A stretch of DNA of 64,000 nucleotides, taken from contig NIVC01001530.1 of assembly GCA_002269645.1 (NCBI GenBank), positions 186,001 through 250,000 of the forward strand, in the 5' to 3' direction. The position numbers were made by a program, and so were the translations under genes. The notes under the pieces are model-generated. The model saw nothing but the letters and a program-made list of their open reading frames with translations. It was not told the DNA's origin and did no database searches. This document shows, piece after piece, positions 1-64,000 of this stretch. The stretch is from Macrostomum lignano (taxonomy: Eukaryota). How positions within the stretch are numbered: the first letter of the stretch is position 1; each line of letters begins with the position of its first letter.

Positions 1-149
1 CTAATTAACAAAAAAGTTGAGCAGACGATAAATCATTTATTTATTTCTAGAATGGTAAACTTGAATATGTTGATTAAAAAACATTTGTCCTGTTGGATAT
101 AAGCACAACCAAAACCAAAGCAAAGGTGTAATAAACTAAAAAAACTTAC

Positions 150-967
150 TTGAGTATAATCTGCGTAATCCTTTGATAGCCATTAGCGTGCCAGAAATCG
201 TCGAGTAAATTCTGATTAGTCTCTGATGCGTCTTTTAAAAAGCAGCAAATTGTAACTAGCATTTCCACTGTGTCCAACGGCGAACCTGCGGCTTTCATAA
301 TACCATTAACGCACTGCTTAATACACGCCTCTTTGTGTATGTACTGTCGAACGGTGTAAGTCAAACCGTAACGACTTAGAGTTGTAAGCACATCGGCAGC
401 CGCTTTCCTCCAGATTACATTGTGATTAGCGCAAGGACTGCATACTGCTCCGAATAATAGGCTGAGATCGTTTTTCTGTACTAATTCTTCGGCTGGCTCA
501 GTGTGAGAACACAGTCTCACTAATAGTTGAGTAAACGTACGCTGAAGAAGTGCTCTTTGCTCGCATGGTGTTAGTTGTTGTTGTTGCGAACAAGCGGTTG
601 CTTCTGGTAGAGGCGGCAAATCGAAGAACAAATAGAGACACTTAACTAAAGTAGACGGCAACGAGCAAGCGGTCATTGCTTCAATTAAATTTTTGCCACC
701 AGTAGCCAGCAAATTCAACGTTGTCAATAGCATCCAACCGCCAGATTTAGATTCGTCAAGTGCATCGGCTTCTAAGAAGTCAACTATAGCGGCTGACGCG
801 TTCACAGTCGACTGATTGCTGGCCCGCTTTTTAATCTCAGTTACCATTAGTTTAGAGGCGTGACTGCAGAATTGGCCAACGTCTGGGAAACTGGCTGACA
901 TCTCCGAGCTAGGCAGAGAGCTGTACACTTTGCAGAACACTGGCAGCATCACGTATAGACGGCTGGC
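150..967 (-). CDS. WDFY3: WDFY3/Alfy (BEACH-WD40-FYVE autophagy scaffold), exon 2; gene continues off the left edge
   Basis: Translation LYVMLPVF...GWMLLTTLNLLA...PSTLVKCLYLFFDLP...DDLSLLF...CFLKDASE matches the recalled N-terminal region of WDFY3/blue cheese. Acceptor tatacag|GCC at 967; donor CTCAA|gtaagt at 150. Confidence 0.93.
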
Positions 968-1059
968 CTGTATAGTGAAATAATGGTGGCTTTGGTGTTT
1001 GACAACTGTTCCCTAAGGCAATATTTTCGGTATTGAATTTGATCAGAAATTTTTGGAAA

Positions 1060-1378
1060 CTGGTTCTATAGAGAGTGATTCTTAGAAGGCGATTCACAGA
1101 AAGTCTATTCTCGAGGGCGATTTTAAGATGATTTTAGGATGATTCTAGAGAACGATTCTCAAGGGCGATAATAAGAGGGAGATTCTCGAGAGTGATTCTT
1201 GAAGGCGATCCTCAAGGGCAATTCTAATAGGTCAAGAAGGCAGTTCTAGAGGTCGATTCTCAAGGGCGATTATGAGAGGGCGATTCTCTCAAGGAGGGCG
1301 ATTCTAAAAAGCGATTCTAAAAGGGCGATTCTAATAGGGCGATTTTATGAGGGCAATCCTAAAAGGGCGATTCTAAGA
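1060..1378. repeat. Degenerate tandem repeat of a GGGCGATTCT-core motif in WDFY3 intron 1
   Basis: Many imperfect gggcgattct/gcgattct copies spaced about 10-25 bp apart. Confidence 0.75.
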
Positions 1379-1453
1379 CGTTACGGTGATTTGGCAAAGT
1401 CAAGCAGTTACTGAAAGGTAAAGCATAAAAATCATAAAATAGAGAAATTTTAC

Positions 1454-1732
1454 CTGTTCCCCTGGTCCCATTCGACTAGCGTTAGCCTTGACGTCGGCAA
1501 ACAGTTTCCTTAGATGGGCAATTGCTAAACTGTGATCCTCAATAGGGGAGAACCCTGCGCCTTGACCGGCGCTTCCGGTGGCGCCGCCGCCGACGCCTCC
1601 CCTGGCACCTTCCGCAGCGGCGGCGTAGCGAGCGAAGGCTTGATCAGCGGCCGAGGGCGGCCCGCGACTGGAACTCGATTGGGAGCCGCTGTTGCCGCCG
1701 CCTCCGCCGACAAGCTTGGAGAAGAAGCTCAT
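1454..1732 (-). CDS. WDFY3: WDFY3 exon 1 (Gly/Ser/Ala-rich N-terminus, then LAIAHLRKLF)
   Basis: ATG at 1732. HSLAIAHLRKLFAD resembles WDFY3 NALGLMHLRRLFTE. Donor GAACAG|gtaaaa at 1454 is phase 0 and in frame with exon 2. Confidence 0.88.
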
Positions 1733-1924
1733 TGAACTAGTTAATTTAGATTGCTAATTAGTTAGCAAGTAAGCGCACTAAACTTTCGCTAGTGAGCTAT
1801 TATTAATTAATAACTCCAGCTTTTCTAGCGTGTTGAGCGTTCTTTTGTAACCAATAATTGGAATGCTTTTGCAGAAATAAATAAAAACAAATTTTATAGA
1901 GAAAAAGCACACGGTAAGAAAAGC

Positions 1925-2350
1925 GGCTATGGGGAAGAAAGCGAATGAGGGAGAGTCTGGGAAAATGGAATGAAAGAGAGATGGGGCATAAAGGATGAGA
2001 GAAATATGATGGAGATGATAATTAGAGAACGATTACAAAGTGGGAGGCGAAAGAGAAGGAAGAGAGGGAAATTGAAAATGGGGAAGACGGAGAAGAGAGT
2101 GAAAGAAAGAGGTAGAGTGGTGAAGGTGAGAAAGGAAGTGAGGATAGGGAGATAAGGAGAGACTAAGGAGAAAAGGAAAGGAGACAGGGGAGAGTGAAGA
2201 GAGGAGAGGGAGGAGAGGAGAGAATAAGGAGAGGACAGAGGGAGAGCGAGGAGAGGAGAAAGGGAGAGGAGAGAGGAAGAGAGTGAGGAAGGAGAGGGTA
2301 GAGGGAGAGGGAGAGGGGAGAGGGGAGAGTGGGAAGTGGAAAGGAAAGAA
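1925..2350. repeat. GA-rich polypurine low-complexity tract
   Basis: Mostly G and A on the + strand; the overlapping ORFs are compositional artefacts. Confidence 0.9.
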
Positions 2351-2941
2351 CTAAAACTATTGCAAAACACAAGAAACAAAGAATTTAAGCCAAAATGGGT
2401 TGTCTTTTACATAACTCAATTGCTAGCATGTAGGATGTGTGTATATGTCTCAAACTCAAGTTTTACGGTACCTTAAGGGCTTCTTCGTAATTATATATAA
2501 AGTCAGCAAGAAATTTCAATGCGGTAATAAACAGAAAAGCCAAGCACAGAGCTATGAGAGACCGGTACTATAGTTTCATCCTTTTCGTTTTTATTTAAAC
2601 AAAATTATTAATAACAACAAAGACCAACAATTGGATCATGACAGACAAGGCAGTCAAATTAGCTTTTAGAAAGGTCAAAAAACACAAACACAACGCTAAG
2701 AAAGTCAAAGCAATTGTTTATAACCATTTATCGAAAAAAAGTTGCCGATTTCATTTTCAACAAAGGATTGTTTCACATATTTTCTCTATACTACTTGCGA
2801 GAGAATCGGTTAGCATATACAGGAATATGTCATTTTACAATAGATTGGCTTATTTGACCAGGTGAGATGAAATTTAACTAGTTGAAAATAATATTCAACC
2901 GCCATTATTGATTATAATTAATTATTCATAATTAATAGCCC

Positions 2942-3099
2942 ATAATAATAATATTAATAACTGATTAAACCTGCCCTACCCTAATGCCAATGGGCGAACT
3001 GAAGCAATGCAAAGTTAAGTGTCTTGCTCAAAGAAACAAATCGTTCCAATGGGATCGGGAATCGAACCCCCTACCTTCAAGTCGTGAGTCCGGCGCTCT
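2942..3099 (-). mobile_element. Truncated tRNA-headed CORE-type SINE copy
   Basis: Shares gttaagtgtcttgctc...gggaatcgaacccc...gtcgtgagtcc with the copies at 7.5, 20.9 and 37.8 kb; has an (AAT)n tail. Confidence 0.75.
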
Positions 3100-3216
3100 T
3101 TTTAACCCCCTTTTAATAGCCTAGATGCTTAATAACGCTATAGGCCTTTGAGAACATTATTCCATGAGTTAGACTACTAGGTGAACATTATCTGATGTAA
3201 ATTAATTAATCATATT

Positions 3217-3505
3217 CATACATGCGCAACAGTCGGCCGATCCGGCCGACCGATTTGGCGGCCAACCAAGGAAGTCGCAAAAATGCCCACCCGAAAAAAT
3301 ACCTAAGTAGTACTACTAAGTAGCTGACGAAGCATTTTGATTTATAAGACAGTCATAGTTACTCCTGCCGTTTACCCAAAGTTGCGTTAATTTTGCTTTA
3401 GGGTTTTTTTTACATGTAAGTCGCATTTTTGGCCAAAAACTACGTCGCATTTTTGTTAAAACTAAGTCGCATGGCCGACCGAATTTTGGAGGTTGCGCAT
3501 GTATG
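3217..3505. mobile_element. MITE, 289 bp, with 14-bp TIR CATACATGCGCAAC
   Basis: Perfect inverted termini at 3217-3230 and 3492-3505; internal repeated aagtcgca motifs. No convincing 8-bp TSD (only ATT on both sides). Confidence 0.75.
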
Positions 3506-3622
3506 ATTCATCTTCCAGTAGATTTTTATCTTCTACAGAGAAAAATAGCTATCATTTTCTTTAGTCTCTACTCCAAACAGTAGAAATAGGAAAACTTTCA
3601 AGTTATTTTATTATATAAAAAA

Positions 3623-4138
3623 TCACTGCATTGCATCATCGCATGCGCCAGCAGCGGCTGTTGCCGCGGCGCCAGCGCCAGCGGAGGCAGCACCGCCAGC
3701 GGAAGCGGCAGCGGAAGCAGCTCCGCTAGCGGGATTAGACTCGGTGACGCATAAATTAGCTTTGCTAACAGCCAGATGTAGAATAGCGGCCGAATTTCTG
3801 CGCTTCCAATCGCGACAAGCTTGTAGAGCGGATTCGAATACCGCACTGCGCAGGTCCGCCTGCTTAGCAATCAATAGGCGCTTGTTGCTATCGATACGGG
3901 CGGCTATGCGCTTGTCCAATATTAGTCGCATTAATTCGTCTTCCAGCGCTGGCACGCTTGTACCAAAGGTTGATGCCATTTTATCCAGATCGGCGCTAAC
4001 ATACGGGCTGAAGTATTGGGTTAAGGCGCGTTTTCTAATCTCTGAGAATAGCGATTCCACGTGCGAGCCAAGGTAGAGGTCTAGGAGTAAAGTCGGCTTC
4101 AGGCGCTCCATGCCGGCTAGGCAGGCTGCGTAGTTAGC
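3623..4138 (-). CDS. GPS1: COP9 signalosome subunit 1, exon 5 (PCI domain C-terminus)
   Basis: LLLDLYLGSHVESLFSEIRKRALTQYFSPYVSADLDKMASTF...LEDELMRLIL...ARIDS matches CSN1. Acceptor ctccag|GCT at 4138; stop at 3623. Confidence 0.95.
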   Translation of the reverse strand, partial: ANYAACLAGMERLKPTLLLDLYLGSHVESLFSEIRKRALTQYFSPYVSADLDKMASTFGTSVPALEDELMRLILDKRIAARIDSNKRLLIAKQADLRSAVFESALQACRDWKRRNSAAILHLAVSKANLCVTESNPASGAASAAASAGGAASAGAGAAATAAAGACDDAMQ

Positions 4139-4192
4139 CTGGAGTGGCATTTTCAAAGAACAAAGCGAACAATTAAAATCAATAGGAACAAC

Positions 4193-4537
4193 CTGCTTCT
4201 GATTGCAACCAATCTGCTTCTAGTGGCAACCATCCTACTTCTGATTGCAACCAATCTGCTTCTGATTGCAACCAATCTGCTTCTAGTGGCAACCATCCTA
4301 CTTCTGATTGCAACCAATTTGCTTCTGATTGCAACCAATCTGCTTCTAGTGGCAACCATCCTGCTTCTGATTGCAACCAATCTGCTTCTGATTGCAACCA
4401 ATCTGCTTCTAGTGGCAACCATCCTGCTTCTGATTGCAACCAATCTGCTTCTAGTGGCAACCATCCTACTTCTGATTGCAACCAATTTGCTTCTGATTGC
4501 AACCAATCTGCTTCTAGTGGCAACCATCTTGCTTCTA
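4193..4537. repeat. 21-bp minisatellite with a 63-bp higher-order period, CSN1 intron 4
   Basis: Alternating units ctgcttctgattgcaaccaat and ctgcttctagtggcaaccatc. Confidence 0.95.
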
Positions 4538-4595
4538 GGTTTAGGTTAGGTTTCAAATGGTTAAAAGTTTATCTAACAATTCAAAACATCTTCAC

Positions 4596-4879
4596 CTGAT
4601 GAAAGCTAGTTACAACATCGCGAACTGCCGGTTCAGCTTCGAGGAATTGACGAAAATTGGCGCTAGACATGACCAGCCTGCGCATGTCCTGCCTGTCAAA
4701 GGTGGCCAGAGCGCACAGGCTGGCATAAGTGGCGATATTAGCCGGCGATAGAAGCTCGGGACAATTGAAAAAGTCGAATTGTACGGCTAGGAATTGGCGC
4801 GCGGCGGTGCGATAGCGGGAGTCCGCGAGTTCAACTAGACCCGATGCCGCCTGTACGAATGCCAGCTTGCGCTGGACAC
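4596..4879 (-). CDS. GPS1: CSN1 exon 4
   Basis: Not in the ORF track. Manual translation GVQRKLAFVQAASGLVELADSRYRTAARQFL...CPELLSPANIATYASLCALATFDRQ...FLEAEPAVRDVVTSFHQ. Acceptor cccgcag| (phase 1); donor CATCAG|gtgaag. Confidence 0.93.
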
Positions 4880-4950
4880 CTGCGGGAGAGTAGAGTAGGA
4901 GACATCATCATCATTAAAACACGTCTGCTGATTATCATATGATTATTCAA

Positions 4951-6165
4951 GATCAGTATGAGTATCGAATGATTGATTGATCAGTATGATTATCGAATGA
5001 TTGATTGATCAGTATGAGTATCGAATGATTGATTGATCAGTATGATTATCGAATGATTGATTGATCAGTATGATTATCGATTGATCGATTGATAAGTATG
5101 ATTATCGATTGATTGATTGAACAGTATGATTATCGATTGATTGATTGAACAGTATGATTATCGATTGATTGATTGATCAGTATAATTATCGATCGATTGA
5201 TTGATCAGTATGATTATTGATTGATTGATTGAACAGTATGATTATCGATTGATTGATTGATCAGTATGATTATTGATTGATTGATTGATCAGTATGATTA
5301 TCGATTGATTGATTGATCAGTATGATTATCGATTGATTGATTGATCAGTATGATTACCGATTGATTGATTGATCAGTATGATTATCGATTGATTGATTGA
5401 ACAGTATAATTATCGATCGATTGATTGATCAGTATGATTATCGATTGATTGATTGATCAGTATGATTATCGATTGATTGATTGAACAGTATAATTATCGA
5501 TCGATTGATTGATCAGTATGATTATCGATTGATTGATTGATCAGTATGATTATTGATTGATTGATTGATCAGTATGATTATCGATTGATTGATTGATCAG
5601 TATAATTATTGATTGATTGATTGATCAGTATGATTATTGATTGATTGATTGATCAGTATGATTATCGATTGATTGATTGATCAGTATGATTATTGATTGA
5701 TTGATTGATCAGTATGATTATTGATTGATTGATTGATCAGTATGATTATCGATTGATTGATTGAACAGTATGATTATCGATTGATTGATTGATCAGTATG
5801 ATTATTGATTGATTGATTGATCAGTATGATTATCGATTGATTGATTGATCAGTATGATTATTGATTGATTGATTGATCAGTATGATTATCGATTGATTGA
5901 TTGAACAGTATGATTATCGATTGATTGATTGATCAGTATAATTATCGATCGATTGATTGATCAGTACGATTATCGATTGATTGATTGAACAGTATAATTA
6001 TCAATCGATTGATTGATTGATCAGTATAATTATCGATTGATTGATTGAACAGTATGATTATCGAATGATTGATTGATCAGTATGATTATCGATTGATTGA
6101 TTGATCAGTATGATTATCGAATGATTTATTGATCAGTATGATTGATTGATCAGTATGATTATCAA
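4951..6165. repeat. About 28-bp (GATT-based) minisatellite, CSN1 intron 3
   Basis: Unit cagtatgattatcgattgattgattgat, about 40 copies. Confidence 0.95.
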
Positions 6166-6229
6166 ATTATCAAGGTAGGCTATGAAGCTCAAGATATATT
6201 CAATACACAATAATTAATCGCACGCTCAC

Positions 6230-6425
6230 CTTCGCGCTCCTTAGGCTTAGCAGAGGGCGCGGCCGAGGTCAAAGCGGACGCGTCGCCAGGGTAGCCGCCG
6301 GCGCCGAGGCTCCGGCCAACTTCAACTCCGCTGCAAGCTTCGGCTTTGGTGATGTGCGATTTGGCGTGCTGCCAATTGCAACTGTAAACGCTGATTCTAA
6401 TGACGTTTAAGCACATGTCCAATTC
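6230..6425 (-). CDS. GPS1: CSN1 exon 3
   Basis: ELDMCLNVIRISVYSCNWQHAKSHITKAE matches CSN1 MCLNVIKVSVYLQNW. Acceptor atgcag|GAA; donor GAAG|gtgagc (phase 1). Confidence 0.93.
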
Positions 6426-6519
6426 CTGCATTGGGGTTTAGGGAAGTTGGAGAATGCAGAATGTATATGATAATAACATAGTAAAATAAAAGAATTTGAG
6501 AGATTAACATGGGAGATAG

Positions 6520-7150
6520 CTAATTAGGTAGATAATTGGGTAGGAAAGTGTAAGTAGCAATGTACATGTAGGTTAAAAGGTAGGTAAGTTTACAACGTAA
6601 TTAGGTAGGTAGGCGGGTAAATAGATACGCAGAATTTTGGTAAATAAGTAGGTAGGTAAGTAGGTATAGGTAGGTAGGTAGGTAAGTAGGTATAGGTAGG
6701 TAGGTAGGTAAGTAGGTAGGTAAGTGGAAAGGTAGGTAAATAGACAGGTAAGTAGGAAGGCATACACGTACTCGTAGATAGATGGACAGGAAAGGTGGGT
6801 GGATACTTCAGTTGGTAGGTAGATAGAAAGGTAGGCAGGTAGGTAGGTAGATAGATAGACAGATATCTATGTAGGAAAGTAGGTAAATAAGAGTGGGTAG
6901 AAAGTACGAGTAGATAGGTAGGTAGGTAGGTAGTTATGTAGCTAGGTAGATAGCTACGTAAATAAGAGTGGGTAGATAGGATAGTATATAGTTAGGTAGT
7001 TAGGCAGGTAGGAAGGTAGCTACGTAGAAAAGTAGGTAGATAGAAAAGTAGGTAGCTAGGAAAGTAGATGGTAGGCAGGTATCTACGTAGAAAAGTAGGT
7101 AAATAGGAAAGTAAGTACGTAAGGTAGGTACAAAAGCATATAGGTATATA
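6520..7150. repeat. Degenerate (AGGT)n/(AGAT)n microsatellite region, CSN1 intron 2
   Basis: Long aggtaggtaggt runs. Confidence 0.9.
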
Positions 7151-7173
7151 ATCGCAAAGGTATTATCTCCAAC

Positions 7174-7449
7174 CTGCAGGTGATTGGTGCAGTACTCCCT
7201 AGTCCTGCTGTAATTCTTCAATGCGCTACTTAAGTCGCCCATTCGCAGAAAATGAAAAGCCAACTCGTCCTGACCCCGTCGAATGCTCTCTTTGATGGCG
7301 CTCTGCTTTGACGAGCGTAATTCGACGTCCAATTTTTCCAGGCTTAGCTGGGCCAGTTTTCTGGTGGCTTCGACCCACTGGGTGTCCTGGGCGGGCGCCT
7401 GACCAGCGGGTGCACTAGCGACCAGCTTTCTGTGGCACTCAACGTACGC
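7174..7449 (-). CDS. GPS1: CSN1 exon 2
   Basis: AYVECHRKL...[10 protein letters not shown]...EKLDVEL...[37 protein letters not shown]. Acceptor cacag|GCG; donor CTGCAG|gttgga. Confidence 0.95.
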
Positions 7450-7533
7450 CTGTGCGGTGGGCAGAATAAAGAATATTAAAATATTAAATACAGTAGACTA
7501 GAAGCATACAATATAGTAACCTTAATACATTTG

Positions 7534-7818
7534 TAATAATAACAATAACAATAATTGATTAAACATGCCTCGATTGGGCCAGATGTGCAACCGAAAGCTC
7601 AGTCTGTTCAAGAACTGGGGGGGGGGGGGGTCGCCAAACACACTCAGCCTCAATTTGCCCCAGCTAATGCTGGCACCCATTTTACAGCTGGGTGAACTGA
7701 AGCAATGCAGAGTTAAGTGTCTTGCTCAAGGACACAAATTGTTCCGAGTGGGATTGGGAATCGAACTCCCGACCTTCAAATCATGAGTCCGACGCTCTAA
7801 ACACTAGACTACAACCCC
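7534..7818 (-). mobile_element. Most complete tRNA-headed CORE-type SINE copy, CSN1 intron 1
   Basis: On the minus strand: gggttgtagtctagtg (A box), ggagttcgattcc (B box), tgtgtccttgagcaagacacttaac...cagctgtaaaatggg (MIR CORE-like), then a (TTA/TTG)n tail. Confidence 0.82.
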
Positions 7819-7885
7819 TATCTACATGAGCCAAAATAAAATATAAAAAGATAACAAAACTCGAATATGAAACACGCGTTCCAAC

Positions 7886-8125
7886 CTGAACGTCCAGCGT
7901 TTCCGATTTTAAATAGTTGAGCGTCATAGTCAAGGCTTGTACACGCAGTGGAGGACAATGGTCGGCAATGTAAATCAGGCGCTGGTACCTGGCATAGCCT
8001 GTGTAGCTGGACACTATCAGGTCCAAATCTAAATTGGCATTCTGCACAATCGCGCCAGCAGCTGGCTGCACATTTTCGTTTTGCTCCACATCGTTTAGAA
8101 TATCTACTACCATTGGCTCAACCAT
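7886..8125 (-). CDS. GPS1: CSN1 exon 1
   Basis: MVEPM...NANLDLDLIVSSYTGYARYQRLIYIADHCPPLRVQAL matches the CSN1 N-terminus. Donor GTTCAG|gttgga. Confidence 0.93.
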
Positions 8126-10949
8126 TGCTCTGCTACTGATTGTTAGTAGTCACTACTGAATATTATTTACCGACGTAGCTAATTTTTACTATAGGAAGGC
8201 AGAAAGGGGGGTTTCAAACACAAGTAAAGTTTGAATAGAATAAAATCACATTTAATCTTTTACATATACAAAATAACTGTATGTGTAATTGGCACTCAAG
8301 GATGGTACTCAAGGGTGAAAATTGCATGATAATAGCCAGGCTAAGATACCAAGATGGAATTGAGCCTGGGCTGGGCTATAGACCACTAGGCTTTACCCTC
8401 CTAGTATTAGCATTAGCAGTTTAGCTTGTTTACCTATAGGCTAGCTCTCATTGTTTTGATATCATGAATTGTAGCACTAATAATTTAATACTTTTAATAT
8501 TCAAAGCTGAGAGTATATAGCTCAAAAGCAGTTATGATATAATCAATTTCTAAGGCAGCCAGTGTTTGTCTCAATTAAAGTTAATAATATGGTTACACAA
8601 TCTAAATCAAGTCTTGTGCTATGCTTCCACAGTGTTTTCAACACTAGCATAATTCAGGTTTGAGTTACAATTCAGTTGTAATGAAATCTTTATAGAATCA
8701 GAATTCCCTATTGAAATAAATTCTGAAAATATGCAAACACAAGTCAAGGGTCACTTTCCAAGGTACATAGGCCGCATCAAGGAGTCACTTTAAAAGTTGC
8801 CAATAAGTGGTCATAAATAGTCATCTCACAGAAAATGTGACACGTCGCAGGGTCATTTTGAAAATGAACCAGATAGCCATCTGTCATTTTGCAGCTTATT
8901 CTAATAGGGTCAGAATTTAGTCAAGTCAGTTTTGGCTTTAGAAAAGTAAAAGAAAGGAGGGAGAAGAGAGAGAAGGAGAAGAAGAGAAAGAAAGAGAAAG
9001 AGAAGAAAAGAGAAAAGGGCAAGAAAAGTCATATACAAAGTGAAAATTAAGTTGCAATTAGGAGAACTAAGTTGCGATTGAAAGGAACTAAGTTGCAAAT
9101 CTGGACAAAACTAAGTTGCACCAGATGGGTGAAATTTTTAGGTTGGGCATATATGGCACCCTTGGTGCATTTTTGCTGGACCCTTGATGCATATCTGCAC
9201 ATTTTCAGAATTTATTCAGATTCTGAATCTGGGAATTCTGATTCTATAAAGATTGCATTACAACTAAATTGTAACTCAAACAATGAGAGCTTGCCTAAAT
9301 ATGAACAAGTTGAACTGCTAATGCAATGACATAGGTGGGTTCAAATTTTTATAGTTTATTATAAAGTTTTATATTAAAACTTTTTTAACATCAAGAAACT
9401 AAAGAAAACTTTAAAAGCATTAGAAAAAAATAAAAGAGATATCATACATACCTAAGAGAAGTGTGATGTAAGACATGAAAGAATAATAATTTAAAACATT
9501 AAGATATATTAAGTAAATCATAAAAGAAGCTTCATATAAAAATAAAAGTGTTATATAATGTATAAAAAGGTTCTGTCACATAGTTTATTTAAAAATTTGT
9601 ATTAAATTAAAAAAATGAATATTACACTACACTATATGAGAAAGGATTATTATACTCAATAAAAAAGGAATTATTGCATTAGCTGAGACAATTGTTGCAT
9701 TAGCTTGCTAGATGTTTGCTATCATGAGGGCTATTAGAAAGATGCTTGCTATCTAGGGTTTCTTGCTATATATAGGGGTTGTTTTTTTTTCCTTGCTTTT
9801 GGGAAATGTTTGCTTGGGGGAATTGCTAAGATAGCAAGGCTTATTGCGGGAATCACTTAAATATCAAGGCTTATAAGGACAATTGCTAAAGCTAGCAATA
9901 GTTGAAGACCTTGTGGGTGTCTTCCCCTTATTAATTGTTTTAAGGGTTTATTGACTTTTATATGAATTTCCTAAATAGTTTGATGATTCTTGGACATTAT
10001 AGATATAAGATACACTTCTAACAGTAAAAAAAATATTGATAAGTTAAAAGCTAAAAATGATATATTAAACATAGAAACTAGGCCTAATAGCGTATCTTAG
10101 TTTTTTTAGTTTTAGGTTTGATTAGGCCGTAGTTTTAATTTAGGCTAGGCCACTAGCCTATTTTGCAGGAGATAAACAAGCTAACCTTACGCATAGTCAA
10201 TAAATATTTGGTTTCCAAAAAGTAAGGAGTAAAAAACCCCAGTTTATCAGCTTATGATATAAATTAAAAAAGTATTTTTGACATTATCCTAAATAAGTCA
10301 AGAACTTCAAAGCTAGAACTAAGATAAGACAGATCCCAATCCCAAAATCCTAAGATTGTAGCAAAAATTGAGATCTTGATCCTACTCTACCCTAAAAATG
10401 TTGATCCTATCTAAATTATATGCAATACATGTTTATATACTGAAATTTGTTTCATTTTTTGATCCCAATATATTTATAAAATTATAAAAAATTAAAATCA
10501 CAAATTCCTAACAATTAGGCCTAACAAATATTGAATTCTTATGTATAGCAGTATAAGACCTTAGGTAGGCCCTATCCATTTGTGATAAATATGATCATAT
10601 CCTATCTAACCTCAACTCATACTAGGCCCTAATAGCCCACATTTGAAAGCTTTGCAGTCTGCATACCAAATAGTATTTCAGTTGCCATATGTAATGTAAT
10701 GTAATGTAGGCCTAGTATGAATCCTAGAGAACTAGATCTATTGCAAAGTTAATAATAATGTTAAAATAATGTTCATAGCAAAGACCACTCAATGACTCAA
10801 GTACAGTACTTGACAACTAGACTACTTGAGTAGTCCTTGGTTGATAGTAGGAAGGCCTACCGTCTAATGCTTGATAATGTCGTAACGTTTCAGTTATTTT
10901 CGTGGGTGGGTTTCACAAACGCGAAATTTATAACCGCTAAAATCACTTG

Positions 10950-11081
10950 CTTTCATAAACGCGAAACTTCACAAACGCGAAACTTCACAACTGCTAAAAA
11001 TTTTGCACGTACTTTCATAATACTGCAGTCTTTTTAGTGGTTGTGAAGTTTCGCGGTTATGAAGTTTTGCGTTTGTGAAAG
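10950..11081. repeat. Foldback/palindromic element with about 51-bp arms (probable MITE remnant)
   Basis: 10950-11000 is nearly the reverse complement of 11031-11081, built from cacaaacgcgaaact subrepeats; a third arm-like copy lies at 10911-10944. Confidence 0.7.
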
Positions 11082-11439
11082 CAATCTATCCATTTTCGTG
11101 ATAGATTTGTTAGAAATAAAGTAAACTTAAACTTTTTCAAAAAGAAGTATAAGTGTTTTAACAAAGTTATTTTTTTAGTGAAGAGACTATAATACTATAA
11201 CACTATAATACATACTATAATAAAAGGACTACAGTTTTATTTATGCGTAAAAACTCGGTTTTGATTTTATTTTTTAATGTAAAATAAGTGTCGCTTTTTG
11301 GTCGTTGGTATGTAATATAGTAGACATCTGAGATGTACGTTTTATCACATTCCACTTATATCAGATATATTTCATATATAAATTCATATATGCTCGAAGT
11401 ACAGAAAGCGAGACATATATTTGGAAACTCGCAGTTATA

Positions 11440-12720
11440 CAGAAAAATTAAATTCTTTAATTTGTGCCTCGTGCACCGCTTCTTCAGTCTTGCGAGCATT
11501 CACCAGGCAGCCCAACACAGGCGCCCTTGTCGCGGAGCCTGGTGAGAGCGTGCTGGGCAGCAGCTGTATCGCGTCAGAGCAGCGCGATGTCGTCAGCATA
11601 CGCGAGAGTGGGAAGCGAAACAGCAGGGTGTCTCTGGAGCTGTGTCGTGCGATCATGCAAGTAGTTATAGCTGTCATCCTTTCGCGGAGAAACCGAGAAG
11701 CACGTACAACCACGAGAAAAAGCAGAGGAGCCAGCGTATCGCCCTGAAGGACGCCTGAGATGGTGCGGAACTCTTCTGTGGGGGTCATCGCTCGACATAA
11801 CAAAGGTCTTTGAGTTGCGGTAGAGGTCTATCACCGCGTGCTCACCAGCGCAGCAGGTACGCCATAATAATTATATAAAAGCAGCGCGATCGCAAGCCTG
11901 CATGGACACCGCTCGGCTGGACTGGATTCTCTACCCAACCGCCCTAGAGTCCTCAACATCCGGCGTTCAATCTGATCAACGAATGGTGACGTGCGACTTC
12001 GATCTGCACTGGCAAAAGCTCCAACCTGTGCCATCTCACCCGCTCTGGGCCGACCTGAGAAACCTGGACACGCGGCAGGTCTTCCTACGCAAGCTGCTCG
12101 CCGTTACTCCTGCTCCAGCCCGTTAAGACCAAAGAAATTTGGAAGCTTGCTGAAGCGCTTTCGCATGGTGCCATTGACAGCCATCAGATCTCTGGCCTGG
12201 ATAAAACTGGATAGAAAAGGTGAGTCGGCACTGGGGATGCCACAGTTGTTCTTCATTAGGCGGCCGTCTGCTGGCAATGGCGAGCTGAAGTCACCCAGCA
12301 ACAATGGCAGAATCATGAGCAGGGATGGAATCAAGTATGTAGCCCAGAGTGTCGTAAAGGGCTTCTGTCTCGGATGGATCTTCGCTGGTCCGGGGGCCGT
12401 TGAAGCATAGACGCAGATGATGTAAGTAAAGCCCTGTCTTTTCCTGCAAAGGAGGCGTGTCTCAGGCGCTCAGATGAAGAACCTGAGATCCAGTAACGCT
12501 CTGGAAGCTGCAGGCGAGAACAGGAAGCCGATGCCCCAGTTCCCTGGGGAGTGGCTGGGGCAGCCTTGAATTGTCAGCTGATGTTCTTGAACTGCCAGGA
12601 TGGAGATTTTGAGGTCGGCCGCCAGCCTTGTCAGCTCCTGCAGTCTCCTGAAGATGTGGCCGACTTGTCTGCTGCTTGGCTCTGCTTGTGCGTTTGTGCT
12701 GCTTCATACTCGAACCAGGA
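11440..12720 (-). mobile_element. Decayed, internally deleted non-LTR retrotransposon (RTE-like; APE endonuclease plus RT fragments)
   Basis: Frameshifted fragments ELTRLAADLKISILAVQEH, GIGFLFS, ICVYAST, LLGDFS, RLDWIL, SDQRMV (APE) and GVLQGDTLAPLLF, LAYADDIALL (RT). Confidence 0.88.
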
Positions 12721-15700
12721 TATCTGTATAATCTATTTTATATTGAGTTACATGTCCTTACGCACTGTACATCTTTTACTATTGATGTAGACACGTCCGG
12801 GGCCTCCCACTAATTTTTGCGCACCCTCCCTTCCTCCCCAGTGATTCCCGCGCCCCAGTGATTATACTCATTGGGATAAGGCATCACGATGACTCATGCT
12901 TGTTGCCCACCCCACTCACCCGCGCACCCACCCCATCTCATTTCTATTGTTCGAAATGATTCATGCGTGTGATAGTTTTTGACCCCTATATTCCCATCTT
13001 TTTTCTGCCTGTTACGGAATCTTCCATCATACATGTAAATCATTTTTCTCCGCTGCGCCCCACTCCGATTTCTCGTCCAATCACAGCGCGGCTGGCGGGT
13101 GACGTCATCATGGTTGCTTGGTAACAAGTCAAGGACAAGTCACGGTCTTAAATATCACGTATCACGTTCACGAAGGTCCTTGACCTTCCTGACCGCCGGG
13201 ACATTAGCTATTCAACTATTTGTTGCTTCTGTCTGTCTACGTTTTTACCTTGAGTCGTAGTATGAAGTATGAGTAGTGAGTAAACCTGTCGCAGGGCATG
13301 AAATAGAAGCTGAGGAATAGAGTGGAAGATCACCAAGTATAAGCCGATCGAATTCAACCAAATAATCATATCAGTAATTCTAAATAAGTCCATGTTAAAC
13401 TGTGCACCACGAGGGAGCTCTGGGACCTGCACTTACCCATCCCCTGCCGCATCAAACCCATTTAGAAAAAAGACATTAAAATAGCGTTACCTATTATCCA
13501 CCTTTGGAATCTTGGGGCTTAGGAGGGAATCGCTCACCAGCTAAAAGATCTCTTTATACAGAAGTTCTTGTTTCCAGCACCGATTAGACTGTCCTTGTAT
13601 GCCTCGCCTTGTATAGCTATTTCTAGTATAGTTGGGGTCAAGAATCTTCGTCTCTTATACAGACCAGGAGTCCCGTCTCATTTGTGGGAGTTTATACCGG
13701 GTGTACTCCTGCACAGGTGACTGACTGGGGGCGGCCGCGCCTCTGGCGAGTACCTTCAAACAACCCGGGCCCGCGCTGTCTAGATAATGGGATCCTGGCC
13801 GCGATGTCAACTGCCGCACCAACCAGAGACGGAAAAAGTCCAGGGGACGAGGCCTGGTGGCTGAACCCTTTGGGACCTCGATTCAATTCAGCAAGCGAGA
13901 TGAAGAGTTAATTAAAAGACGTGCTCCATTAGAAGAGGCAACTATACCGCGTGGCAGAGGAGGCTATTCCTGCTAAATATCACTAAATATGTACATGTAG
14001 TAGACTATTAAAAAAACCTTGTCATGTGCTGCAGATAATAGAGGAGAAGTTTCGGTTTAAAACACATATAGTGTTAGCTAATTAACACCCATACTGCATG
14101 TCTAACTAAAAGTACAAACAACTCTGGGATAGCCCATATACTTTAATCGCATGTAATATTGCCCCAGTTGAGAGGAGGAAAAATCCCAGTTTTAGTGTTG
14201 TCTCTATATCTCAGAACCAGAACCCTGGGGATTTAAGGAATAGCAAAGCCCGGAGGACATCATGCACTCTCTAGGTCGAAAAAAATCCCCACTACTTCGT
14301 TGATACCTCGATCACACAGTCTCTTAGATCGGCCAGGATTTTCTGGCATGCTGGGAGCCCCTTTTCATTTGTGAAACCCCCCCTGCAGCACTTTTTGCAG
14401 GTCATGGCAGGTACCGGTATCTACGCTCGTATAACTATAAAACACCCCGGAGCCGCGCTAATTTAGTTCGAGGGACAAGCGTACCGATCGTTATTATCAC
14501 TATTCGTCAAAACTGCAAAACCTTTTGTACATTAATGCATTCTTAATGGGAGCTAAATTTAGAAATAGGGCAGTCTGTAGACAGCTATGCGTTCATGCAA
14601 AACGTTTCATCCATGCAGTTTGCAAAACAATTTGCCCCACCTTAATTAATTGATTCAAGAACAGAGTGACTTTATTTGAGACTCCCGCCGATCCGCTGAA
14701 AAAATGCTTTGAATCCTTTGAACTTAGCTGGGGAACTCAGAGAACGAAGACAAAAATTGATCAATACTATTTGAGTCCTTTGGAAGCCCGAAAAATAGGA
14801 AGCCCATTGCATTGCGAGATAGCCGAGTATTTTTGTGTGACGAATAAGGCGAATAAAGACGGATTTGTGTAGCGGTTAATTTAGATAGTTCACGATTAAT
14901 TAGCAGATCGGCAAGCCGCTTCAACCCTTAGACTTTTGCTAGTGCTACTTAAAATTGCTGGATCACTTAATTAATTAATTGGTGTGCCAAGGTAGACGGC
15001 GGAAGAGTTGGTGTAAGGAGGCCAGACAGCGTCACAGCTAAGGGTTAGCGAGCCTAGGTCGAGAAGCGAAGCAAGGGGAAGGGCGAGAGCGGCTGCTGAC
15101 TGCAGTGTAAGCATATATTTAAAGGTAAACAGATAACAACAACACCGACCCTAATCCAAAACCCAGACAAACAACCCCCCACGCGGCGCGCAATGTACAT
15201 GTACAAATTAATCGATAAATATATCATGCAAGAATAACATACGTCAGTACAAGTACATAGGTAGAACTACTTTACGACAAATAATAACGATATGAATGAA
15301 ATACAAATAATAGAATAAATACGAGCGTACATACGAGGCTACAAAAACAAAGCAATTAACAGTAAAAATAGCGCGATAATAATACGTACGAATATTGTTA
15401 AAATAAATGAAAGAATACAGTAGTAGTACGGTATGCATACGAAAATAAAGAAATACGATACACGCTTCTACGAATCACACTGTCACATTTGACGTCCAGC
15501 AGATAGTCGTGGGTAACGAAATCCAGTTCTTCAGTAAACAATCCAACAAATGATCATCTTCGAGAATGCCGCTGTAGGTGTTGTGGTATTCTGGTCTTAT
15601 TCCCAAATGGGCTACAAGAAACTCTAATATTTTGAGTTTGAGTTGCACGCTCTAGCTGAGTGTACAATAAGACCTTTCGTAATCATATAATATCGTTAGA

Positions 15701-16233
15701 TCAATGAAGTTTCAATTAAGTGATGTTAATGTTCATTATTGTTCAAATATGCGACTGTTCTATACAAAAACAGCAGATGACACAAAAGGCAGGACATTAT
15801 TCTTGCTTAAAACCTTTAAATTGTAAAGAGGGCAAGAAAGTCGGTTGCTAGGATTCTAACAGCATCAACAAGAACAACAGATTAGACCTGAAAAGCTGTT
15901 AAAAAGAATTTTGTTGGACTGCCGCTGTTTGTTTAGTGTAAAATATTTTCCAGGCAAGCAAGGAAACACGGGGCGGTTTGTCGTACGATTAAGGTGGAAG
16001 CAAGGTGGGTAGAGCTGTGAAGAACAGAGTGTACAGGTAAATGCTGTACGAGTGTACACTTCCAGTAGGTCTGCACACCTCACTCTTTCAGCCACTAAGG
16101 GTCAACTGGGACTATACATATAGCTACCTCTAGTACTCTAAAATATGATTCTGTATCTACGGAAAGGGCCTTCTTGGATTAAAGTAGCTGGCGATACTGA
16201 CTAAACTAACGCTACACAAGCAAAAGTGCTGCA

Positions 16234-16659
16234 ATGTCAAATCTAAAGGTGACCGTTGTCGGTGCCGGAGTTGTTGGCTTATCAACCGCATGCGCCTTCC
16301 AGCGAGCCTTCCCCAATGCCGACCTCACCGTGGTGGCAGCTGATATCGACTCGGGCATTGTGAGCTATGTAGCAGCTGGCTACCTGAGTCCGACTGTTGC
16401 CAAAATGCCCACATCGGACCTGGCTGTACTGGGAAAATGGACAGCCGCTTCCAGCGAGCACTACAGAGCCATCGCCACATCGGCTGACTCCGACGCAGCT
16501 GGTGTTGGAATTTCGCCGTTGTGCGAGCTCAGCGACAAGCCGAACGCTGAGGAGCCATTTTTTGCACCCTACGTGTTCTCCTGCCGACGCTTGACAGACG
16601 AGCAGCTCGACTATTTGCTACCGAATGCCAGGAGTGCCGGCATTGCAACCGGATTTCAG
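16234..16659 (+). CDS. D-amino-acid/D-aspartate oxidase family, exon 1
   Basis: N-terminal Rossmann motif VTVVGAGVVGLSTA and SYVAAG. Donor TTTCAG|gtcagt (phase 0). Confidence 0.92.
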
Positions 16660-16771
16660 GTCAGTTTTGGTTGTTTATTCTCGTTATGAATTTTAAGGGC
16701 TTTTTACGATAACGTTTCTTGGAAAAAACCCGCAGAAATTTTGCCGTTTTATCCACTAACCTGCATGTATA

Positions 16772-17051
16772 CTCAGCAACATTGAAAATTCACCATCACA
16801 AAAGATTCCGTCTGTGGTCGCCACTTTTAATCGTGCAGGTAAAGTCTATATAATCTTGCGAGTGACACAAATTATCTATTCCACGCGACAGACTTCAGTT
16901 GAAGAATGAAGTGGGGGAGCGGTGTGCGAGGGTTGAACGGATTAAAGCTGCGAGCTCGCACTCCTCAGTTTTCTCGTATCTTTTATTTCAGAATTGTTCA
17001 GGAGAAATTGCTCACTGGCGCATAGAGTGGCGAATTTTCAATGTTGCTGAG
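16772..17051. mobile_element. Tc1/mariner-type MITE, 280 bp, in the oxidase intron
   Basis: About 24-bp TIR CTCAGCAACATTGAAAATTC(A/G)CCA flanked by TA on both sides. Confidence 0.8.
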
Positions 17052-17388
17052 TATATATTAGTAGGTGTTGATTAGAGACCTACATGAATATTAGCGATGT
17101 TTTTTTATGCAGACATCGTGCATTCTTGCAAGATATATTTTTAAACTACTTTGAAGTAGATAGAAAATACATATTCATAGCATTTCGATATTCGGCATTT
17201 CGGATAGCCGATCGTGAGGTGTTGCAAACATAACTGCAAAAAACTCTTGAAAATCGATTCTACGTTCGTAGTACATATTGAGCATACGAAGCATTGAGAA
17301 TACAGGGAGTTTAAAATGTACGAGTCTTAACTTCAAAGTTTATCGATTCATAATTTAAGCTGAATTAAGTGCTCTCATTCTGTTTTAG

Positions 17389-17994
17389 GCTGTCACTGTC
17401 TACGCCCAAGGTAGTCGCTACCTGCCCTACCTGATGCACAACCTGCGCAGCGGCGGTAGAGTGACAGTGCGCCGGGAGAAACTCAACTCGCTAGCCGAGG
17501 CCGCACACGGTGGTTGCCATCTGCTGTTCAACTGTACAGGCCTGGGCGCCTCAAAGCTCTGCTCGGATCCCGATGTCTACCCTTCCCGAGGCCAGGTAGT
17601 TCGGGTCCACGCCCCGATGCAGAAGCTGGCGTTGCACGGTCCCGGCGCGTTCTACGTTTTGCCAAATCGTGACGACGTGGTAATCGGCGGTACAGCCGGC
17701 GCCGGCTCATTCGACTTGAACGTCAGCGAAACCGACACTGAGGATATTATGACGCGAGCGTATCAAATTTTGCCCGCCCTTCGTACGGCGCGTATTCTTG
17801 GCGCACACGTCGGTCTTAGGCCCTATCGACGCGGTGGCAGCCGGCTGGAGGTTGATCGAGGCTTACTCGACGGCTTGCCGGTAGTGCATAACTATTGCCA
17901 CGGCGCCAACGGTGTCGGGCTGAGCTGGGGTTCAGCGGTACACGCGGTTGAACTGGCCACTGAGGCGCTGCGCAGCGGTCGGCCGAGGATGTGA
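17389..17994 (+). CDS. D-amino-acid/D-aspartate oxidase family, exon 2
   Basis: Acceptor ttttag|GCT. Motifs NCTGLGA, YPSRGQVVRVHAP, VIGGT, VGLRPYR and VVHNYCHG...SWGSA; C-terminal PRM resembles a PTS1. Confidence 0.93.
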   Translation, partial: AVTVYAQGSRYLPYLMHNLRSGGRVTVRREKLNSLAEAAHGGCHLLFNCTGLGASKLCSDPDVYPSRGQVVRVHAPMQKLALHGPGAFYVLPNRDDVVIGGTAGAGSFDLNVSETDTEDIMTRAYQILPALRTARILGAHVGLRPYRRGGSRLEVDRGLLDGLPVVHNYCHGANGVGLSWGSAVHAVELATEALRSGRPRM

Positions 17995-18707
17995 ACTAAA
18001 CCCGAAATTGAGTTTGCGCACTCGTATTTAAACCATATTCACGCACAAGTTCAGAGACTAGTTTGCTAGAATGTAAGTACGAGTATTAAATAGTTACTTG
18101 AAGCTGTCTATTAGCAATTTTTTTATGTACCTTCTCTTTGATTTGGCGTCCAATTCACGCCAAGGACGACTGTAGTATAACAAGGACGCAAAAATTCTTA
18201 AGCCAACACAAGAGTGTTGTTTAATCTAAATTCATATCAGTAGCTCTTCCTAGACCTGACTAAATAATTAAATGTACCGGTAGACAACGTTTACCAATAT
18301 CCTTTTTCATATTGTTTTCTTTAGAGGAAAAGCTATCAATTTTTAAATTAAGGCCTAGCCTAAGGCTAAGAGTACCTGTATGCAAAACTTTTATTACTTT
18401 CATACTTGATTCAAGAGGGAAAAAACAAAAATTTCACTTGTGAGCATTTTAACAAATTTGGCTTGGGCTTATGAAATAAAAAGAAAACAATATGAAAATG
18501 AAACTTTTGCGTGCTAAATTAAAGGAATGGTAGCATTCACTGCCACAGATCAAATGCAATCAGTGATTTTGCGATGAAAAAAGAGTTTTCAGAAATTTAA
18601 TATAGCAACTATTTGGACTATAAAATTACACGATCTTTAAGTTTTACGTCCCATTATACTGCTTTGATATTTTGATATTATACTGCTTTAAAGGACTAAT
18701 TAAAAGA

Positions 18708-18880
18708 CAAGGATTACTGCGCTTGATAAACCAAGGATTATTGCACTTGATAAGCTAAGGATTACTGCACTTGATAAACCAAGGATTACTGCGCTTGATA
18801 AACCAAGTACTAGTATTACTAAGCTTGACAAACCAAGGATTACTGCGCTTGATAAGCCAATGATTATTGCACAATTGATT
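18708..18880. repeat. 24-bp tandem repeat (caaggattactgcgcttgataaac)
   Basis: About 6-7 imperfect copies. Confidence 0.85.
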
Positions 18881-18894
18881 AACCAAGTGCTTAC

Positions 18895-20140
18895 TATCGG
18901 GGGGATGCTTGCTCTCGAGGGGGAGAGGGTACTTGCTACTTGGGAGAGGGGGGTACTGCTGGCTACATGTATCTACATGTATGGGATTCTTTCTATCCAG
19001 GGATGCTTGCTATTTAGGGATTCTTGCTATCTGCAGGATGCTTATATATGGGCGGCATACTTCTTCATGTATCTGGGGGATGCTTGCTATCTGGGAGGAT
19101 GCTTGCTATCTGGGAGAATGCTTGCTATCTGGGTGGTGCTTGCTATGTGGGGGATGCTTGCTATCTGGGAGGATGCTTGCTATCTGGGTGGTGCTTGCTA
19201 TGTGGGGGATGCTTGCTATCTGGGGGGATGCTTGCTATCTGGGAGGATGCTTGCTATCTGGGAGGATGCTTGCTATCTGGGTGGTGCTTGCTATGTGGGG
19301 GATGCTTGCTATCTGGGGGGATGCTTGCTATTTGGGAGGATGCTTGCTATCTGGGAGGATGCTTGCTATCTGGGTGGTGCTTGCTATGTGGGGGATGCTT
19401 GCTATCTGGGGGGATGCTTGCTATCTGGGAGGATGCTTGCTATCTGGGGGGATGCTTGCTATCTGGGAGGATGCTTGCTATCTGGGAGGATGCTTGCTAT
19501 CTGGGTGGTGCTTGCTATGTGGGGGATGCTTGCTATCTGGGGGGATGCTTGCTATTTGGGAGGATGCTTGCTATCTGGGAGGATGCTTGCTATCTGGGTG
19601 GTGCTTGCTATGTGAGGGATGCTTGCTATGTGGGGGATGCTTGCTATCTGGGGGGTGCTTGCTATCTGGGGGATGCTTGCTATCTGGGGGATGCTTGCTA
19701 TCTGGGGGGTGCTTGCTATCTGGGGGATGCTTGCTATCTGGGGGATGCTTGCTATCTGGGGGATGCTTGCTATTTAGGGATTCTTGCTATCTGCAGGATG
19801 CTTATATCTGGGCGGCATACTTCTACATGTATCTGGGGGATGCTTGCTATCTGGGAGGATGCTTGCTATCTGGAGGGATGCTTGCTGTCTTGGGGATGTT
19901 TTCTATTTAGGGGGAATGTCTGTTATCTTTGTGAATGCTATATTCTGTTGCCTTTTTGTTAACTTTAGAAAAAAGAATTCATAGCAAACATCTTTGTCCG
20001 TGACAATTGTACTCGAATAAGGTGATTTTAAACAAATTGGAATTCGTTCTTAATTTCTTCGCTCTTTTTAATTGTTTTCCATGAATAATTATTGCTCCTT
20101 GTTTATTGCTGCGCGCCCGAGGGGGGAACTATATTGCTAG
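18895..20140 (+). mobile_element. Helitron-like non-autonomous element carrying an 18-bp satellite (gatgcttgctatctgggg, about 18895-19890)
   Basis: Array followed by a GC-rich hairpin-like cgcccgagggggg and CTAG|T at 20137-20140. The same 18-mer occurs at 57.3 and 59.7 kb. The 5' end was not identified. Confidence 0.6.
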
Positions 20141-20929
20141 TTTGGACTGTAAAATTACACAATCATTCAGTTTTACGTTCTATTATGCTACAGTGGTGTC
20201 CTTGATTCACTCAAAAATATGATAATTTTTGCAAAGAGCAAGATAAATCTAAAGTGTTCAACAGCAGAATTAGAACTAGATTTCTACACAAGAATTCTGT
20301 GAGTAATTCTAATCGTTATGATTCTGTATTCGAGATATAAAGACAATACATTAAAGCTTGAAAATGTAGGTTTTATCGATATTGCCATATATTGATCTAT
20401 GGGCATAATTTACAAACAAAAGTACTTTAATTGAAGTAGATCTTTAAAAAACTTCGAGTCTGATGCGTACACTTTATCGTTTATGGCCCGAAAAGCCCGT
20501 TTGAAATTGAGTTTGTTGATACTGAAGGGAAGCAGAAATCAGAAATTCAGAATAATACCAAACCACTTTTTAACCCAATTAGCAGCAAGTTTCAATCAGC
20601 GCGAGGAGCGATAAACTGACGGATCAGTTTTGGGCAATAAAATTTTCGTGAATGTCGCTGGAGTCTCGTCTTTTGCCGGTAAGTCGCAAAAAGAGTTCAT
20701 CAGATGGGCACATGCTTTAAATTAGTGTATTCTTTCTAAAACAAAACACCTTTATGTTTTTTGACTACCAGAGCAGCAAGTAAATTACGTAGGTCCAGTT
20801 AAACCTAAAGAATTTTACTGAGCTAAGCTTCAAGCTGCTAAATTCCCTTAATCCCTTGGAGCAATCTCTATGTACAGACATTGTTTACCTGAGCGATCTA
20901 ATCAGAGCTCTTGCCTACTTGCCTTGGCC

Positions 20930-21169
20930 ATAATAATAATTGATTACACCTGCCCCAATCGGGCCAGATGTGCAACCGACAGCTCAGCCGCAGCTATTGC
21001 GCGGCGCATCTGAAGGCTGCGTACGGCTGTTCAGTCCAAGGACTGGTGGGGGGGGGGTGTCGCCAGTCGTCACATACCCTCAATTACCCCAGTGGGTCCA
21101 GTGGGTCGAGAATCGAACCCCCGACCTTTCAGTCGTGAGTCCGACGCTCTAATCACTAGGCTACAACCC
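20930..21169 (-). mobile_element. tRNA-headed SINE copy (CORE region deleted)
   Basis: Minus strand gggttgtagcctagtgattagagcgtcggactcacgactgaaaggtcgggggttcgattctcgaccc; 3' region shared with the 7.5-kb copy; (ATT)n tail. Confidence 0.8.
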
Positions 21170-21459
21170 ATTAAAATCAACAGATTTTATATGCCTATAT
21201 TTTAAAGTCATTAGCCACCTGAGTAATCTCCTAATCTGAGGCCTTAAACTAGTTACAAGCTTGGCTCCGTGGATATCTTGTCCACGTAAACATCATTCTA
21301 TATAAAATCGATCTAGTATTAAAGTTGTGAATTTATCAATTTAACATTTGCCGCAGATCCCGTGACGCAGCAAACAGCAAAGCAAGCAAATCTCACTTTA
21401 CCGATTCGGGGCTAGATTACATCCGATAGTCCGATACAGCCAGTCGATTGCATCGCCAG

Positions 21460-22897
21460 ATGGGATTCTTTGGGCAGTACGGCCGGCTGTTGCTAGTCCT
21501 CATCAAGTTGAAGAGCTGGCGCTTCCTATTCATGCTCATTGTCATCGCCGCTCTGTTCTCTAATATCTACCTATACGACATTGTCGACTCGTGGATGCAA
21601 CAAAGGGGCGAGAAAAACCTTGTGCAGGTGGGCCCGGCAGAGTTTGGAGACCGTAACATCATAGTAGGCTTCGTCCCGGAGAAGCTTCGTGAGTTGAATA
21701 AGCTGAAAGAGATGATTGAGAGAATGACGGGTTTCGACTTCTCATCCAGCATTGAGGGCTGCGACTCGGAGGAGATCTGCAATGAGATGTATTTTCGAAA
21801 CCTACTAGGCAGGAGAAGCGGCATGCTCAGCCATTTTGTTCATTTTGGAAAATACAGAGGCGGCGCATCTCATCTCATCTGCCAAATGTCTATCGGCTCG
21901 GAAATGCATTGCCCTTTTATGGCCTACTTAGTAAGAACTTCGCAAACCTTTTTCAACGGAACAGTCCACGAGTTTCATTCAACGTCAGTGTTTCGACTAA
22001 TGTCGAAAATCCAACTGTTCGATGAAATAGTCGGTGGGGAGATGACAATATGCAAGAAAGACGCCAATTTTCCTGTGGTGTTTCCCAAGACCATTATGGC
22101 TCAGGTAATATGCGTGTTAATCACACTAGTATTCTATCTGTTCGTCAGCACAATGACATGCATCTACGAGTTAAAGCAGCACGGATACCTGCAGATCCTA
22201 TTTCGCAAAGGCTTAGGCGTTTTAGCCTATTGGGCTGCTATTTGGACCATAACGCTGTTTGAAATGGCCTTGTTTGCTGGCGTGATAACAACAGCCTATC
22301 TGGTCCAGTGCATCAGCTTTTTCTCTTCAACGCAGCTGGTTGACACCTTTGTGGGAGCTCTTTTACAATTCTGCTTAGTGGCTGCAACAGTACTGCTATT
22401 CTCTATCGTCACTAAGCAGCTAGCCCTGTCCGGAGCTTATTGTTGCACTTACCTGATAATTGTGGTGGCTATTGTTCTGGCAAACAGAATGTATCTAGCA
22501 GAGGGTCCAATATTCGTGCGATATATTCTGCTAATAATGCCAGCAGGACATTTGGCTGAGCAACTTTTTACTGGCTTGACGAATATTTCAGACAACAAAG
22601 TTGACTCTTTGATGATGCATGTTAGCGGAGGATTTCTGGCCCTGACAATATTGTTTACAGTGTATTTTGACTTTGTGTTCAAAAGCGGCAACGGCTGGAG
22701 ATTGCCGTGTACTTTCTACTTCACTAGTGGATTTTGGTCCCGTCCAAAAAAGCAACCTCAAGAAGATGACAAGGAGGCTTCCGCAATGTTCGAAGCAGCC
22801 CAGAACTGGTGGAGGGTTCTGGTAGCGACCAAGGGAATAAAAAAATCGTTTGCTTCCTGCATGACAAAGAACGAGGATGCCTTGTCAAATTTTTCCA
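21460..22897 (+). CDS. ABCA-like transporter copy 1, exon 1 (TMD1)
   Basis: ATG at 21460; TM1, a Cys-containing extracellular domain and 5 further hydrophobic segments. Donor TCCA|gtaagt (phase 1). Confidence 0.88.
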
Positions 22898-23001
22898 GTA
22901 AGTTTTTCTACTAATTAAATTTTAGATTTTTTTATATTGCAAAAATTTTTAACAAATCCAAAGAGATACAAAATCTTAACACTCAAATTCTTTCATCCCA
23001 G

Positions 23002-26000
23002 CAAAATTCTACCAGGACCAGATAACAGCCGTCGTTGGGCACAACGGATCTGGAAAATCGATTCTGATGCAGATTCTCTCCGGTGAGCGTAACGCGACAG
23101 CCGGCCTAGCCACTGTTGACAAAGTGCCGATCACGGATTCACTGACTCGCTATCATATGTGCAGTTCCATTGGCTATTGTCCTCAACATGATGGTCTGGT
23201 TGACAGGCTGTCAGTATCTGACACGATCAAGCTTGCTGTTTTGAGTACAGGCAAAAGTTGGGACCGTGAAGAGAATAAGGTTCGGCACATTCTATCGTCG
23301 CTGGGCATTGAAAGCAAAATAGAAGAGTCAATACAGAACCTGTCATATAGCGAGAAGCGAAAAGTTTCTGTCACAATCGCACTCATAGGACAGCCCAGGG
23401 TGGTTCTGCTTGACGATCCGTCGAGAGACATGGACTACATTTCAAAACGACGGCTGTGGCAGCTGCTGCACGAGTTCAAAATCGGCCACTCTGTGATTGT
23501 CAGCACGCTGTTTATAAACGAAGCGGAAGCTGTCGCCGACAGAATTGTGTTCTTATCAGGCGGCAGAGTTCTCTGCGCCGGGTCGCCTTTTTTCTTTAAA
23601 CGCGCATTCGACTGCAGGTTTATCATCCAGATTGCCAGCAAGACTGAGTTTCATGTGCCTTACATCATTCGCAAAATAACGTCAAAATTTAATTCCGTGC
23701 GAGTGCGCAGCTTTTCAAACGCTGACGTCGAATTTGAAGTATCGGTAATGGACGACAGCATCCTATCCCCTGTTACTGCCGAGATAGAGAAGTTAGCTAA
23801 ACTAATCGACGAGTACGGAATTGTGCACCATTCGCTTGACGACGTTTTTTCAAAGTTGAAATCAATTCCGCCTAAAGAAGTCGATAGACACTTTGAGATG
23901 GGTACAATTGGCTACGTTGCTGACGATGTTGATCGGATTAAGGCACTGATGAAGAAAAAGCCTGTAGATCCACCAGACACTCCAGGTAAGGTGAAGCGCA
24001 TGCCGTCGCTTTTGCGAACTATCTTTGCGATGCTTGTGTCAAGCGTTCTCCAAACATTCCGCTCAAAAGTGAGGATTGTTACTCGCATTGCGATGCCATT
24101 ATTTCTCGTTGCACTAATCGCCCTGGGTGCATTTCTTGAGCGCGGTAAAAAGAACGACAATATTTCTCTGTGGGTCAATCTTAGCGATACGTCTCAAGTC
24201 GAAGAAAGTACTCGTAGAGGCATCTGCATGTATCCACTATCAGAAAACGTTGCAAATCATTTTGACGCGCTAAATAAAAAAGACTGCTCGTCAATGCTCA
24301 CTAGTGACGCGCTATCAGAAAATGTAGTGCCAATGGAACTGTTGATAGAAAAGTATCCTCGCGGCAATCTTCAAGCGGCTCTATTGGCTCCGAAAAATCT
24401 GAAAAAATCAAAAACCTGCAAGAATTCCAAAGTAGTGTGTCCAATAATATTTGGCAATGACTTCTGTCCAGATCGAAAGCCCATTCCTACGTACACAAAG
24501 AACCATACGATATCCGTTGGCGCATACATCCCGACGTCTAACTACACACCGACGTATTTCGTGGCGACTGCGATTAAGGTCTACGGTCACTTGTTGAACG
24601 TGATGATAAAGAAAATTTACAAAGACTCCTCGATGGATACCAAAATGTTGATAGTTGTTGAGGGAATTCAAGATATGAGAGGAACATTCTTTCAGTTTTA
24701 TGGCCTATTTGTACTAGTGACATTTATATCAGTGGTTCCGGTGATCTTCTTGGATGATGTCATGACAAAAAGAGCGGCGTGCGGCACCAACTAATGTCGA
24801 TGGGTTTACCACTTTGGAGCTACTGGTTCTGCAAAATAATAGCCCACTGGATTCCTCTGATTGCACTATACCTAATCAGTATTGTTCCTCTACTTGCGCT
24901 ACTATCATCCGGTTACGCCACTTCGCTTTTTCTGTTAGCCATCATGCCGCTAACTCTGGTATTCGGACTAGTCAACAGTCTCTTAGCTGCTTACTCTGTT
25001 AGCACGCTAGTAAAAGAAGTTAGATACGTGATAATAACTTTTTATGCACTTTTCTCACTGCTAGTCGCTTTGTCCGTTGTGCTAGTTCAGTCCAATGACT
25101 TGATGGGCGAATTGTTTATCTTCCTGTTTCCGCAGTTTGCAGCGATTGCACCGTCATTCTATGGCATGCGGTTCGCGTACTATAGCTTGTCCTACTTCTG
25201 GTCGATGGAGCAGTTGCCAGTGCCAAGCCTGCTCAACTTCTTTTTCAGCGTGCCGCATTTAAGAGACTCAATTATTGCACTGCCGGTTCACTTTATTCTA
25301 TTGGTTTTGCTACTCGTGCTACTCGAAAATAGGCACAGGTGCTGCAAGAAAGGTGAAGCCGTGACGGAACCCAGAGTCTACGAGCACTGCAGGGAAACGG
25401 CCATTCGAAAGGAAATAGAAAACGTAATTAACGTGCCAAAAAGCCAGCAACATCTGATGCAAGTCAGCGTGCTCAAAGCTATTAACGCTGATGGCGCCGT
25501 GGCGCTAAGAAATCTCACCTTCGGCTTGAAGTCTGGCGAAGTTTTCGGCTTGATTGGGCCATGCGGCAGCGGCAAGACGCCGGCTATGCGTGCCATTGCT
25601 GGAGATGAAAAGCAGAAATGCGCCGGAAATGTTGACATTCAGGTTAACGACAAGTGGTTGCCAAGCGTAACAGCAGCCCACCAGGGCTACATTGGCTACT
25701 GCCCGAGGACTGATCCACTTTATCACAGGTTGAGCGTTGGCGAAAATCTAAACTTCTACGCCAGGGTAATTGGTGTGTCGGCTGGCAGGGTGCAGCAGTT
25801 GGAGAAGGAGCTCTTCCAGGAGCAGGAATTAATCACGCGGGTCGAGCAAGCCAATGCGGGCTTGAAGAGGCGTCTCACTCTGGCAATTGCGCAGCTGGCC
25901 GACCCACCGCTGATGGCCATCGACGAAATTTCTTCCGGAATCGACCACGACGGTAGACAGTTGCTATGGAACAACATCAAGTCCATGGTTAGCAAAAGGC

Positions 26001-26118
26001 GAGGCATAGTGCTCGCGACGCAATGCGTAGAAGAGGCGGAGTTCCTTTGCGACCGGATGTGCATTATGAACCACGGGTTAATGATTGCTCTCAGCTCGGT
26101 GAACGACTTAATACTAAG
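23002..26118 (+). CDS. ABCA-like copy 1, exon 2 (NBD1-TMD2-NBD2), with an apparent -1 frameshift at 24767-24771
   Basis: FYQDQITAVVGHNGSGKS, GYCPQHD, CAGSPFFFK and GEVFGLIGPCGSGKT. Joins ORFs 23067-24794 and 24779-26122; donor CTAAG|gtaaat. Confidence 0.88.
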
Positions 26119-26365
26119 GTAAATGAAAAGCGACACTTTTTTCACACTTTGAAAGATATACCGGTAAACTTAGCAAGCAAAAATTGAGTACGACTTTGAA
26201 ATTTGAAAACAATCTTATCAACAAGTTCTTATGGGTTATGCTAATTTCTCTGACCGCCGAGGACGTCCTATTTTCATACAAAGTATTTCGGGTTTTGCAC
26301 TTTAAAGCTATTGCTGTGTTAAAAGTTTACAAAGCTCAGTGTCCCCCTCAACAACCCACCTGCAG

Positions 26366-26714
26366 GTACAAGACGATGTACTTCTTAGAGATGCAAATCG
26401 CCAGTAACACTAAGGAGACCCACGAAGCGCTGCAACGCCGCAAAGACCAGCTGGCCGCCATCGTGCTGGACAAATTTTACGGAGCAATCCTGATCGAGCA
26501 ATGGACCGCCAGAATGCAATTCGCTCTGCCGATTCAAAGTATTGGCTGTCTGTCAAACACCCTTGACTGGCTGTACTCCAGCAAGTGCAAGCTCAACATA
26601 CATTACTTTACGCTGCACTACGCCACCATCGACCAGGTCATGAAGGCTATTGTGGTGCACTCGGGGTATCAGATGATTAAGAGTCTGGAGAGTCAGACCG
26701 AGGTGTCTGTATAA
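26366..26714 (+). CDS. ABCA-like copy 1, exon 3 (C-terminal regulatory domain)
   Basis: Acceptor ctgcag|G TAC AAG (phase 2). YFTLHYATIDQV corresponds to ABCA YSVSQTTLEQVF. Exon lengths sum to 4905 nt if one base is restored. Confidence 0.85.
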
Positions 26715-28230
26715 AGTATCGCTGCTACTGCAGAAAGGTCACATTTTTATTTAAGACAAGACAAACAAAAGAATTTTGTTCATAACATTTTGGTTTGTGA
26801 AGGCAAATGCCGCCGCTGTGAATCGCTCGTACGCGCACACCCAATGAATATTAGTAGCCGCAATACGAAATACTGTATTCATTATCCCGATTTCAAGCGC
26901 TAAAGCCTAATTATTCACAAGCCTGACCAAATTGCACCTTTTAGAATGAGGATGCAATCCCATTTCAGTATCCGTGTATTTCCTTTTTTCTTTTATATCC
27001 AAATGTCTTGACTAATATTGCATCTAGAGAAATACAATGAATTGAATTCGCAAATATGCATTTGTAAATCACTTTGCCGACGCAAAATTTCGGCACAAGT
27101 AAAAACTCTGCAAGCATTTGATGGAACCGACATGTACTTTGTCATAAAATGCTTATGCTCGACAATGCAGCTAAAGACCAGCGTCGCAAAGAATATATTT
27201 CTGACTGTGAGATTTCTGTAGCTTGACAATTTTTTGCGACGATAAAGCTGCTTTTTTAGTCCAACTCAAAATAATCATACAACCCTACGCCTCAAACTAA
27301 ATTTTGTTAATTTTTGCGCCGATTTTAGCAAGCAAATAAGAAATATATTTAGCTACGGCTTGTAGTTAATATTTGAAAAAGGACTTCCTATTCGATACCA
27401 TTTTAGAATTTTTGTGAGCTAATAACAACTGACTGTGAGCAAGAAGTTGAATTAATATTCGGTAATAATCAAAACACTGCAAAATTTTACAAGCCAATTG
27501 AGCCAAGGGAAAATGAAACTATGGGAAATTGACTTCATTATCCGTGGCCCAAAAAGGGCTGTGGACCAAAAAAATCGAAAACCAATCTTTTCCACGGCTA
27601 TTTGCCTTTGCTTTGATTCGTTTCACTGAAATCAAAGTGTTATGTCAATTTTTTTTAACGTGCACTCTGCTTGCAGACGTTGTTTCAGCAAATACAATAA
27701 GGATTTACTATGAAAAGGATTAAAGAAAGATTCCTAGATCGGATCCTCCACTCCTCCTTTTCGACCATAGGCAATGGAAAGCAAGTCTTCAATGGTTTGA
27801 TCTTCCACTAAGATTTAAACTGCTATTGCTCCTTGGCTCGATCGGCTTGGTTTGGTTTATGGATGAATGGTTTTATTCATCCATGGTTTGGTCTCGTTTA
27901 AAATATGAAACGTATCTCTTCATCCGTGTAATTCAAGCACTCAGATATTGTTACAGTTTAACCATGGACACAGAAAATTAAATGCTCAAAATGCATGCCT
28001 TCTCCCTTAATAAATTTAATTAGTGTCTTTAAGTAGTGTCGTTTTAGTTCGCAATGCTATGTTAAGAAACTCTTTGTTTCTCTTCTCTCTGGTCTGCTAA
28101 GTCTGTCAGGAAGATTGTCTATGGCCAGAAAGACGCTTTGCTTTTTAGGTAGAAACTGAAAAATAGAGGAAATTGTGTCAGAAAAATATTGAGCATTGAG
28201 CAGAGATTACTTGAAATATTTCGTTGAGTC

Positions 28231-29698
28231 ATGACGATTGGACGGCAATACGTGCGCCTGTGCGTCGTTCTGTTGAAACTGAAAAGCTGGAAATTTCTTT
28301 TCATGTCTGTCGTGATAGCAGCTCTGGCGTCGAATGTTTTTCTATACCGATCAGCTCACTCGCTGATCGTTCGCCTGGGCGAGAAGAGTTTCCATGAGAT
28401 AGGCGCGAAAGAGTTTCAAAGAGACAGCTTGGTGCTTAGCGACACGAGTGCGTACGGAAGACAGATGGGGATCGTGTCGGATTATGTGTCCAAAACTGGC
28501 GCCGCTGGTAGCTTCGAACCAAACATTTGGGACTGCAAATCTGCTGAGCATTGCCAAGACGTATATTTGCAGCTGATTACTGGACGCGTTGCAGGCAAGA
28601 TAGCTCATTATGTCGACTATCAATCGGAAGTAGACAACCAGGCTAAACTATATTGTCAGCTGTCTATAGGAGAGGAACTCTACTGCCCGTATATGGCCTA
28701 CTTGGTCAGCATTTCTCAGGCGGAGAAGCAGGAAAAGAACTTTTTCTACAACGAAACCAACGTATTCAAGCTGCTAGATTCTATACCGTTTTATAAGAAA
28801 AATGTTTCCAGCGGACGGGACACAATCTGCGCGAGAGCATCGGACTTTATTGACACATTTCCCACGACTCTAATCATTCAGATGATTCTGATTATCATTA
28901 CCTTGATATTTTACATATTCGTGAGCACAGTTACTTGCATCTACGAGCTGAAAAAGAAAGGCTATCTGCAGTTGATGTTTCGCAAGGGTCTATCAGTAGT
29001 TGCTTACTGGACGGCTATCTGGACAATAACACTGCTAGAAATGATCGTATTTGCGGCCGTCCTATCCATGTCCCACTATTTCCAGTGCCCTGGATTCTAT
29101 CTTCACCCGAAGCTAACCCAACTGTTTGAACTGGCATTGGCTCACTTCTGTTGCGTCGCGTCCCTGGTTCTGATGCCCACAGTTCTGACACGCCGGGCTG
29201 ATGTGGCCGGAGTCTTTGTAAGCCTGCTGTGCTTGGTCATCGTGGCAATGATGGTAGTCAATAGATACGTTTTCAAATATAACAAAAGCTACGATATGTA
29301 CCGCTACGTGATGCTGGCTGTGCCAACCGGACACTTGACTGAACAGATATTGTCGGTTCTTCTCGGCGATTTCATGGAAAAGAGTAACGAATTTGTTTGG
29401 ATAGTCCTGCCAGTTAGCGCGGGAATGTCAATATTAGTGACAGCCATCACCATGTACCTGGACTGCGTACTCAAATCAGGAAACGGACTGCGGTTGTCGT
29501 TCTTGTACCCTTTTTGTCCGAAGTTCTGCTGCATATCAGATTCGAATTTAATAATTTTTTCTGAGCTGCCGGAAAATATGATGGTTGAGCCCGTGTCTTC
29601 GATTACCCGACCGAACGTGTGCGTCAGGGAGCTAAAGAAAATATTCTCGACCGGGTGTTGCCGGGGAAAGAAAACCCGAGCTTTGAATAATCTGTCAG
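28231..29698 (+). CDS. ABCA-like transporter copy 2, exon 1 (TMD1)
   Basis: Paralogous to copy 1 (LKLKSW, CQLSIGEELYCPYMAYLV, RKGLSVVAYW). Donor is GC-type: TCAG|gcaagt. Confidence 0.88.
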
Positions 29699-29789
29699 GC
29701 AAGTGATATATATACTGCGGTATCAGTCTCAGGAATAAGTTTAAAAGCTTGTTTAAACAAATAGCTTATTCCCGACTATTCAATTTCAG

Positions 29790-32700
29790 TTAACTTTTAT
29801 AGGAACCAGATAACAGCAATCATTGGGCACAACGGATCCGGCAAGTCGACTCTGATGCAGATTCTCTCTGGCGAGCGCGAAGCCACATCCGGCCTGGTAA
29901 CTGTCGACAGAGTCCCGGTTACGGATTCACTGGCTCGCTATCACATCTGCAGTTCCATTGGCTACTGTCCGCAATCTGATGCTCTAGTCGACGGGATGAC
30001 GGTTGCTGACACTGTCAAACTCGCAGTCATGAGCACGGGCCAAAGCTGGTCGATGGCTGAAATTCAGGTGCGTCACATTCTATCCACGCTGGGCATTGAG
30101 AGCAAGCTTAGCGAGCCGACTGAAAGTTTATCGGCGGGCGATAAGCGAAAAGTTTCAATCGCAATGGCTATAGTTGGCAGTCCAAGCGTCATTCTATTGG
30201 ACGATCCATCGAGAGGCATGGACTACATTTCGAAAAGAAGTTTGTGGCATCTCCTGCACGAGCTGAAGACCGACCGTTCAATAATAGTGAGTACCCAATT
30301 CATTAACGAAGCGGAGGCTGCAGCCGATAGAATGGTATTTTTAGCCTGCGGTAGAGTGATATGCGCTGGATCGGCGTTCTTTTTTAAGCGAGCATTCGAC
30401 TGCAGGTTTATTATCCAGATAGCCTGCAAAACCGAATACCACATACCGTTCTTCATTGAGACTCTCACAACCAAGTTTGAATGCACTCGAGTTCGCAGTC
30501 TGGGCAACACTGACTTGGAGCTCGAGGTTCCAATATCGGAGGACAAAATTCTGCCAGATTTAATTCGGGAAATTGAGAAGTTTCCAGGCTTAATAGACGA
30601 ATTCGGGATAGCCAACTATCGTCTGGATGATGTGTTCTGTCAATTTAAGAAATCTCGAAGCTGAGGATATTGAATACCACTTTCAGCAGGGCACCGTAGG
30701 CTATGTTGCTGAGGACAACGACAGAATCCGGGCGATAAAAAACAGAACCAGTTTCCCACTACCAGTCGGCAATGTGGCAGTAAAAAAGTCATCGTGCTCT
30801 TGGATTCGGACGATAGGAAAATTGATAGAAGTTCACATCAAACTAATATGTCGCAGTAAAGCTCGACTGTTTATGAGGCTAATTGTGCCGATTGCGTCAC
30901 TGCTATTAGTCGCTGGTGCCGTTGTGTTTGAGAAGTCTGAAGAAGTTGATAAAATTCAAATAAGCTACAATCTTAGCAACACAACTGCATTTGAACGGAA
31001 CAAAGGCATCTGCATGCACTTTTACTCGATATTTTTAACAGATGTCCATTGGGATGTCCTTAGTCAGGGTGAATGCGGCTACTTTATAACTGGTATGAAG
31101 AAGACCGATCGAGAAGTGAAAGGTCTAGTCCTTGATCCAGTGTTTTTTGGAAAGAGCTTAGCAGAACTGCTAGAAATTTATTTGCCTTACATCCGAAAAC
31201 AGTGCCAAAAAATGAGCGGGCCATGTCCGATTGCTTATTCAACTGATTGGTGCCCTGATACTGATGTGTCAAAAAGCCACAAAGTACACGTCGGAGCCTA
31301 CGTGAACAGCGATAATTACACTGCAGATAGCGTTGCTATGACAGCAATTGAAGTGTTTAGAAACATGATATCCCAAATCACGCTGCAAATTTTTGATGGC
31401 AAACATTCGGTTAAGCCGGAATTCGACACTGTAGGCTTCCTGAACGTCGAGGCAATATTTTTTAGGCTCTACAGCCTATTTGCTCAATCGGTATTGCTTG
31501 CAGTCCTGCCCATGATGTTTCTTAGCGACATACTCCAGGACATGAAATATGGTATTCGAGTTCAACTATTAACAATGGGTGTGTCTCGATTGAAGTACTG
31601 GTTTTGCAATATCGTCAGTCACTGGTTGCAGTTTGCCGTAATCTATTCGATCAGTATAACACTTCAAGTGTGCATCATAGCATCAGCGTACAATACAATG
31701 CACTATTTAGCCATTATTCTGCCGGTGACGCTGTTATTTGGTATAATGAACAATCTACTATGCGTCTACCTTTTGGCCATCGTGATGGGCCATGCTAGAT
31801 ATGTCGCCATTGCAACCTATGCCTTTGTCAGCTTGATGATATCTTTGTCCTTACTGTTCGTGCAATTTCACAATTTAGCTGGTCGAATATTAGTGTTTCT
31901 GTGTCCGCAGTTTGCAACAGCTGCGCTAGCGTTTTATGGCATCAGGTTTATGTACTACAGCGGTGCCTATTATGAAATTTTCGGAGATAGCAGACTACCA
32001 AGTCTGATGGACTTTATAGCATCGAGGCACGTAATGTATAGTCTAATGGCCATAGTGCTGCATTTTGTGCTGCTAGTGATAATAATGATACTAATTGACA
32101 AGCGACACAGGTTGTACGCTACGTGCAGACAGGGCGGAATCTACTCAGCTGCAACAAAAGCTTACGCCAGCACTCTGGAAGTCTCTATATTGAATGAACT
32201 GAACAGCCTCAATGAGAATCCGTTTGCATCGGAAAACATTCTGGAGGCCATGGACCTGCGAGTGGTCAAACCAGATCGCAGTGTCGTACTGAAGAATTTA
32301 TCTGTGGGAGTGAAATCTGGCGAAGTATTCGGCCTGGTTGGCCCGTGCGGCTCGGGCACGAATTCGGCAATCCGAGCAATTGTCGGAATCGAGACCAATG
32401 CCTGCGCTGGACAGGTTGACTTGCAGATCGATGACAAGTGGATTCCAAACGTTGTAGCAGCCAGGCGTGGTATCATCGGCTTTTGCCCCGCCTCAAATCC
32501 TCTCTACCAGAGACTGACCATTCACGAGAATCTGATATTTTACGCGCAAATTAACGGCGTACCAGCCGGCAGAGTGCGCCAACTGGTCCTAGAGTTCTCT
32601 CTGGCCTCAGAGCTGGGCACGATTGTTAAACGAGCCACAAAGGGTGTTAAACGACGACTTACTCTGGCAATTGCACTGTTAGCCGCTCCGGAATTTGTTG

Positions 32701-32902
32701 CGATTGAGAACCCCTCTGATGGAGTTGATCCATCTAGCAGACAAATAATGAGGCGTATCATTAGGTCGCAGGTGACCGAGCGGCGATCAATTTTCATTGC
32801 GAGTCACCAGATGGAAGAATGCGAGACTCTGTGCGACCGAATCTGCATTATGAACCATGGACTAATGGTGACTCTGAACAGAATTGAACAGCTCTTAGAC
32901 AG
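29790..32902 (+). CDS. ABCA-like copy 2, exon 2, with an apparent +1 frameshift at 30650-30652
   Basis: Acceptor tttcag|TT AAC TTT TAT AGG AAC CAG ATA gives VNFYRNQITAIIGHNGSGKST. Joins ORFs 29855-30664 and 30627-32906; donor GACAG|gtgagc. Confidence 0.88.
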
Positions 32903-33460
32903 GTGAGCCTGCTTGAAACTGATGCTTTAGTTTTTAAATAGCTAAGTTGGGTTGTAAAATTTTGGCTAGTAAAAAATTGTTTCAAAGGTTGGGGACAGAA
33001 AATAGTTGCGACAATGAGCTCAAGACACTATCTATTAGTCAAACTTGTAAGGATTAGGTTTTCAATACAACAGCTAGAATGCATTTGATGCAGAAATAGA
33101 TTGATTTTAATAAAAAAGACTAGCTATAGAGACCCCTGATGAGTGCGTTCTCTGGTATAATGTCTCCTATAAAGAGCTCATTAAATCAAATAGTTTTTAC
33201 ACCAAGTCTCTCATCTTAATCGAGGTAGTTCCGTTTGTAGAATTTTTTATAAGGATACATTAGAGACAAAAACATTTGTTTCAATTATTAATCTTTGGCA
33301 GTACTTTTCGATAATTAAATTTATTAAACACTTGATGGTTCGGTAGTATTTATCGTGCTACGAGTATGTCCCATTCACTTCAAGTCACCTTTCTCACCTC
33401 CTCCATTCTGATTTGTGACGTTGTCATATCCTATCATTGCAAGTCATTCACTCTCAGGTT

Positions 33461-33962
33461 TACTGAGGGAATTGCTGAGATGTCAAGGCTTACTGAGGGA
33501 ATTGCTGAGATGTCAAGGCTTACTGAGGGAATTGCTGAGATGTCAAGGCTTACTGAGGGAATTGCTGAGATGTCAAGGCTTACTGAGGGAATTGCTGAGA
33601 TGTCAAGGCTTACTGAGGGAATTGCTGAGATGTCAAGGCTTACTGAGGGAATTGCTGAGATGTCAAGGCTTACTGAGGGAATTGCTGAGATGTCAAGGCT
33701 TACGGGGGAATTGCTGAGATGTCAAGGCTTACTGAGGGAATTGCTGAGATGTCAAGGCTTACTGAGGGAATTGCTGAGATGTCAAGGCTTACGGGAGCAT
33801 TGCTGAGATGCCAAGGCTTACGTGAGAATTGCTGAGATGCCAAGGCTTACGGGAGAATTGCTGAGATCTCAAGGTTGGGAAGTCAGAAGCTACATGTATA
33901 GTTTATTTTTTAAAAATCATTCCATGCTTTGTTGCCTCCCCAACGGGGGTGCTGATTGCTAG
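33461..33962 (+). mobile_element. Helitron-like element 3' part with a 30-bp satellite (tactgagggaattgctgagatgtcaaggct, about 14 copies), ABCA copy 2 intron 2
   Basis: Array, then hairpin ccccaacggggg and CTAG|T at 33959-33962. Confidence 0.7.
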
Positions 33963-34006
33963 TCTTTCACAAATCCTTTATCCGCCCATGAAAATCGCTA
34001 ACGCAG

Positions 34007-34201
34007 ATACAAGCGCCTCTACCTGCTAGAAATGCAGCTGGATGATTCTAGAAACTCTGAGTCAGCCGGAGATGGGATGGAGTACAGGAAAGCGCACGCT
34101 GCCCGCCTCGTGTGCGATCGGTTTCCTGGCACCATCACCATCGAGTGGTTCACCTCGTTGCTGCAGTTTGCCGTGCCAATTATCAGTATGGACCGTCTGT
34201 C
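34007..34201 (+). CDS. ABCA-like copy 2, exon 3, 5' part (interrupted by hAT)
   Basis: Acceptor acgcag|A TAC AAG CGC CTC TAC; YKRLYLLEMQ aligns to YKTMYFLEMQ of copy 1. Confidence 0.85.
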
Positions 34202-34732
34202 CAGTGGTGTGATTGGAAAGTTTGCCAAATTTCGCGCCGACTGAAAATTTTCGCGCCATGCCAATAATATTCTACTGACAGCCAAATAAGTCAATTGATG
34301 ACACTTTTGAAGATGCGTCTGGCTACCAATTAGCATGTCTCTTAAGTCACAGCCGTGTCCCCCCTGAACTTCTTGTTGGCGATGTCTGCAGGCAGACGAC
34401 TGCTCGTGCTGGTGATTGACGACGTTGACAGCAGCTCAGCAGCCTTGCGCTTTAAGACGAGCTCAGCTAGCTTCTCTGCCTCCTTCTGTTTCTTCTTCTG
34501 CACATTCTGCTGCTGACGCCTGAGATTGAACTCAGTTTGTTAGATTAATATCCTAAGCTATGACATTCTTGTATTTCATACTGTCTGACAAGAGAATAAG
34601 TGTAAAAAGCAGAAAATAAGAATGCAATTTTCGCGCCCATGGTTCCACAAAATTTCGCGCCAGACCCCCAGGATTCGCGCATTCGCGCCATTTTCGCGCC
34701 TGGCGCGAATTTGCGCCTGAATCACACCACTG
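34202..34732. mobile_element. Non-autonomous hAT element, 531 bp, inserted in coding sequence
   Basis: Perfect 13-bp TIR CAGTGGTGTGATT/AATCACACCACTG and perfect 8-bp TSD CGTCTGTC (34194-34201, 34733-34740); subterminal TTCGCGCC motifs. Confidence 0.93.
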
Positions 34733-34740
34733 CGTCTGTC

Positions 34741-34960
34741 GGACGCACTTGACTGGCTAGTTCGACGCAAAAACCGTCTTGGTATTCGGTACTTCACGCT
34801 GCACTATGCCAGCATCGATCAGACAATGAAGGTCATCATAATTGCCAACGATACTGAAGACGTTACTGCGGAGACGCCGGTCAAGATGCACGTACCAACT
34901 GTGACTAATGACGAAATGAAATCGCAAAGAAGCTCTAGAGGATTTAGAATTTCGGTGTAG
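34741..34960 (+). CDS. ABCA-like copy 2, exon 3, 3' part (after the hAT insertion)
   Basis: DALDWLVRRKNRLGIRYFTLHYASIDQTMK aligns to TLDWLYSSKCKLNIHYFTLHYATIDQVMK of copy 1; in frame once the element and one TSD copy are removed. Confidence 0.85.
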
Positions 34961-35363
34961 GTTTTTAATTTGCTTTTTCAGCGACTGCGTGCGTAGAGAG
35001 AAACTTTTTAGCAACAACAGCAACAAGTTATCCTTTTCTCTGGATTTTTTAGTATTTAAATTTGTATGTTGAATAAGATCACAATAAGTATTAGTAGAAT
35101 TGTAGAATATTCATTAGCCGATAAATAAACTGACGTGTAGCTATAGTTTCTTTTAAATAGTTAATTATTAGCGTTTTCAGTATTTTATTCCCTGGGCCAG
35201 AAGCTAAAAGTACAATCATGACGAAGTCACTTAGTTAATCCGTTTAAATCCAGTTAAAACAGACCACACATTAAGGAGCAAAAAGCAGCGGAAATTTCCA
35301 AGTCGAGATTCAACTGGAAGTTCCCAAATATTTAGAAGCTGGTTCTAGAGAAAATGTGACCTA

Positions 35364-35618
35364 TCAGAAACCGGCGTCGTCATTTGAGTTGGATGTGTCT
35401 TTGTTTACAGGATTTTTTCCCTCGCCAAGAACAATTTGAATGCTGTTGTGCACGAGTGGTCTTGCACCGATGAGCAACCTTGCATCGGTCAGGTGGGCCG
35501 GCATTGCACTTTTATCGTTCGGCCCGTGTACTTTCGCAAACCCCCTCCCAGTCGTCTGCCCTACCCCCAGCTGCACCGACCTTCCAATTCTTTCTACTAC
35601 AGTTACATGTACCTGCAC
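35364..35618 (-). other. Unassigned short ORF in a GC-richer island
   Basis: 84-codon ORF with no recognised homology and no good pyrimidine-rich acceptor. Confidence 0.15.
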
Positions 35619-36086
35619 CTTAACCTGTTTGACGCCCTCTCTGCTCTAATACCCTCTTTTTGTCTAGTACCCTGGTTTTGTGTTTTCCTAGCTGTTCTTA
35701 ATCATAACAGCCAAATATTACCTAATTAGCCCTACCGCAGGGTTTTTGAGTGCATGCATAAATAAAAAAGGTAGTTTTCATTGATCCAGGTCAAATTCAA
35801 TCAATGATTATGTAATTAAAAATGATTTCTCCTACTCGTATCTCCGTAGTGTATTTTTTCCCAGGAAATCGGCCTTCAAAAAAACGACACGATCTTTTAG
35901 TTTTACCTCCTGTTTTACTACTGTGGTCCTTGATGTAGCTCTAAGCAGCTGAGCGATAAATTACCAAAATGAATTTTCAATCGTATACTGCAAGCACAAG
36001 TTTAGTAATGGAAGAGACTGACTGACTGGTAGACTTTTTAGTATGCAGCAGAGTTGAACTATGGCCGTAATGCCGTTGTTCAACAA

Positions 36087-36495
36087 CAACAACAAAAGAC
36101 GTCGTCAGTCAGTCAGCAGACAACGTTACAGAGCGCGTTTCAAGGCCTGGGTGCGAATGTAGGCCGCGCCGCCGGCAGTGTCCGGGGCGCCGGAATCAGC
36201 CAGTGCAGCAGGCAGTCGACGAAACGCCGAGTGCGCGCCTGTCCGCCGCCGGTAGGGTGCCTGCGGCTTCAGCAGCAGCACCTCCTGCACCGGCTGCACT
36301 GACAAGGCAGTACGACTCTCGGATGATACGGCCTGCCAGCTGGAGTCGCCGACGGCGCAACAATTCGCTGGGACGGGACAGGCCGGTGCGGCGATAGAGT
36401 GCCGCATTGGTGACTCGCTCGTAGCCGATCTTGAATCCGTCAGCGTCCAGGTCTTGGCGTTGTACAACAGGACGCTCTCGATCACCGCCTGGAAC
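36087..36495 (-). mobile_element. 5'-truncated RTE-like retrotransposon 3' end with (TTG)n tail and 12-bp TSD
   Basis: FQAVIESVLLYNAKTWTLTDS and LYRRTGLSRPSELLRRRRLQLAG; TSD gttgttcaacaa at 36075-36086 and 36496-36507. Confidence 0.88.
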
Positions 36496-37222
36496 GTTGT
36501 TCAACAAAGCTGCATAACTAAAGTCTTTTCCCAGCACAGATGCCATTGTTCACACTTATTTCACGCCAATGCAATGATATGGAGGGTTGGACAGATACTA
36601 AAGGTGGAAATGTAATCACGTGGGGAACATAATGTAAAGTTACATTGGGGAGCAGCTGTGGAATAATGACCACAACTAGTTGCCATTGTCTTAGGGAAAT
36701 AATGAAATAGAATAAAAATTTTGTTTTTGGATAGCTACATCAAGATAAACTCTGAAAAATACTGTACCACATTTTTATCTGCCAGTTTTCATCGGTCCGA
36801 GAAAATTCTGAACCAACTGTAAATTGATTTGATCAATATTTGACCCGCGGAGCTACTGGCGGCACGGTAATGTGAACCGTGTTGAAACAAATTATAGCAG
36901 AACTAGAACAGTTTTACTTCAAGTATACAGAATTACAACGTTACTTTATCTGGATTATTTGTAGACTGCAACTTTACTGTCATTTTCTTGTATAGTCAAA
37001 ACAATAATTATTCTAATAAGTTGCTGGACTAAGATAGCTCTGAAAATTATGAAATTACGAGCCCGTACGTTGGACCAGTTACGGAGAATATACAAATAAT
37101 TTGTTGGAGTCGTATGCAGAATTACACACCAATTGGTTAAACAAACTACAGTCTCTGTGCATTTTTTTACTGCGAGTGGCGACTAAAAGTGAAATATTTA
37201 CTTTACGTTAAACATTTATAAG

Positions 37223-37595
37223 TTATACATCGTAAAACTCTGGCAGTTCAACCAGTGGCGAAGCCTCCAAGCCTCTTTCTGGCTGCTTTCTGAACTGCTT
37301 CTCGTGAGTCTCGAAAACGTACTCAAGCAGCTGGTCATCTGAGGCCGGATAGAACAGCAGGTCGGAGATGACGGTTGTGAGTTTGGACTTCAGCTGCAGC
37401 AGCCAGTTGATGGACTCGATTGCCGGTTCCACGCTCTGCTCGGGCAAAGCAATCTTCATCCAGGACACTGTCTGATCCAGGACGTTGGTTTCGTAGAATC
37501 GCGCCAAAATTCTACGAAGTATATCGACTTTAGTGTCCTCGTGCGTCGAGATGCCTTTGGCTGACAGCTCGATCTCCAGAATGTAGAGACTCAAA
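37223..37595 (-). CDS. ABCA-like copy 3, exon 3
   Basis: Acceptor attcag|T TTG AGT (phase 2). LYILEIEL...MKIALP...INWL resembles the last exons of copies 1 and 2. Confidence 0.75.
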
Positions 37596-37811
37596 CTGAA
37601 TTTGAAATCGGGTTACGGGTTTTGAAGTACATGTATTAAGCTAATCATTGGGAAATAACGGATAAAAAGATTAATTGAAAATGAAACAATCAATCAAGAG
37701 GTTGGGCGTCAACTGAAGCACGGGAGCGGAGCACCATAAAGGTCGGTATCATTTAATCAATGTCAGAGTTTGCAGACACGCACATCTTCCGCTTGCTTGG
37801 AAATCTGATAA

Positions 37812-38014
37812 AATGATGATAACAATAATAATAATAACGGATTACACCTGCCAAAAATCGCTGGCATCCATTTGACAGCTGTTTAAACTGAAGCAAAGTG
37901 TTGAGGAAGTTAAGTGTCTTCCTCAAATACACAAATTGTTCCAATGGGATCAGGAATCGAACTCACGACCTTAAAGTCGTGAGTCCGATGGTTTCACCAC
38001 AAGGCTTACAACCC
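37812..38014 (-). mobile_element. Diverged tRNA-headed CORE-type SINE copy, ABCA copy 3 intron 2
   Basis: Matches the other copies over head, CORE and (ATT)n tail. Confidence 0.75.
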
Positions 38015-38511
38015 TCTATGCTAACAACCCCTGATAAAAAAATTTAGGGAATACAGGCTTGATTTATTTTTGTTCAAGTAATCAGGTTGATAGATTTTTT
38101 TACTCGTATGCATTTTACTTGTGTGAATCTAATATCGCTAACCAACTAATAATGCTTTTATAAACCCGATTGTTTTTGCCAGTTCGTGAATTGGGGGTCT
38201 CCCACCAAACCGGAATTCGGCCTGAGGGACGGGTTTTAGCAGACTGTTAAAAATCTCGGGTAAACTGGTATCTCCTATAGTGTTTACCTGTCGTTAATAA
38301 AGTTTAACCTAGTCGACGAGAAACGCCGAGAAACCCAATGTACCGTACATACATGTACATGTACGTTCGGTTTGATCCATGCTTCGGGCGCTCTATTCTA
38401 GATCTTTTAGTTTCTTAAGTATTTCCCATTTTGAATTTAATTACCGCTACGTGGGTATAACTATAGACAAAACACTTCAGATAGAGATACAACCAAAATC
38501 TTTTTACGCAC

Positions 38512-41500
38512 CTTTCCCGGATATCACTCATTGTATCAACGCACATTAGCCCGCCCTGGTTAATCAGTCCAACCAACGATGGCGCCTGCGCTGCTACATT
38601 CAAATCGTGCGACGTTGTTATCAAGGTCATATTTTCCGTGCCGTTCTGTAAAATTGATCGCATGATGTTCATATCTTTAGGAGAGGTAACACCAGTAGAA
38701 ACATCATCAGCTATGAACAGGATAGTCTCGTTCTTCATCAGAGCAATCACTAAGCCCAATCGCCTTTTCTGACCAACCGACAGTTGACTAACAAGCTTGT
38801 TCTTGCATTGGACCAGGCGAAAATCTTCCAGCAGCTGGGCCAATCGTTCGAAAGACACGCCGAGCAAGTTAGAGTAGAACAGAGCATGTTCAACAACTGT
38901 GGCAAGTTTGAACAGAGGGCTGCGATGCGGCGAGTAGGCCACAGCCTGCTTGAATTTTACTGCTCGACCGGACACCCAGCGGCCCGAAGCGCCGCTACGA
39001 ACCCGACACTCGCCACTGCTTGGAGTCAGCCGACCGGCAATCGCCGACACCACGGTTGACAAACCGGATCCTGTTGACCCAACGAAAGTCAGCACTTTGC
39101 CTGATTTAACGTCCAAGTTTACATCGTGAACCGCGCAGATACTGGGACTAAAATATTTAGTCAGTTGCTGAACCTCCACTACAGAGTTCCCCTGCTGGCT
39201 GTTGAAGTTTCTAGGGTAGTCTGCATTCATAGTATTGTGATAACCACTGGTAGCATTCTGCATTATTGACACATTGTTTTTCGCATTAGCACCGGTACTT
39301 TTATAGCAAAGATTCTTTTTGATAAGTGGCATAAGCAAAATTACGGCTGTGAGTGTTGCGAAGTGGAGGGGAATAACTATTAGGCACGCAAGAATGTGCC
39401 GCTCCGTGTAGGCAGCCAATCTAAACCGCGAACTATCAGCGCCATCGTTAATAAAGTTGAAAAACTCTAATGAGTAACGATACACTTTGGTGCTATAGTA
39501 TGAAAGCATTCCTGTGGCAAAAGGTGGCAGAGCAACTATCATGGACAGGCTTAGCGGAAATACCGATGGCAAAATTATGGAAAAACTGCTTATCAGTATC
39601 GATACTATTAGATAGGCAGTTGGAAGTAGTCTTCTTAAAACACTCGGTATTATGAGACTGAGAAGATAGACCAGTAGTAGATTATTCATCAAACCGAAGG
39701 TGACTGTCAGAAAACACACCAGCCATTGATATTTAGAACCGTATACTACAGGATTAATGACCATTCGTACTATGATAGCTAGACAGTACACTGGAGCGTA
39801 TTGCAGCCAGAGCATGAGCAGCTGGCCAATGAAATATCTTGCTGGACTGACTCCCACAGAGACTAGAAATGAGGGCCACTTCACGGATCTTTGCTGTAGT
39901 AAATCATTAATATAGTAAGCTGGCAGAACGCAGACGATAAACAGCTGAGATGTCTGACCTAGCAGAGGCAGCGCCACGCTGCGATAGTCATTCACGATTA
40001 GAATGTGAAAGTTTGCGGTCGTTTTCACTGCTGGCATGAAATATTTCATAGCTGATAAAGACGCGATGAAGGCTGATGCGGTAGAGAAGTCCGGATGACT
40101 ATTGACCCGTAAGATCCGATAACCAGCTGCCGATCGTAATTCAAGCTAGTTCTGCTCCACGAGTTCGCGTACGCAACTGGGCAAGGCAGCTCGTTTTGTT
40201 TGACTGCAGTGCAATGCTTGTGAATTTGTTTTAATACAGCCGGCGTCTGAAGGTAACTGTACAGTTGCGTGTTCCACTGCTTTGGAATGACTATGTAGTT
40301 GTTCCCGGCGATGACAGATCCTGTAAGCAACATGCCGCACCTGTACTGATCAATCTTGTACTTTGACGGCACATCGTTGTCGTAAATGCAGACGCCTCTG
40401 GTGAATTTCTTAACTGGCAGATTGGAGATATTTCGCGAAACTTTAAGTTTCGTTAGCCATGCTTTCTCTATAAGGAGAGGCGCAGCGAAAAAGCCGAGTA
40501 AAAATATTGGCACAAAGATACACTGACAAAATATTCGACAGCAACTTCGGCGATGAAGCAGACAGCTGAAGCGACAAATTCCTCGGACAGCTCCGAAAAA
40601 AGTAGTTTCCGAGTTTTTGGGAATTCTTCTTCTTTGAGATAATTCGCTATCGAAATGATCGCCGCTGTTTTTAAACAGATCGTCTGCCTCGATGTTCTTG
40701 GAGTGGATGCCAGACGAACTTCTGTTTTGACGACCATTTAGAAATAGACTGTCAATCTTCCCAGTATTCACTCTTCTGAGCCGGTTGTACAGTTCAGTCA
40801 AAGTCAGTCGCTTCAGAGAAATCTTTTCAACGTCTTGTTCTATACTTTTGAAGGCTTTTATTACTTTCATCGTCAGGTTGTCATCGCTGCCTGTCAGGCG
40901 ACTATCGAAGTGCGCCGAAAGCAGCTCCTTCTCGAGTGTTAACTGAATTTGACCATTCAATACTGACGACAATTGGGAACGAAGTTTCTCAAGCGCGCTC
41001 TCGCCCCGGCTGGGATCTCGAAGGCGCGCCTGGACGATAAGCTCAAAGTTGGCGGCCAGCCGCATATACATGTACTGGGACGAGCCGGCGCTAGCGATAT
41101 TCTGACCACTCGGTGACGATAATAGTATCAAACGATTGGCCCGCCGTTCCATCTCGTTAATCTCATCGGGCGAATGAGCCGCTACGCCAACAACTATGCA
41201 ACGCTGTTGGATTCGGTGCTCCTCGAGCAGGCGCCACAGTCTCTGTCGCGATGCTGGGTCAAGGTGGCGAGTTGGCTCGAACAGCACAACCAATTTTGGA
41301 TTGCCTAGTAGTGCGCAGGCGATGCTGAGACTGCGGGCTTGACCGGTGCTTAAACTGGAAACCCGACGAGGTAGAATGTCAACGAGTCGCAGCAGAGCAA
41401 GAGTTGGGTGAATGTCCCGCTCGCACTTGATCCAACTCATGCCTCTGCTTACGAGCGCCATCTGGAGGGTGTGCAGGACTGTCAGGTTGTTGCACAGAGC

Positions 41501-41691
41501 ATCTTCCGCTGGGCACACGCTGACTCGGGTCTGCGATAACGGCCTGTTTCGGCTGTTGGCAGCTACTCTGCCGTCAATCCAGAGGCTGCCGCTCGTGACA
41601 GGCTGGGCACCTGTCATCACTCCTAGAAATTCGTTCACCTTGCTGGCGTCGTCGGCGATTACCGCCGTGATTTGATTGTCGTACAGGTCAA
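38512..41691 (-). CDS. ABCA-like copy 3, exon 2, with a frameshift at 40106-40108
   Basis: Acceptor ttcacag|TT GAC CTG gives VDLYDNQITAVI. Both NBD folds are recognisable (LSTGQ, VVLFEPT, LSVGQKRRL). Joins ORFs 40046-41737 and 38415-40049; donor GAAAG|gtgcgt. Confidence 0.82.
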
Positions 41692-41969
41692 CTGTGAAGA
41701 ATAAATAAAAAATTGCTGTGTAAAGTTTATTGAGCATGCTGGTGCATGGTAAGCGATAGAGATTATATAACGTAAGGTAATAATGTAGGATTGCTCAGGG
41801 AACTGTGACTTAGTGTGCAGAATTGCCTTAGCACGTACGAACTATCGACTGCAGTATACGAGCGTAGAATGATACCTAATGAACTGCGTCAAGAATTGCG
41901 CTACCAAATTGTGAGTTAGTTTGACACTTCTGAAGTTTCATGAATACAGGAACGGCAATAAAGACTTAC

Positions 41970-43407
41970 CAGAAAATTGTCCAGTCTGCGCTTCATTATG
42001 ATCGGCATCGTTCGTCAGCGGCTTGCAAGACACTTTAGCATATCTGACTATGATATCATTGTTCTCAAGAAACTCAATGCCAGGTTGCTGTTTGAACATG
42101 TCTGGCAGGTCGAAACCTGGCGCCGCCGTGCAGACCCGTAAAATAGGGGAATAACGCAGCGCATTGCCCGTGGTCAGAACGTAGTCCAGAAAGAGCGTCA
42201 GTAAGATATTTACAGCAGAAAACAATACATTAATTAGAACACCTGTCGCATGAAATTTATTCTCGATCTTAGGATTCACTTGGCCAACCAGATTGGCTTG
42301 CAGCTGTTCGGCAAAGTTGCCGCACGGCAACAGAAGCAGACCCATTTGTAGCTGCTTTAAGCCGACGAATTCCAGTGATTCTTGAGCCAGTCGGTTACTA
42401 ATTATGAGCACTCCAACTGCGATTACGTAGGTTATCGTACCCTTACAGATTGCGTAGTAGTTGTTAGTTAGAACAGTTAAAAGTAGCATGAATGACGCTG
42501 CGCAGTACAGGAAAGACCCTGTTTGCACTGCAATAAGGTACACGCGCTCCGGAGAGTAGAAACCGGGACACTGAATGTAGAACGACAGCGTCATGCAGAT
42601 AGATAGTAGAAGCACCTCTGCACTTGTCCAGAGCCACACAGAGGCCCAGTAAGACGCTGGCGATAGGCCCTTGCGAATCATCAGCTGCAGAAAGCCGCAG
42701 CTTTTGAGCTTCACGATGCAAGAAATTGTGGTTAATAAGAAGTAGAAGCAGAAAATTGTCATTACTAGGATTGACAGAAAGCAAAGTAGTTTAGGCAAAT
42801 AAAAGAAGTAGTTTCTATCTGCTTGACAAAAATTTTTAGACGTTGATTCCTCGCTAATATCGCTGGCATCCGAGGTCAGATGAAACATGCTGTAGTTCTG
42901 AAACCAGTCTGTAGCGTCTTCAGTGGCGCTGGAGTAGAAGAAAATGCTGCCAAAGAACGAGCAGTAAAGTTCGCTGGCGTAAGTAGCCGGACAAACAAGA
43001 GCTTTTCTGTCGTAATCAATAAAAAATTTCTGCCGCTTTTCATTGTTGTGCATCATGTTTGAATAAAGATTTGATACGCACGAGTCCCAATTCGCACACT
43101 TCCAATGGGCCTGATTCTCTTTCAGATTTGAATCCATGCTCTTCAGCATGCTCAGCGTAAAACTCAGCGTCGTAGAAGATAATTGATCCGTGTAAATTAT
43201 ACTTGGCTGAGCTTGACTAATCTTGTAACCGGTTATTCCCGTCAGCCTACCTTTGCCGCGCGCATGTAACCAACCGCTAATAAGCAAGTGGTTCCATTGG
43301 ATGCTAAACAGAGTTAGGAGCAGCAGTGGCAGAAACAGCACCAGATTCCAGGACTTCAGCGCTAGTTGAGTGCGTAAGAGAAACAGGGATTGGCTCACGG
43401 TGCCCAT
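41970..43407 (-). CDS. ABCA-like transporter copy 3, exon 1 (TMD1)
   Basis: LALKSW, ELYC and QLMIRKGLSPASYW are shared with the paralogs. Donor TCTG|gtaagt (phase 1); same length (1438 nt) as copy 1 exon 1. Confidence 0.85.
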
Positions 43408-43551
43408 GGCGGATGGCTATGGCTAAACTGGAATTTTTCTAGCTACATTTAGTGTACTTAGGGTCAAATTATAATCAACAAATGCCATTTATATACTTGG
43501 GATCATAGACATGCATTTTTCTGAAGGTTCCTCACTCAATCCAATTGAAAG

Positions 43552-43864
43552 CATGGAGGAAAGAATAGAATGGAGTGCTAATCTCAGCCAGTTATTTTTG
43601 TCTCGCTCGATTTTCACTTTTAGCATCCCTTCACCCCCGTTCCTTCCTATTGGCTCGTGACTGTCATAGACAAAGTCTTTTTCGTCTCGTTTTCGTTTTC
43701 GTTCCCCTCTGAAAGGTCTGTCCCAGAATAGTACGAGCTCGCATCAAATATGCTTTCAGCCAATAGGAAGGAACGGGGGGAAAGGATGCTAAAAGTGAAG
43801 ATCGAGCTAGACAAAATAACTGGCTCAGATTAGCACTATATTCTATTCTTTCCTCCGATCCATG
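43552..43864. mobile_element. MITE, 313 bp, with about 105-bp TIRs (CATG termini; hAT/P-like)
   Basis: 43552-43655 is an imperfect reverse complement of 43757-43864; flanks attgaaag/attgaaac form a 7/8 TSD. Confidence 0.82.
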
Positions 43865-44096
43865 ATTGAAACGACTTGTCACAAAGTACGACGTGAAGTA
43901 GCATTTTAAAGATTTCTGTCAGTGTGGCACATCGAAAAAAATTACACAACTTGCTAAATTATATTTTAATCTGCTATAAATGCGAACGAATTAAATTCAC
44001 GGTAATTTGACACTATTGAAAGATTGCGTGAAAGATCGATTCTTTTGCATAGATATTGTTTAAGAACGACATGTACAGGTCTACGCAACCCTAAAG

Positions 44097-44506
44097 TCAG
44101 CAGCAGATGCCACCAGAGCAGATCGCCGACACGCGGTGGCCCGCAGGTTGTCGCTGACGATCAACACCGTCAAGCCAGCCGCAGCAGTCGTCGGGTTGAT
44201 GCGGCCGCAGTCTGACTGCTCTGCCGCCACCGCCACTGCCATCGCCACCGCCACCGCGGGGAATTCTTAGCGCTGTCTGGGCCGCCGGCACGTCGAGGCA
44301 AAGCAGTCGCAGCTTTGGCGGCAGTCTATCGTTGCTAAGCAACCATTGGCGAAGCTCTCTACCCGAGATGTCGCAAGCATTAGCTGACAAGGTCAAACAG
44401 TTGAGACCCTGCGACAGTCGCTGTGCCGTCTCTGACAGCATGCGAAGATCGGAAGCTGCGACAAAGCGACATGCAATCGAAAGGATGCGAAGCTCGCTGG
44501 ATTTGC
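44097..44506 (-). CDS. F-box/LRR-like gene, terminal exon
   Basis: Acceptor atccgcag|GC AAA (phase 1); Leu-rich LxxL repeats (ELRILSI, LNCLTL, KLRLLCL). Confidence 0.6.
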
Positions 44507-45202
44507 CTGCGGATGAAAGCGGGTAAAATTATTGACGTACACGTATGTATCGATTCTTACTACTCATAATCGATTCTTACTACTCATAGCTCTGATGGTT
44601 CAGGTGCTGCTGCTGACGCTGCAGGCACCCTACCAACAGGGCGCGAACTCAGCGCTTTTCGACTGATTGCTGGCTGACGCGGTGCAAGCTTTCGGGCCAA
44701 TGTTTTCTTTCGCACAAGGCCCTAAAGCGCGCCCTGTGATACTCCTTGCAGCATCATTCTCATGACCATCATCAGTATTAGCAGTGGCGTAATTATCATT
44801 TTTTAGCAATTTGACGATCATTATTCACATTTTTAATGCAGAACAATCCATTACTACAAACAATGCATTGTCTGTAGGATCGTCAAACAGAAAAACAATG
44901 CAAAGAATCAGCGGTCGCAGCACGTGACAACGATTTGTGTCTATGGCTCGCGCCTACCGGCGCTCGCAAGACAATCGTTGTCACGCACTGGGACCGCTGA
45001 TTATTTATCCATTGTGATGACCTACAGTGAAGCTGTGTTGAGTTGTGTGAGAGGGGTTGATGGAAGCGCAGGGGAAGGGATGTTCATATTGTCGCGAGCG
45101 ACGCGTCACCCATTGCTTGCTTGTTCCTTCCTTTCTCCCCCCTTTTCCTTTGCGTACATGTATAAGAGATCCTCGAGGGACTTTGTTGCTTGCGTACGGT
45201 GC

Positions 45203-45770
45203 TTGCTGAGATGTCAAGGCCTACTTGCTGGATTGTTGAGATGTCAAGGCCTACTTGCTGGATTGTTGAGATGTCAAGGCCTACTTGCTGGATTGTTGAG
45301 ATGTCAAGGCCTACTTGCTGGATTGCTGAGATGTCAAGGCCTACTTGCTGGATTGCTGAGATGTCAAGGCCTACTTGCTGGATTGTTGAGATGTCAAGGC
45401 CTACTTGCTGGATTGTTGAGATGTCAAGGCCTACTTGCTGGATTGTTGAGATGTCAAGGCCTACTTGCTGGATTGTTGAGATGTCAAGGCCTACTTGCTG
45501 GATTGTTGAGATGTCAAGGCCTACTTGCTGGATTGTTGAGATGTCAAGGCCTACTTGCTGGATTGTTGAGATGTCAAGGCCTACTTGCTGGATTGTTGAG
45601 ATGTCAAGGCCTACTTGCTGGATTGTTGAGATGTCAAGGCCTACTTGCTGGATTGTTGAGATGTCAAGGCCTACTTGCTGGATTGTTGAGATGTCAAGAC
45701 TAAGGTGAGAAGCTACATGAAGTTTATTCAAAACGTTTTATTCCATTCTTTGTTGGCTCCCCGACGGTGG
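45203..45770 (+). mobile_element. 30-bp satellite (tacttgctggattgttgagatgtcaaggcc, about 16 copies) with a Helitron-like tail homologous to the 33.5-kb element
   Basis: Near-perfect array followed by agaagctacatg...ttccat.ctttgttg.ctcccc.acgg, as at 33.9 kb. Confidence 0.75.
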
Positions 45771-45862
45771 GCGCTAATGGAAGCGACAGGCTCTTTACTA
45801 CATGTATACTAGTAGTATGCATAAGTATGAGTAGTAAAATACGCATCCTCTTCAAAACTAAC

Positions 45863-46540
45863 CGGCCTCAAGGTCCGCAAGCGCCGACGATGGCGGCAGC
45901 AACCAGTCGCCAGCCCGCAGGTCCAGCAGGCTCGCCAGCGACAGTCGCAACGATCGAAGCCCGCTGGGCAGACGACGAATACATCGACGGGTATGCAGGC
46001 CGCCGCCGCCGCCAGAAGACGCAGTCATGTCCAACAGCAGATGGCGAACATTCGGCACCAGAGCTGTCAAATCCAACGAAACCAGCTGATAATCTTTATC
46101 GGCATCAGACGACTGCAGTTGAAGACGCTGCAGTTCAGACAGTTGAATATTCGAATTGGCGAGTCTGGCAAAGTCTACGAAACCAACAGTCAGGTCGCGC
46201 AGACAGGTTGGCCAGGACAACGGAAACAATGATGAAGTTAGACAGAAATTTTTCTCATTCGAAGAGTCCATTGAACGTAGAAGTACTAAAGTCTCAGTCT
46301 GGGCTAGTTGCCTACCAACGTTTTCATCGGTTGATGTTTTCTTAATTGCGGCGTCCAAGCTTGTAACAACAGCTCCAGTGAACGGATCGCGCAGAACCTC
46401 AGCTGCATCAGCGACGCCAATGCCGCTGCTAGTGTGACGATAAAGTATAAAAGCTGCGGGACAGCACAAATTAATATGAAGTTAGCCAAGTTTTGAAGTT
46501 CCACATCCATCATGCAAGGATGTGACGATGCATTGGTCAT
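45863..46540 (-). CDS. F-box/LRR-like exon B (one frameshift near 46330-46350)
   Basis: The N-part in ORF 46304-46564 (CAVP, SLMQL, IRSLELL) and the C-part in ORF 45858-46469 (LSELQRLQL, PNVRHLLL, SGLRSLRL) both resemble exon A. Donor GCCG|gttagt (phase 1). Start codon uncertain. Confidence 0.55.
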
Positions 46541-47000
46541 CAAATCTCTAATGTTCCACGACACAGTATATGCTTATACATTGACTAAGTGCGTGCATAT
46601 AAGTCAGGGCAGATCTAGCATACAAGAACGACTTAAGAAAACAGGAGTCCTATATTCGCAAATCTTGTATTGCATTCATTAATTAAGGATGTGTCTTATC
46701 CCTGGCTATCCATATAGCCTTCTTTTCATTGCTTCTCAAGCTCTTCAGGCTAACGAAAAACACTAAAATAAAGCTTGGAAAAGCGCTATCGCTCGCCCTT
46801 AGATTTGTTTTAAATCAGAACCGGAAGAAATGAAGCTCTGCTTTTTTGTTGAGTCGCAGTTTTTACTTTTCATACACGTGTATCTACTTTCTGACCTTTG
46901 TGGGTAACACTCGTGGTGTTTTTTTCGTAGCTAAATACTCGGTTTTAAGAGGTCTTCTCTCAAACAAGCCTATTACTAGAGGCTGCTTTATTATTATTAC

Positions 47001-47799
47001 CATTCTCCAGTCGGCGGCAGTGCTCCAATCCAGCCCGATCACTGGCCAGACGAGCCAAGGACTCCGAAGTTTCAGTTGGAGGCGCCGGCGTCACCGCCAG
47101 GTATCGCAGTCCGCTGGCAACCAATCGGAATTGAGCTCGGATCGCCAGCTCGCCAAGCAGCAAGCGCAGCAGCAAACCGGAGTGGACTGGGCCAACCATT
47201 TGCTGCCGGCTGTTCCCCTGCTGCCGCGACCCTTGACGACTGAATGAGGCCAGATGCAGCTCGAGGCAGTCCAGTTTGGGCGCGTGGACGCCAATCTGAT
47301 CAGACAAAGAGTGCGAATCGAATCTGAATGACACCGAGCTCAGATACAACTGCAGGTGAGTGAGCTCGGGCAGTTGAGCTTTTGGCTGGCAGTTGCACCA
47401 GTCTGACAGGCTATGCAGTCGGATGCGCAGCTCTCGGAGACTGGGAACTTGGGCAAGCAGCCAGGACAGCCGGGCGGAACCAGGCTCGAGCTCGAGGCAG
47501 GCGAGGCGGAGAACTGATAGGCTGAAAATTGGCCGATGAAGGAGGCAGCGCAGCAGCTGCCATTGAGTGACATCGGGCCGGTGCAACAGCTCCATGCAAC
47601 GAAGCTGATACCGCCAACTGACCAGTCTGAGTAACTTCTGAAGCTGGGCAAGCTGCATCAAGCTACAGCTCAAACCAAATGTGAGTTGATTTACTGGGAG
47701 GCCAGTGGCTGCTGGTACTGCCAAGCAGAAGCTGAACAAGTCACTGGCTGGTAAATACTGCATCAACTGCTGCAGTAGCTCTGGTGGGAGGCATTCCAT
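47001..47799 (-). CDS. F-box/LRR-like exon A
   Basis: MECLPPELLQQLMQYLPASDLFSF is an F-box-like motif, followed by LRR-like VPSLRELRI, LPELTHLQL, APKLDCLEL. Candidate donor AATG|gtaata (phase 1); otherwise reads to a stop at 46960. Confidence 0.75.
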
Positions 47800-48410
47800 T
47801 TCAAAGCTGGATACTTAATACCTGGAAAGCCTCACTGAAATGAAAGTTTTGTACAATCATATAAATTTATGCATGCATATTTGTGTTATTGATAACTCTA
47901 TCTAATTGAACAAAATCATCAATTAGTAAATGATTTTTTTAAAGTTAAGATAACTCCTTTACATAATGGTTTATTAACCTTGCTTGAAATATATATTTCT
48001 TAATTAAATTATCTGTAATATAAAGTTATAATTATGCATTAACTTTAATAAATTGTGATTTTTGTAAATTGGATTTAAAGAGTATTGAACACTGGAAATG
48101 AATTAGGTACAGTTTAAAAAACTATAATTAATAAAAAAATCTAGGCCAAATCCAAAGAGGAAAAATTATTCAAATAAAATTATAAAAAATCTAATCCTAA
48201 CCAAAAAAAATAAAGTCTCATAATACTTCCAATGGTAGCTAGTCATAAACTTAAGTTATAAAATATAAGTCATAAACTAGGTTAAAATAAAATTCAAAAT
48301 GGATTTTTAGAAATATCTTTTTTATGAAATTAAATTAAATTATTAAATTAAATTCAGATTTTTATTAATTCAAGTTTACAGTTGTTTTTGTTGTTTTATA
48401 AGTATAAATA

Positions 48411-49200
48411 TCTCTACCTATAAAAATCTCTACATATAAAAATCAAAACTCTGTGTGTCTGTGTGTGTGTGTGTGTCTGTGTGTGGACAATTTTGATCGC
48501 TATGGACTCCCAAACCGCTCAACCAAATGACACCAAACTTTACACCCACCCTAAACTTACTACGGAGAATGTCTTAGGCTACCTTTTAATTTCCTAAATT
48601 TGAGTCTTCCAACCTAAAAGTACAAAAAACTGCTCAAAATGCGCGATTTTTTCACTTAATCCTCCATAGCGCCGCTCCACTTCTACCGATTCTCTTCAAA
48701 TTTGACACAGATAATCTTTAACTATTTTGGCACAATTGTGTAAAATTTCGAGTCTCAAAGTCAATCCTGAGCGGTGCTGTGCACTTTTAAAGTTAGGCTG
48801 TTTTTTTTCAGCGTAGCAACCACCCCAACCTCCGCCCGCCTGCCTCTCTTTCCCGATCCCGATCTGGGCCCAGATGTGTAAAAAGGTTTCAAAATTGACT
48901 AACTTTCAGCTGCCATAAGTTTGCTCCACGTAAAGCGATTGACTTCAAACTTGACACAATTCTTCATTGACTCATTCTCTATCTAAATGTAAAGTTTCAA
49001 CTCTGTAACTCAACCGAAAAAGAAACTGTAAGCATGTGAAGTTTGTCTGCTTTTTCTGTTGTTTGTGCCACTCACTCACTCATTCCCCAGAGCCAGACGA
49101 AGGGTCAGGCGATAGGACTGAATGTACATACAAATGTACAGTGTTTTGGAATAACTTTATTTATAGCCTTCTCTGCACCCCGAGAGTGGAGAGGCTACGT
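48411..49200 (+). mobile_element. Helitron-like non-autonomous element (duplicated 5' end)
   Basis: A|TCTCTACCTATAAAAA TCTCTACATATAAAAATC followed by (TG)n; internal ccaccccaacctccgcccgc shared with the 51.6/53.5-kb copies. 3' end degenerate. Confidence 0.5.
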
Positions 49201-49559
49201 TTAGCCATAACAGTTTAGTGAGAAATTCTAACCATTGCCCTCCTCTCTGTATTGGCAAACTCTGCAGCAGTTTAACAGTGGATGGCAATTGGCAAATCGA
49301 GGGAATCCAGCATGGTTTGTAAAAGCGAAAGATTTATGAAAAGGCGATGCGATGCAATGAAATACAACCCTAATAAATTAGGCACACCATGGAAATTTTA
49401 AGTTTCTCTTAAAAGTACTTTAAAATTTAAATGGCCTCCTAAGAAATGCGTATTTCCTTGGTTGTTAGACTGATGCAAACTGCAGTAGAGCTGAAGATAC
49501 ACAAATTCCTTTCAGGGCTGCGAATTGGCAAGAAAGATGACGTGATCAAAGCATGAGAA

Positions 49560-50362
49560 CAACCATGTCAGTGGCCAGATAAAGAATCCAGCTTATGGCT
49601 GAGGGGCAGATGAAAGTGGAAAGAAGGAATAGACGATTCGAAGAGAGAAGAAGCGAAAGAGGGGATAAAAGAAAATATAAAAGATAATAGGAGAGATGAG
49701 GGGGTGAGGACGATGAGAGAAAGGGGGAGAAGAGGGGAGAGAGGAAAAGCGAGAGGAGAGAGTAGAGATGAGAGCAGAGAGCTGCAGATGAGAGGAGACA
49801 GCAGAGAGGAGAGCAGAGAGTTGACACAAAAAAGCTTGCGGCGCGAAAAAAAATCGTAGGCGCGAAAAAAATGGGCACTCCTCACTCCCACCACTGGGGA
49901 AGAGAGAAGAGATAAAGATACATCTCTACATCTCCAAGGTTGTAGAGATGAGAGAGGTGGAAGGAGAGATGAGAAATGAGAGATGAGAGATAAAGGAGAG
50001 AGGAGACTCGAGAGAGAGAGAAGAGAGGGAGAGAGAGTATAGAAAAGGGAAGAGAAGAGAAAAAAGTAAGGAGAAAGGAAAGTGAGGAGTCAAAAGAGGG
50101 GAAAGAAAAGAGTACAGAGGAGAGAGGTGAGAGAACATATAAGACTGAGATGCCAGATTAAAGAGGGGGATGAGAGAGCAGAGACGAGAGTGAACAGATG
50201 AAAGATGGGAGAGTAGAGAGAACAGAGAAGAGATAAGAGATTACGGAGACGAGAGGAGAGAAGAGAGACAAATGTAGAGAAGTGAGTGAGGAGAGAGGAG
50301 AGGAAAGAGGAGAATGGAGAGGGGAGAGAGTAGAGAGAGGAGGAGAGATAAGAGAGAAAGAC

Positions 50363-50434
<72 letters not shown>

Positions 50435-51000
50435 AGAGAGAAATTAGAAGAGATAAGAGAGAAAAGATAAAAGAAAAGAAAGGAAAGATGAAAGAGCAAA
50501 GGCGAGAGAGAAAAAAGAGGTGAGGGAAGAGACGAGAGAAGAGGGGAGAGAGGAGAGAGGAAAGAAGAGATGAGAGGAGAGAGAGAGAGGAACGAGTAGA
50601 GAGGAGAGATGAGAGAGTAGAGGAGACAGTTAAGAGAAGAGAGAAAAGAATAGAGAGGAGAAGGAAGAGACGAGAGAAGAGGGGGGAGAGGAGAGAGGAG
50701 AGGAGAGAGAAAAGAAGAGGGAAGAGATGAGATAAGAGAAATGAAAGAAAAGAGAGATGAGGGAAGATACGAGATAAGATGGGAGAGGAGAGAGGAGAGG
50801 AGAGAGAAAACGAAAGAGTAGAGAGGAGAGAGGAGAGGAGAGAGAAAAGAAGAGACATGAGATGAGATAAGAGAGATGAAAGAGAAGAGAGATGAAAGAG
50901 AAGAGAGATGAGGGAAGATACGAGAGAAGAGGGGAGAGATGAGAGAGGAGAGACGAGGGACGAGAGAGAAGAGAGGAAACAGAAGAGACGATAGAAATTT
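49560..51000. repeat. GA-rich polypurine tract including perfect (GA)n at about 50370-50432
   Basis: Composition; the Ser/Leu-rich ORFs are artefacts. Confidence 0.92.
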
Positions 51001-51319
51001 TAAAGGATCCAAGGGACGTAGGGAGAGGCAGGGAGAGGCCAGAGTTTGCCCATACATGTTTTAGAGTCAGACAGACATTGCCTGACATTCTGCGCAGTAC
51101 CCCAGACAACAATATCAATGTTTGCCTCAAATCCTAATTTTACACGAATGTGCTTCATTTTATGTCTACCTCTATCCTACTAACTATTAACAAGTTTTTG
51201 TTTGTGTATGGCCTTAGATTTCAGAATACATGCAAAAGTAGTTCCGGGGATTGGAATTCCCCGGGTTCAAAATCCGCGGGTTTCAACAGCTTGTCTCTCC
51301 TTCTTCTCTTCTTCTCTCT

Positions 51320-52256
51320 TCCTAATACTAAAACCGACGCGATGTTTGTCTGTCTGTCTGTCTGTCTGTATGTTGCAAGTGAACTCCTACAATTCTGGTA
51401 AGTCAGCGTCGAAACTTATATGGGAAAACTGCAAATTTTCCGGAGCAGGCTTTAGGCTATTTTAATTTTTAATTTTCACATTTTAACATCCCTAAAAAAG
51501 CATAAATCTGCTTTTTTAACCCCCAATAACCTTCTTTGGCCACTCTGCCTGGGGCTGCAGCCAGTTTGTAAAAATAGCCACCCCAACCTCCGCCCGCGGG
51601 CCGCTGTGTATTGAGGGGTGGTGGGTGCGCGTGTTCTGGGTTCAATGCAAATAAACCCCCCCGCGTATTGGGGGGTTGAATTAAATTTAATGCTTCCCCA
51701 GAACGGGGGTTGGGCTTGGGCTGAGTGTACATAGCAGTTGTACAGTGTAAATAGATAGACTGTGTCGAGATTCATTTGGTTTTATTATTGGCAGCCCTGT
51801 GTATTAGTTTGGCAGTGAAATTCAATGAATAAACTTGCGAGCTTCTCTAGCAAGCAGTCGGGAAATCGGTAAATTTCAAACGCTAACTGTTCCTCGAGTT
51901 TTAAACTTTGAGAGGAGAGACTTATATTGCTGGAAAGATCTTGCAGCGCTGAGTTCGGGATATAAGTTGTATGCTTTAAATATGAAAAGAGAAAGCACCG
52001 CATTTAAAAAACTATTTCCATACTTTTAACTTTCTGCAAAAATTGTACTCAGTTTTGCGAGACGTAATAGATAAAGTTGGGCGTATTGGAAGGGGGTCTG
52101 CCGCTGCGTATTGGAGGGTTGATTTAGATTGCGCAACCGTTTATTTAACTTTAAATAAGACTGATACTGTCTGACTGAGAAATGGTTTGCGCAATTAATT
52201 GATTCAATTAATTCAACACGCAGCTCTATGCAGCTCTAACCCTAACCCTAACCAAT
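51320..52256 (+). mobile_element. Helitron-like module copy 1 (TCCTAATACTAAAA head, (TGTC)n, ends with CCCTAA repeats)
   Basis: Nearly identical to 53241-54152 over about 0.9 kb. Confidence 0.6.
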
Positions 52257-52319
52257 GAATTCTGAGAGTTAAGTTCTTTTTGACAGAGAAAATTTCGATT
52301 GAGTCCAGTTTCACGGAGT

Positions 52320-52590
52320 ATTCTGATGGTTTTCGGTTTCACGGAGAGGATTTCTTTTTCGTGGAGAGAATCTAGATGTATTTCTGTTTTACGGAGACGA
52401 TTTTGATGGATGTCAGTTTCACTCAGAGGATTTCCATGGAGCCCAGTTTCACGGAGAGGATTTCTGTTTCGCGGATTGGATTTCGAAAGGAGTCCAGTTT
52501 CACGGAGAGGGTTTCTGTTTCGCGGAGAGGATTTCTGTTTCGCGGAGAGGATTTCTGTTTCGCGGAGAGGATTTCTGTTTCACGAAGGGA
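52320..52590. repeat. About 21-bp tandem repeat (tttcgcggagaggatttctgt)
   Basis: About 10 imperfect copies. Confidence 0.8.
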
Positions 52591-52619
52591 TTTTTATGGA
52601 TTTGGTATCTTCAGTCAGT

Positions 52620-53045
52620 CAGTAAAGAGGGTAAAGAGAAGAGTGAAAAGAGAAGAGAGAAGAGATTATAGAAAAGAGAGTAGAGATGAGAGAGGACAGA
52701 TTAGACATGACAGATGGGAGAGAAGAGGGGAGTAAGGCGGGAACGAAGAGGGAGAGAGAAGAAAAGAGGAGAGAGGAGATGAGAGGGAAGATATGAGATA
52801 GCAGAGGGAGACAGGAGAGATGAGAGGAGAGAGAAGAGAGGAGCTGAGAGTAGAGGAGAAAGAAATAGTGAGATGAGGCATGAGGGATGAGAGATGAGAG
52901 AGGAGAGAAGAGAGGAGAGAGGAGAAAACAGGGGATAAAGGAGACAGGAGAGAAAGACGAAAGACGAGGGAGAAGAGATAAATAAGGTGGTAGAGATGAG
53001 AGACGTGAGAGGAGAGAAAAGAGAAGAGAGGAGACAGAAGAATCT
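52620..53045. repeat. GA-rich polypurine tract
   Basis: Composition. Confidence 0.9.
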
Positions 53046-53240
53046 GAGTCTGGACAATGGCAGTCAGTTTTTGCGAACAGGGAAAACAAGATATGGTATT
53101 TGAAAGGCTTTACAGAGGATTTGGAGATGATTTGGAAGATGGGATTCAAGTCATGGAATTTCAGCTGATGGATTTCAGGGAATGGAATTCCGGTGATGGG
53201 AGTTCTTCCCCTTTCTCCTCCATCGGAGGAGTTGGCCTCG

Positions 53241-54152
53241 TTAATACTAAAAGTGGTGCGTTGTTTGTGTATGTATGTTGTAAGTGAACTCCTACAATAC
53301 TGCCAAGTCAGCGTCGAAACTTATATGGGAAAACTGCAAATTTTCCGGAGCAGGCTTTAGGCTATTTTAATTTTTAATTTTCACATTTTAACATCCCTAA
53401 AAAAGCAGAAAACTGCTTTTTTAACCCCCAATAACCTTCTTTGGCCACTCTGCCTGGGGCTGCAGCCAGTTTGTAAAAATAGCCACCCAACCTCCGCCCG
53501 CGGGCCGCTGTGTATTGAGGGGTGGTGGGTGCGAGTGGAAATAAAACCCCCCGCGTGTGGGGGGGGGGGGTTCAGTTAAATTTAATGCTTCCCCCAGAAC
53601 GGGGGTAGGGCTTGGGCTGAGTGTACATAGCAGTTGTACAGTGTAAATAGATAGACTGTGTCGAGATTCATTTGGTTTTATTATTGGCAGCCCTGTGTAT
53701 TAGTTTGGCAGTGAAATTCAATGAATAAACTTGCGAGCTTCTCTAGCAAGCAGTCGGGAAATTGGTAAATTTCAAACGCTAACTGTTCCTCGAGTTTTAA
53801 ACTTTGAGAGGAGAGACTTATATTGCTGGAAAGATCTTGCAACGCTGAGTTCGGGAATATAAGTTGTATGCTTTAAATATAAAAAGAAAAAGCACAGCAT
53901 TTAAAAAACTATTTCCATACTTTTAACTTTCTGCAAAAACTGTAATCAGTTTTGCGAGACGTAATAGATAAAGTTGGGCGTATTGGAAGGGGGTCTGCCG
54001 CTGCGTATTGGAGGGTTGATTTAGATTGCGCAACCGTTTATTTAACTTTAAATAAGACTGATACTGTCTGACTGAGAAATGGTTTGCGCAATTAATTGAT
54101 TCAATTAATTCAACACGCAGCTCTGTGCAGCTCTAACCCTAACCCTAACCAA
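53241..54152 (+). mobile_element. Helitron-like module copy 2
   Basis: Duplicate of 51320-52256, ending ctaaccctaaccctaaccaa. Confidence 0.6.
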
Positions 54153-54629
54153 TCCTATATACTAAAAATGAGTTGTCTGTATGTGGGTATGTGGGTATGC
54201 GATAGATTTCAGAAAAATTGGCTCAACCGATTTTCTTCAAACTTGCACCATTCGATCAGAAATTTTCCTGGGACGGTACATGCATCTTGGCTAAGAAATT
54301 GCTCAATGTTAAAGGGATTAAATATTCGAAAAACATGCTTTTTTGCAGAGGTCAAGCAGCTCTTTCGACCTGAAATGCATTGTAAGAATGCTAGAGAAAA
54401 AACTGACTGACTGAATTCCGATTGTGATAAAGATTGCATCACAACAAGTTGAAAACAGTGCCGAAGAAATGCACACACGACTTGATTAAAATTGCGTAAC
54501 CAATATTGCTAACTTGAACTGAGACTGATACTGGCTGACTGAGAAATTGATTATGTCATAACTTTTTACTCCAATTGACTTGCTGTAAGAATTGAATTAT
54601 AAGGGCCACAATTCATGTTCTCCAATTGA

Positions 54630-54715
54630 AAAGAGATAGCCAAGATGCGAACAGACTGGACTGCTAATGTAGCGACCTGGGTTCGAATCTTAGTAGTGCA
54701 AAAAAGATTTTTTTT
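54630..54715 (+). ncRNA. tRNA-derived Pol III cassette (A box, B box, oligo-T), copy 1; not a functional tRNA
   Basis: TAGCCAAGATG, CTGGA-CTGCTAA-TGTAG, CTGGG-TTCGAAT-CTTAG, then T8; no acceptor stem pairing. Confidence 0.5.
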
Positions 54716-54769
54716 ATTAAAACACCTAAAAAACACAAAACTACTAAACATAAAAGAAGCGCAATGTGA

Positions 54770-57165
54770 AACATAGAAGAGCCACCATGTCGAACATTAA
54801 AGAGCCCACATGTCAAACATAAAAGAGCCACCATGTCAAACCTAAACGAGCCACCATGTCTAATATTTAAGAGGCACCATGTAAAACATATAAGTGACTT
54901 TATGTCAAACATAAAAGAGCCACCATTTCGAACATTAAACAGCCACCATTTCGAAAATTAAAGAGCCACCATGTCGAACATTAAAGAGCCACTATTTCGA
55001 ACATTAAAGAGCCACCATTTCGAACATTAAAGAGCCACCATGTCGACCATAAAAGAGCCACTATTTCGAACATCAAAGAGCCATCATGTCAAACATAAAA
55101 GAGCCAACATGTCAAACATAAAAGAGCCAACATGTCAAACATAAAGAGCCACCATGTCAAACATTTAAGAGCCACCATGTCAAACATATATGTGACTTTG
55201 TGTCAAACATTAAAGAGCCACCATTTCGAACATTAAAGAGCCACTATTTCGAACATTAAAGAGCCACCATGTCAAACATGAAAGAGCTACCATTTCAAAC
55301 ATTAAAGAGCCACCATGTCAAACATTCAAAAGCCACATTGTCAAACATTAAAGAGCCATTATGTCGTACATTAAAGAGCCACCATTTCGAACATTAAAGA
55401 GCCACCATGTCGAACATAAAAGAGCCACTATTTTGAACATTAAAAAGCCACCATTTCGAACATTAAAGAGCCACCATTTCGAACATAAAAGAGCCACCAT
55501 GTCAATCATTAAAGAGCCACCATGTCAAACATAAAGAGCCACCATTTTGAATATTAAAGAGCCACTATGTCAAACATTTAGGAGCCACTTTGTCGAACAT
55601 TAAAGAGCCACCATGTCAAACATAAAAGAGCCAACATGTCAGACATTAAAAAAGCCACCGTACAGATATAAAAGAGTTACCATGTAGAACAAAAAAGAGC
55701 CACCATTTCGAACAAAAAAGAGCCACCATGTCAAACATAAAAGAGCCACCATGTCAAACATAAAAGAGCCAACATGTCAAACATAAAGAGCCACCATATC
55801 AAAAATTTAGGAGCCACCATGTCAAACATATATGTGACTTTATGTCAAACATTAAAGAGCCACAATTTCGAACATAACAGAGCTACGATGTCAAACATTA
55901 AAGAGCCACCATGTCGAACTTTAAAGAGCCACCATGTCGAACATTAAAGAGCCACCATGTCAAACATTAAAGAGCCACCATGTCGAAAATTAAAGAGCCA
56001 CCATGTCTAACATTAAAAGTCACCATGTTAAACATTAAAGAGCCACCATATCAAGCATAAAAGAGCCACCATGTCAAACCTAAAAGAGCCACCATGTCGA
56101 AAATTTAAGAGCCAAAATGTAGAATATAAAAGAGCCACCATGTCAACCATATAAGTGACTTTATGTCAAATATTTAAGAGCCACCATGTTAAACCTAAAA
56201 GAGTCACCATGTTAAACCTAAAAGAGCCACCATGTTAAACCTAAAAGAGCCACCATGTCGAACACTTAAGAGCCACAATGTAAAATATTAAAGAGCCACC
56301 ATTTCGAACATATAAGTGACTTTATGTCAAACATTAAAGAGCCACCATGTCGAACATTAAAGAGCCACCATGTAAAACAAAAGAGCCACCATTTCGAACA
56401 TTAAAGAGCCACCATGTCTAACATTAAAAGTTACCATGTTAAACATTAAAGAGCCACCATATCAAGCATAAAAGAGCCACCATGTCAAACCTAAAAGAGC
56501 CACCATGTCGAAAATTTAAGAGCCAAAATGTAGAATATAAAAGAGCCACCATGTCAACCATATAAGTGACTTTATGTCAAATATTTAAGAGCCACCATGT
56601 TAAACCTAAAAGAGCCACCATGTTAAACCTAAAAGAGTCACCATGTTAAACCTAAAAGAGCCACCATGTCGAACACTTAAGAGCCACAATGTAAAATATT
56701 AAAGAGCCACCATTTCGAACATATAAGTGACTTTATGTCAAACATTAAAGAGCCACCATGTCAAACATAGAAATGCCACCAAGTAAAATATAAAAGAGCT
56801 ACCATATCAAACATAAAATAGCCATCATGTCAAACATAAAAGAGTCATCATGTGAAACATATACGTGACTCAATGTCAAACATTAAAGAGCCACCATGTC
56901 AAACATAAATGAGACACCATATGTCGAACATTAAAGAGCCACCATGTCAAACATTAAAGAGCCACCATGTCAAACATTAAAGAGCCACCATGTTAAACAA
57001 TAAAGAGCCACCATGTCGAACATTAAAGAGCCACTATGTCAAACATTTAGGAGCCACCATGTCAAACATTAAAGAGCCACCATGTCGAACATAAAAGAGC
57101 CACCATGTCGAACATAAAAGAGCCACCATGTCAAGCATAAAAGAGCCACCATGTCGAACATAAAA
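54770..57165. repeat. 23-bp satellite (aaagagccaccatgtcgaacatt)
   Basis: About 100 units, with interspersed catatatgtgactttatgtc variants. Confidence 0.95.
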
Positions 57166-57254
57166 TTTACACAATTTCAAACGTGAAAGTAAGCGAATTT
57201 TAAAGGAGCCACTATAATGCTAAGGAAATTGTCGCACTAGCTACTTATTGTCTG

Positions 57255-57700
57255 GTAGATGCTTGCTATTTGGGGATGCTTGCTATCTGAGGGATGCTTT
57301 CTATCTGGGGGATGCTTGCTATCTGGGGGATGCTTGCTATCTTGGGATGCTTGCTATCTGGGGGATGCTTGCTATCTGGGGGATGCTTGCTATCTGGGGG
57401 ATGCTTGCTATCTGGGGGATGCTTGCTATCTGGGGGATGCTTGCTATCTTGGGGATGCTTGCTATCTGAGGGATGCTTGCTATCTGGGGGATGCTTGCTA
57501 TCTGGGGGATGCTTGCTATCTGAGGGATGCTTGCTATCTGAGGGATGCTTGCTATCTGGGGGATGCTTGCTATCTGGGGGATGGTTGCTATCTAGGGGAT
57601 GCTTGCTATCTGGGGGATGCTTGCTATCTGGGGGATGCTTGCTATCCGGGGGTTGCTTGCAATCTGGAGGATGCTTGCTATCTGGGGAATGCTTGCTGTC
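57255..57700. repeat. 18-bp satellite (gatgcttgctatctgggg)
   Basis: About 24 units. Confidence 0.95.
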
Positions 57701-58049
57701 TTGGGATGATTTCTTTTTGCATTTCACTTCCTTTGAGTATTTTGTCTGTTTTCTTTGTGAAGGCTTTTTTGGCTATCTTTTTGTTACTTGTAGAGAACAG
57801 AGGTTCTATACAGACGTCCCCCAACGGGGGGCGAAGATTCAATTCTGATAAAGATTGCATCACAACAAGTTGAAAACAGTGCCGAAGAAATGCACACACA
57901 ACTTGATTGAAATTGCGTAACAATATTGCTAACTTGAACTGAGACTGATACTGGCTGACTGAGAAATTGATTATGTCATAACTTTCTACTCTAATTGACT
58001 TGCTGTAAGAATTGAATTATAAGGGCCACAATTCATGTTCTCCAATTAA

Positions 58050-58133
58050 CAAGAGATAGCGTAGATGCGAATAGACTGGACTGCTAATGCAGCGACCTGG
58101 GTTCGAATCTTAGTAGTGCAAAAAGATTTTTTT
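58050..58133 (+). ncRNA. tRNA-derived Pol III cassette, copy 2
   Basis: Same as 54630-54715. Confidence 0.45.
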
Positions 58134-58184
58134 ATTCTAAAACCTTAAAAACACAAAATGCTAAACACAAAAAAGCACAAAGTC

Positions 58185-59570
58185 AAACATTAAAGAGCCA
58201 CAAGGTCGAATATTAAAGAGCCACCATGTCGAACATTATAGAGCCACCATGTCGAACATTAAAGAGCCACCATATCGAACATTAAAGAGCCATCATGTCT
58301 AACATTAAAGAGCCACCATGTCTAACATTAAAGAGCCACCATGTCGAACATTAAAGAGCCACCATGTCAAATATTAAAGAGCCACCATGTCCAACATATA
58401 TGTGACTTTATGTCAAACATTAAAGGGCCATCATTTCAAACATAAAAGGAACACCATGTCAAATATTAAAGAGGCATCATGTCGAACATTAAAAAGCCAC
58501 CATGTCAAACATTAAAGAGCCACCATGTCGAACATTAAAGAGCCACCATGTCAAACATAAAAGGACCACCATGTCAAATATTAAAGAGGCACCATGTCGA
58601 ACATTAAAGAGCCACCATGTCGAACATAAAAGAGCCACAATGTCAAACATTAAAGAGCCACCATGTCGAAAATTAAAGAGCCACCATGTCCAACATATAT
58701 GTGACTCCATGTCAAACATTGAAGAGCCATCATGTCAAACATAAAAGAGCCACCATGTCAAACATAAAAGGACCACCATGTCAAATATTAAAGAGGCACC
58801 ATGTCGAACATTAAAAAGCCACCATGTCGAACATTAAAGAGCCACTATGTCAAACATATATGTGACTTCATGTCAAGCAGTAAAGAGCCACCATGTCAAG
58901 CATAAAAGAGCCACCATGTCGAACATAAAAGAAGCACCATGTCGAACATAAAAGAGCCACCATGTCGAACATTTAAGAGCCACAATGTCAAACATTAAAG
59001 AGCCACCATGTCGAAAATTAAAGAGCCACCATGTCCAACATATATGTGACTCCATGTCAAACATTGAAGAGCCATCATGTCAAACATAAAAGAGCCACCA
59101 TGTCAAACATAAAAGGACCACCATGTCAAATATTAAAGAGGCACCATGTCGAACATTAAAAAGCCACCATGTCGAACATTAAAGAGCCACCATGTCGAAC
59201 ATTAAAGAGCCACCATGTCAAACATTAAAGAGCCACCATGTCAAATATTAAAGAGCCACCATTTCAAACATTAAAGAGCCATCATTACAGACATTAAGGT
59301 GCCACCAGGTCAAACATTAAAGAGCCATCACGTCAAACATAAAAGGACCACCATGTCCAACATCAAAGAGCCATCATGCCAAACATTAAAGTGCCACCAT
59401 GTCGAAAATAAAAAAGCTACCATGTAGAACATTAAAGGGCCATCATGCCAAACATAAAGGAGCCACCATGTCAAAAATTAAAGAGCCACCATGTCAAACA
59501 TAAAAGGACCACCATGTCAAACATTAAAGAGACACCATGTCGAACATTAAAGAGCCACCATGTCAAACAT
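58185..59570. repeat. 23-bp satellite
   Basis: Same unit; contains a 345-bp (15-mer) duplicated block. Confidence 0.95.
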
Positions 59571-59674
59571 AAGAAACAATTTCAAACGTAAAAGTAAGCG
59601 TCATGTCAATTTTTAAGGAGCCACTATAGAGCTAAGGAAATTGTTGCACTAGCTACTTATTGTCTGGTGGATGC

Positions 59675-60180
59675 TTACTATTTGGGGATGCTTGCTATCT
59701 GGGGGATGCTTGCTATCTGGGAGGGGGGATGCTTCCTATCTGGGGGATGCTTGCTATTTGGGGGATGCTTGCTATCTGGGGGATGCTTGCTATTTGGGGG
59801 ATGCTTGCTATCTGGGGGATGCTTGCTATCTGGGGGATGTTTGCTATCTGGGAGGGGGGATGCTTCCTATCTGGGGGATGCTTGCTATTTGGGGGATGCT
59901 TGCTATCTGGGGGATGCTTGCTATTTGGGGGATGCTTGCTATCTGGGGGATGCTTGCTATCTGGGGGATGCTTGCTATCTGGGGGATGCTTGCTATTTGG
60001 GGGATGCTTGCTATTTGGGGGATGCTTGCTATCTGGGGAATGCTTGCTATCTGGGGGATGCTTGCTATCTGGGGGACGCTTGCTATCTGGGGGATGCTTG
60101 CTATCTGGGGGATGCTTGCTATCTGGGGGATGCTTGCTATTTGAGGGATGCTTGCAATCTGGGGGATGCTTGCTGTCTTG
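59675..60180. repeat. 18-bp satellite
   Basis: Same unit as 57.3 kb and 19 kb. Confidence 0.95.
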
Positions 60181-60323
60181 GGATGATTTCTTTTTGCATT
60201 ACACTTTATTTGAGCAGTTTTTTGTGTTGTCTTTGTGAAGGCTTTATTTGGCTGTCTTTTTGTTACTTGTAGAGAACAGATATTCTATCCAGATGTCCCC
60301 CAACGGGGGGCGAAGATTGCTAG

Positions 60324-63300
60324 TCCTATATACTAAAAATGAGTTGTCTGTATGTATGTATGTATATGGGTATGCGATTGATTTCAGAAAAAACGGCTCA
60401 ACCGATTTTCTTCAAACTTGCATCATTCGATCAGAAATTTTCCTGGCACAGTACATGCATCTTGGCTAAGAAATTGCTCAATGTTAAAGGGATTAAATAT
60501 TCGAAAAACACGCTTTTTTGCAAAGGTCAAGCAAAATTTTCGACTTGAAATGCATTGTAAGAATGCTAGAGAAAAAACTGACTGACTGAATTTCAATTCT
60601 GATAAAGATTGCATCACAACAAGTTGAAAACAGTGCCGAAGAAATGCACACACGACTTGATTGAAATTGCGTAACCATATTGCTAACTCGAAGTGAGACT
60701 GATACTGGCTGACTGAGAAATTGATTATGTCATAACTTTTTACTCCAATTGACTTGCTGTAAGAATTGAATTATAAGGGCCACAATTCATGTTCTCCAAT
60801 TGAAAAGAGATAGCCCTGATGCGAACAGACTGGAATGCTAATGTAGCGACCTGGGTTCGAGTCTTAGAAGCGCAAAATAATTTTTTTATTAAAACACCTT
60901 AAAAACTAAAAAACTGCTAAACATAAAAAAAGCGCAATAGAAGAGCCACCATGTCAAACCTAAAGGAGCCACCATGTCGAACATTAAAGAACCACCATGT
61001 CGAACATAAAAGAGCCACCATATCAAACATAAAAGAGTCACCATGTTAAAAATTAAAGAGCCACCATGTCGAACATTAAAGAGCCACCATGTCGAACATA
61101 GAAGAGCCACCATGTCAAACATTAAAGAGCCACCATTTCAAACCTAAAGGAGCCACCATGTCGAAAATTAAAGAGCCACCATGTCGAACATAAAAGAGCC
61201 ACCATATCAAACATAAAAGAGTTACCATGTCAAACATTAAAGAGCCACATTGTCAAGCATTAAAGACCCACCATTTCAAACCTAAAATAGTTACCATGTC
61301 AAACATTCAATAGCCACCATGTCAAACATTAAAGAGCCACCATGTCGAACATAAAAGAGCCACCATATTAAACATAAAAGAGTTACCATGTCAAACATTA
61401 AAGAGCCACCATGTCGAACATTAAAGAGCCACCATGTCAAACATTAAAGAGCCACATTGTCAAGCATTAAAGACCCACCATTTCAAACCTAAAAGAGCCA
61501 CCATGTCAAACATTAAAGAGCCACCATGTCGAACATTAAAGAGCCACCTTGTCAAATATTAAAGAGCCACCATTTCAAACCTAAAGAAGCCACCATGTCG
61601 AACATACAAGAGCCACCATGTCGAACATAGAAAAGCCACCATGTCAAACATTAAAGAGTCACCATGTCAAACATTAAAGAGCCACCGTTTCAAACCTAAA
61701 AGAGCCACCATGTTAAAAATTAAAGAGCCACCATGTCAAACATAAAACAGACACCATTAAGAACATTAAAGAGCCACCATGTCAAATATAAAACAGCCAC
61801 CATTTCGAAAATTAAGGAGCCACCATTTCAAAAATTTAAGAGCCGCTATGTTAAACATTAAAGGGCCACCTTGTCAAATATTAAAGAGCCACCATTTCAA
61901 ACCTAAAAGAGCGACCCTGTCGAACATACAAGAGCCACCATGTCGAACATAAAAGAGCCACCATGTCGAACATACAAGAGCCACCATGTCGAACATAGAA
62001 AAGCCACCATGTCGAACATAGAAAAGCCACCATGTTAAACATTAAAGAGCCAATATTTCAAACCTAAAGGAGCCACCATGTCGAACATAAAAGAGTCACC
62101 ATGTTAAAAATTAAAGAGCCACCATGTCGAACATTAAAGAGCCACCATTTCAAACATTAAAGAGCCACCATGTCAAACATTAAAGAGCCACCGGTTCAAA
62201 CCTAAAATAGCCACCATGTCGAACATTAAAGAGCCACCATGTCAAACATAAAACAGACACCATGTCAAACATTAAAGAGCCACCATGTCAAACATTAAAG
62301 AGCCACCGGTTCAAACCTAAAAGAGCCACCATGTCGAACATTAAAAAGCCACCATGTCAAACATTAAAGAGCCACATTGTCAAACATTAAAAAGCCACCA
62401 TTTCAAACCTAAAAGAGCCACCATGTCAAACATTAAAGAGCCACCATGTCAAACATTAAAGAGCCACCTTGTCAAATATTAAAGAGCCACCATTTCAAAC
62501 CTAAAGAAGCCACCATGTCGAACATACAAGAGCCACCATGTCGAACATTAAAGAGCCACCATATCAAACATAAAAGAGTTACCATGTCAAACATTAAAGA
62601 GCCACCATGTCAAACATTAAAGAGCCACCATGTCGAACATAAAAGAGCCACCATATCAAACATAAAAGAGTTACCATGTCAAACATTAAAGAGCCACCAT
62701 GTCGAACATTAAAGAGCCACCATGTCAAACATTAAAGAGCCACCTTGTCAAATATTAAAGAGCCACCATTTCAAACCTAAAAGAGCCACCATGTCGAACA
62801 TTAAAGAGCCACCTTGTCAAATATTAAAGAGCCACCATTTCAAACCTAAAGAAGCCACCATGTCGAACATACAAGAGCCACCATGTCGAACATAAAAGAG
62901 CCACCATATCAAACATAGAAGAGTTACCATGTTAAAAATTAAAGAGCCACCATGTCGAACATAAAAGAGCAACCATGTCAAACATAAAACAGACACCATT
63001 AAGAACATTAAAGAGCCACCATGTCGAACATTAAAGAGCCACCATGTCAAATATAAAACAGCCACCATTTCGAAAATTTAAGAGCCGCCATGTTAAACAT
63101 TAAAGGGCCACCTTGTCAAATATTAAAGAGCCACCATTTCAAACCTAAAAGAGCGACCCTGTCGAACATACAAGAGCCACAATGTCGAACATAAAAGAGC
63201 AGCTATGTAGAACATAAAAGAGCCACCATGTCAAACATAAAAAAGCCACCATGTCAAACATAAAAGAGCCAACATGAAGAACATTAAAGAGCCACCATGT

Positions 63301-64000
63301 CGACCATTAAAAGAGCCACCATGTCGAACATACAAGAGCCACCATGTCGAACATAGAAAAGCCACCATGTCGAACATAGAAAAGCCACCATGTTAAACAT
63401 TAAAGAGCCAATATTTCAAACCTTAAGGAGCCACCATGTCGAACATAAAAGAGTCACCATGTTAAAAATTAAAGAGCCACCATGTCGAACATTAAAGAGC
63501 CACCATGTCGAACATTAAAGAGCCACCATGTCAAACATAAAACAGACACCATGTCAAACATTAAAGAGCCACCGGTTCAAACCTAAAAGAGCCACCATGT
63601 CGAACATTAAAGAGCCACCTTGTCAAATATTAAAGAGCCACCATTTCAAACCTAAAGGAGCCACCATGTCGAACATTAAAAAGCCACCATGTCGAACATT
63701 AAAAAGCCAACATGTCAAACATAAAAGAGCCACCATGTCAAACCTAAAAAAGCCACCATGTCAAACATAGAAGAGCCACCATGTCAAACATAATAGAGCC
63801 ACCATGTCAAACATTAAAGAGCCACCATGTCAAACATAGAAGAGCCACTATGTCAAACATAAAAGAGCCACCATGTCGAACATAAAAGAGTCACCATGTT
63901 AAAAATTAAAGAGCCACCATGTCGAACATTAAAGAGCCACCATGTCGAACATTAAAGAGCCACCATGTCGAACATTAAAGAGCCACCATATCAAACATAA
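60324..64000 (+). mobile_element. Satellite-laden Helitron, unit 3 (runs off the window); 23-bp array from about 60940 to the end
   Basis: Begins TCCTATATACTAAAAATGAG immediately after the CTAG of unit 2. Confidence 0.8.
60804..60887 (+). ncRNA. tRNA-derived Pol III cassette, copy 3 (more diverged)
   Basis: tagccctgatg...ggttcgagtc...T7. Confidence 0.4.

Follow-up and report, generated by a model that had tools for sequence, protein, structure and literature searches.

Among the closest described systems to the genes studied here are asymmetric ABC proteins, in which one of the two ATP sites is degenerate. In CFTR, SUR1/2, TAP1/2, ABCG5/G8, Pdr5 and TM287/288, the degenerate site shows substitutions like those found in the present genes, namely Asp in place of the Walker B Glu, an H-switch that has lost its His, and a signature on the partner NBD that departs from the consensus. 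The degenerate sites of CFTR, TAP and MRP1 still bind ATP, and in CFTR and SUR the role of the protein has shifted from transport to gating or regulation. A literature search for ABC transporters with both sites dead gave papers on one-site asymmetry only, and we know of no eukaryotic full-length ABC transporter that has been shown to function without ATP hydrolysis at either site. Besides, a search of the literature and its supplements for the gene identifiers or for ABCA work in Macrostomum found nothing.

In the current study, we analysed a 64-kb stretch of the Macrostomum lignano assembly Mlig_3_7 (NIVC01001530.1:186001-250000; the whole stretch is referred to as the window), in which three ABCA-like genes (copies 1-3) lie in tandem. 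Overall, the sequence comparisons make it likely that these genes belong to a selected, apparently non-hydrolysing ABCA5/8-like branch, of which the window would hold a recently inactivated homeologue. In each copy, Pfam detects PF00005 (ABC_tran) twice together with PF12698 (ABC2_membrane_3-type), in the order TMD1-NBD1-TMD2-NBD2, and the coding sequence is divided into three exons that span 5-7 kb, as follows:

21460-26714, + strand: copy 1, ABCA-like gene
21460..22897, + strand: copy 1 exon 1 (TM1, ECD1, TMD1), ending in phase 1; its start is that of the annotated protein BOX15_Mlig014614g1 (P0002)
22898-23001, + strand: copy 1 intron 1, GT-AG, phase 1
23002..26118, + strand: copy 1 exon 2 (NBD1, putative R1, TM7, ECD2, TMD2, NBD2), carrying a 4-nt deletion
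26119-26365, + strand: copy 1 intron 2, phase 2
26366..26714, + strand: copy 1 exon 3 (putative R2 domain at the C-terminus, and stop codon)
28231-34960, + strand: copy 2, ABCA-like gene
28231..29698, + strand: copy 2 exon 1, ending in phase 1
29699-29789, + strand: copy 2 intron 1, of the GC-AG type with a gcaagt donor
29790..32902, + strand: copy 2 exon 2 (NBD1 to NBD2), carrying a 1-nt insertion
32903-34006, + strand: copy 2 intron 2, phase 2
34007..34201, + strand: copy 2 exon 3, part 1, upstream of a MITE
34741..34960, + strand: copy 2 exon 3, part 2, including the original stop codon
43407-37223, - strand: copy 3, ABCA-like gene
41970..43407, - strand: copy 3 exon 1, ending in phase 1; its start agrees with proteins P0023 and P0022
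41969-41692, - strand: copy 3 intron 1, GT-AG
38512..41691, - strand: copy 3 exon 2 (P-loop-less NBD1 through NBD2), carrying a 1-nt deletion
38511-37596, - strand: copy 3 intron 2, phase 2
37223..37595, - strand: copy 3 exon 3 (C-terminal domain and stop)

Intron 1 (phase 1) lies directly before NBD1 and intron 2 (phase 2) directly after NBD2, at homologous sites in all three copies. Pfam and the exon mapping thus bear out the full domain layout, the three exons, and the common intron positions and phases given in a preliminary description of this DNA. The shared Cys motifs reported there were also recovered, with nine Cys invariant over both extracellular domains (C101, C107, C141, C151, C198, C888, C908, C952 and C959). 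The protein lengths of 1634, 1664 and 1663 aa are reached once the lesions described below are repaired, but none of the window copies has a continuous frame. The extracellular segment of the first half (TM1 to TM2) measures about 160 aa and that of the second (TM7 to TM8) about 185 aa; both are much shorter than in ABCA1 or ABCA4. The segments following the NBDs align with the R regions of ABCA proteins (e.g., YKTMYFLEMQI against KDYLLEMKV), and beta-alpha elements appear at 696-786 in a low-confidence model; the ABCA-specific Pfam families PF23321 and PF26955, listed for other ABCAs, are absent from the M. lignano protein records. A tRNA-like stretch in intron 2 of copy 3 was not recognised as an RNA gene by Rfam or ARAGORN.

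The best database matches are ABCA8-like, ABCA3, ABCA1-like and ABCA5 proteins, and the best sequence matches with a solved structure are ABCA3, ABCA4, ABCA1 and ABCA7. An AlphaFold model of copy 3 residues 1-1027, with a mean pLDDT of 54 and good only in TMD1 and NBD1, was used solely for the fold assignment of these two domains; in the Foldseek search with this model, ranks 1-21 were all ABCA1/3/4/7, with about 600 aligned columns. Based on their domain order, their closest sequence and fold relatives, and their Cys-bearing extracellular domains, copies 1-3 are members of the ABCA subfamily. A neighbour-joining tree places the M. lignano clade with the ABCA8-like sequence and apart from the ABCA1/3-like ones. 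The best match outside Macrostomum is the ABCA8-like protein of Thomomys bottae (P0003). This protein represents the ABCA5 group (vertebrate ABCA5/6/8/9/10-like), whose members are likewise full transporters of about 1620-1660 aa with short extracellular domains, while the identity of copies 1-3 to the ABCA8-like group is only 17-22% overall.

Six canonical M. lignano paralogues were examined for comparison (Mlig009542, Mlig032278, Mlig015942, A0A1I8HI41, A0A1I8HGU5 and A0A1I8GAF8). They belong to the same species-specific family as copies 1-3, with scores above 500 bits over TMD1 to ECD2 against at most about 490 bits for generic ABCAs; they have the Cys pattern of the extracellular domains in common with copies 1-3 and are 24-33% identical to them. 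While copies 1-3 have three exons over 5-7 kb, Mlig009542 has at least nine coding exons over 19 kb. The only two introns of copies 1-3 coincide with two of the at least eight introns of Mlig009542, which points to a shared origin of the branch. Copies 1-3 are best regarded as an intron-poor, fast-evolving branch of a species-specific expansion of short ABCA5/8-like transporters.

Every degenerate motif string quoted in the preliminary description was confirmed in a motif table that set the three copies against canonical ABCAs and the six paralogues. In NBD1, the Walker B motif is LLDDP in copies 1 and 2 and VLFEP in copy 3, the H-switch is STL in copy 1 and STQ in copy 2, and the signatures are LSYSE, LSAGD and LSTGQ in copies 1, 2 and 3, respectively; copies 1 and 2 have GHNGSGKS, and copy 3 has ADDASKVN in place of the P-loop. 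In NBD2, the Walker A motifs of copies 1, 2 and 3 are GSGKT (within GPCGSGKT), GSGTN and GSGLS, and the signatures are ANAGL, ATKGV and LSVGQ; the Walker B motif of copy 2 is AIENP, and copy 1 has CPRT at the Q-loop, ATQ at the H-switch and AIDEIS in the Walker B region. Copy 3 therefore has neither the NBD1 P-loop nor the NBD2 Walker A Lys. Copy 2 retains the NBD1 P-loop only, its NBD2 having lost the Walker A Lys, the Walker B Asp-Glu pair and the Q-loop Gln, and its NBD1 catalytic Glu being replaced by Asp. Copy 1 has both P-loops and lacks the NBD1 catalytic Glu, the NBD2 Q-loop Gln, the His of either H-switch, and either consensus signature. Its site 2 comes nearest to completeness, with the Walker A Lys and the Walker B D-E kept and the Q-loop, the H-switch and the partner signature (LSYSE) lost. 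A complete composite site, made up of the Walker A Lys, Walker B Asp-Glu, Q-loop Gln, H-switch His and a partner LSGGQ, is found in none of the three copies.

The pattern of one degenerate plus one consensus site known from CFTR, SUR and TAP is thus not seen here: the asymmetric ABC proteins named above all retain one consensus hydrolysing site, whereas copies 2 and 3, degenerate at both sites, retain none, and copy 1 retains a partial one at site 2. The earlier claim that both sites are dead holds insofar as canonical residues are missing from both composite sites in all three genes, but it is weaker for copy 1 than for copies 2 and 3, because the Walker A Lys in both NBDs and the NBD2 Walker B Asp-Glu persist there. 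As read from its motifs, the branch lacks residues required for ATP hydrolysis at both composite sites, and copy 1 may retain a slow ATPase activity.

Two of these degeneracies, the NBD1 H-switch Gln and a non-consensus NBD2 signature, also occur in relatives. Each of the six other M. lignano paralogues has a Gln in the NBD1 H-switch (STQ or CTQ), as does the ABCA8-like protein (STQ); the NBD2 signature is non-consensus in this protein and in three of the six paralogues, the remaining three having LSGGN. Site 1 of the ABCA8-like protein is thus already weakened. At site 2, the ABCA8-like protein and the six paralogues keep the consensus (NBD2 Walker A Lys, Walker B D-E, Q-loop Gln and H-switch His; NBD1 LSGGQ, with LSNGM or LSAGQ in two of the paralogues), whereas copies 1-3 have lost several of these elements. 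Since the Walker A/B motifs, the NBD2 Q-loop and the NBD2 H-switch are canonical in the six paralogues, the losses at these positions are specific to the copy 1-3 branch.

A duplicate of the cluster, about 98.5% identical, is present on contig NIVC01003058.1 and contains three intact genes of 1636, 1664 and 1661 aa. These intact homeologues (Mlig014614g2, Mlig009431g1 and Mlig010555g2) carry the Pfam domains of the window copies and, in all essentials, their degenerate motifs. Intact copies 1' and 2' were found via genomic context, exhaustive HMM search and cluster look-ups, both having been missed by a word-indexed protein search. A third homeologue was sought via a neighbouring F-box gene, and the contig reached in this way, NIVC01004244.1, was rejected because it represents a redundant, error-rich end of the duplicate haplotype. 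Window and duplicate differ by about 1.6% in non-coding and by 0.5-0.8% in coding sequence. This fits the divergence published for the M. lignano subgenomes, i.e., 2.2% genome-wide and 1.1% in CDS (PMC10733133), and was counted as support for the lesions being real.

Between each window gene and its intact homeologue, dN/dS is 0.127, 0.24 and 0.117 for copies 1, 2 and 3, respectively, each significantly below 1, and the pooled 61 synonymous and 35 non-synonymous differences depart from neutrality with p = 3e-17. Between copies 1 and 2, dN/dS is about 0.17-0.30, with dS saturated. The paralogues are 24-45% identical, again with saturated dS, yet the frames of the intact homeologues stay open over 1636-1664 codons. 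The dN/dS comparison called for in the preliminary description, run here between window genes and duplicates, thus gives values of 0.12-0.24, far from 1 and indicative of purifying selection, and the suggestion of selection despite deep divergence is upheld by the low dN/dS together with the intact homeologue frames. These values also imply that any inactivation is very recent and that the motif loss long predates the lesions. With the paralogues as outgroups, 13 amino acid changes were polarised as window-derived (four of them artefacts of the initial lesion repair, which left one or two false residues beside each lesion) and 11 as duplicate-derived, with 14 unresolved. The absence of an excess on the window lineage would mean that any inactivation is very recent or that the copies are not inactive. 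We infer that the degeneracy arose while the reading frames were under purifying selection. An HMM search found no orthologues outside M. lignano. The GenBank annotation was built from RNA-seq and transcriptome assemblies (PMC5730564). At 98.5% identity, RNA-seq reads fit both copies, and the evidence for expression is indirect.

In the window, all three genes are disrupted, exon 2 of each switching frame once, and exon 3 of copy 2 carries an insertion:

24755..24771, + strand: copy 1 lesion (frame change at about 24759-24771), GATGATG/TCATGAC against GATGATGTCATTCATGAC in the intact duplicate; one TCAT unit is missing (4-nt deletion)
30647..30655, + strand: copy 2 lesion (frame change at 30650-30652), AAGAAATCT against AAGGATCT in the duplicate; G is replaced by AA, a +1 frameshift
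40100..40112, - strand: copy 3 lesion, TACGG-GTC against TACGGCGTC in the duplicate; a C is missing between 40107 and 40106
34202-34732, no strand assigned: hAT-like MITE in copy 2 exon 3, 531 bp, with 13-bp terminal inverted repeats CAGTGGTGTGATT and an 8-bp target-site duplication CGTCTGTC at 34194-34201 and 34733-34740

The frameshift leads to a stop at 24792-24794 in copy 1, where the annotated CDS (P0002) ends, and to a stop at 30662-30664 in copy 2, while the annotated CDS of copy 3 (P0023) enters the shifted frame at the lesion; the annotated window CDSs are shortened to 1076, 837 and 1027 aa. One gene model of the ML2 assembly (P0001) bypasses the lesion region of copy 1, and another (P0220) jumps exactly at the copy 3 site. 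ML2 and Mlig_3_7 share PacBio reads and are not fully independent, and the 1-nt lesions could be residual PacBio-assembly errors. The insertion in copy 2 has the 8-bp target-site duplication and the short terminal inverted repeats of a hAT-superfamily MITE and contains no transposase ORF. Its site is empty in the duplicate contig, and no further copy was found within the 64-kb window or the compared loci L001-L003. On inspection, no GT-AG pair removes the insert exactly, and splicing of the MITE as an intron was rejected. An origin of the frame changes from miscounted homopolymers (A5, A3 and G3 runs) was also rejected, as the comparison with the duplicate shows that copy 1 lost a 4-nt unit, copy 2 exchanged a G for AA and copy 3 lost a C.

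The long continuous frames attributed to this locus earlier are contradicted by a lesion in every copy and by the MITE in copy 2. Because each gene is frame-disrupted and copy 2 carries the MITE as well, the window locus, as its sequence reads, cannot make full-length proteins. A frame disrupted relative to the intact homologue (NIVC01003058.1), as in a pseudogene, is found in all three window genes, while the neutral evolution of a pseudogene, with dN/dS near 1, is not observed (0.12-0.24 against the duplicates). The window copies carry frameshifts and a transposon insertion, as is usual in unitary or duplicated pseudogenes; the human ABCA11P and ABCA17P are examples of decayed ABCA genes. 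The window copies differ in that their lesions are single and very recent, their dN/dS is far below 1, and their homeologues are intact and functional-looking.

It is unlikely, in our view, that the frameshifts are assembly or polishing errors, which would leave the window genes as intact, expressed members of an ATPase-degenerate family with only the MITE of copy 2 being real. The assembly was produced by Canu on PacBio CLR reads with Pilon polishing, and a redundant contig end in Mlig_3_7 shows four 1-nt indels within 600 nt, but more than 40 kb separate the cluster from the end of its contig. Neither the loss of a 4-nt unit in TCATTCAT in copy 1 nor the G-to-AA change in copy 2 is a simple homopolymer miscount, and a 4-nt deletion and a MITE with a target-site duplication are atypical of consensus errors. 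Assembly errors would agree with one frameshift per gene and zero in-frame stops, as well as with the low dN/dS against the duplicates and derived amino acid changes that are not skewed to the window copies. However, the four lesions are all on the window contig and none on the duplicate. ML2 models of window-type genes leave out the lesion site of copy 1 and make a jump precisely at that of copy 3, and copy 2 is broken regardless by a MITE with a clean target-site duplication.

That the whole branch consists of decaying pseudogenes, with degenerate motifs arising by neutral decay, is scarcely credible. While frame-disrupting lesions are present in all three window copies, and the fast-evolving copy 3 has NBDs that are conserved no better than its membrane domains, the duplicate contig has open frames of 1636, 1664 and 1661 codons. 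About 4% of random point mutations give a stop, and the paralogues, differing at 55-76% of residues, have none. The dN/dS values, 0.12-0.24 in the recent comparisons and not above 0.3 for copy 1 against copy 2, also argue against such decay, as do the conserved splice sites and the lower indel density between window and duplicate in coding sequence, per kb about one fifth of that in non-coding sequence. Judging from the motifs, it would be distinctly improbable that the proteins are still ATP-driven transporters that use non-canonical catalytic residues, for example at site 2 of copy 1 with its Walker A Lys and Walker B Asp-Glu. GPCGSGKT and AIDEIS in NBD2 of copy 1 and GHNGSGKS in NBD1 of copies 1 and 2 are compatible with it, as is the ATP binding at the degenerate sites of CFTR, TAP and MRP1; NBD1 is moreover the best-conserved domain between copies 1 and 2 (69% identical), which argues for continued use. 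On the other hand, the Q-loop Gln and H-switch His are gone from site 2 of copy 1, which is opposed by the non-consensus LSYSE; copy 2 has Asp for the NBD1 catalytic Glu and, in NBD2, neither the Walker A Lys nor the Asp-Glu pair of Walker B nor the Q-loop Gln; and copy 3 lacks the NBD1 P-loop and the NBD2 Walker A Lys. The residues lost differ per copy, a pattern expected under relaxed constraint on catalysis.

Returning to the reading of a non-hydrolysing branch with a recently inactivated homeologue, we hypothesize that the window represents one of the homeologous copies in which M. lignano, a recent polyploid, carries this tandem cluster of three genes. The branch has lost hydrolysis residues at both sites, and its proteins would work, or would have worked until very recently, without an ATP-hydrolysis cycle. 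Most likely, they would use the ABCA scaffold of membrane and extracellular domains to bind lipids or ligands, or to handle lipids passively; ATP at NBD1 of copies 1 and 2 would be at most a structural or regulatory ligand, and copy 3 would be nucleotide-independent. The window copies would be very young pseudogenes or null alleles, reflecting early gene loss after whole-genome duplication. For the intact homeologues, we propose tentatively, as a possibility short of an even chance, that they are pseudo-transporters with no hydrolysis at either site (and probably no ATP binding in Mlig010555), preserved by selection over a long divergence for a task that needs no ATP, e.g., scaffolding, the binding of lipids or ligands, or the passive transfer of lipids. 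The roles of sensor, channel regulator or receptor put forward in the preliminary description are speculation.

The window itself is of smaller practical value, as its genes are truncated and the intact ones lie on another contig. With one cluster intact and its partner freshly broken, the pair is a snapshot of gene loss soon after whole-genome duplication. In contrast to the well-studied asymmetric ABC proteins, each of which retains one functional ATP site, the branch described here is degenerate at both. RNAi works in M. lignano, which is also amenable to transgenesis, and the function of these proteins is thus testable. If true, the proposed explanation would show a route from transporter to pseudoenzyme, and would provide a natural experiment on what the ABCA membrane and extracellular scaffold does without the ATPase cycle.

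The window is eukaryotic (GC about 43%, many tandem repeats), and the proteins it encodes come from Macrostomum lignano (assembly Mlig_3_7, GCA_002269645.1, NIVC01001530.1:186001-250000). Stop-free frames and Pfam scans revealed three large ABC genes, each with the layout TMD1-NBD1-TMD2-NBD2 made up of two ABC_tran domains and ABC-2-type membrane domains. The exon-intron junctions were read base by base, and both the coordinates and the count of three exons per gene in the preliminary description are correct.

Coding exons of the three ABCA-like genes (window positions)
21460-22897, 23002-26118, 26366-26714; + strand; copy 1
28231-29698, 29790-32902, 34007-34960; + strand; copy 2
43407-41970, 41691-38512, 37595-37223; - strand; copy 3

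Intron 1 (phase 1) lies immediately 5' of the NBD1 strand "...YxxQITA" and intron 2 (phase 2) immediately 3' of NBD2, each at a homologous position in all three copies. Intron 1 of copy 2 has a GC-AG donor, also found in the duplicate, a homeologous cluster on contig NIVC01003058.1. Intron 2 of copy 2 contains a 30-bp minisatellite (33456-33874; 14 units in the window, 12 in the duplicate), which has a GAGATGTCAAGGC core in common with a second one at 45203-45698; the latter is situated inside the adjacent F-box gene, though not in the annotated protein, and has one open frame (STIQQVGLDI x16). Intron 2 of copy 3 holds a tRNA B-box-like motif (GGTCGTGAGTTCGATTCCTGA) at 37950-38030 (-), a stretch that might be a tRNA-derived SINE; ARAGORN and Rfam reported nothing there. 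Elsewhere in the window, a 28-mer satellite array occupies 4951-6143, arrays of an 18-mer (TATCTGGGGGATGCTTGC) occur at 19070-19915, 57258-57705 and 59663-60182, and 23-mer and 46-mer arrays fill the last 9 kb (54746-64000). The large arrays give rise to multi-frame "ORFs" and strong GC/AT skews in the same regions.

Alignment with canonical ABCAs and other M. lignano paralogues bore out every nucleotide-binding motif previously listed. In copy 1, site 1 combines GHNGSGKS, LLDDP and STL of NBD1 with the opposing NBD2 signature ANAGL, while site 2 has GPCGSGKT and AIDEIS in NBD2, but a Q-loop Arg and ATQ, opposite the signature LSYSE. Copy 2 has an intact P-loop, LLDDP and STQ in NBD1, GSGTN, AIENP and a Q-loop Ala in NBD2, and the signatures LSAGD and ATKGV. 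Copy 3 has ADDASKVN in place of the NBD1 P-loop, with VLFEP and a Q-loop Ala, and GSGLS, ADDV and a Q-loop His in NBD2; its signatures are near consensus. Both ATP sites are thus degenerate in all three tandem ABCA5/8-like paralogues. These motifs recur in the intact duplicates, the one difference being LSAGQ in Mlig010555g2 versus LSTGQ in the window. Six other M. lignano ABCA proteins keep canonical Walker A and B motifs, NBD2 Q-loop and NBD2 H-switch. The NBD1 H-switch Gln, however, also occurs in all six of them and in a mammalian ABCA8-like protein, which, like three of the six, has a weak NBD2 signature as well. Weakening of site 1 is therefore probably ancestral to the ABCA5/8-like lineage of copies 1-3. 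Each catalytic residue is retained in at least one copy and replaced by different residues in the others, a pattern that fits independent decay after constraint on catalysis had relaxed.

An exhaustive HMM search with a profile of the N-terminal two-thirds against 1.84 billion representative proteins found matches spanning TMD1 through ECD2 only in M. lignano, all above 500 bits. The best match outside Macrostomum, an Anopheles ABCA3-like protein (488 bits), aligned in four stretches, all confined to the NBD region, and the remaining matches were mostly below 400 bits. In a neighbour-joining tree the M. lignano proteins form a single clade adjoining the ABCA8-like sequence. Within it, copies 1 and 2 group as a pair, and the longest branch belongs to copy 3, whose placement relative to these and the canonical paralogues is not settled by the tree. 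The canonical gene Mlig009542g3 is split into at least nine coding exons across 19 kb (NIVC01000991.1, locus L004 10001-28992), and its introns after residues 502 and 1536 match the positions of the only two introns in copies 1-3. Copies 1-3 therefore have in common the loss of six or more introns, an indication that the degenerate branch arose once. The annotated fragment of copy 3 (1027 aa) was modelled with AlphaFold from a 31-sequence alignment; mean pLDDT was 54, with 70-90 in TMD1 and NBD1 and poor extracellular domains. The model's top 21 PDB matches, over about 600 aligned columns, were all ABCA4, ABCA7, ABCA3 or ABCA1, in agreement with a PDB sequence search.

Gene order in the duplicate matches that in the window, the nucleotide sequences being about 98.5% identical, and all three of its genes are intact: Mlig014614g2 (1636 aa), Mlig009431g1 (1664 aa) and Mlig010555g2 (1661 aa). 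Between the two clusters, non-coding sequence differs by 1.6% and coding sequence by 0.5-0.8%, which fits the subgenome divergence published for this recently polyploid species (2.2% genome-wide, 1.1% in CDS; PMC10733133). In-frame differences of 3 nt at 24409 (copy 1 ECD2) and 6 nt at 41075 (copy 3 NBD1, SSQYMYMRL vs SSQYMRL) were also observed. Exon 1 of copy 3 (484 codons) is identical on both contigs while 36 codons differ in the rest of the gene, suggesting gene conversion or mosaic assembly.

The window locus itself is disrupted as assembled. The reading frame of exon 2 changes once in each copy: contig alignment against the duplicate showed that a TCAT unit of TCATTCAT is missing from copy 1, that copy 2 has AA in place of G, and that copy 3 lacks the C of GGCG. 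The last exon of copy 2 is further split by a 531-bp element (34202-34732), a hAT-type MITE given its 13-bp terminal inverted repeats (CAGTGGTGTGATT) and 8-bp target-site duplication (CGTCTGTC). The homologous position on NIVC01003058.1 is empty, and no second copy of the element was detected in the 64-kb window or loci L001-L003. The GenBank CDSs on the window contig accordingly end early, at the lesions.

GenBank CDSs of the three genes on NIVC01001530.1
Mlig014614g1; copy 1; 1076 aa; truncated at lesion
Mlig002413g1; copy 2; 837 aa; ends within MITE
Mlig010555g1; copy 3; 1027 aa; truncated at lesion

The preliminary description, although largely right on motifs, coordinates and exons, overlooked the frame lesions and the MITE; its frames are not continuous, and its lengths of 1634, 1664 and 1663 aa, exact as figures, are reached only once the lesions are repaired. 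Both genes flanking the cluster, a DAO-domain (FAD-dependent oxidoreductase) gene (343 aa, 16210-17991, +) and the F-box gene Mlig014693g1 (599 aa, about 47850-44110, -), are annotated as intact on this contig, in contrast to the three ABCA-like genes between them.

Mlig_3_7 is a Pilon-polished PacBio CLR assembly, which counts towards error, but we consider it unlikely that the lesions are assembly errors. Such errors do occur at contig ends, since the redundant end of contig NIVC01004244.1 (locus L006 14600-15359), which has the SNP states of the duplicate haplotype, carries four 1-nt indels within the terminal 600 nt. However, over 40 kb separate the cluster from the contig end, all four lesions fall on a single contig, and a 4-nt deletion and a MITE with target-site duplication are atypical of consensus errors. 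The older ML2 assembly, although built from the same PacBio reads, also speaks against error: duplicate-type gene models read through the lesion sites unbroken, whereas a mostly copy-1-window-type model skips the region around the copy 1 site, and a model with the window's two-residue insertion, otherwise mostly of duplicate type, jumps exactly at the copy 3 site ("...LVIGSYG|TGANAK..."). ML2 also yields fused or mosaic models (UniProt-derived records P0220, A0A1I8G5B0; P0219, A0A1I8JHV2; and P0001), with copy 3 joined to F-box or to a CHAT-annotated model; P0220 mixes window-type and duplicate-type residues, has one unique residue, and may be a collapsed consensus or a third haplotype. Overall, the window locus is very probably truly disrupted, and for copy 2 this is near certain because of the MITE.

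Comparison of the window genes with their intact homeologues, more clear-cut than that between paralogues, rejected neutrality in all three cases (pooled p = 3e-17).

Substitutions between window copies and intact homeologues
Copy 1; 16 synonymous, 7 non-synonymous; dN/dS 0.127
Copy 2; 20 synonymous, 17 non-synonymous; dN/dS 0.24
Copy 3; 25 synonymous, 11 non-synonymous; dN/dS 0.117

Non-coding sequence has about five times as many indels per kb between the clusters as coding sequence does, and together these results show that the ATPase-degenerate proteins have been under purifying selection. Between paralogues (identities 43%, 24% and 26% by pairwise alignment; 45%, 23% and 24% in the family alignment) dS is saturated, with a dN/dS of about 0.17-0.30 for copies 1 and 2. 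A random point mutation in these genes has a chance of about 4% of creating a stop, so open frames of more than 1600 codons could not have outlasted this divergence under neutrality. Neutral decay of the whole family is hardly credible, given intact homeologues and dN/dS values of 0.117-0.24 against the window genes. The window lesions are very recent relative to a duplication at dS about 0.015-0.02. The earlier interpretation is partly supported: degenerate sites in selected genes hold for the family, but the genes at the window locus are very probably broken.

Copies 1 and 2 resemble each other most closely in NBD1 (69%), which indicates continued use of this domain, plausibly for ATP binding; the NBDs of copy 3 are no better conserved than its membrane domains. 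From the motifs, residual ATPase activity of a non-canonical kind would be conceivable, mainly for copy 1, whose NBD2 retains the minimal catalytic pair, but it is improbable. We infer instead from the sequences that the family functions without an ATP-hydrolysis cycle; for copies 1 and 2 the most to be expected would be ATP binding at NBD1, and copy 3 would be nucleotide-independent. The intact homeologues have been maintained by purifying selection, and the window cluster would represent an early casualty of gene loss following polyploidisation; the interest lies mostly with the intact copies on NIVC01003058.1 and less with the window.
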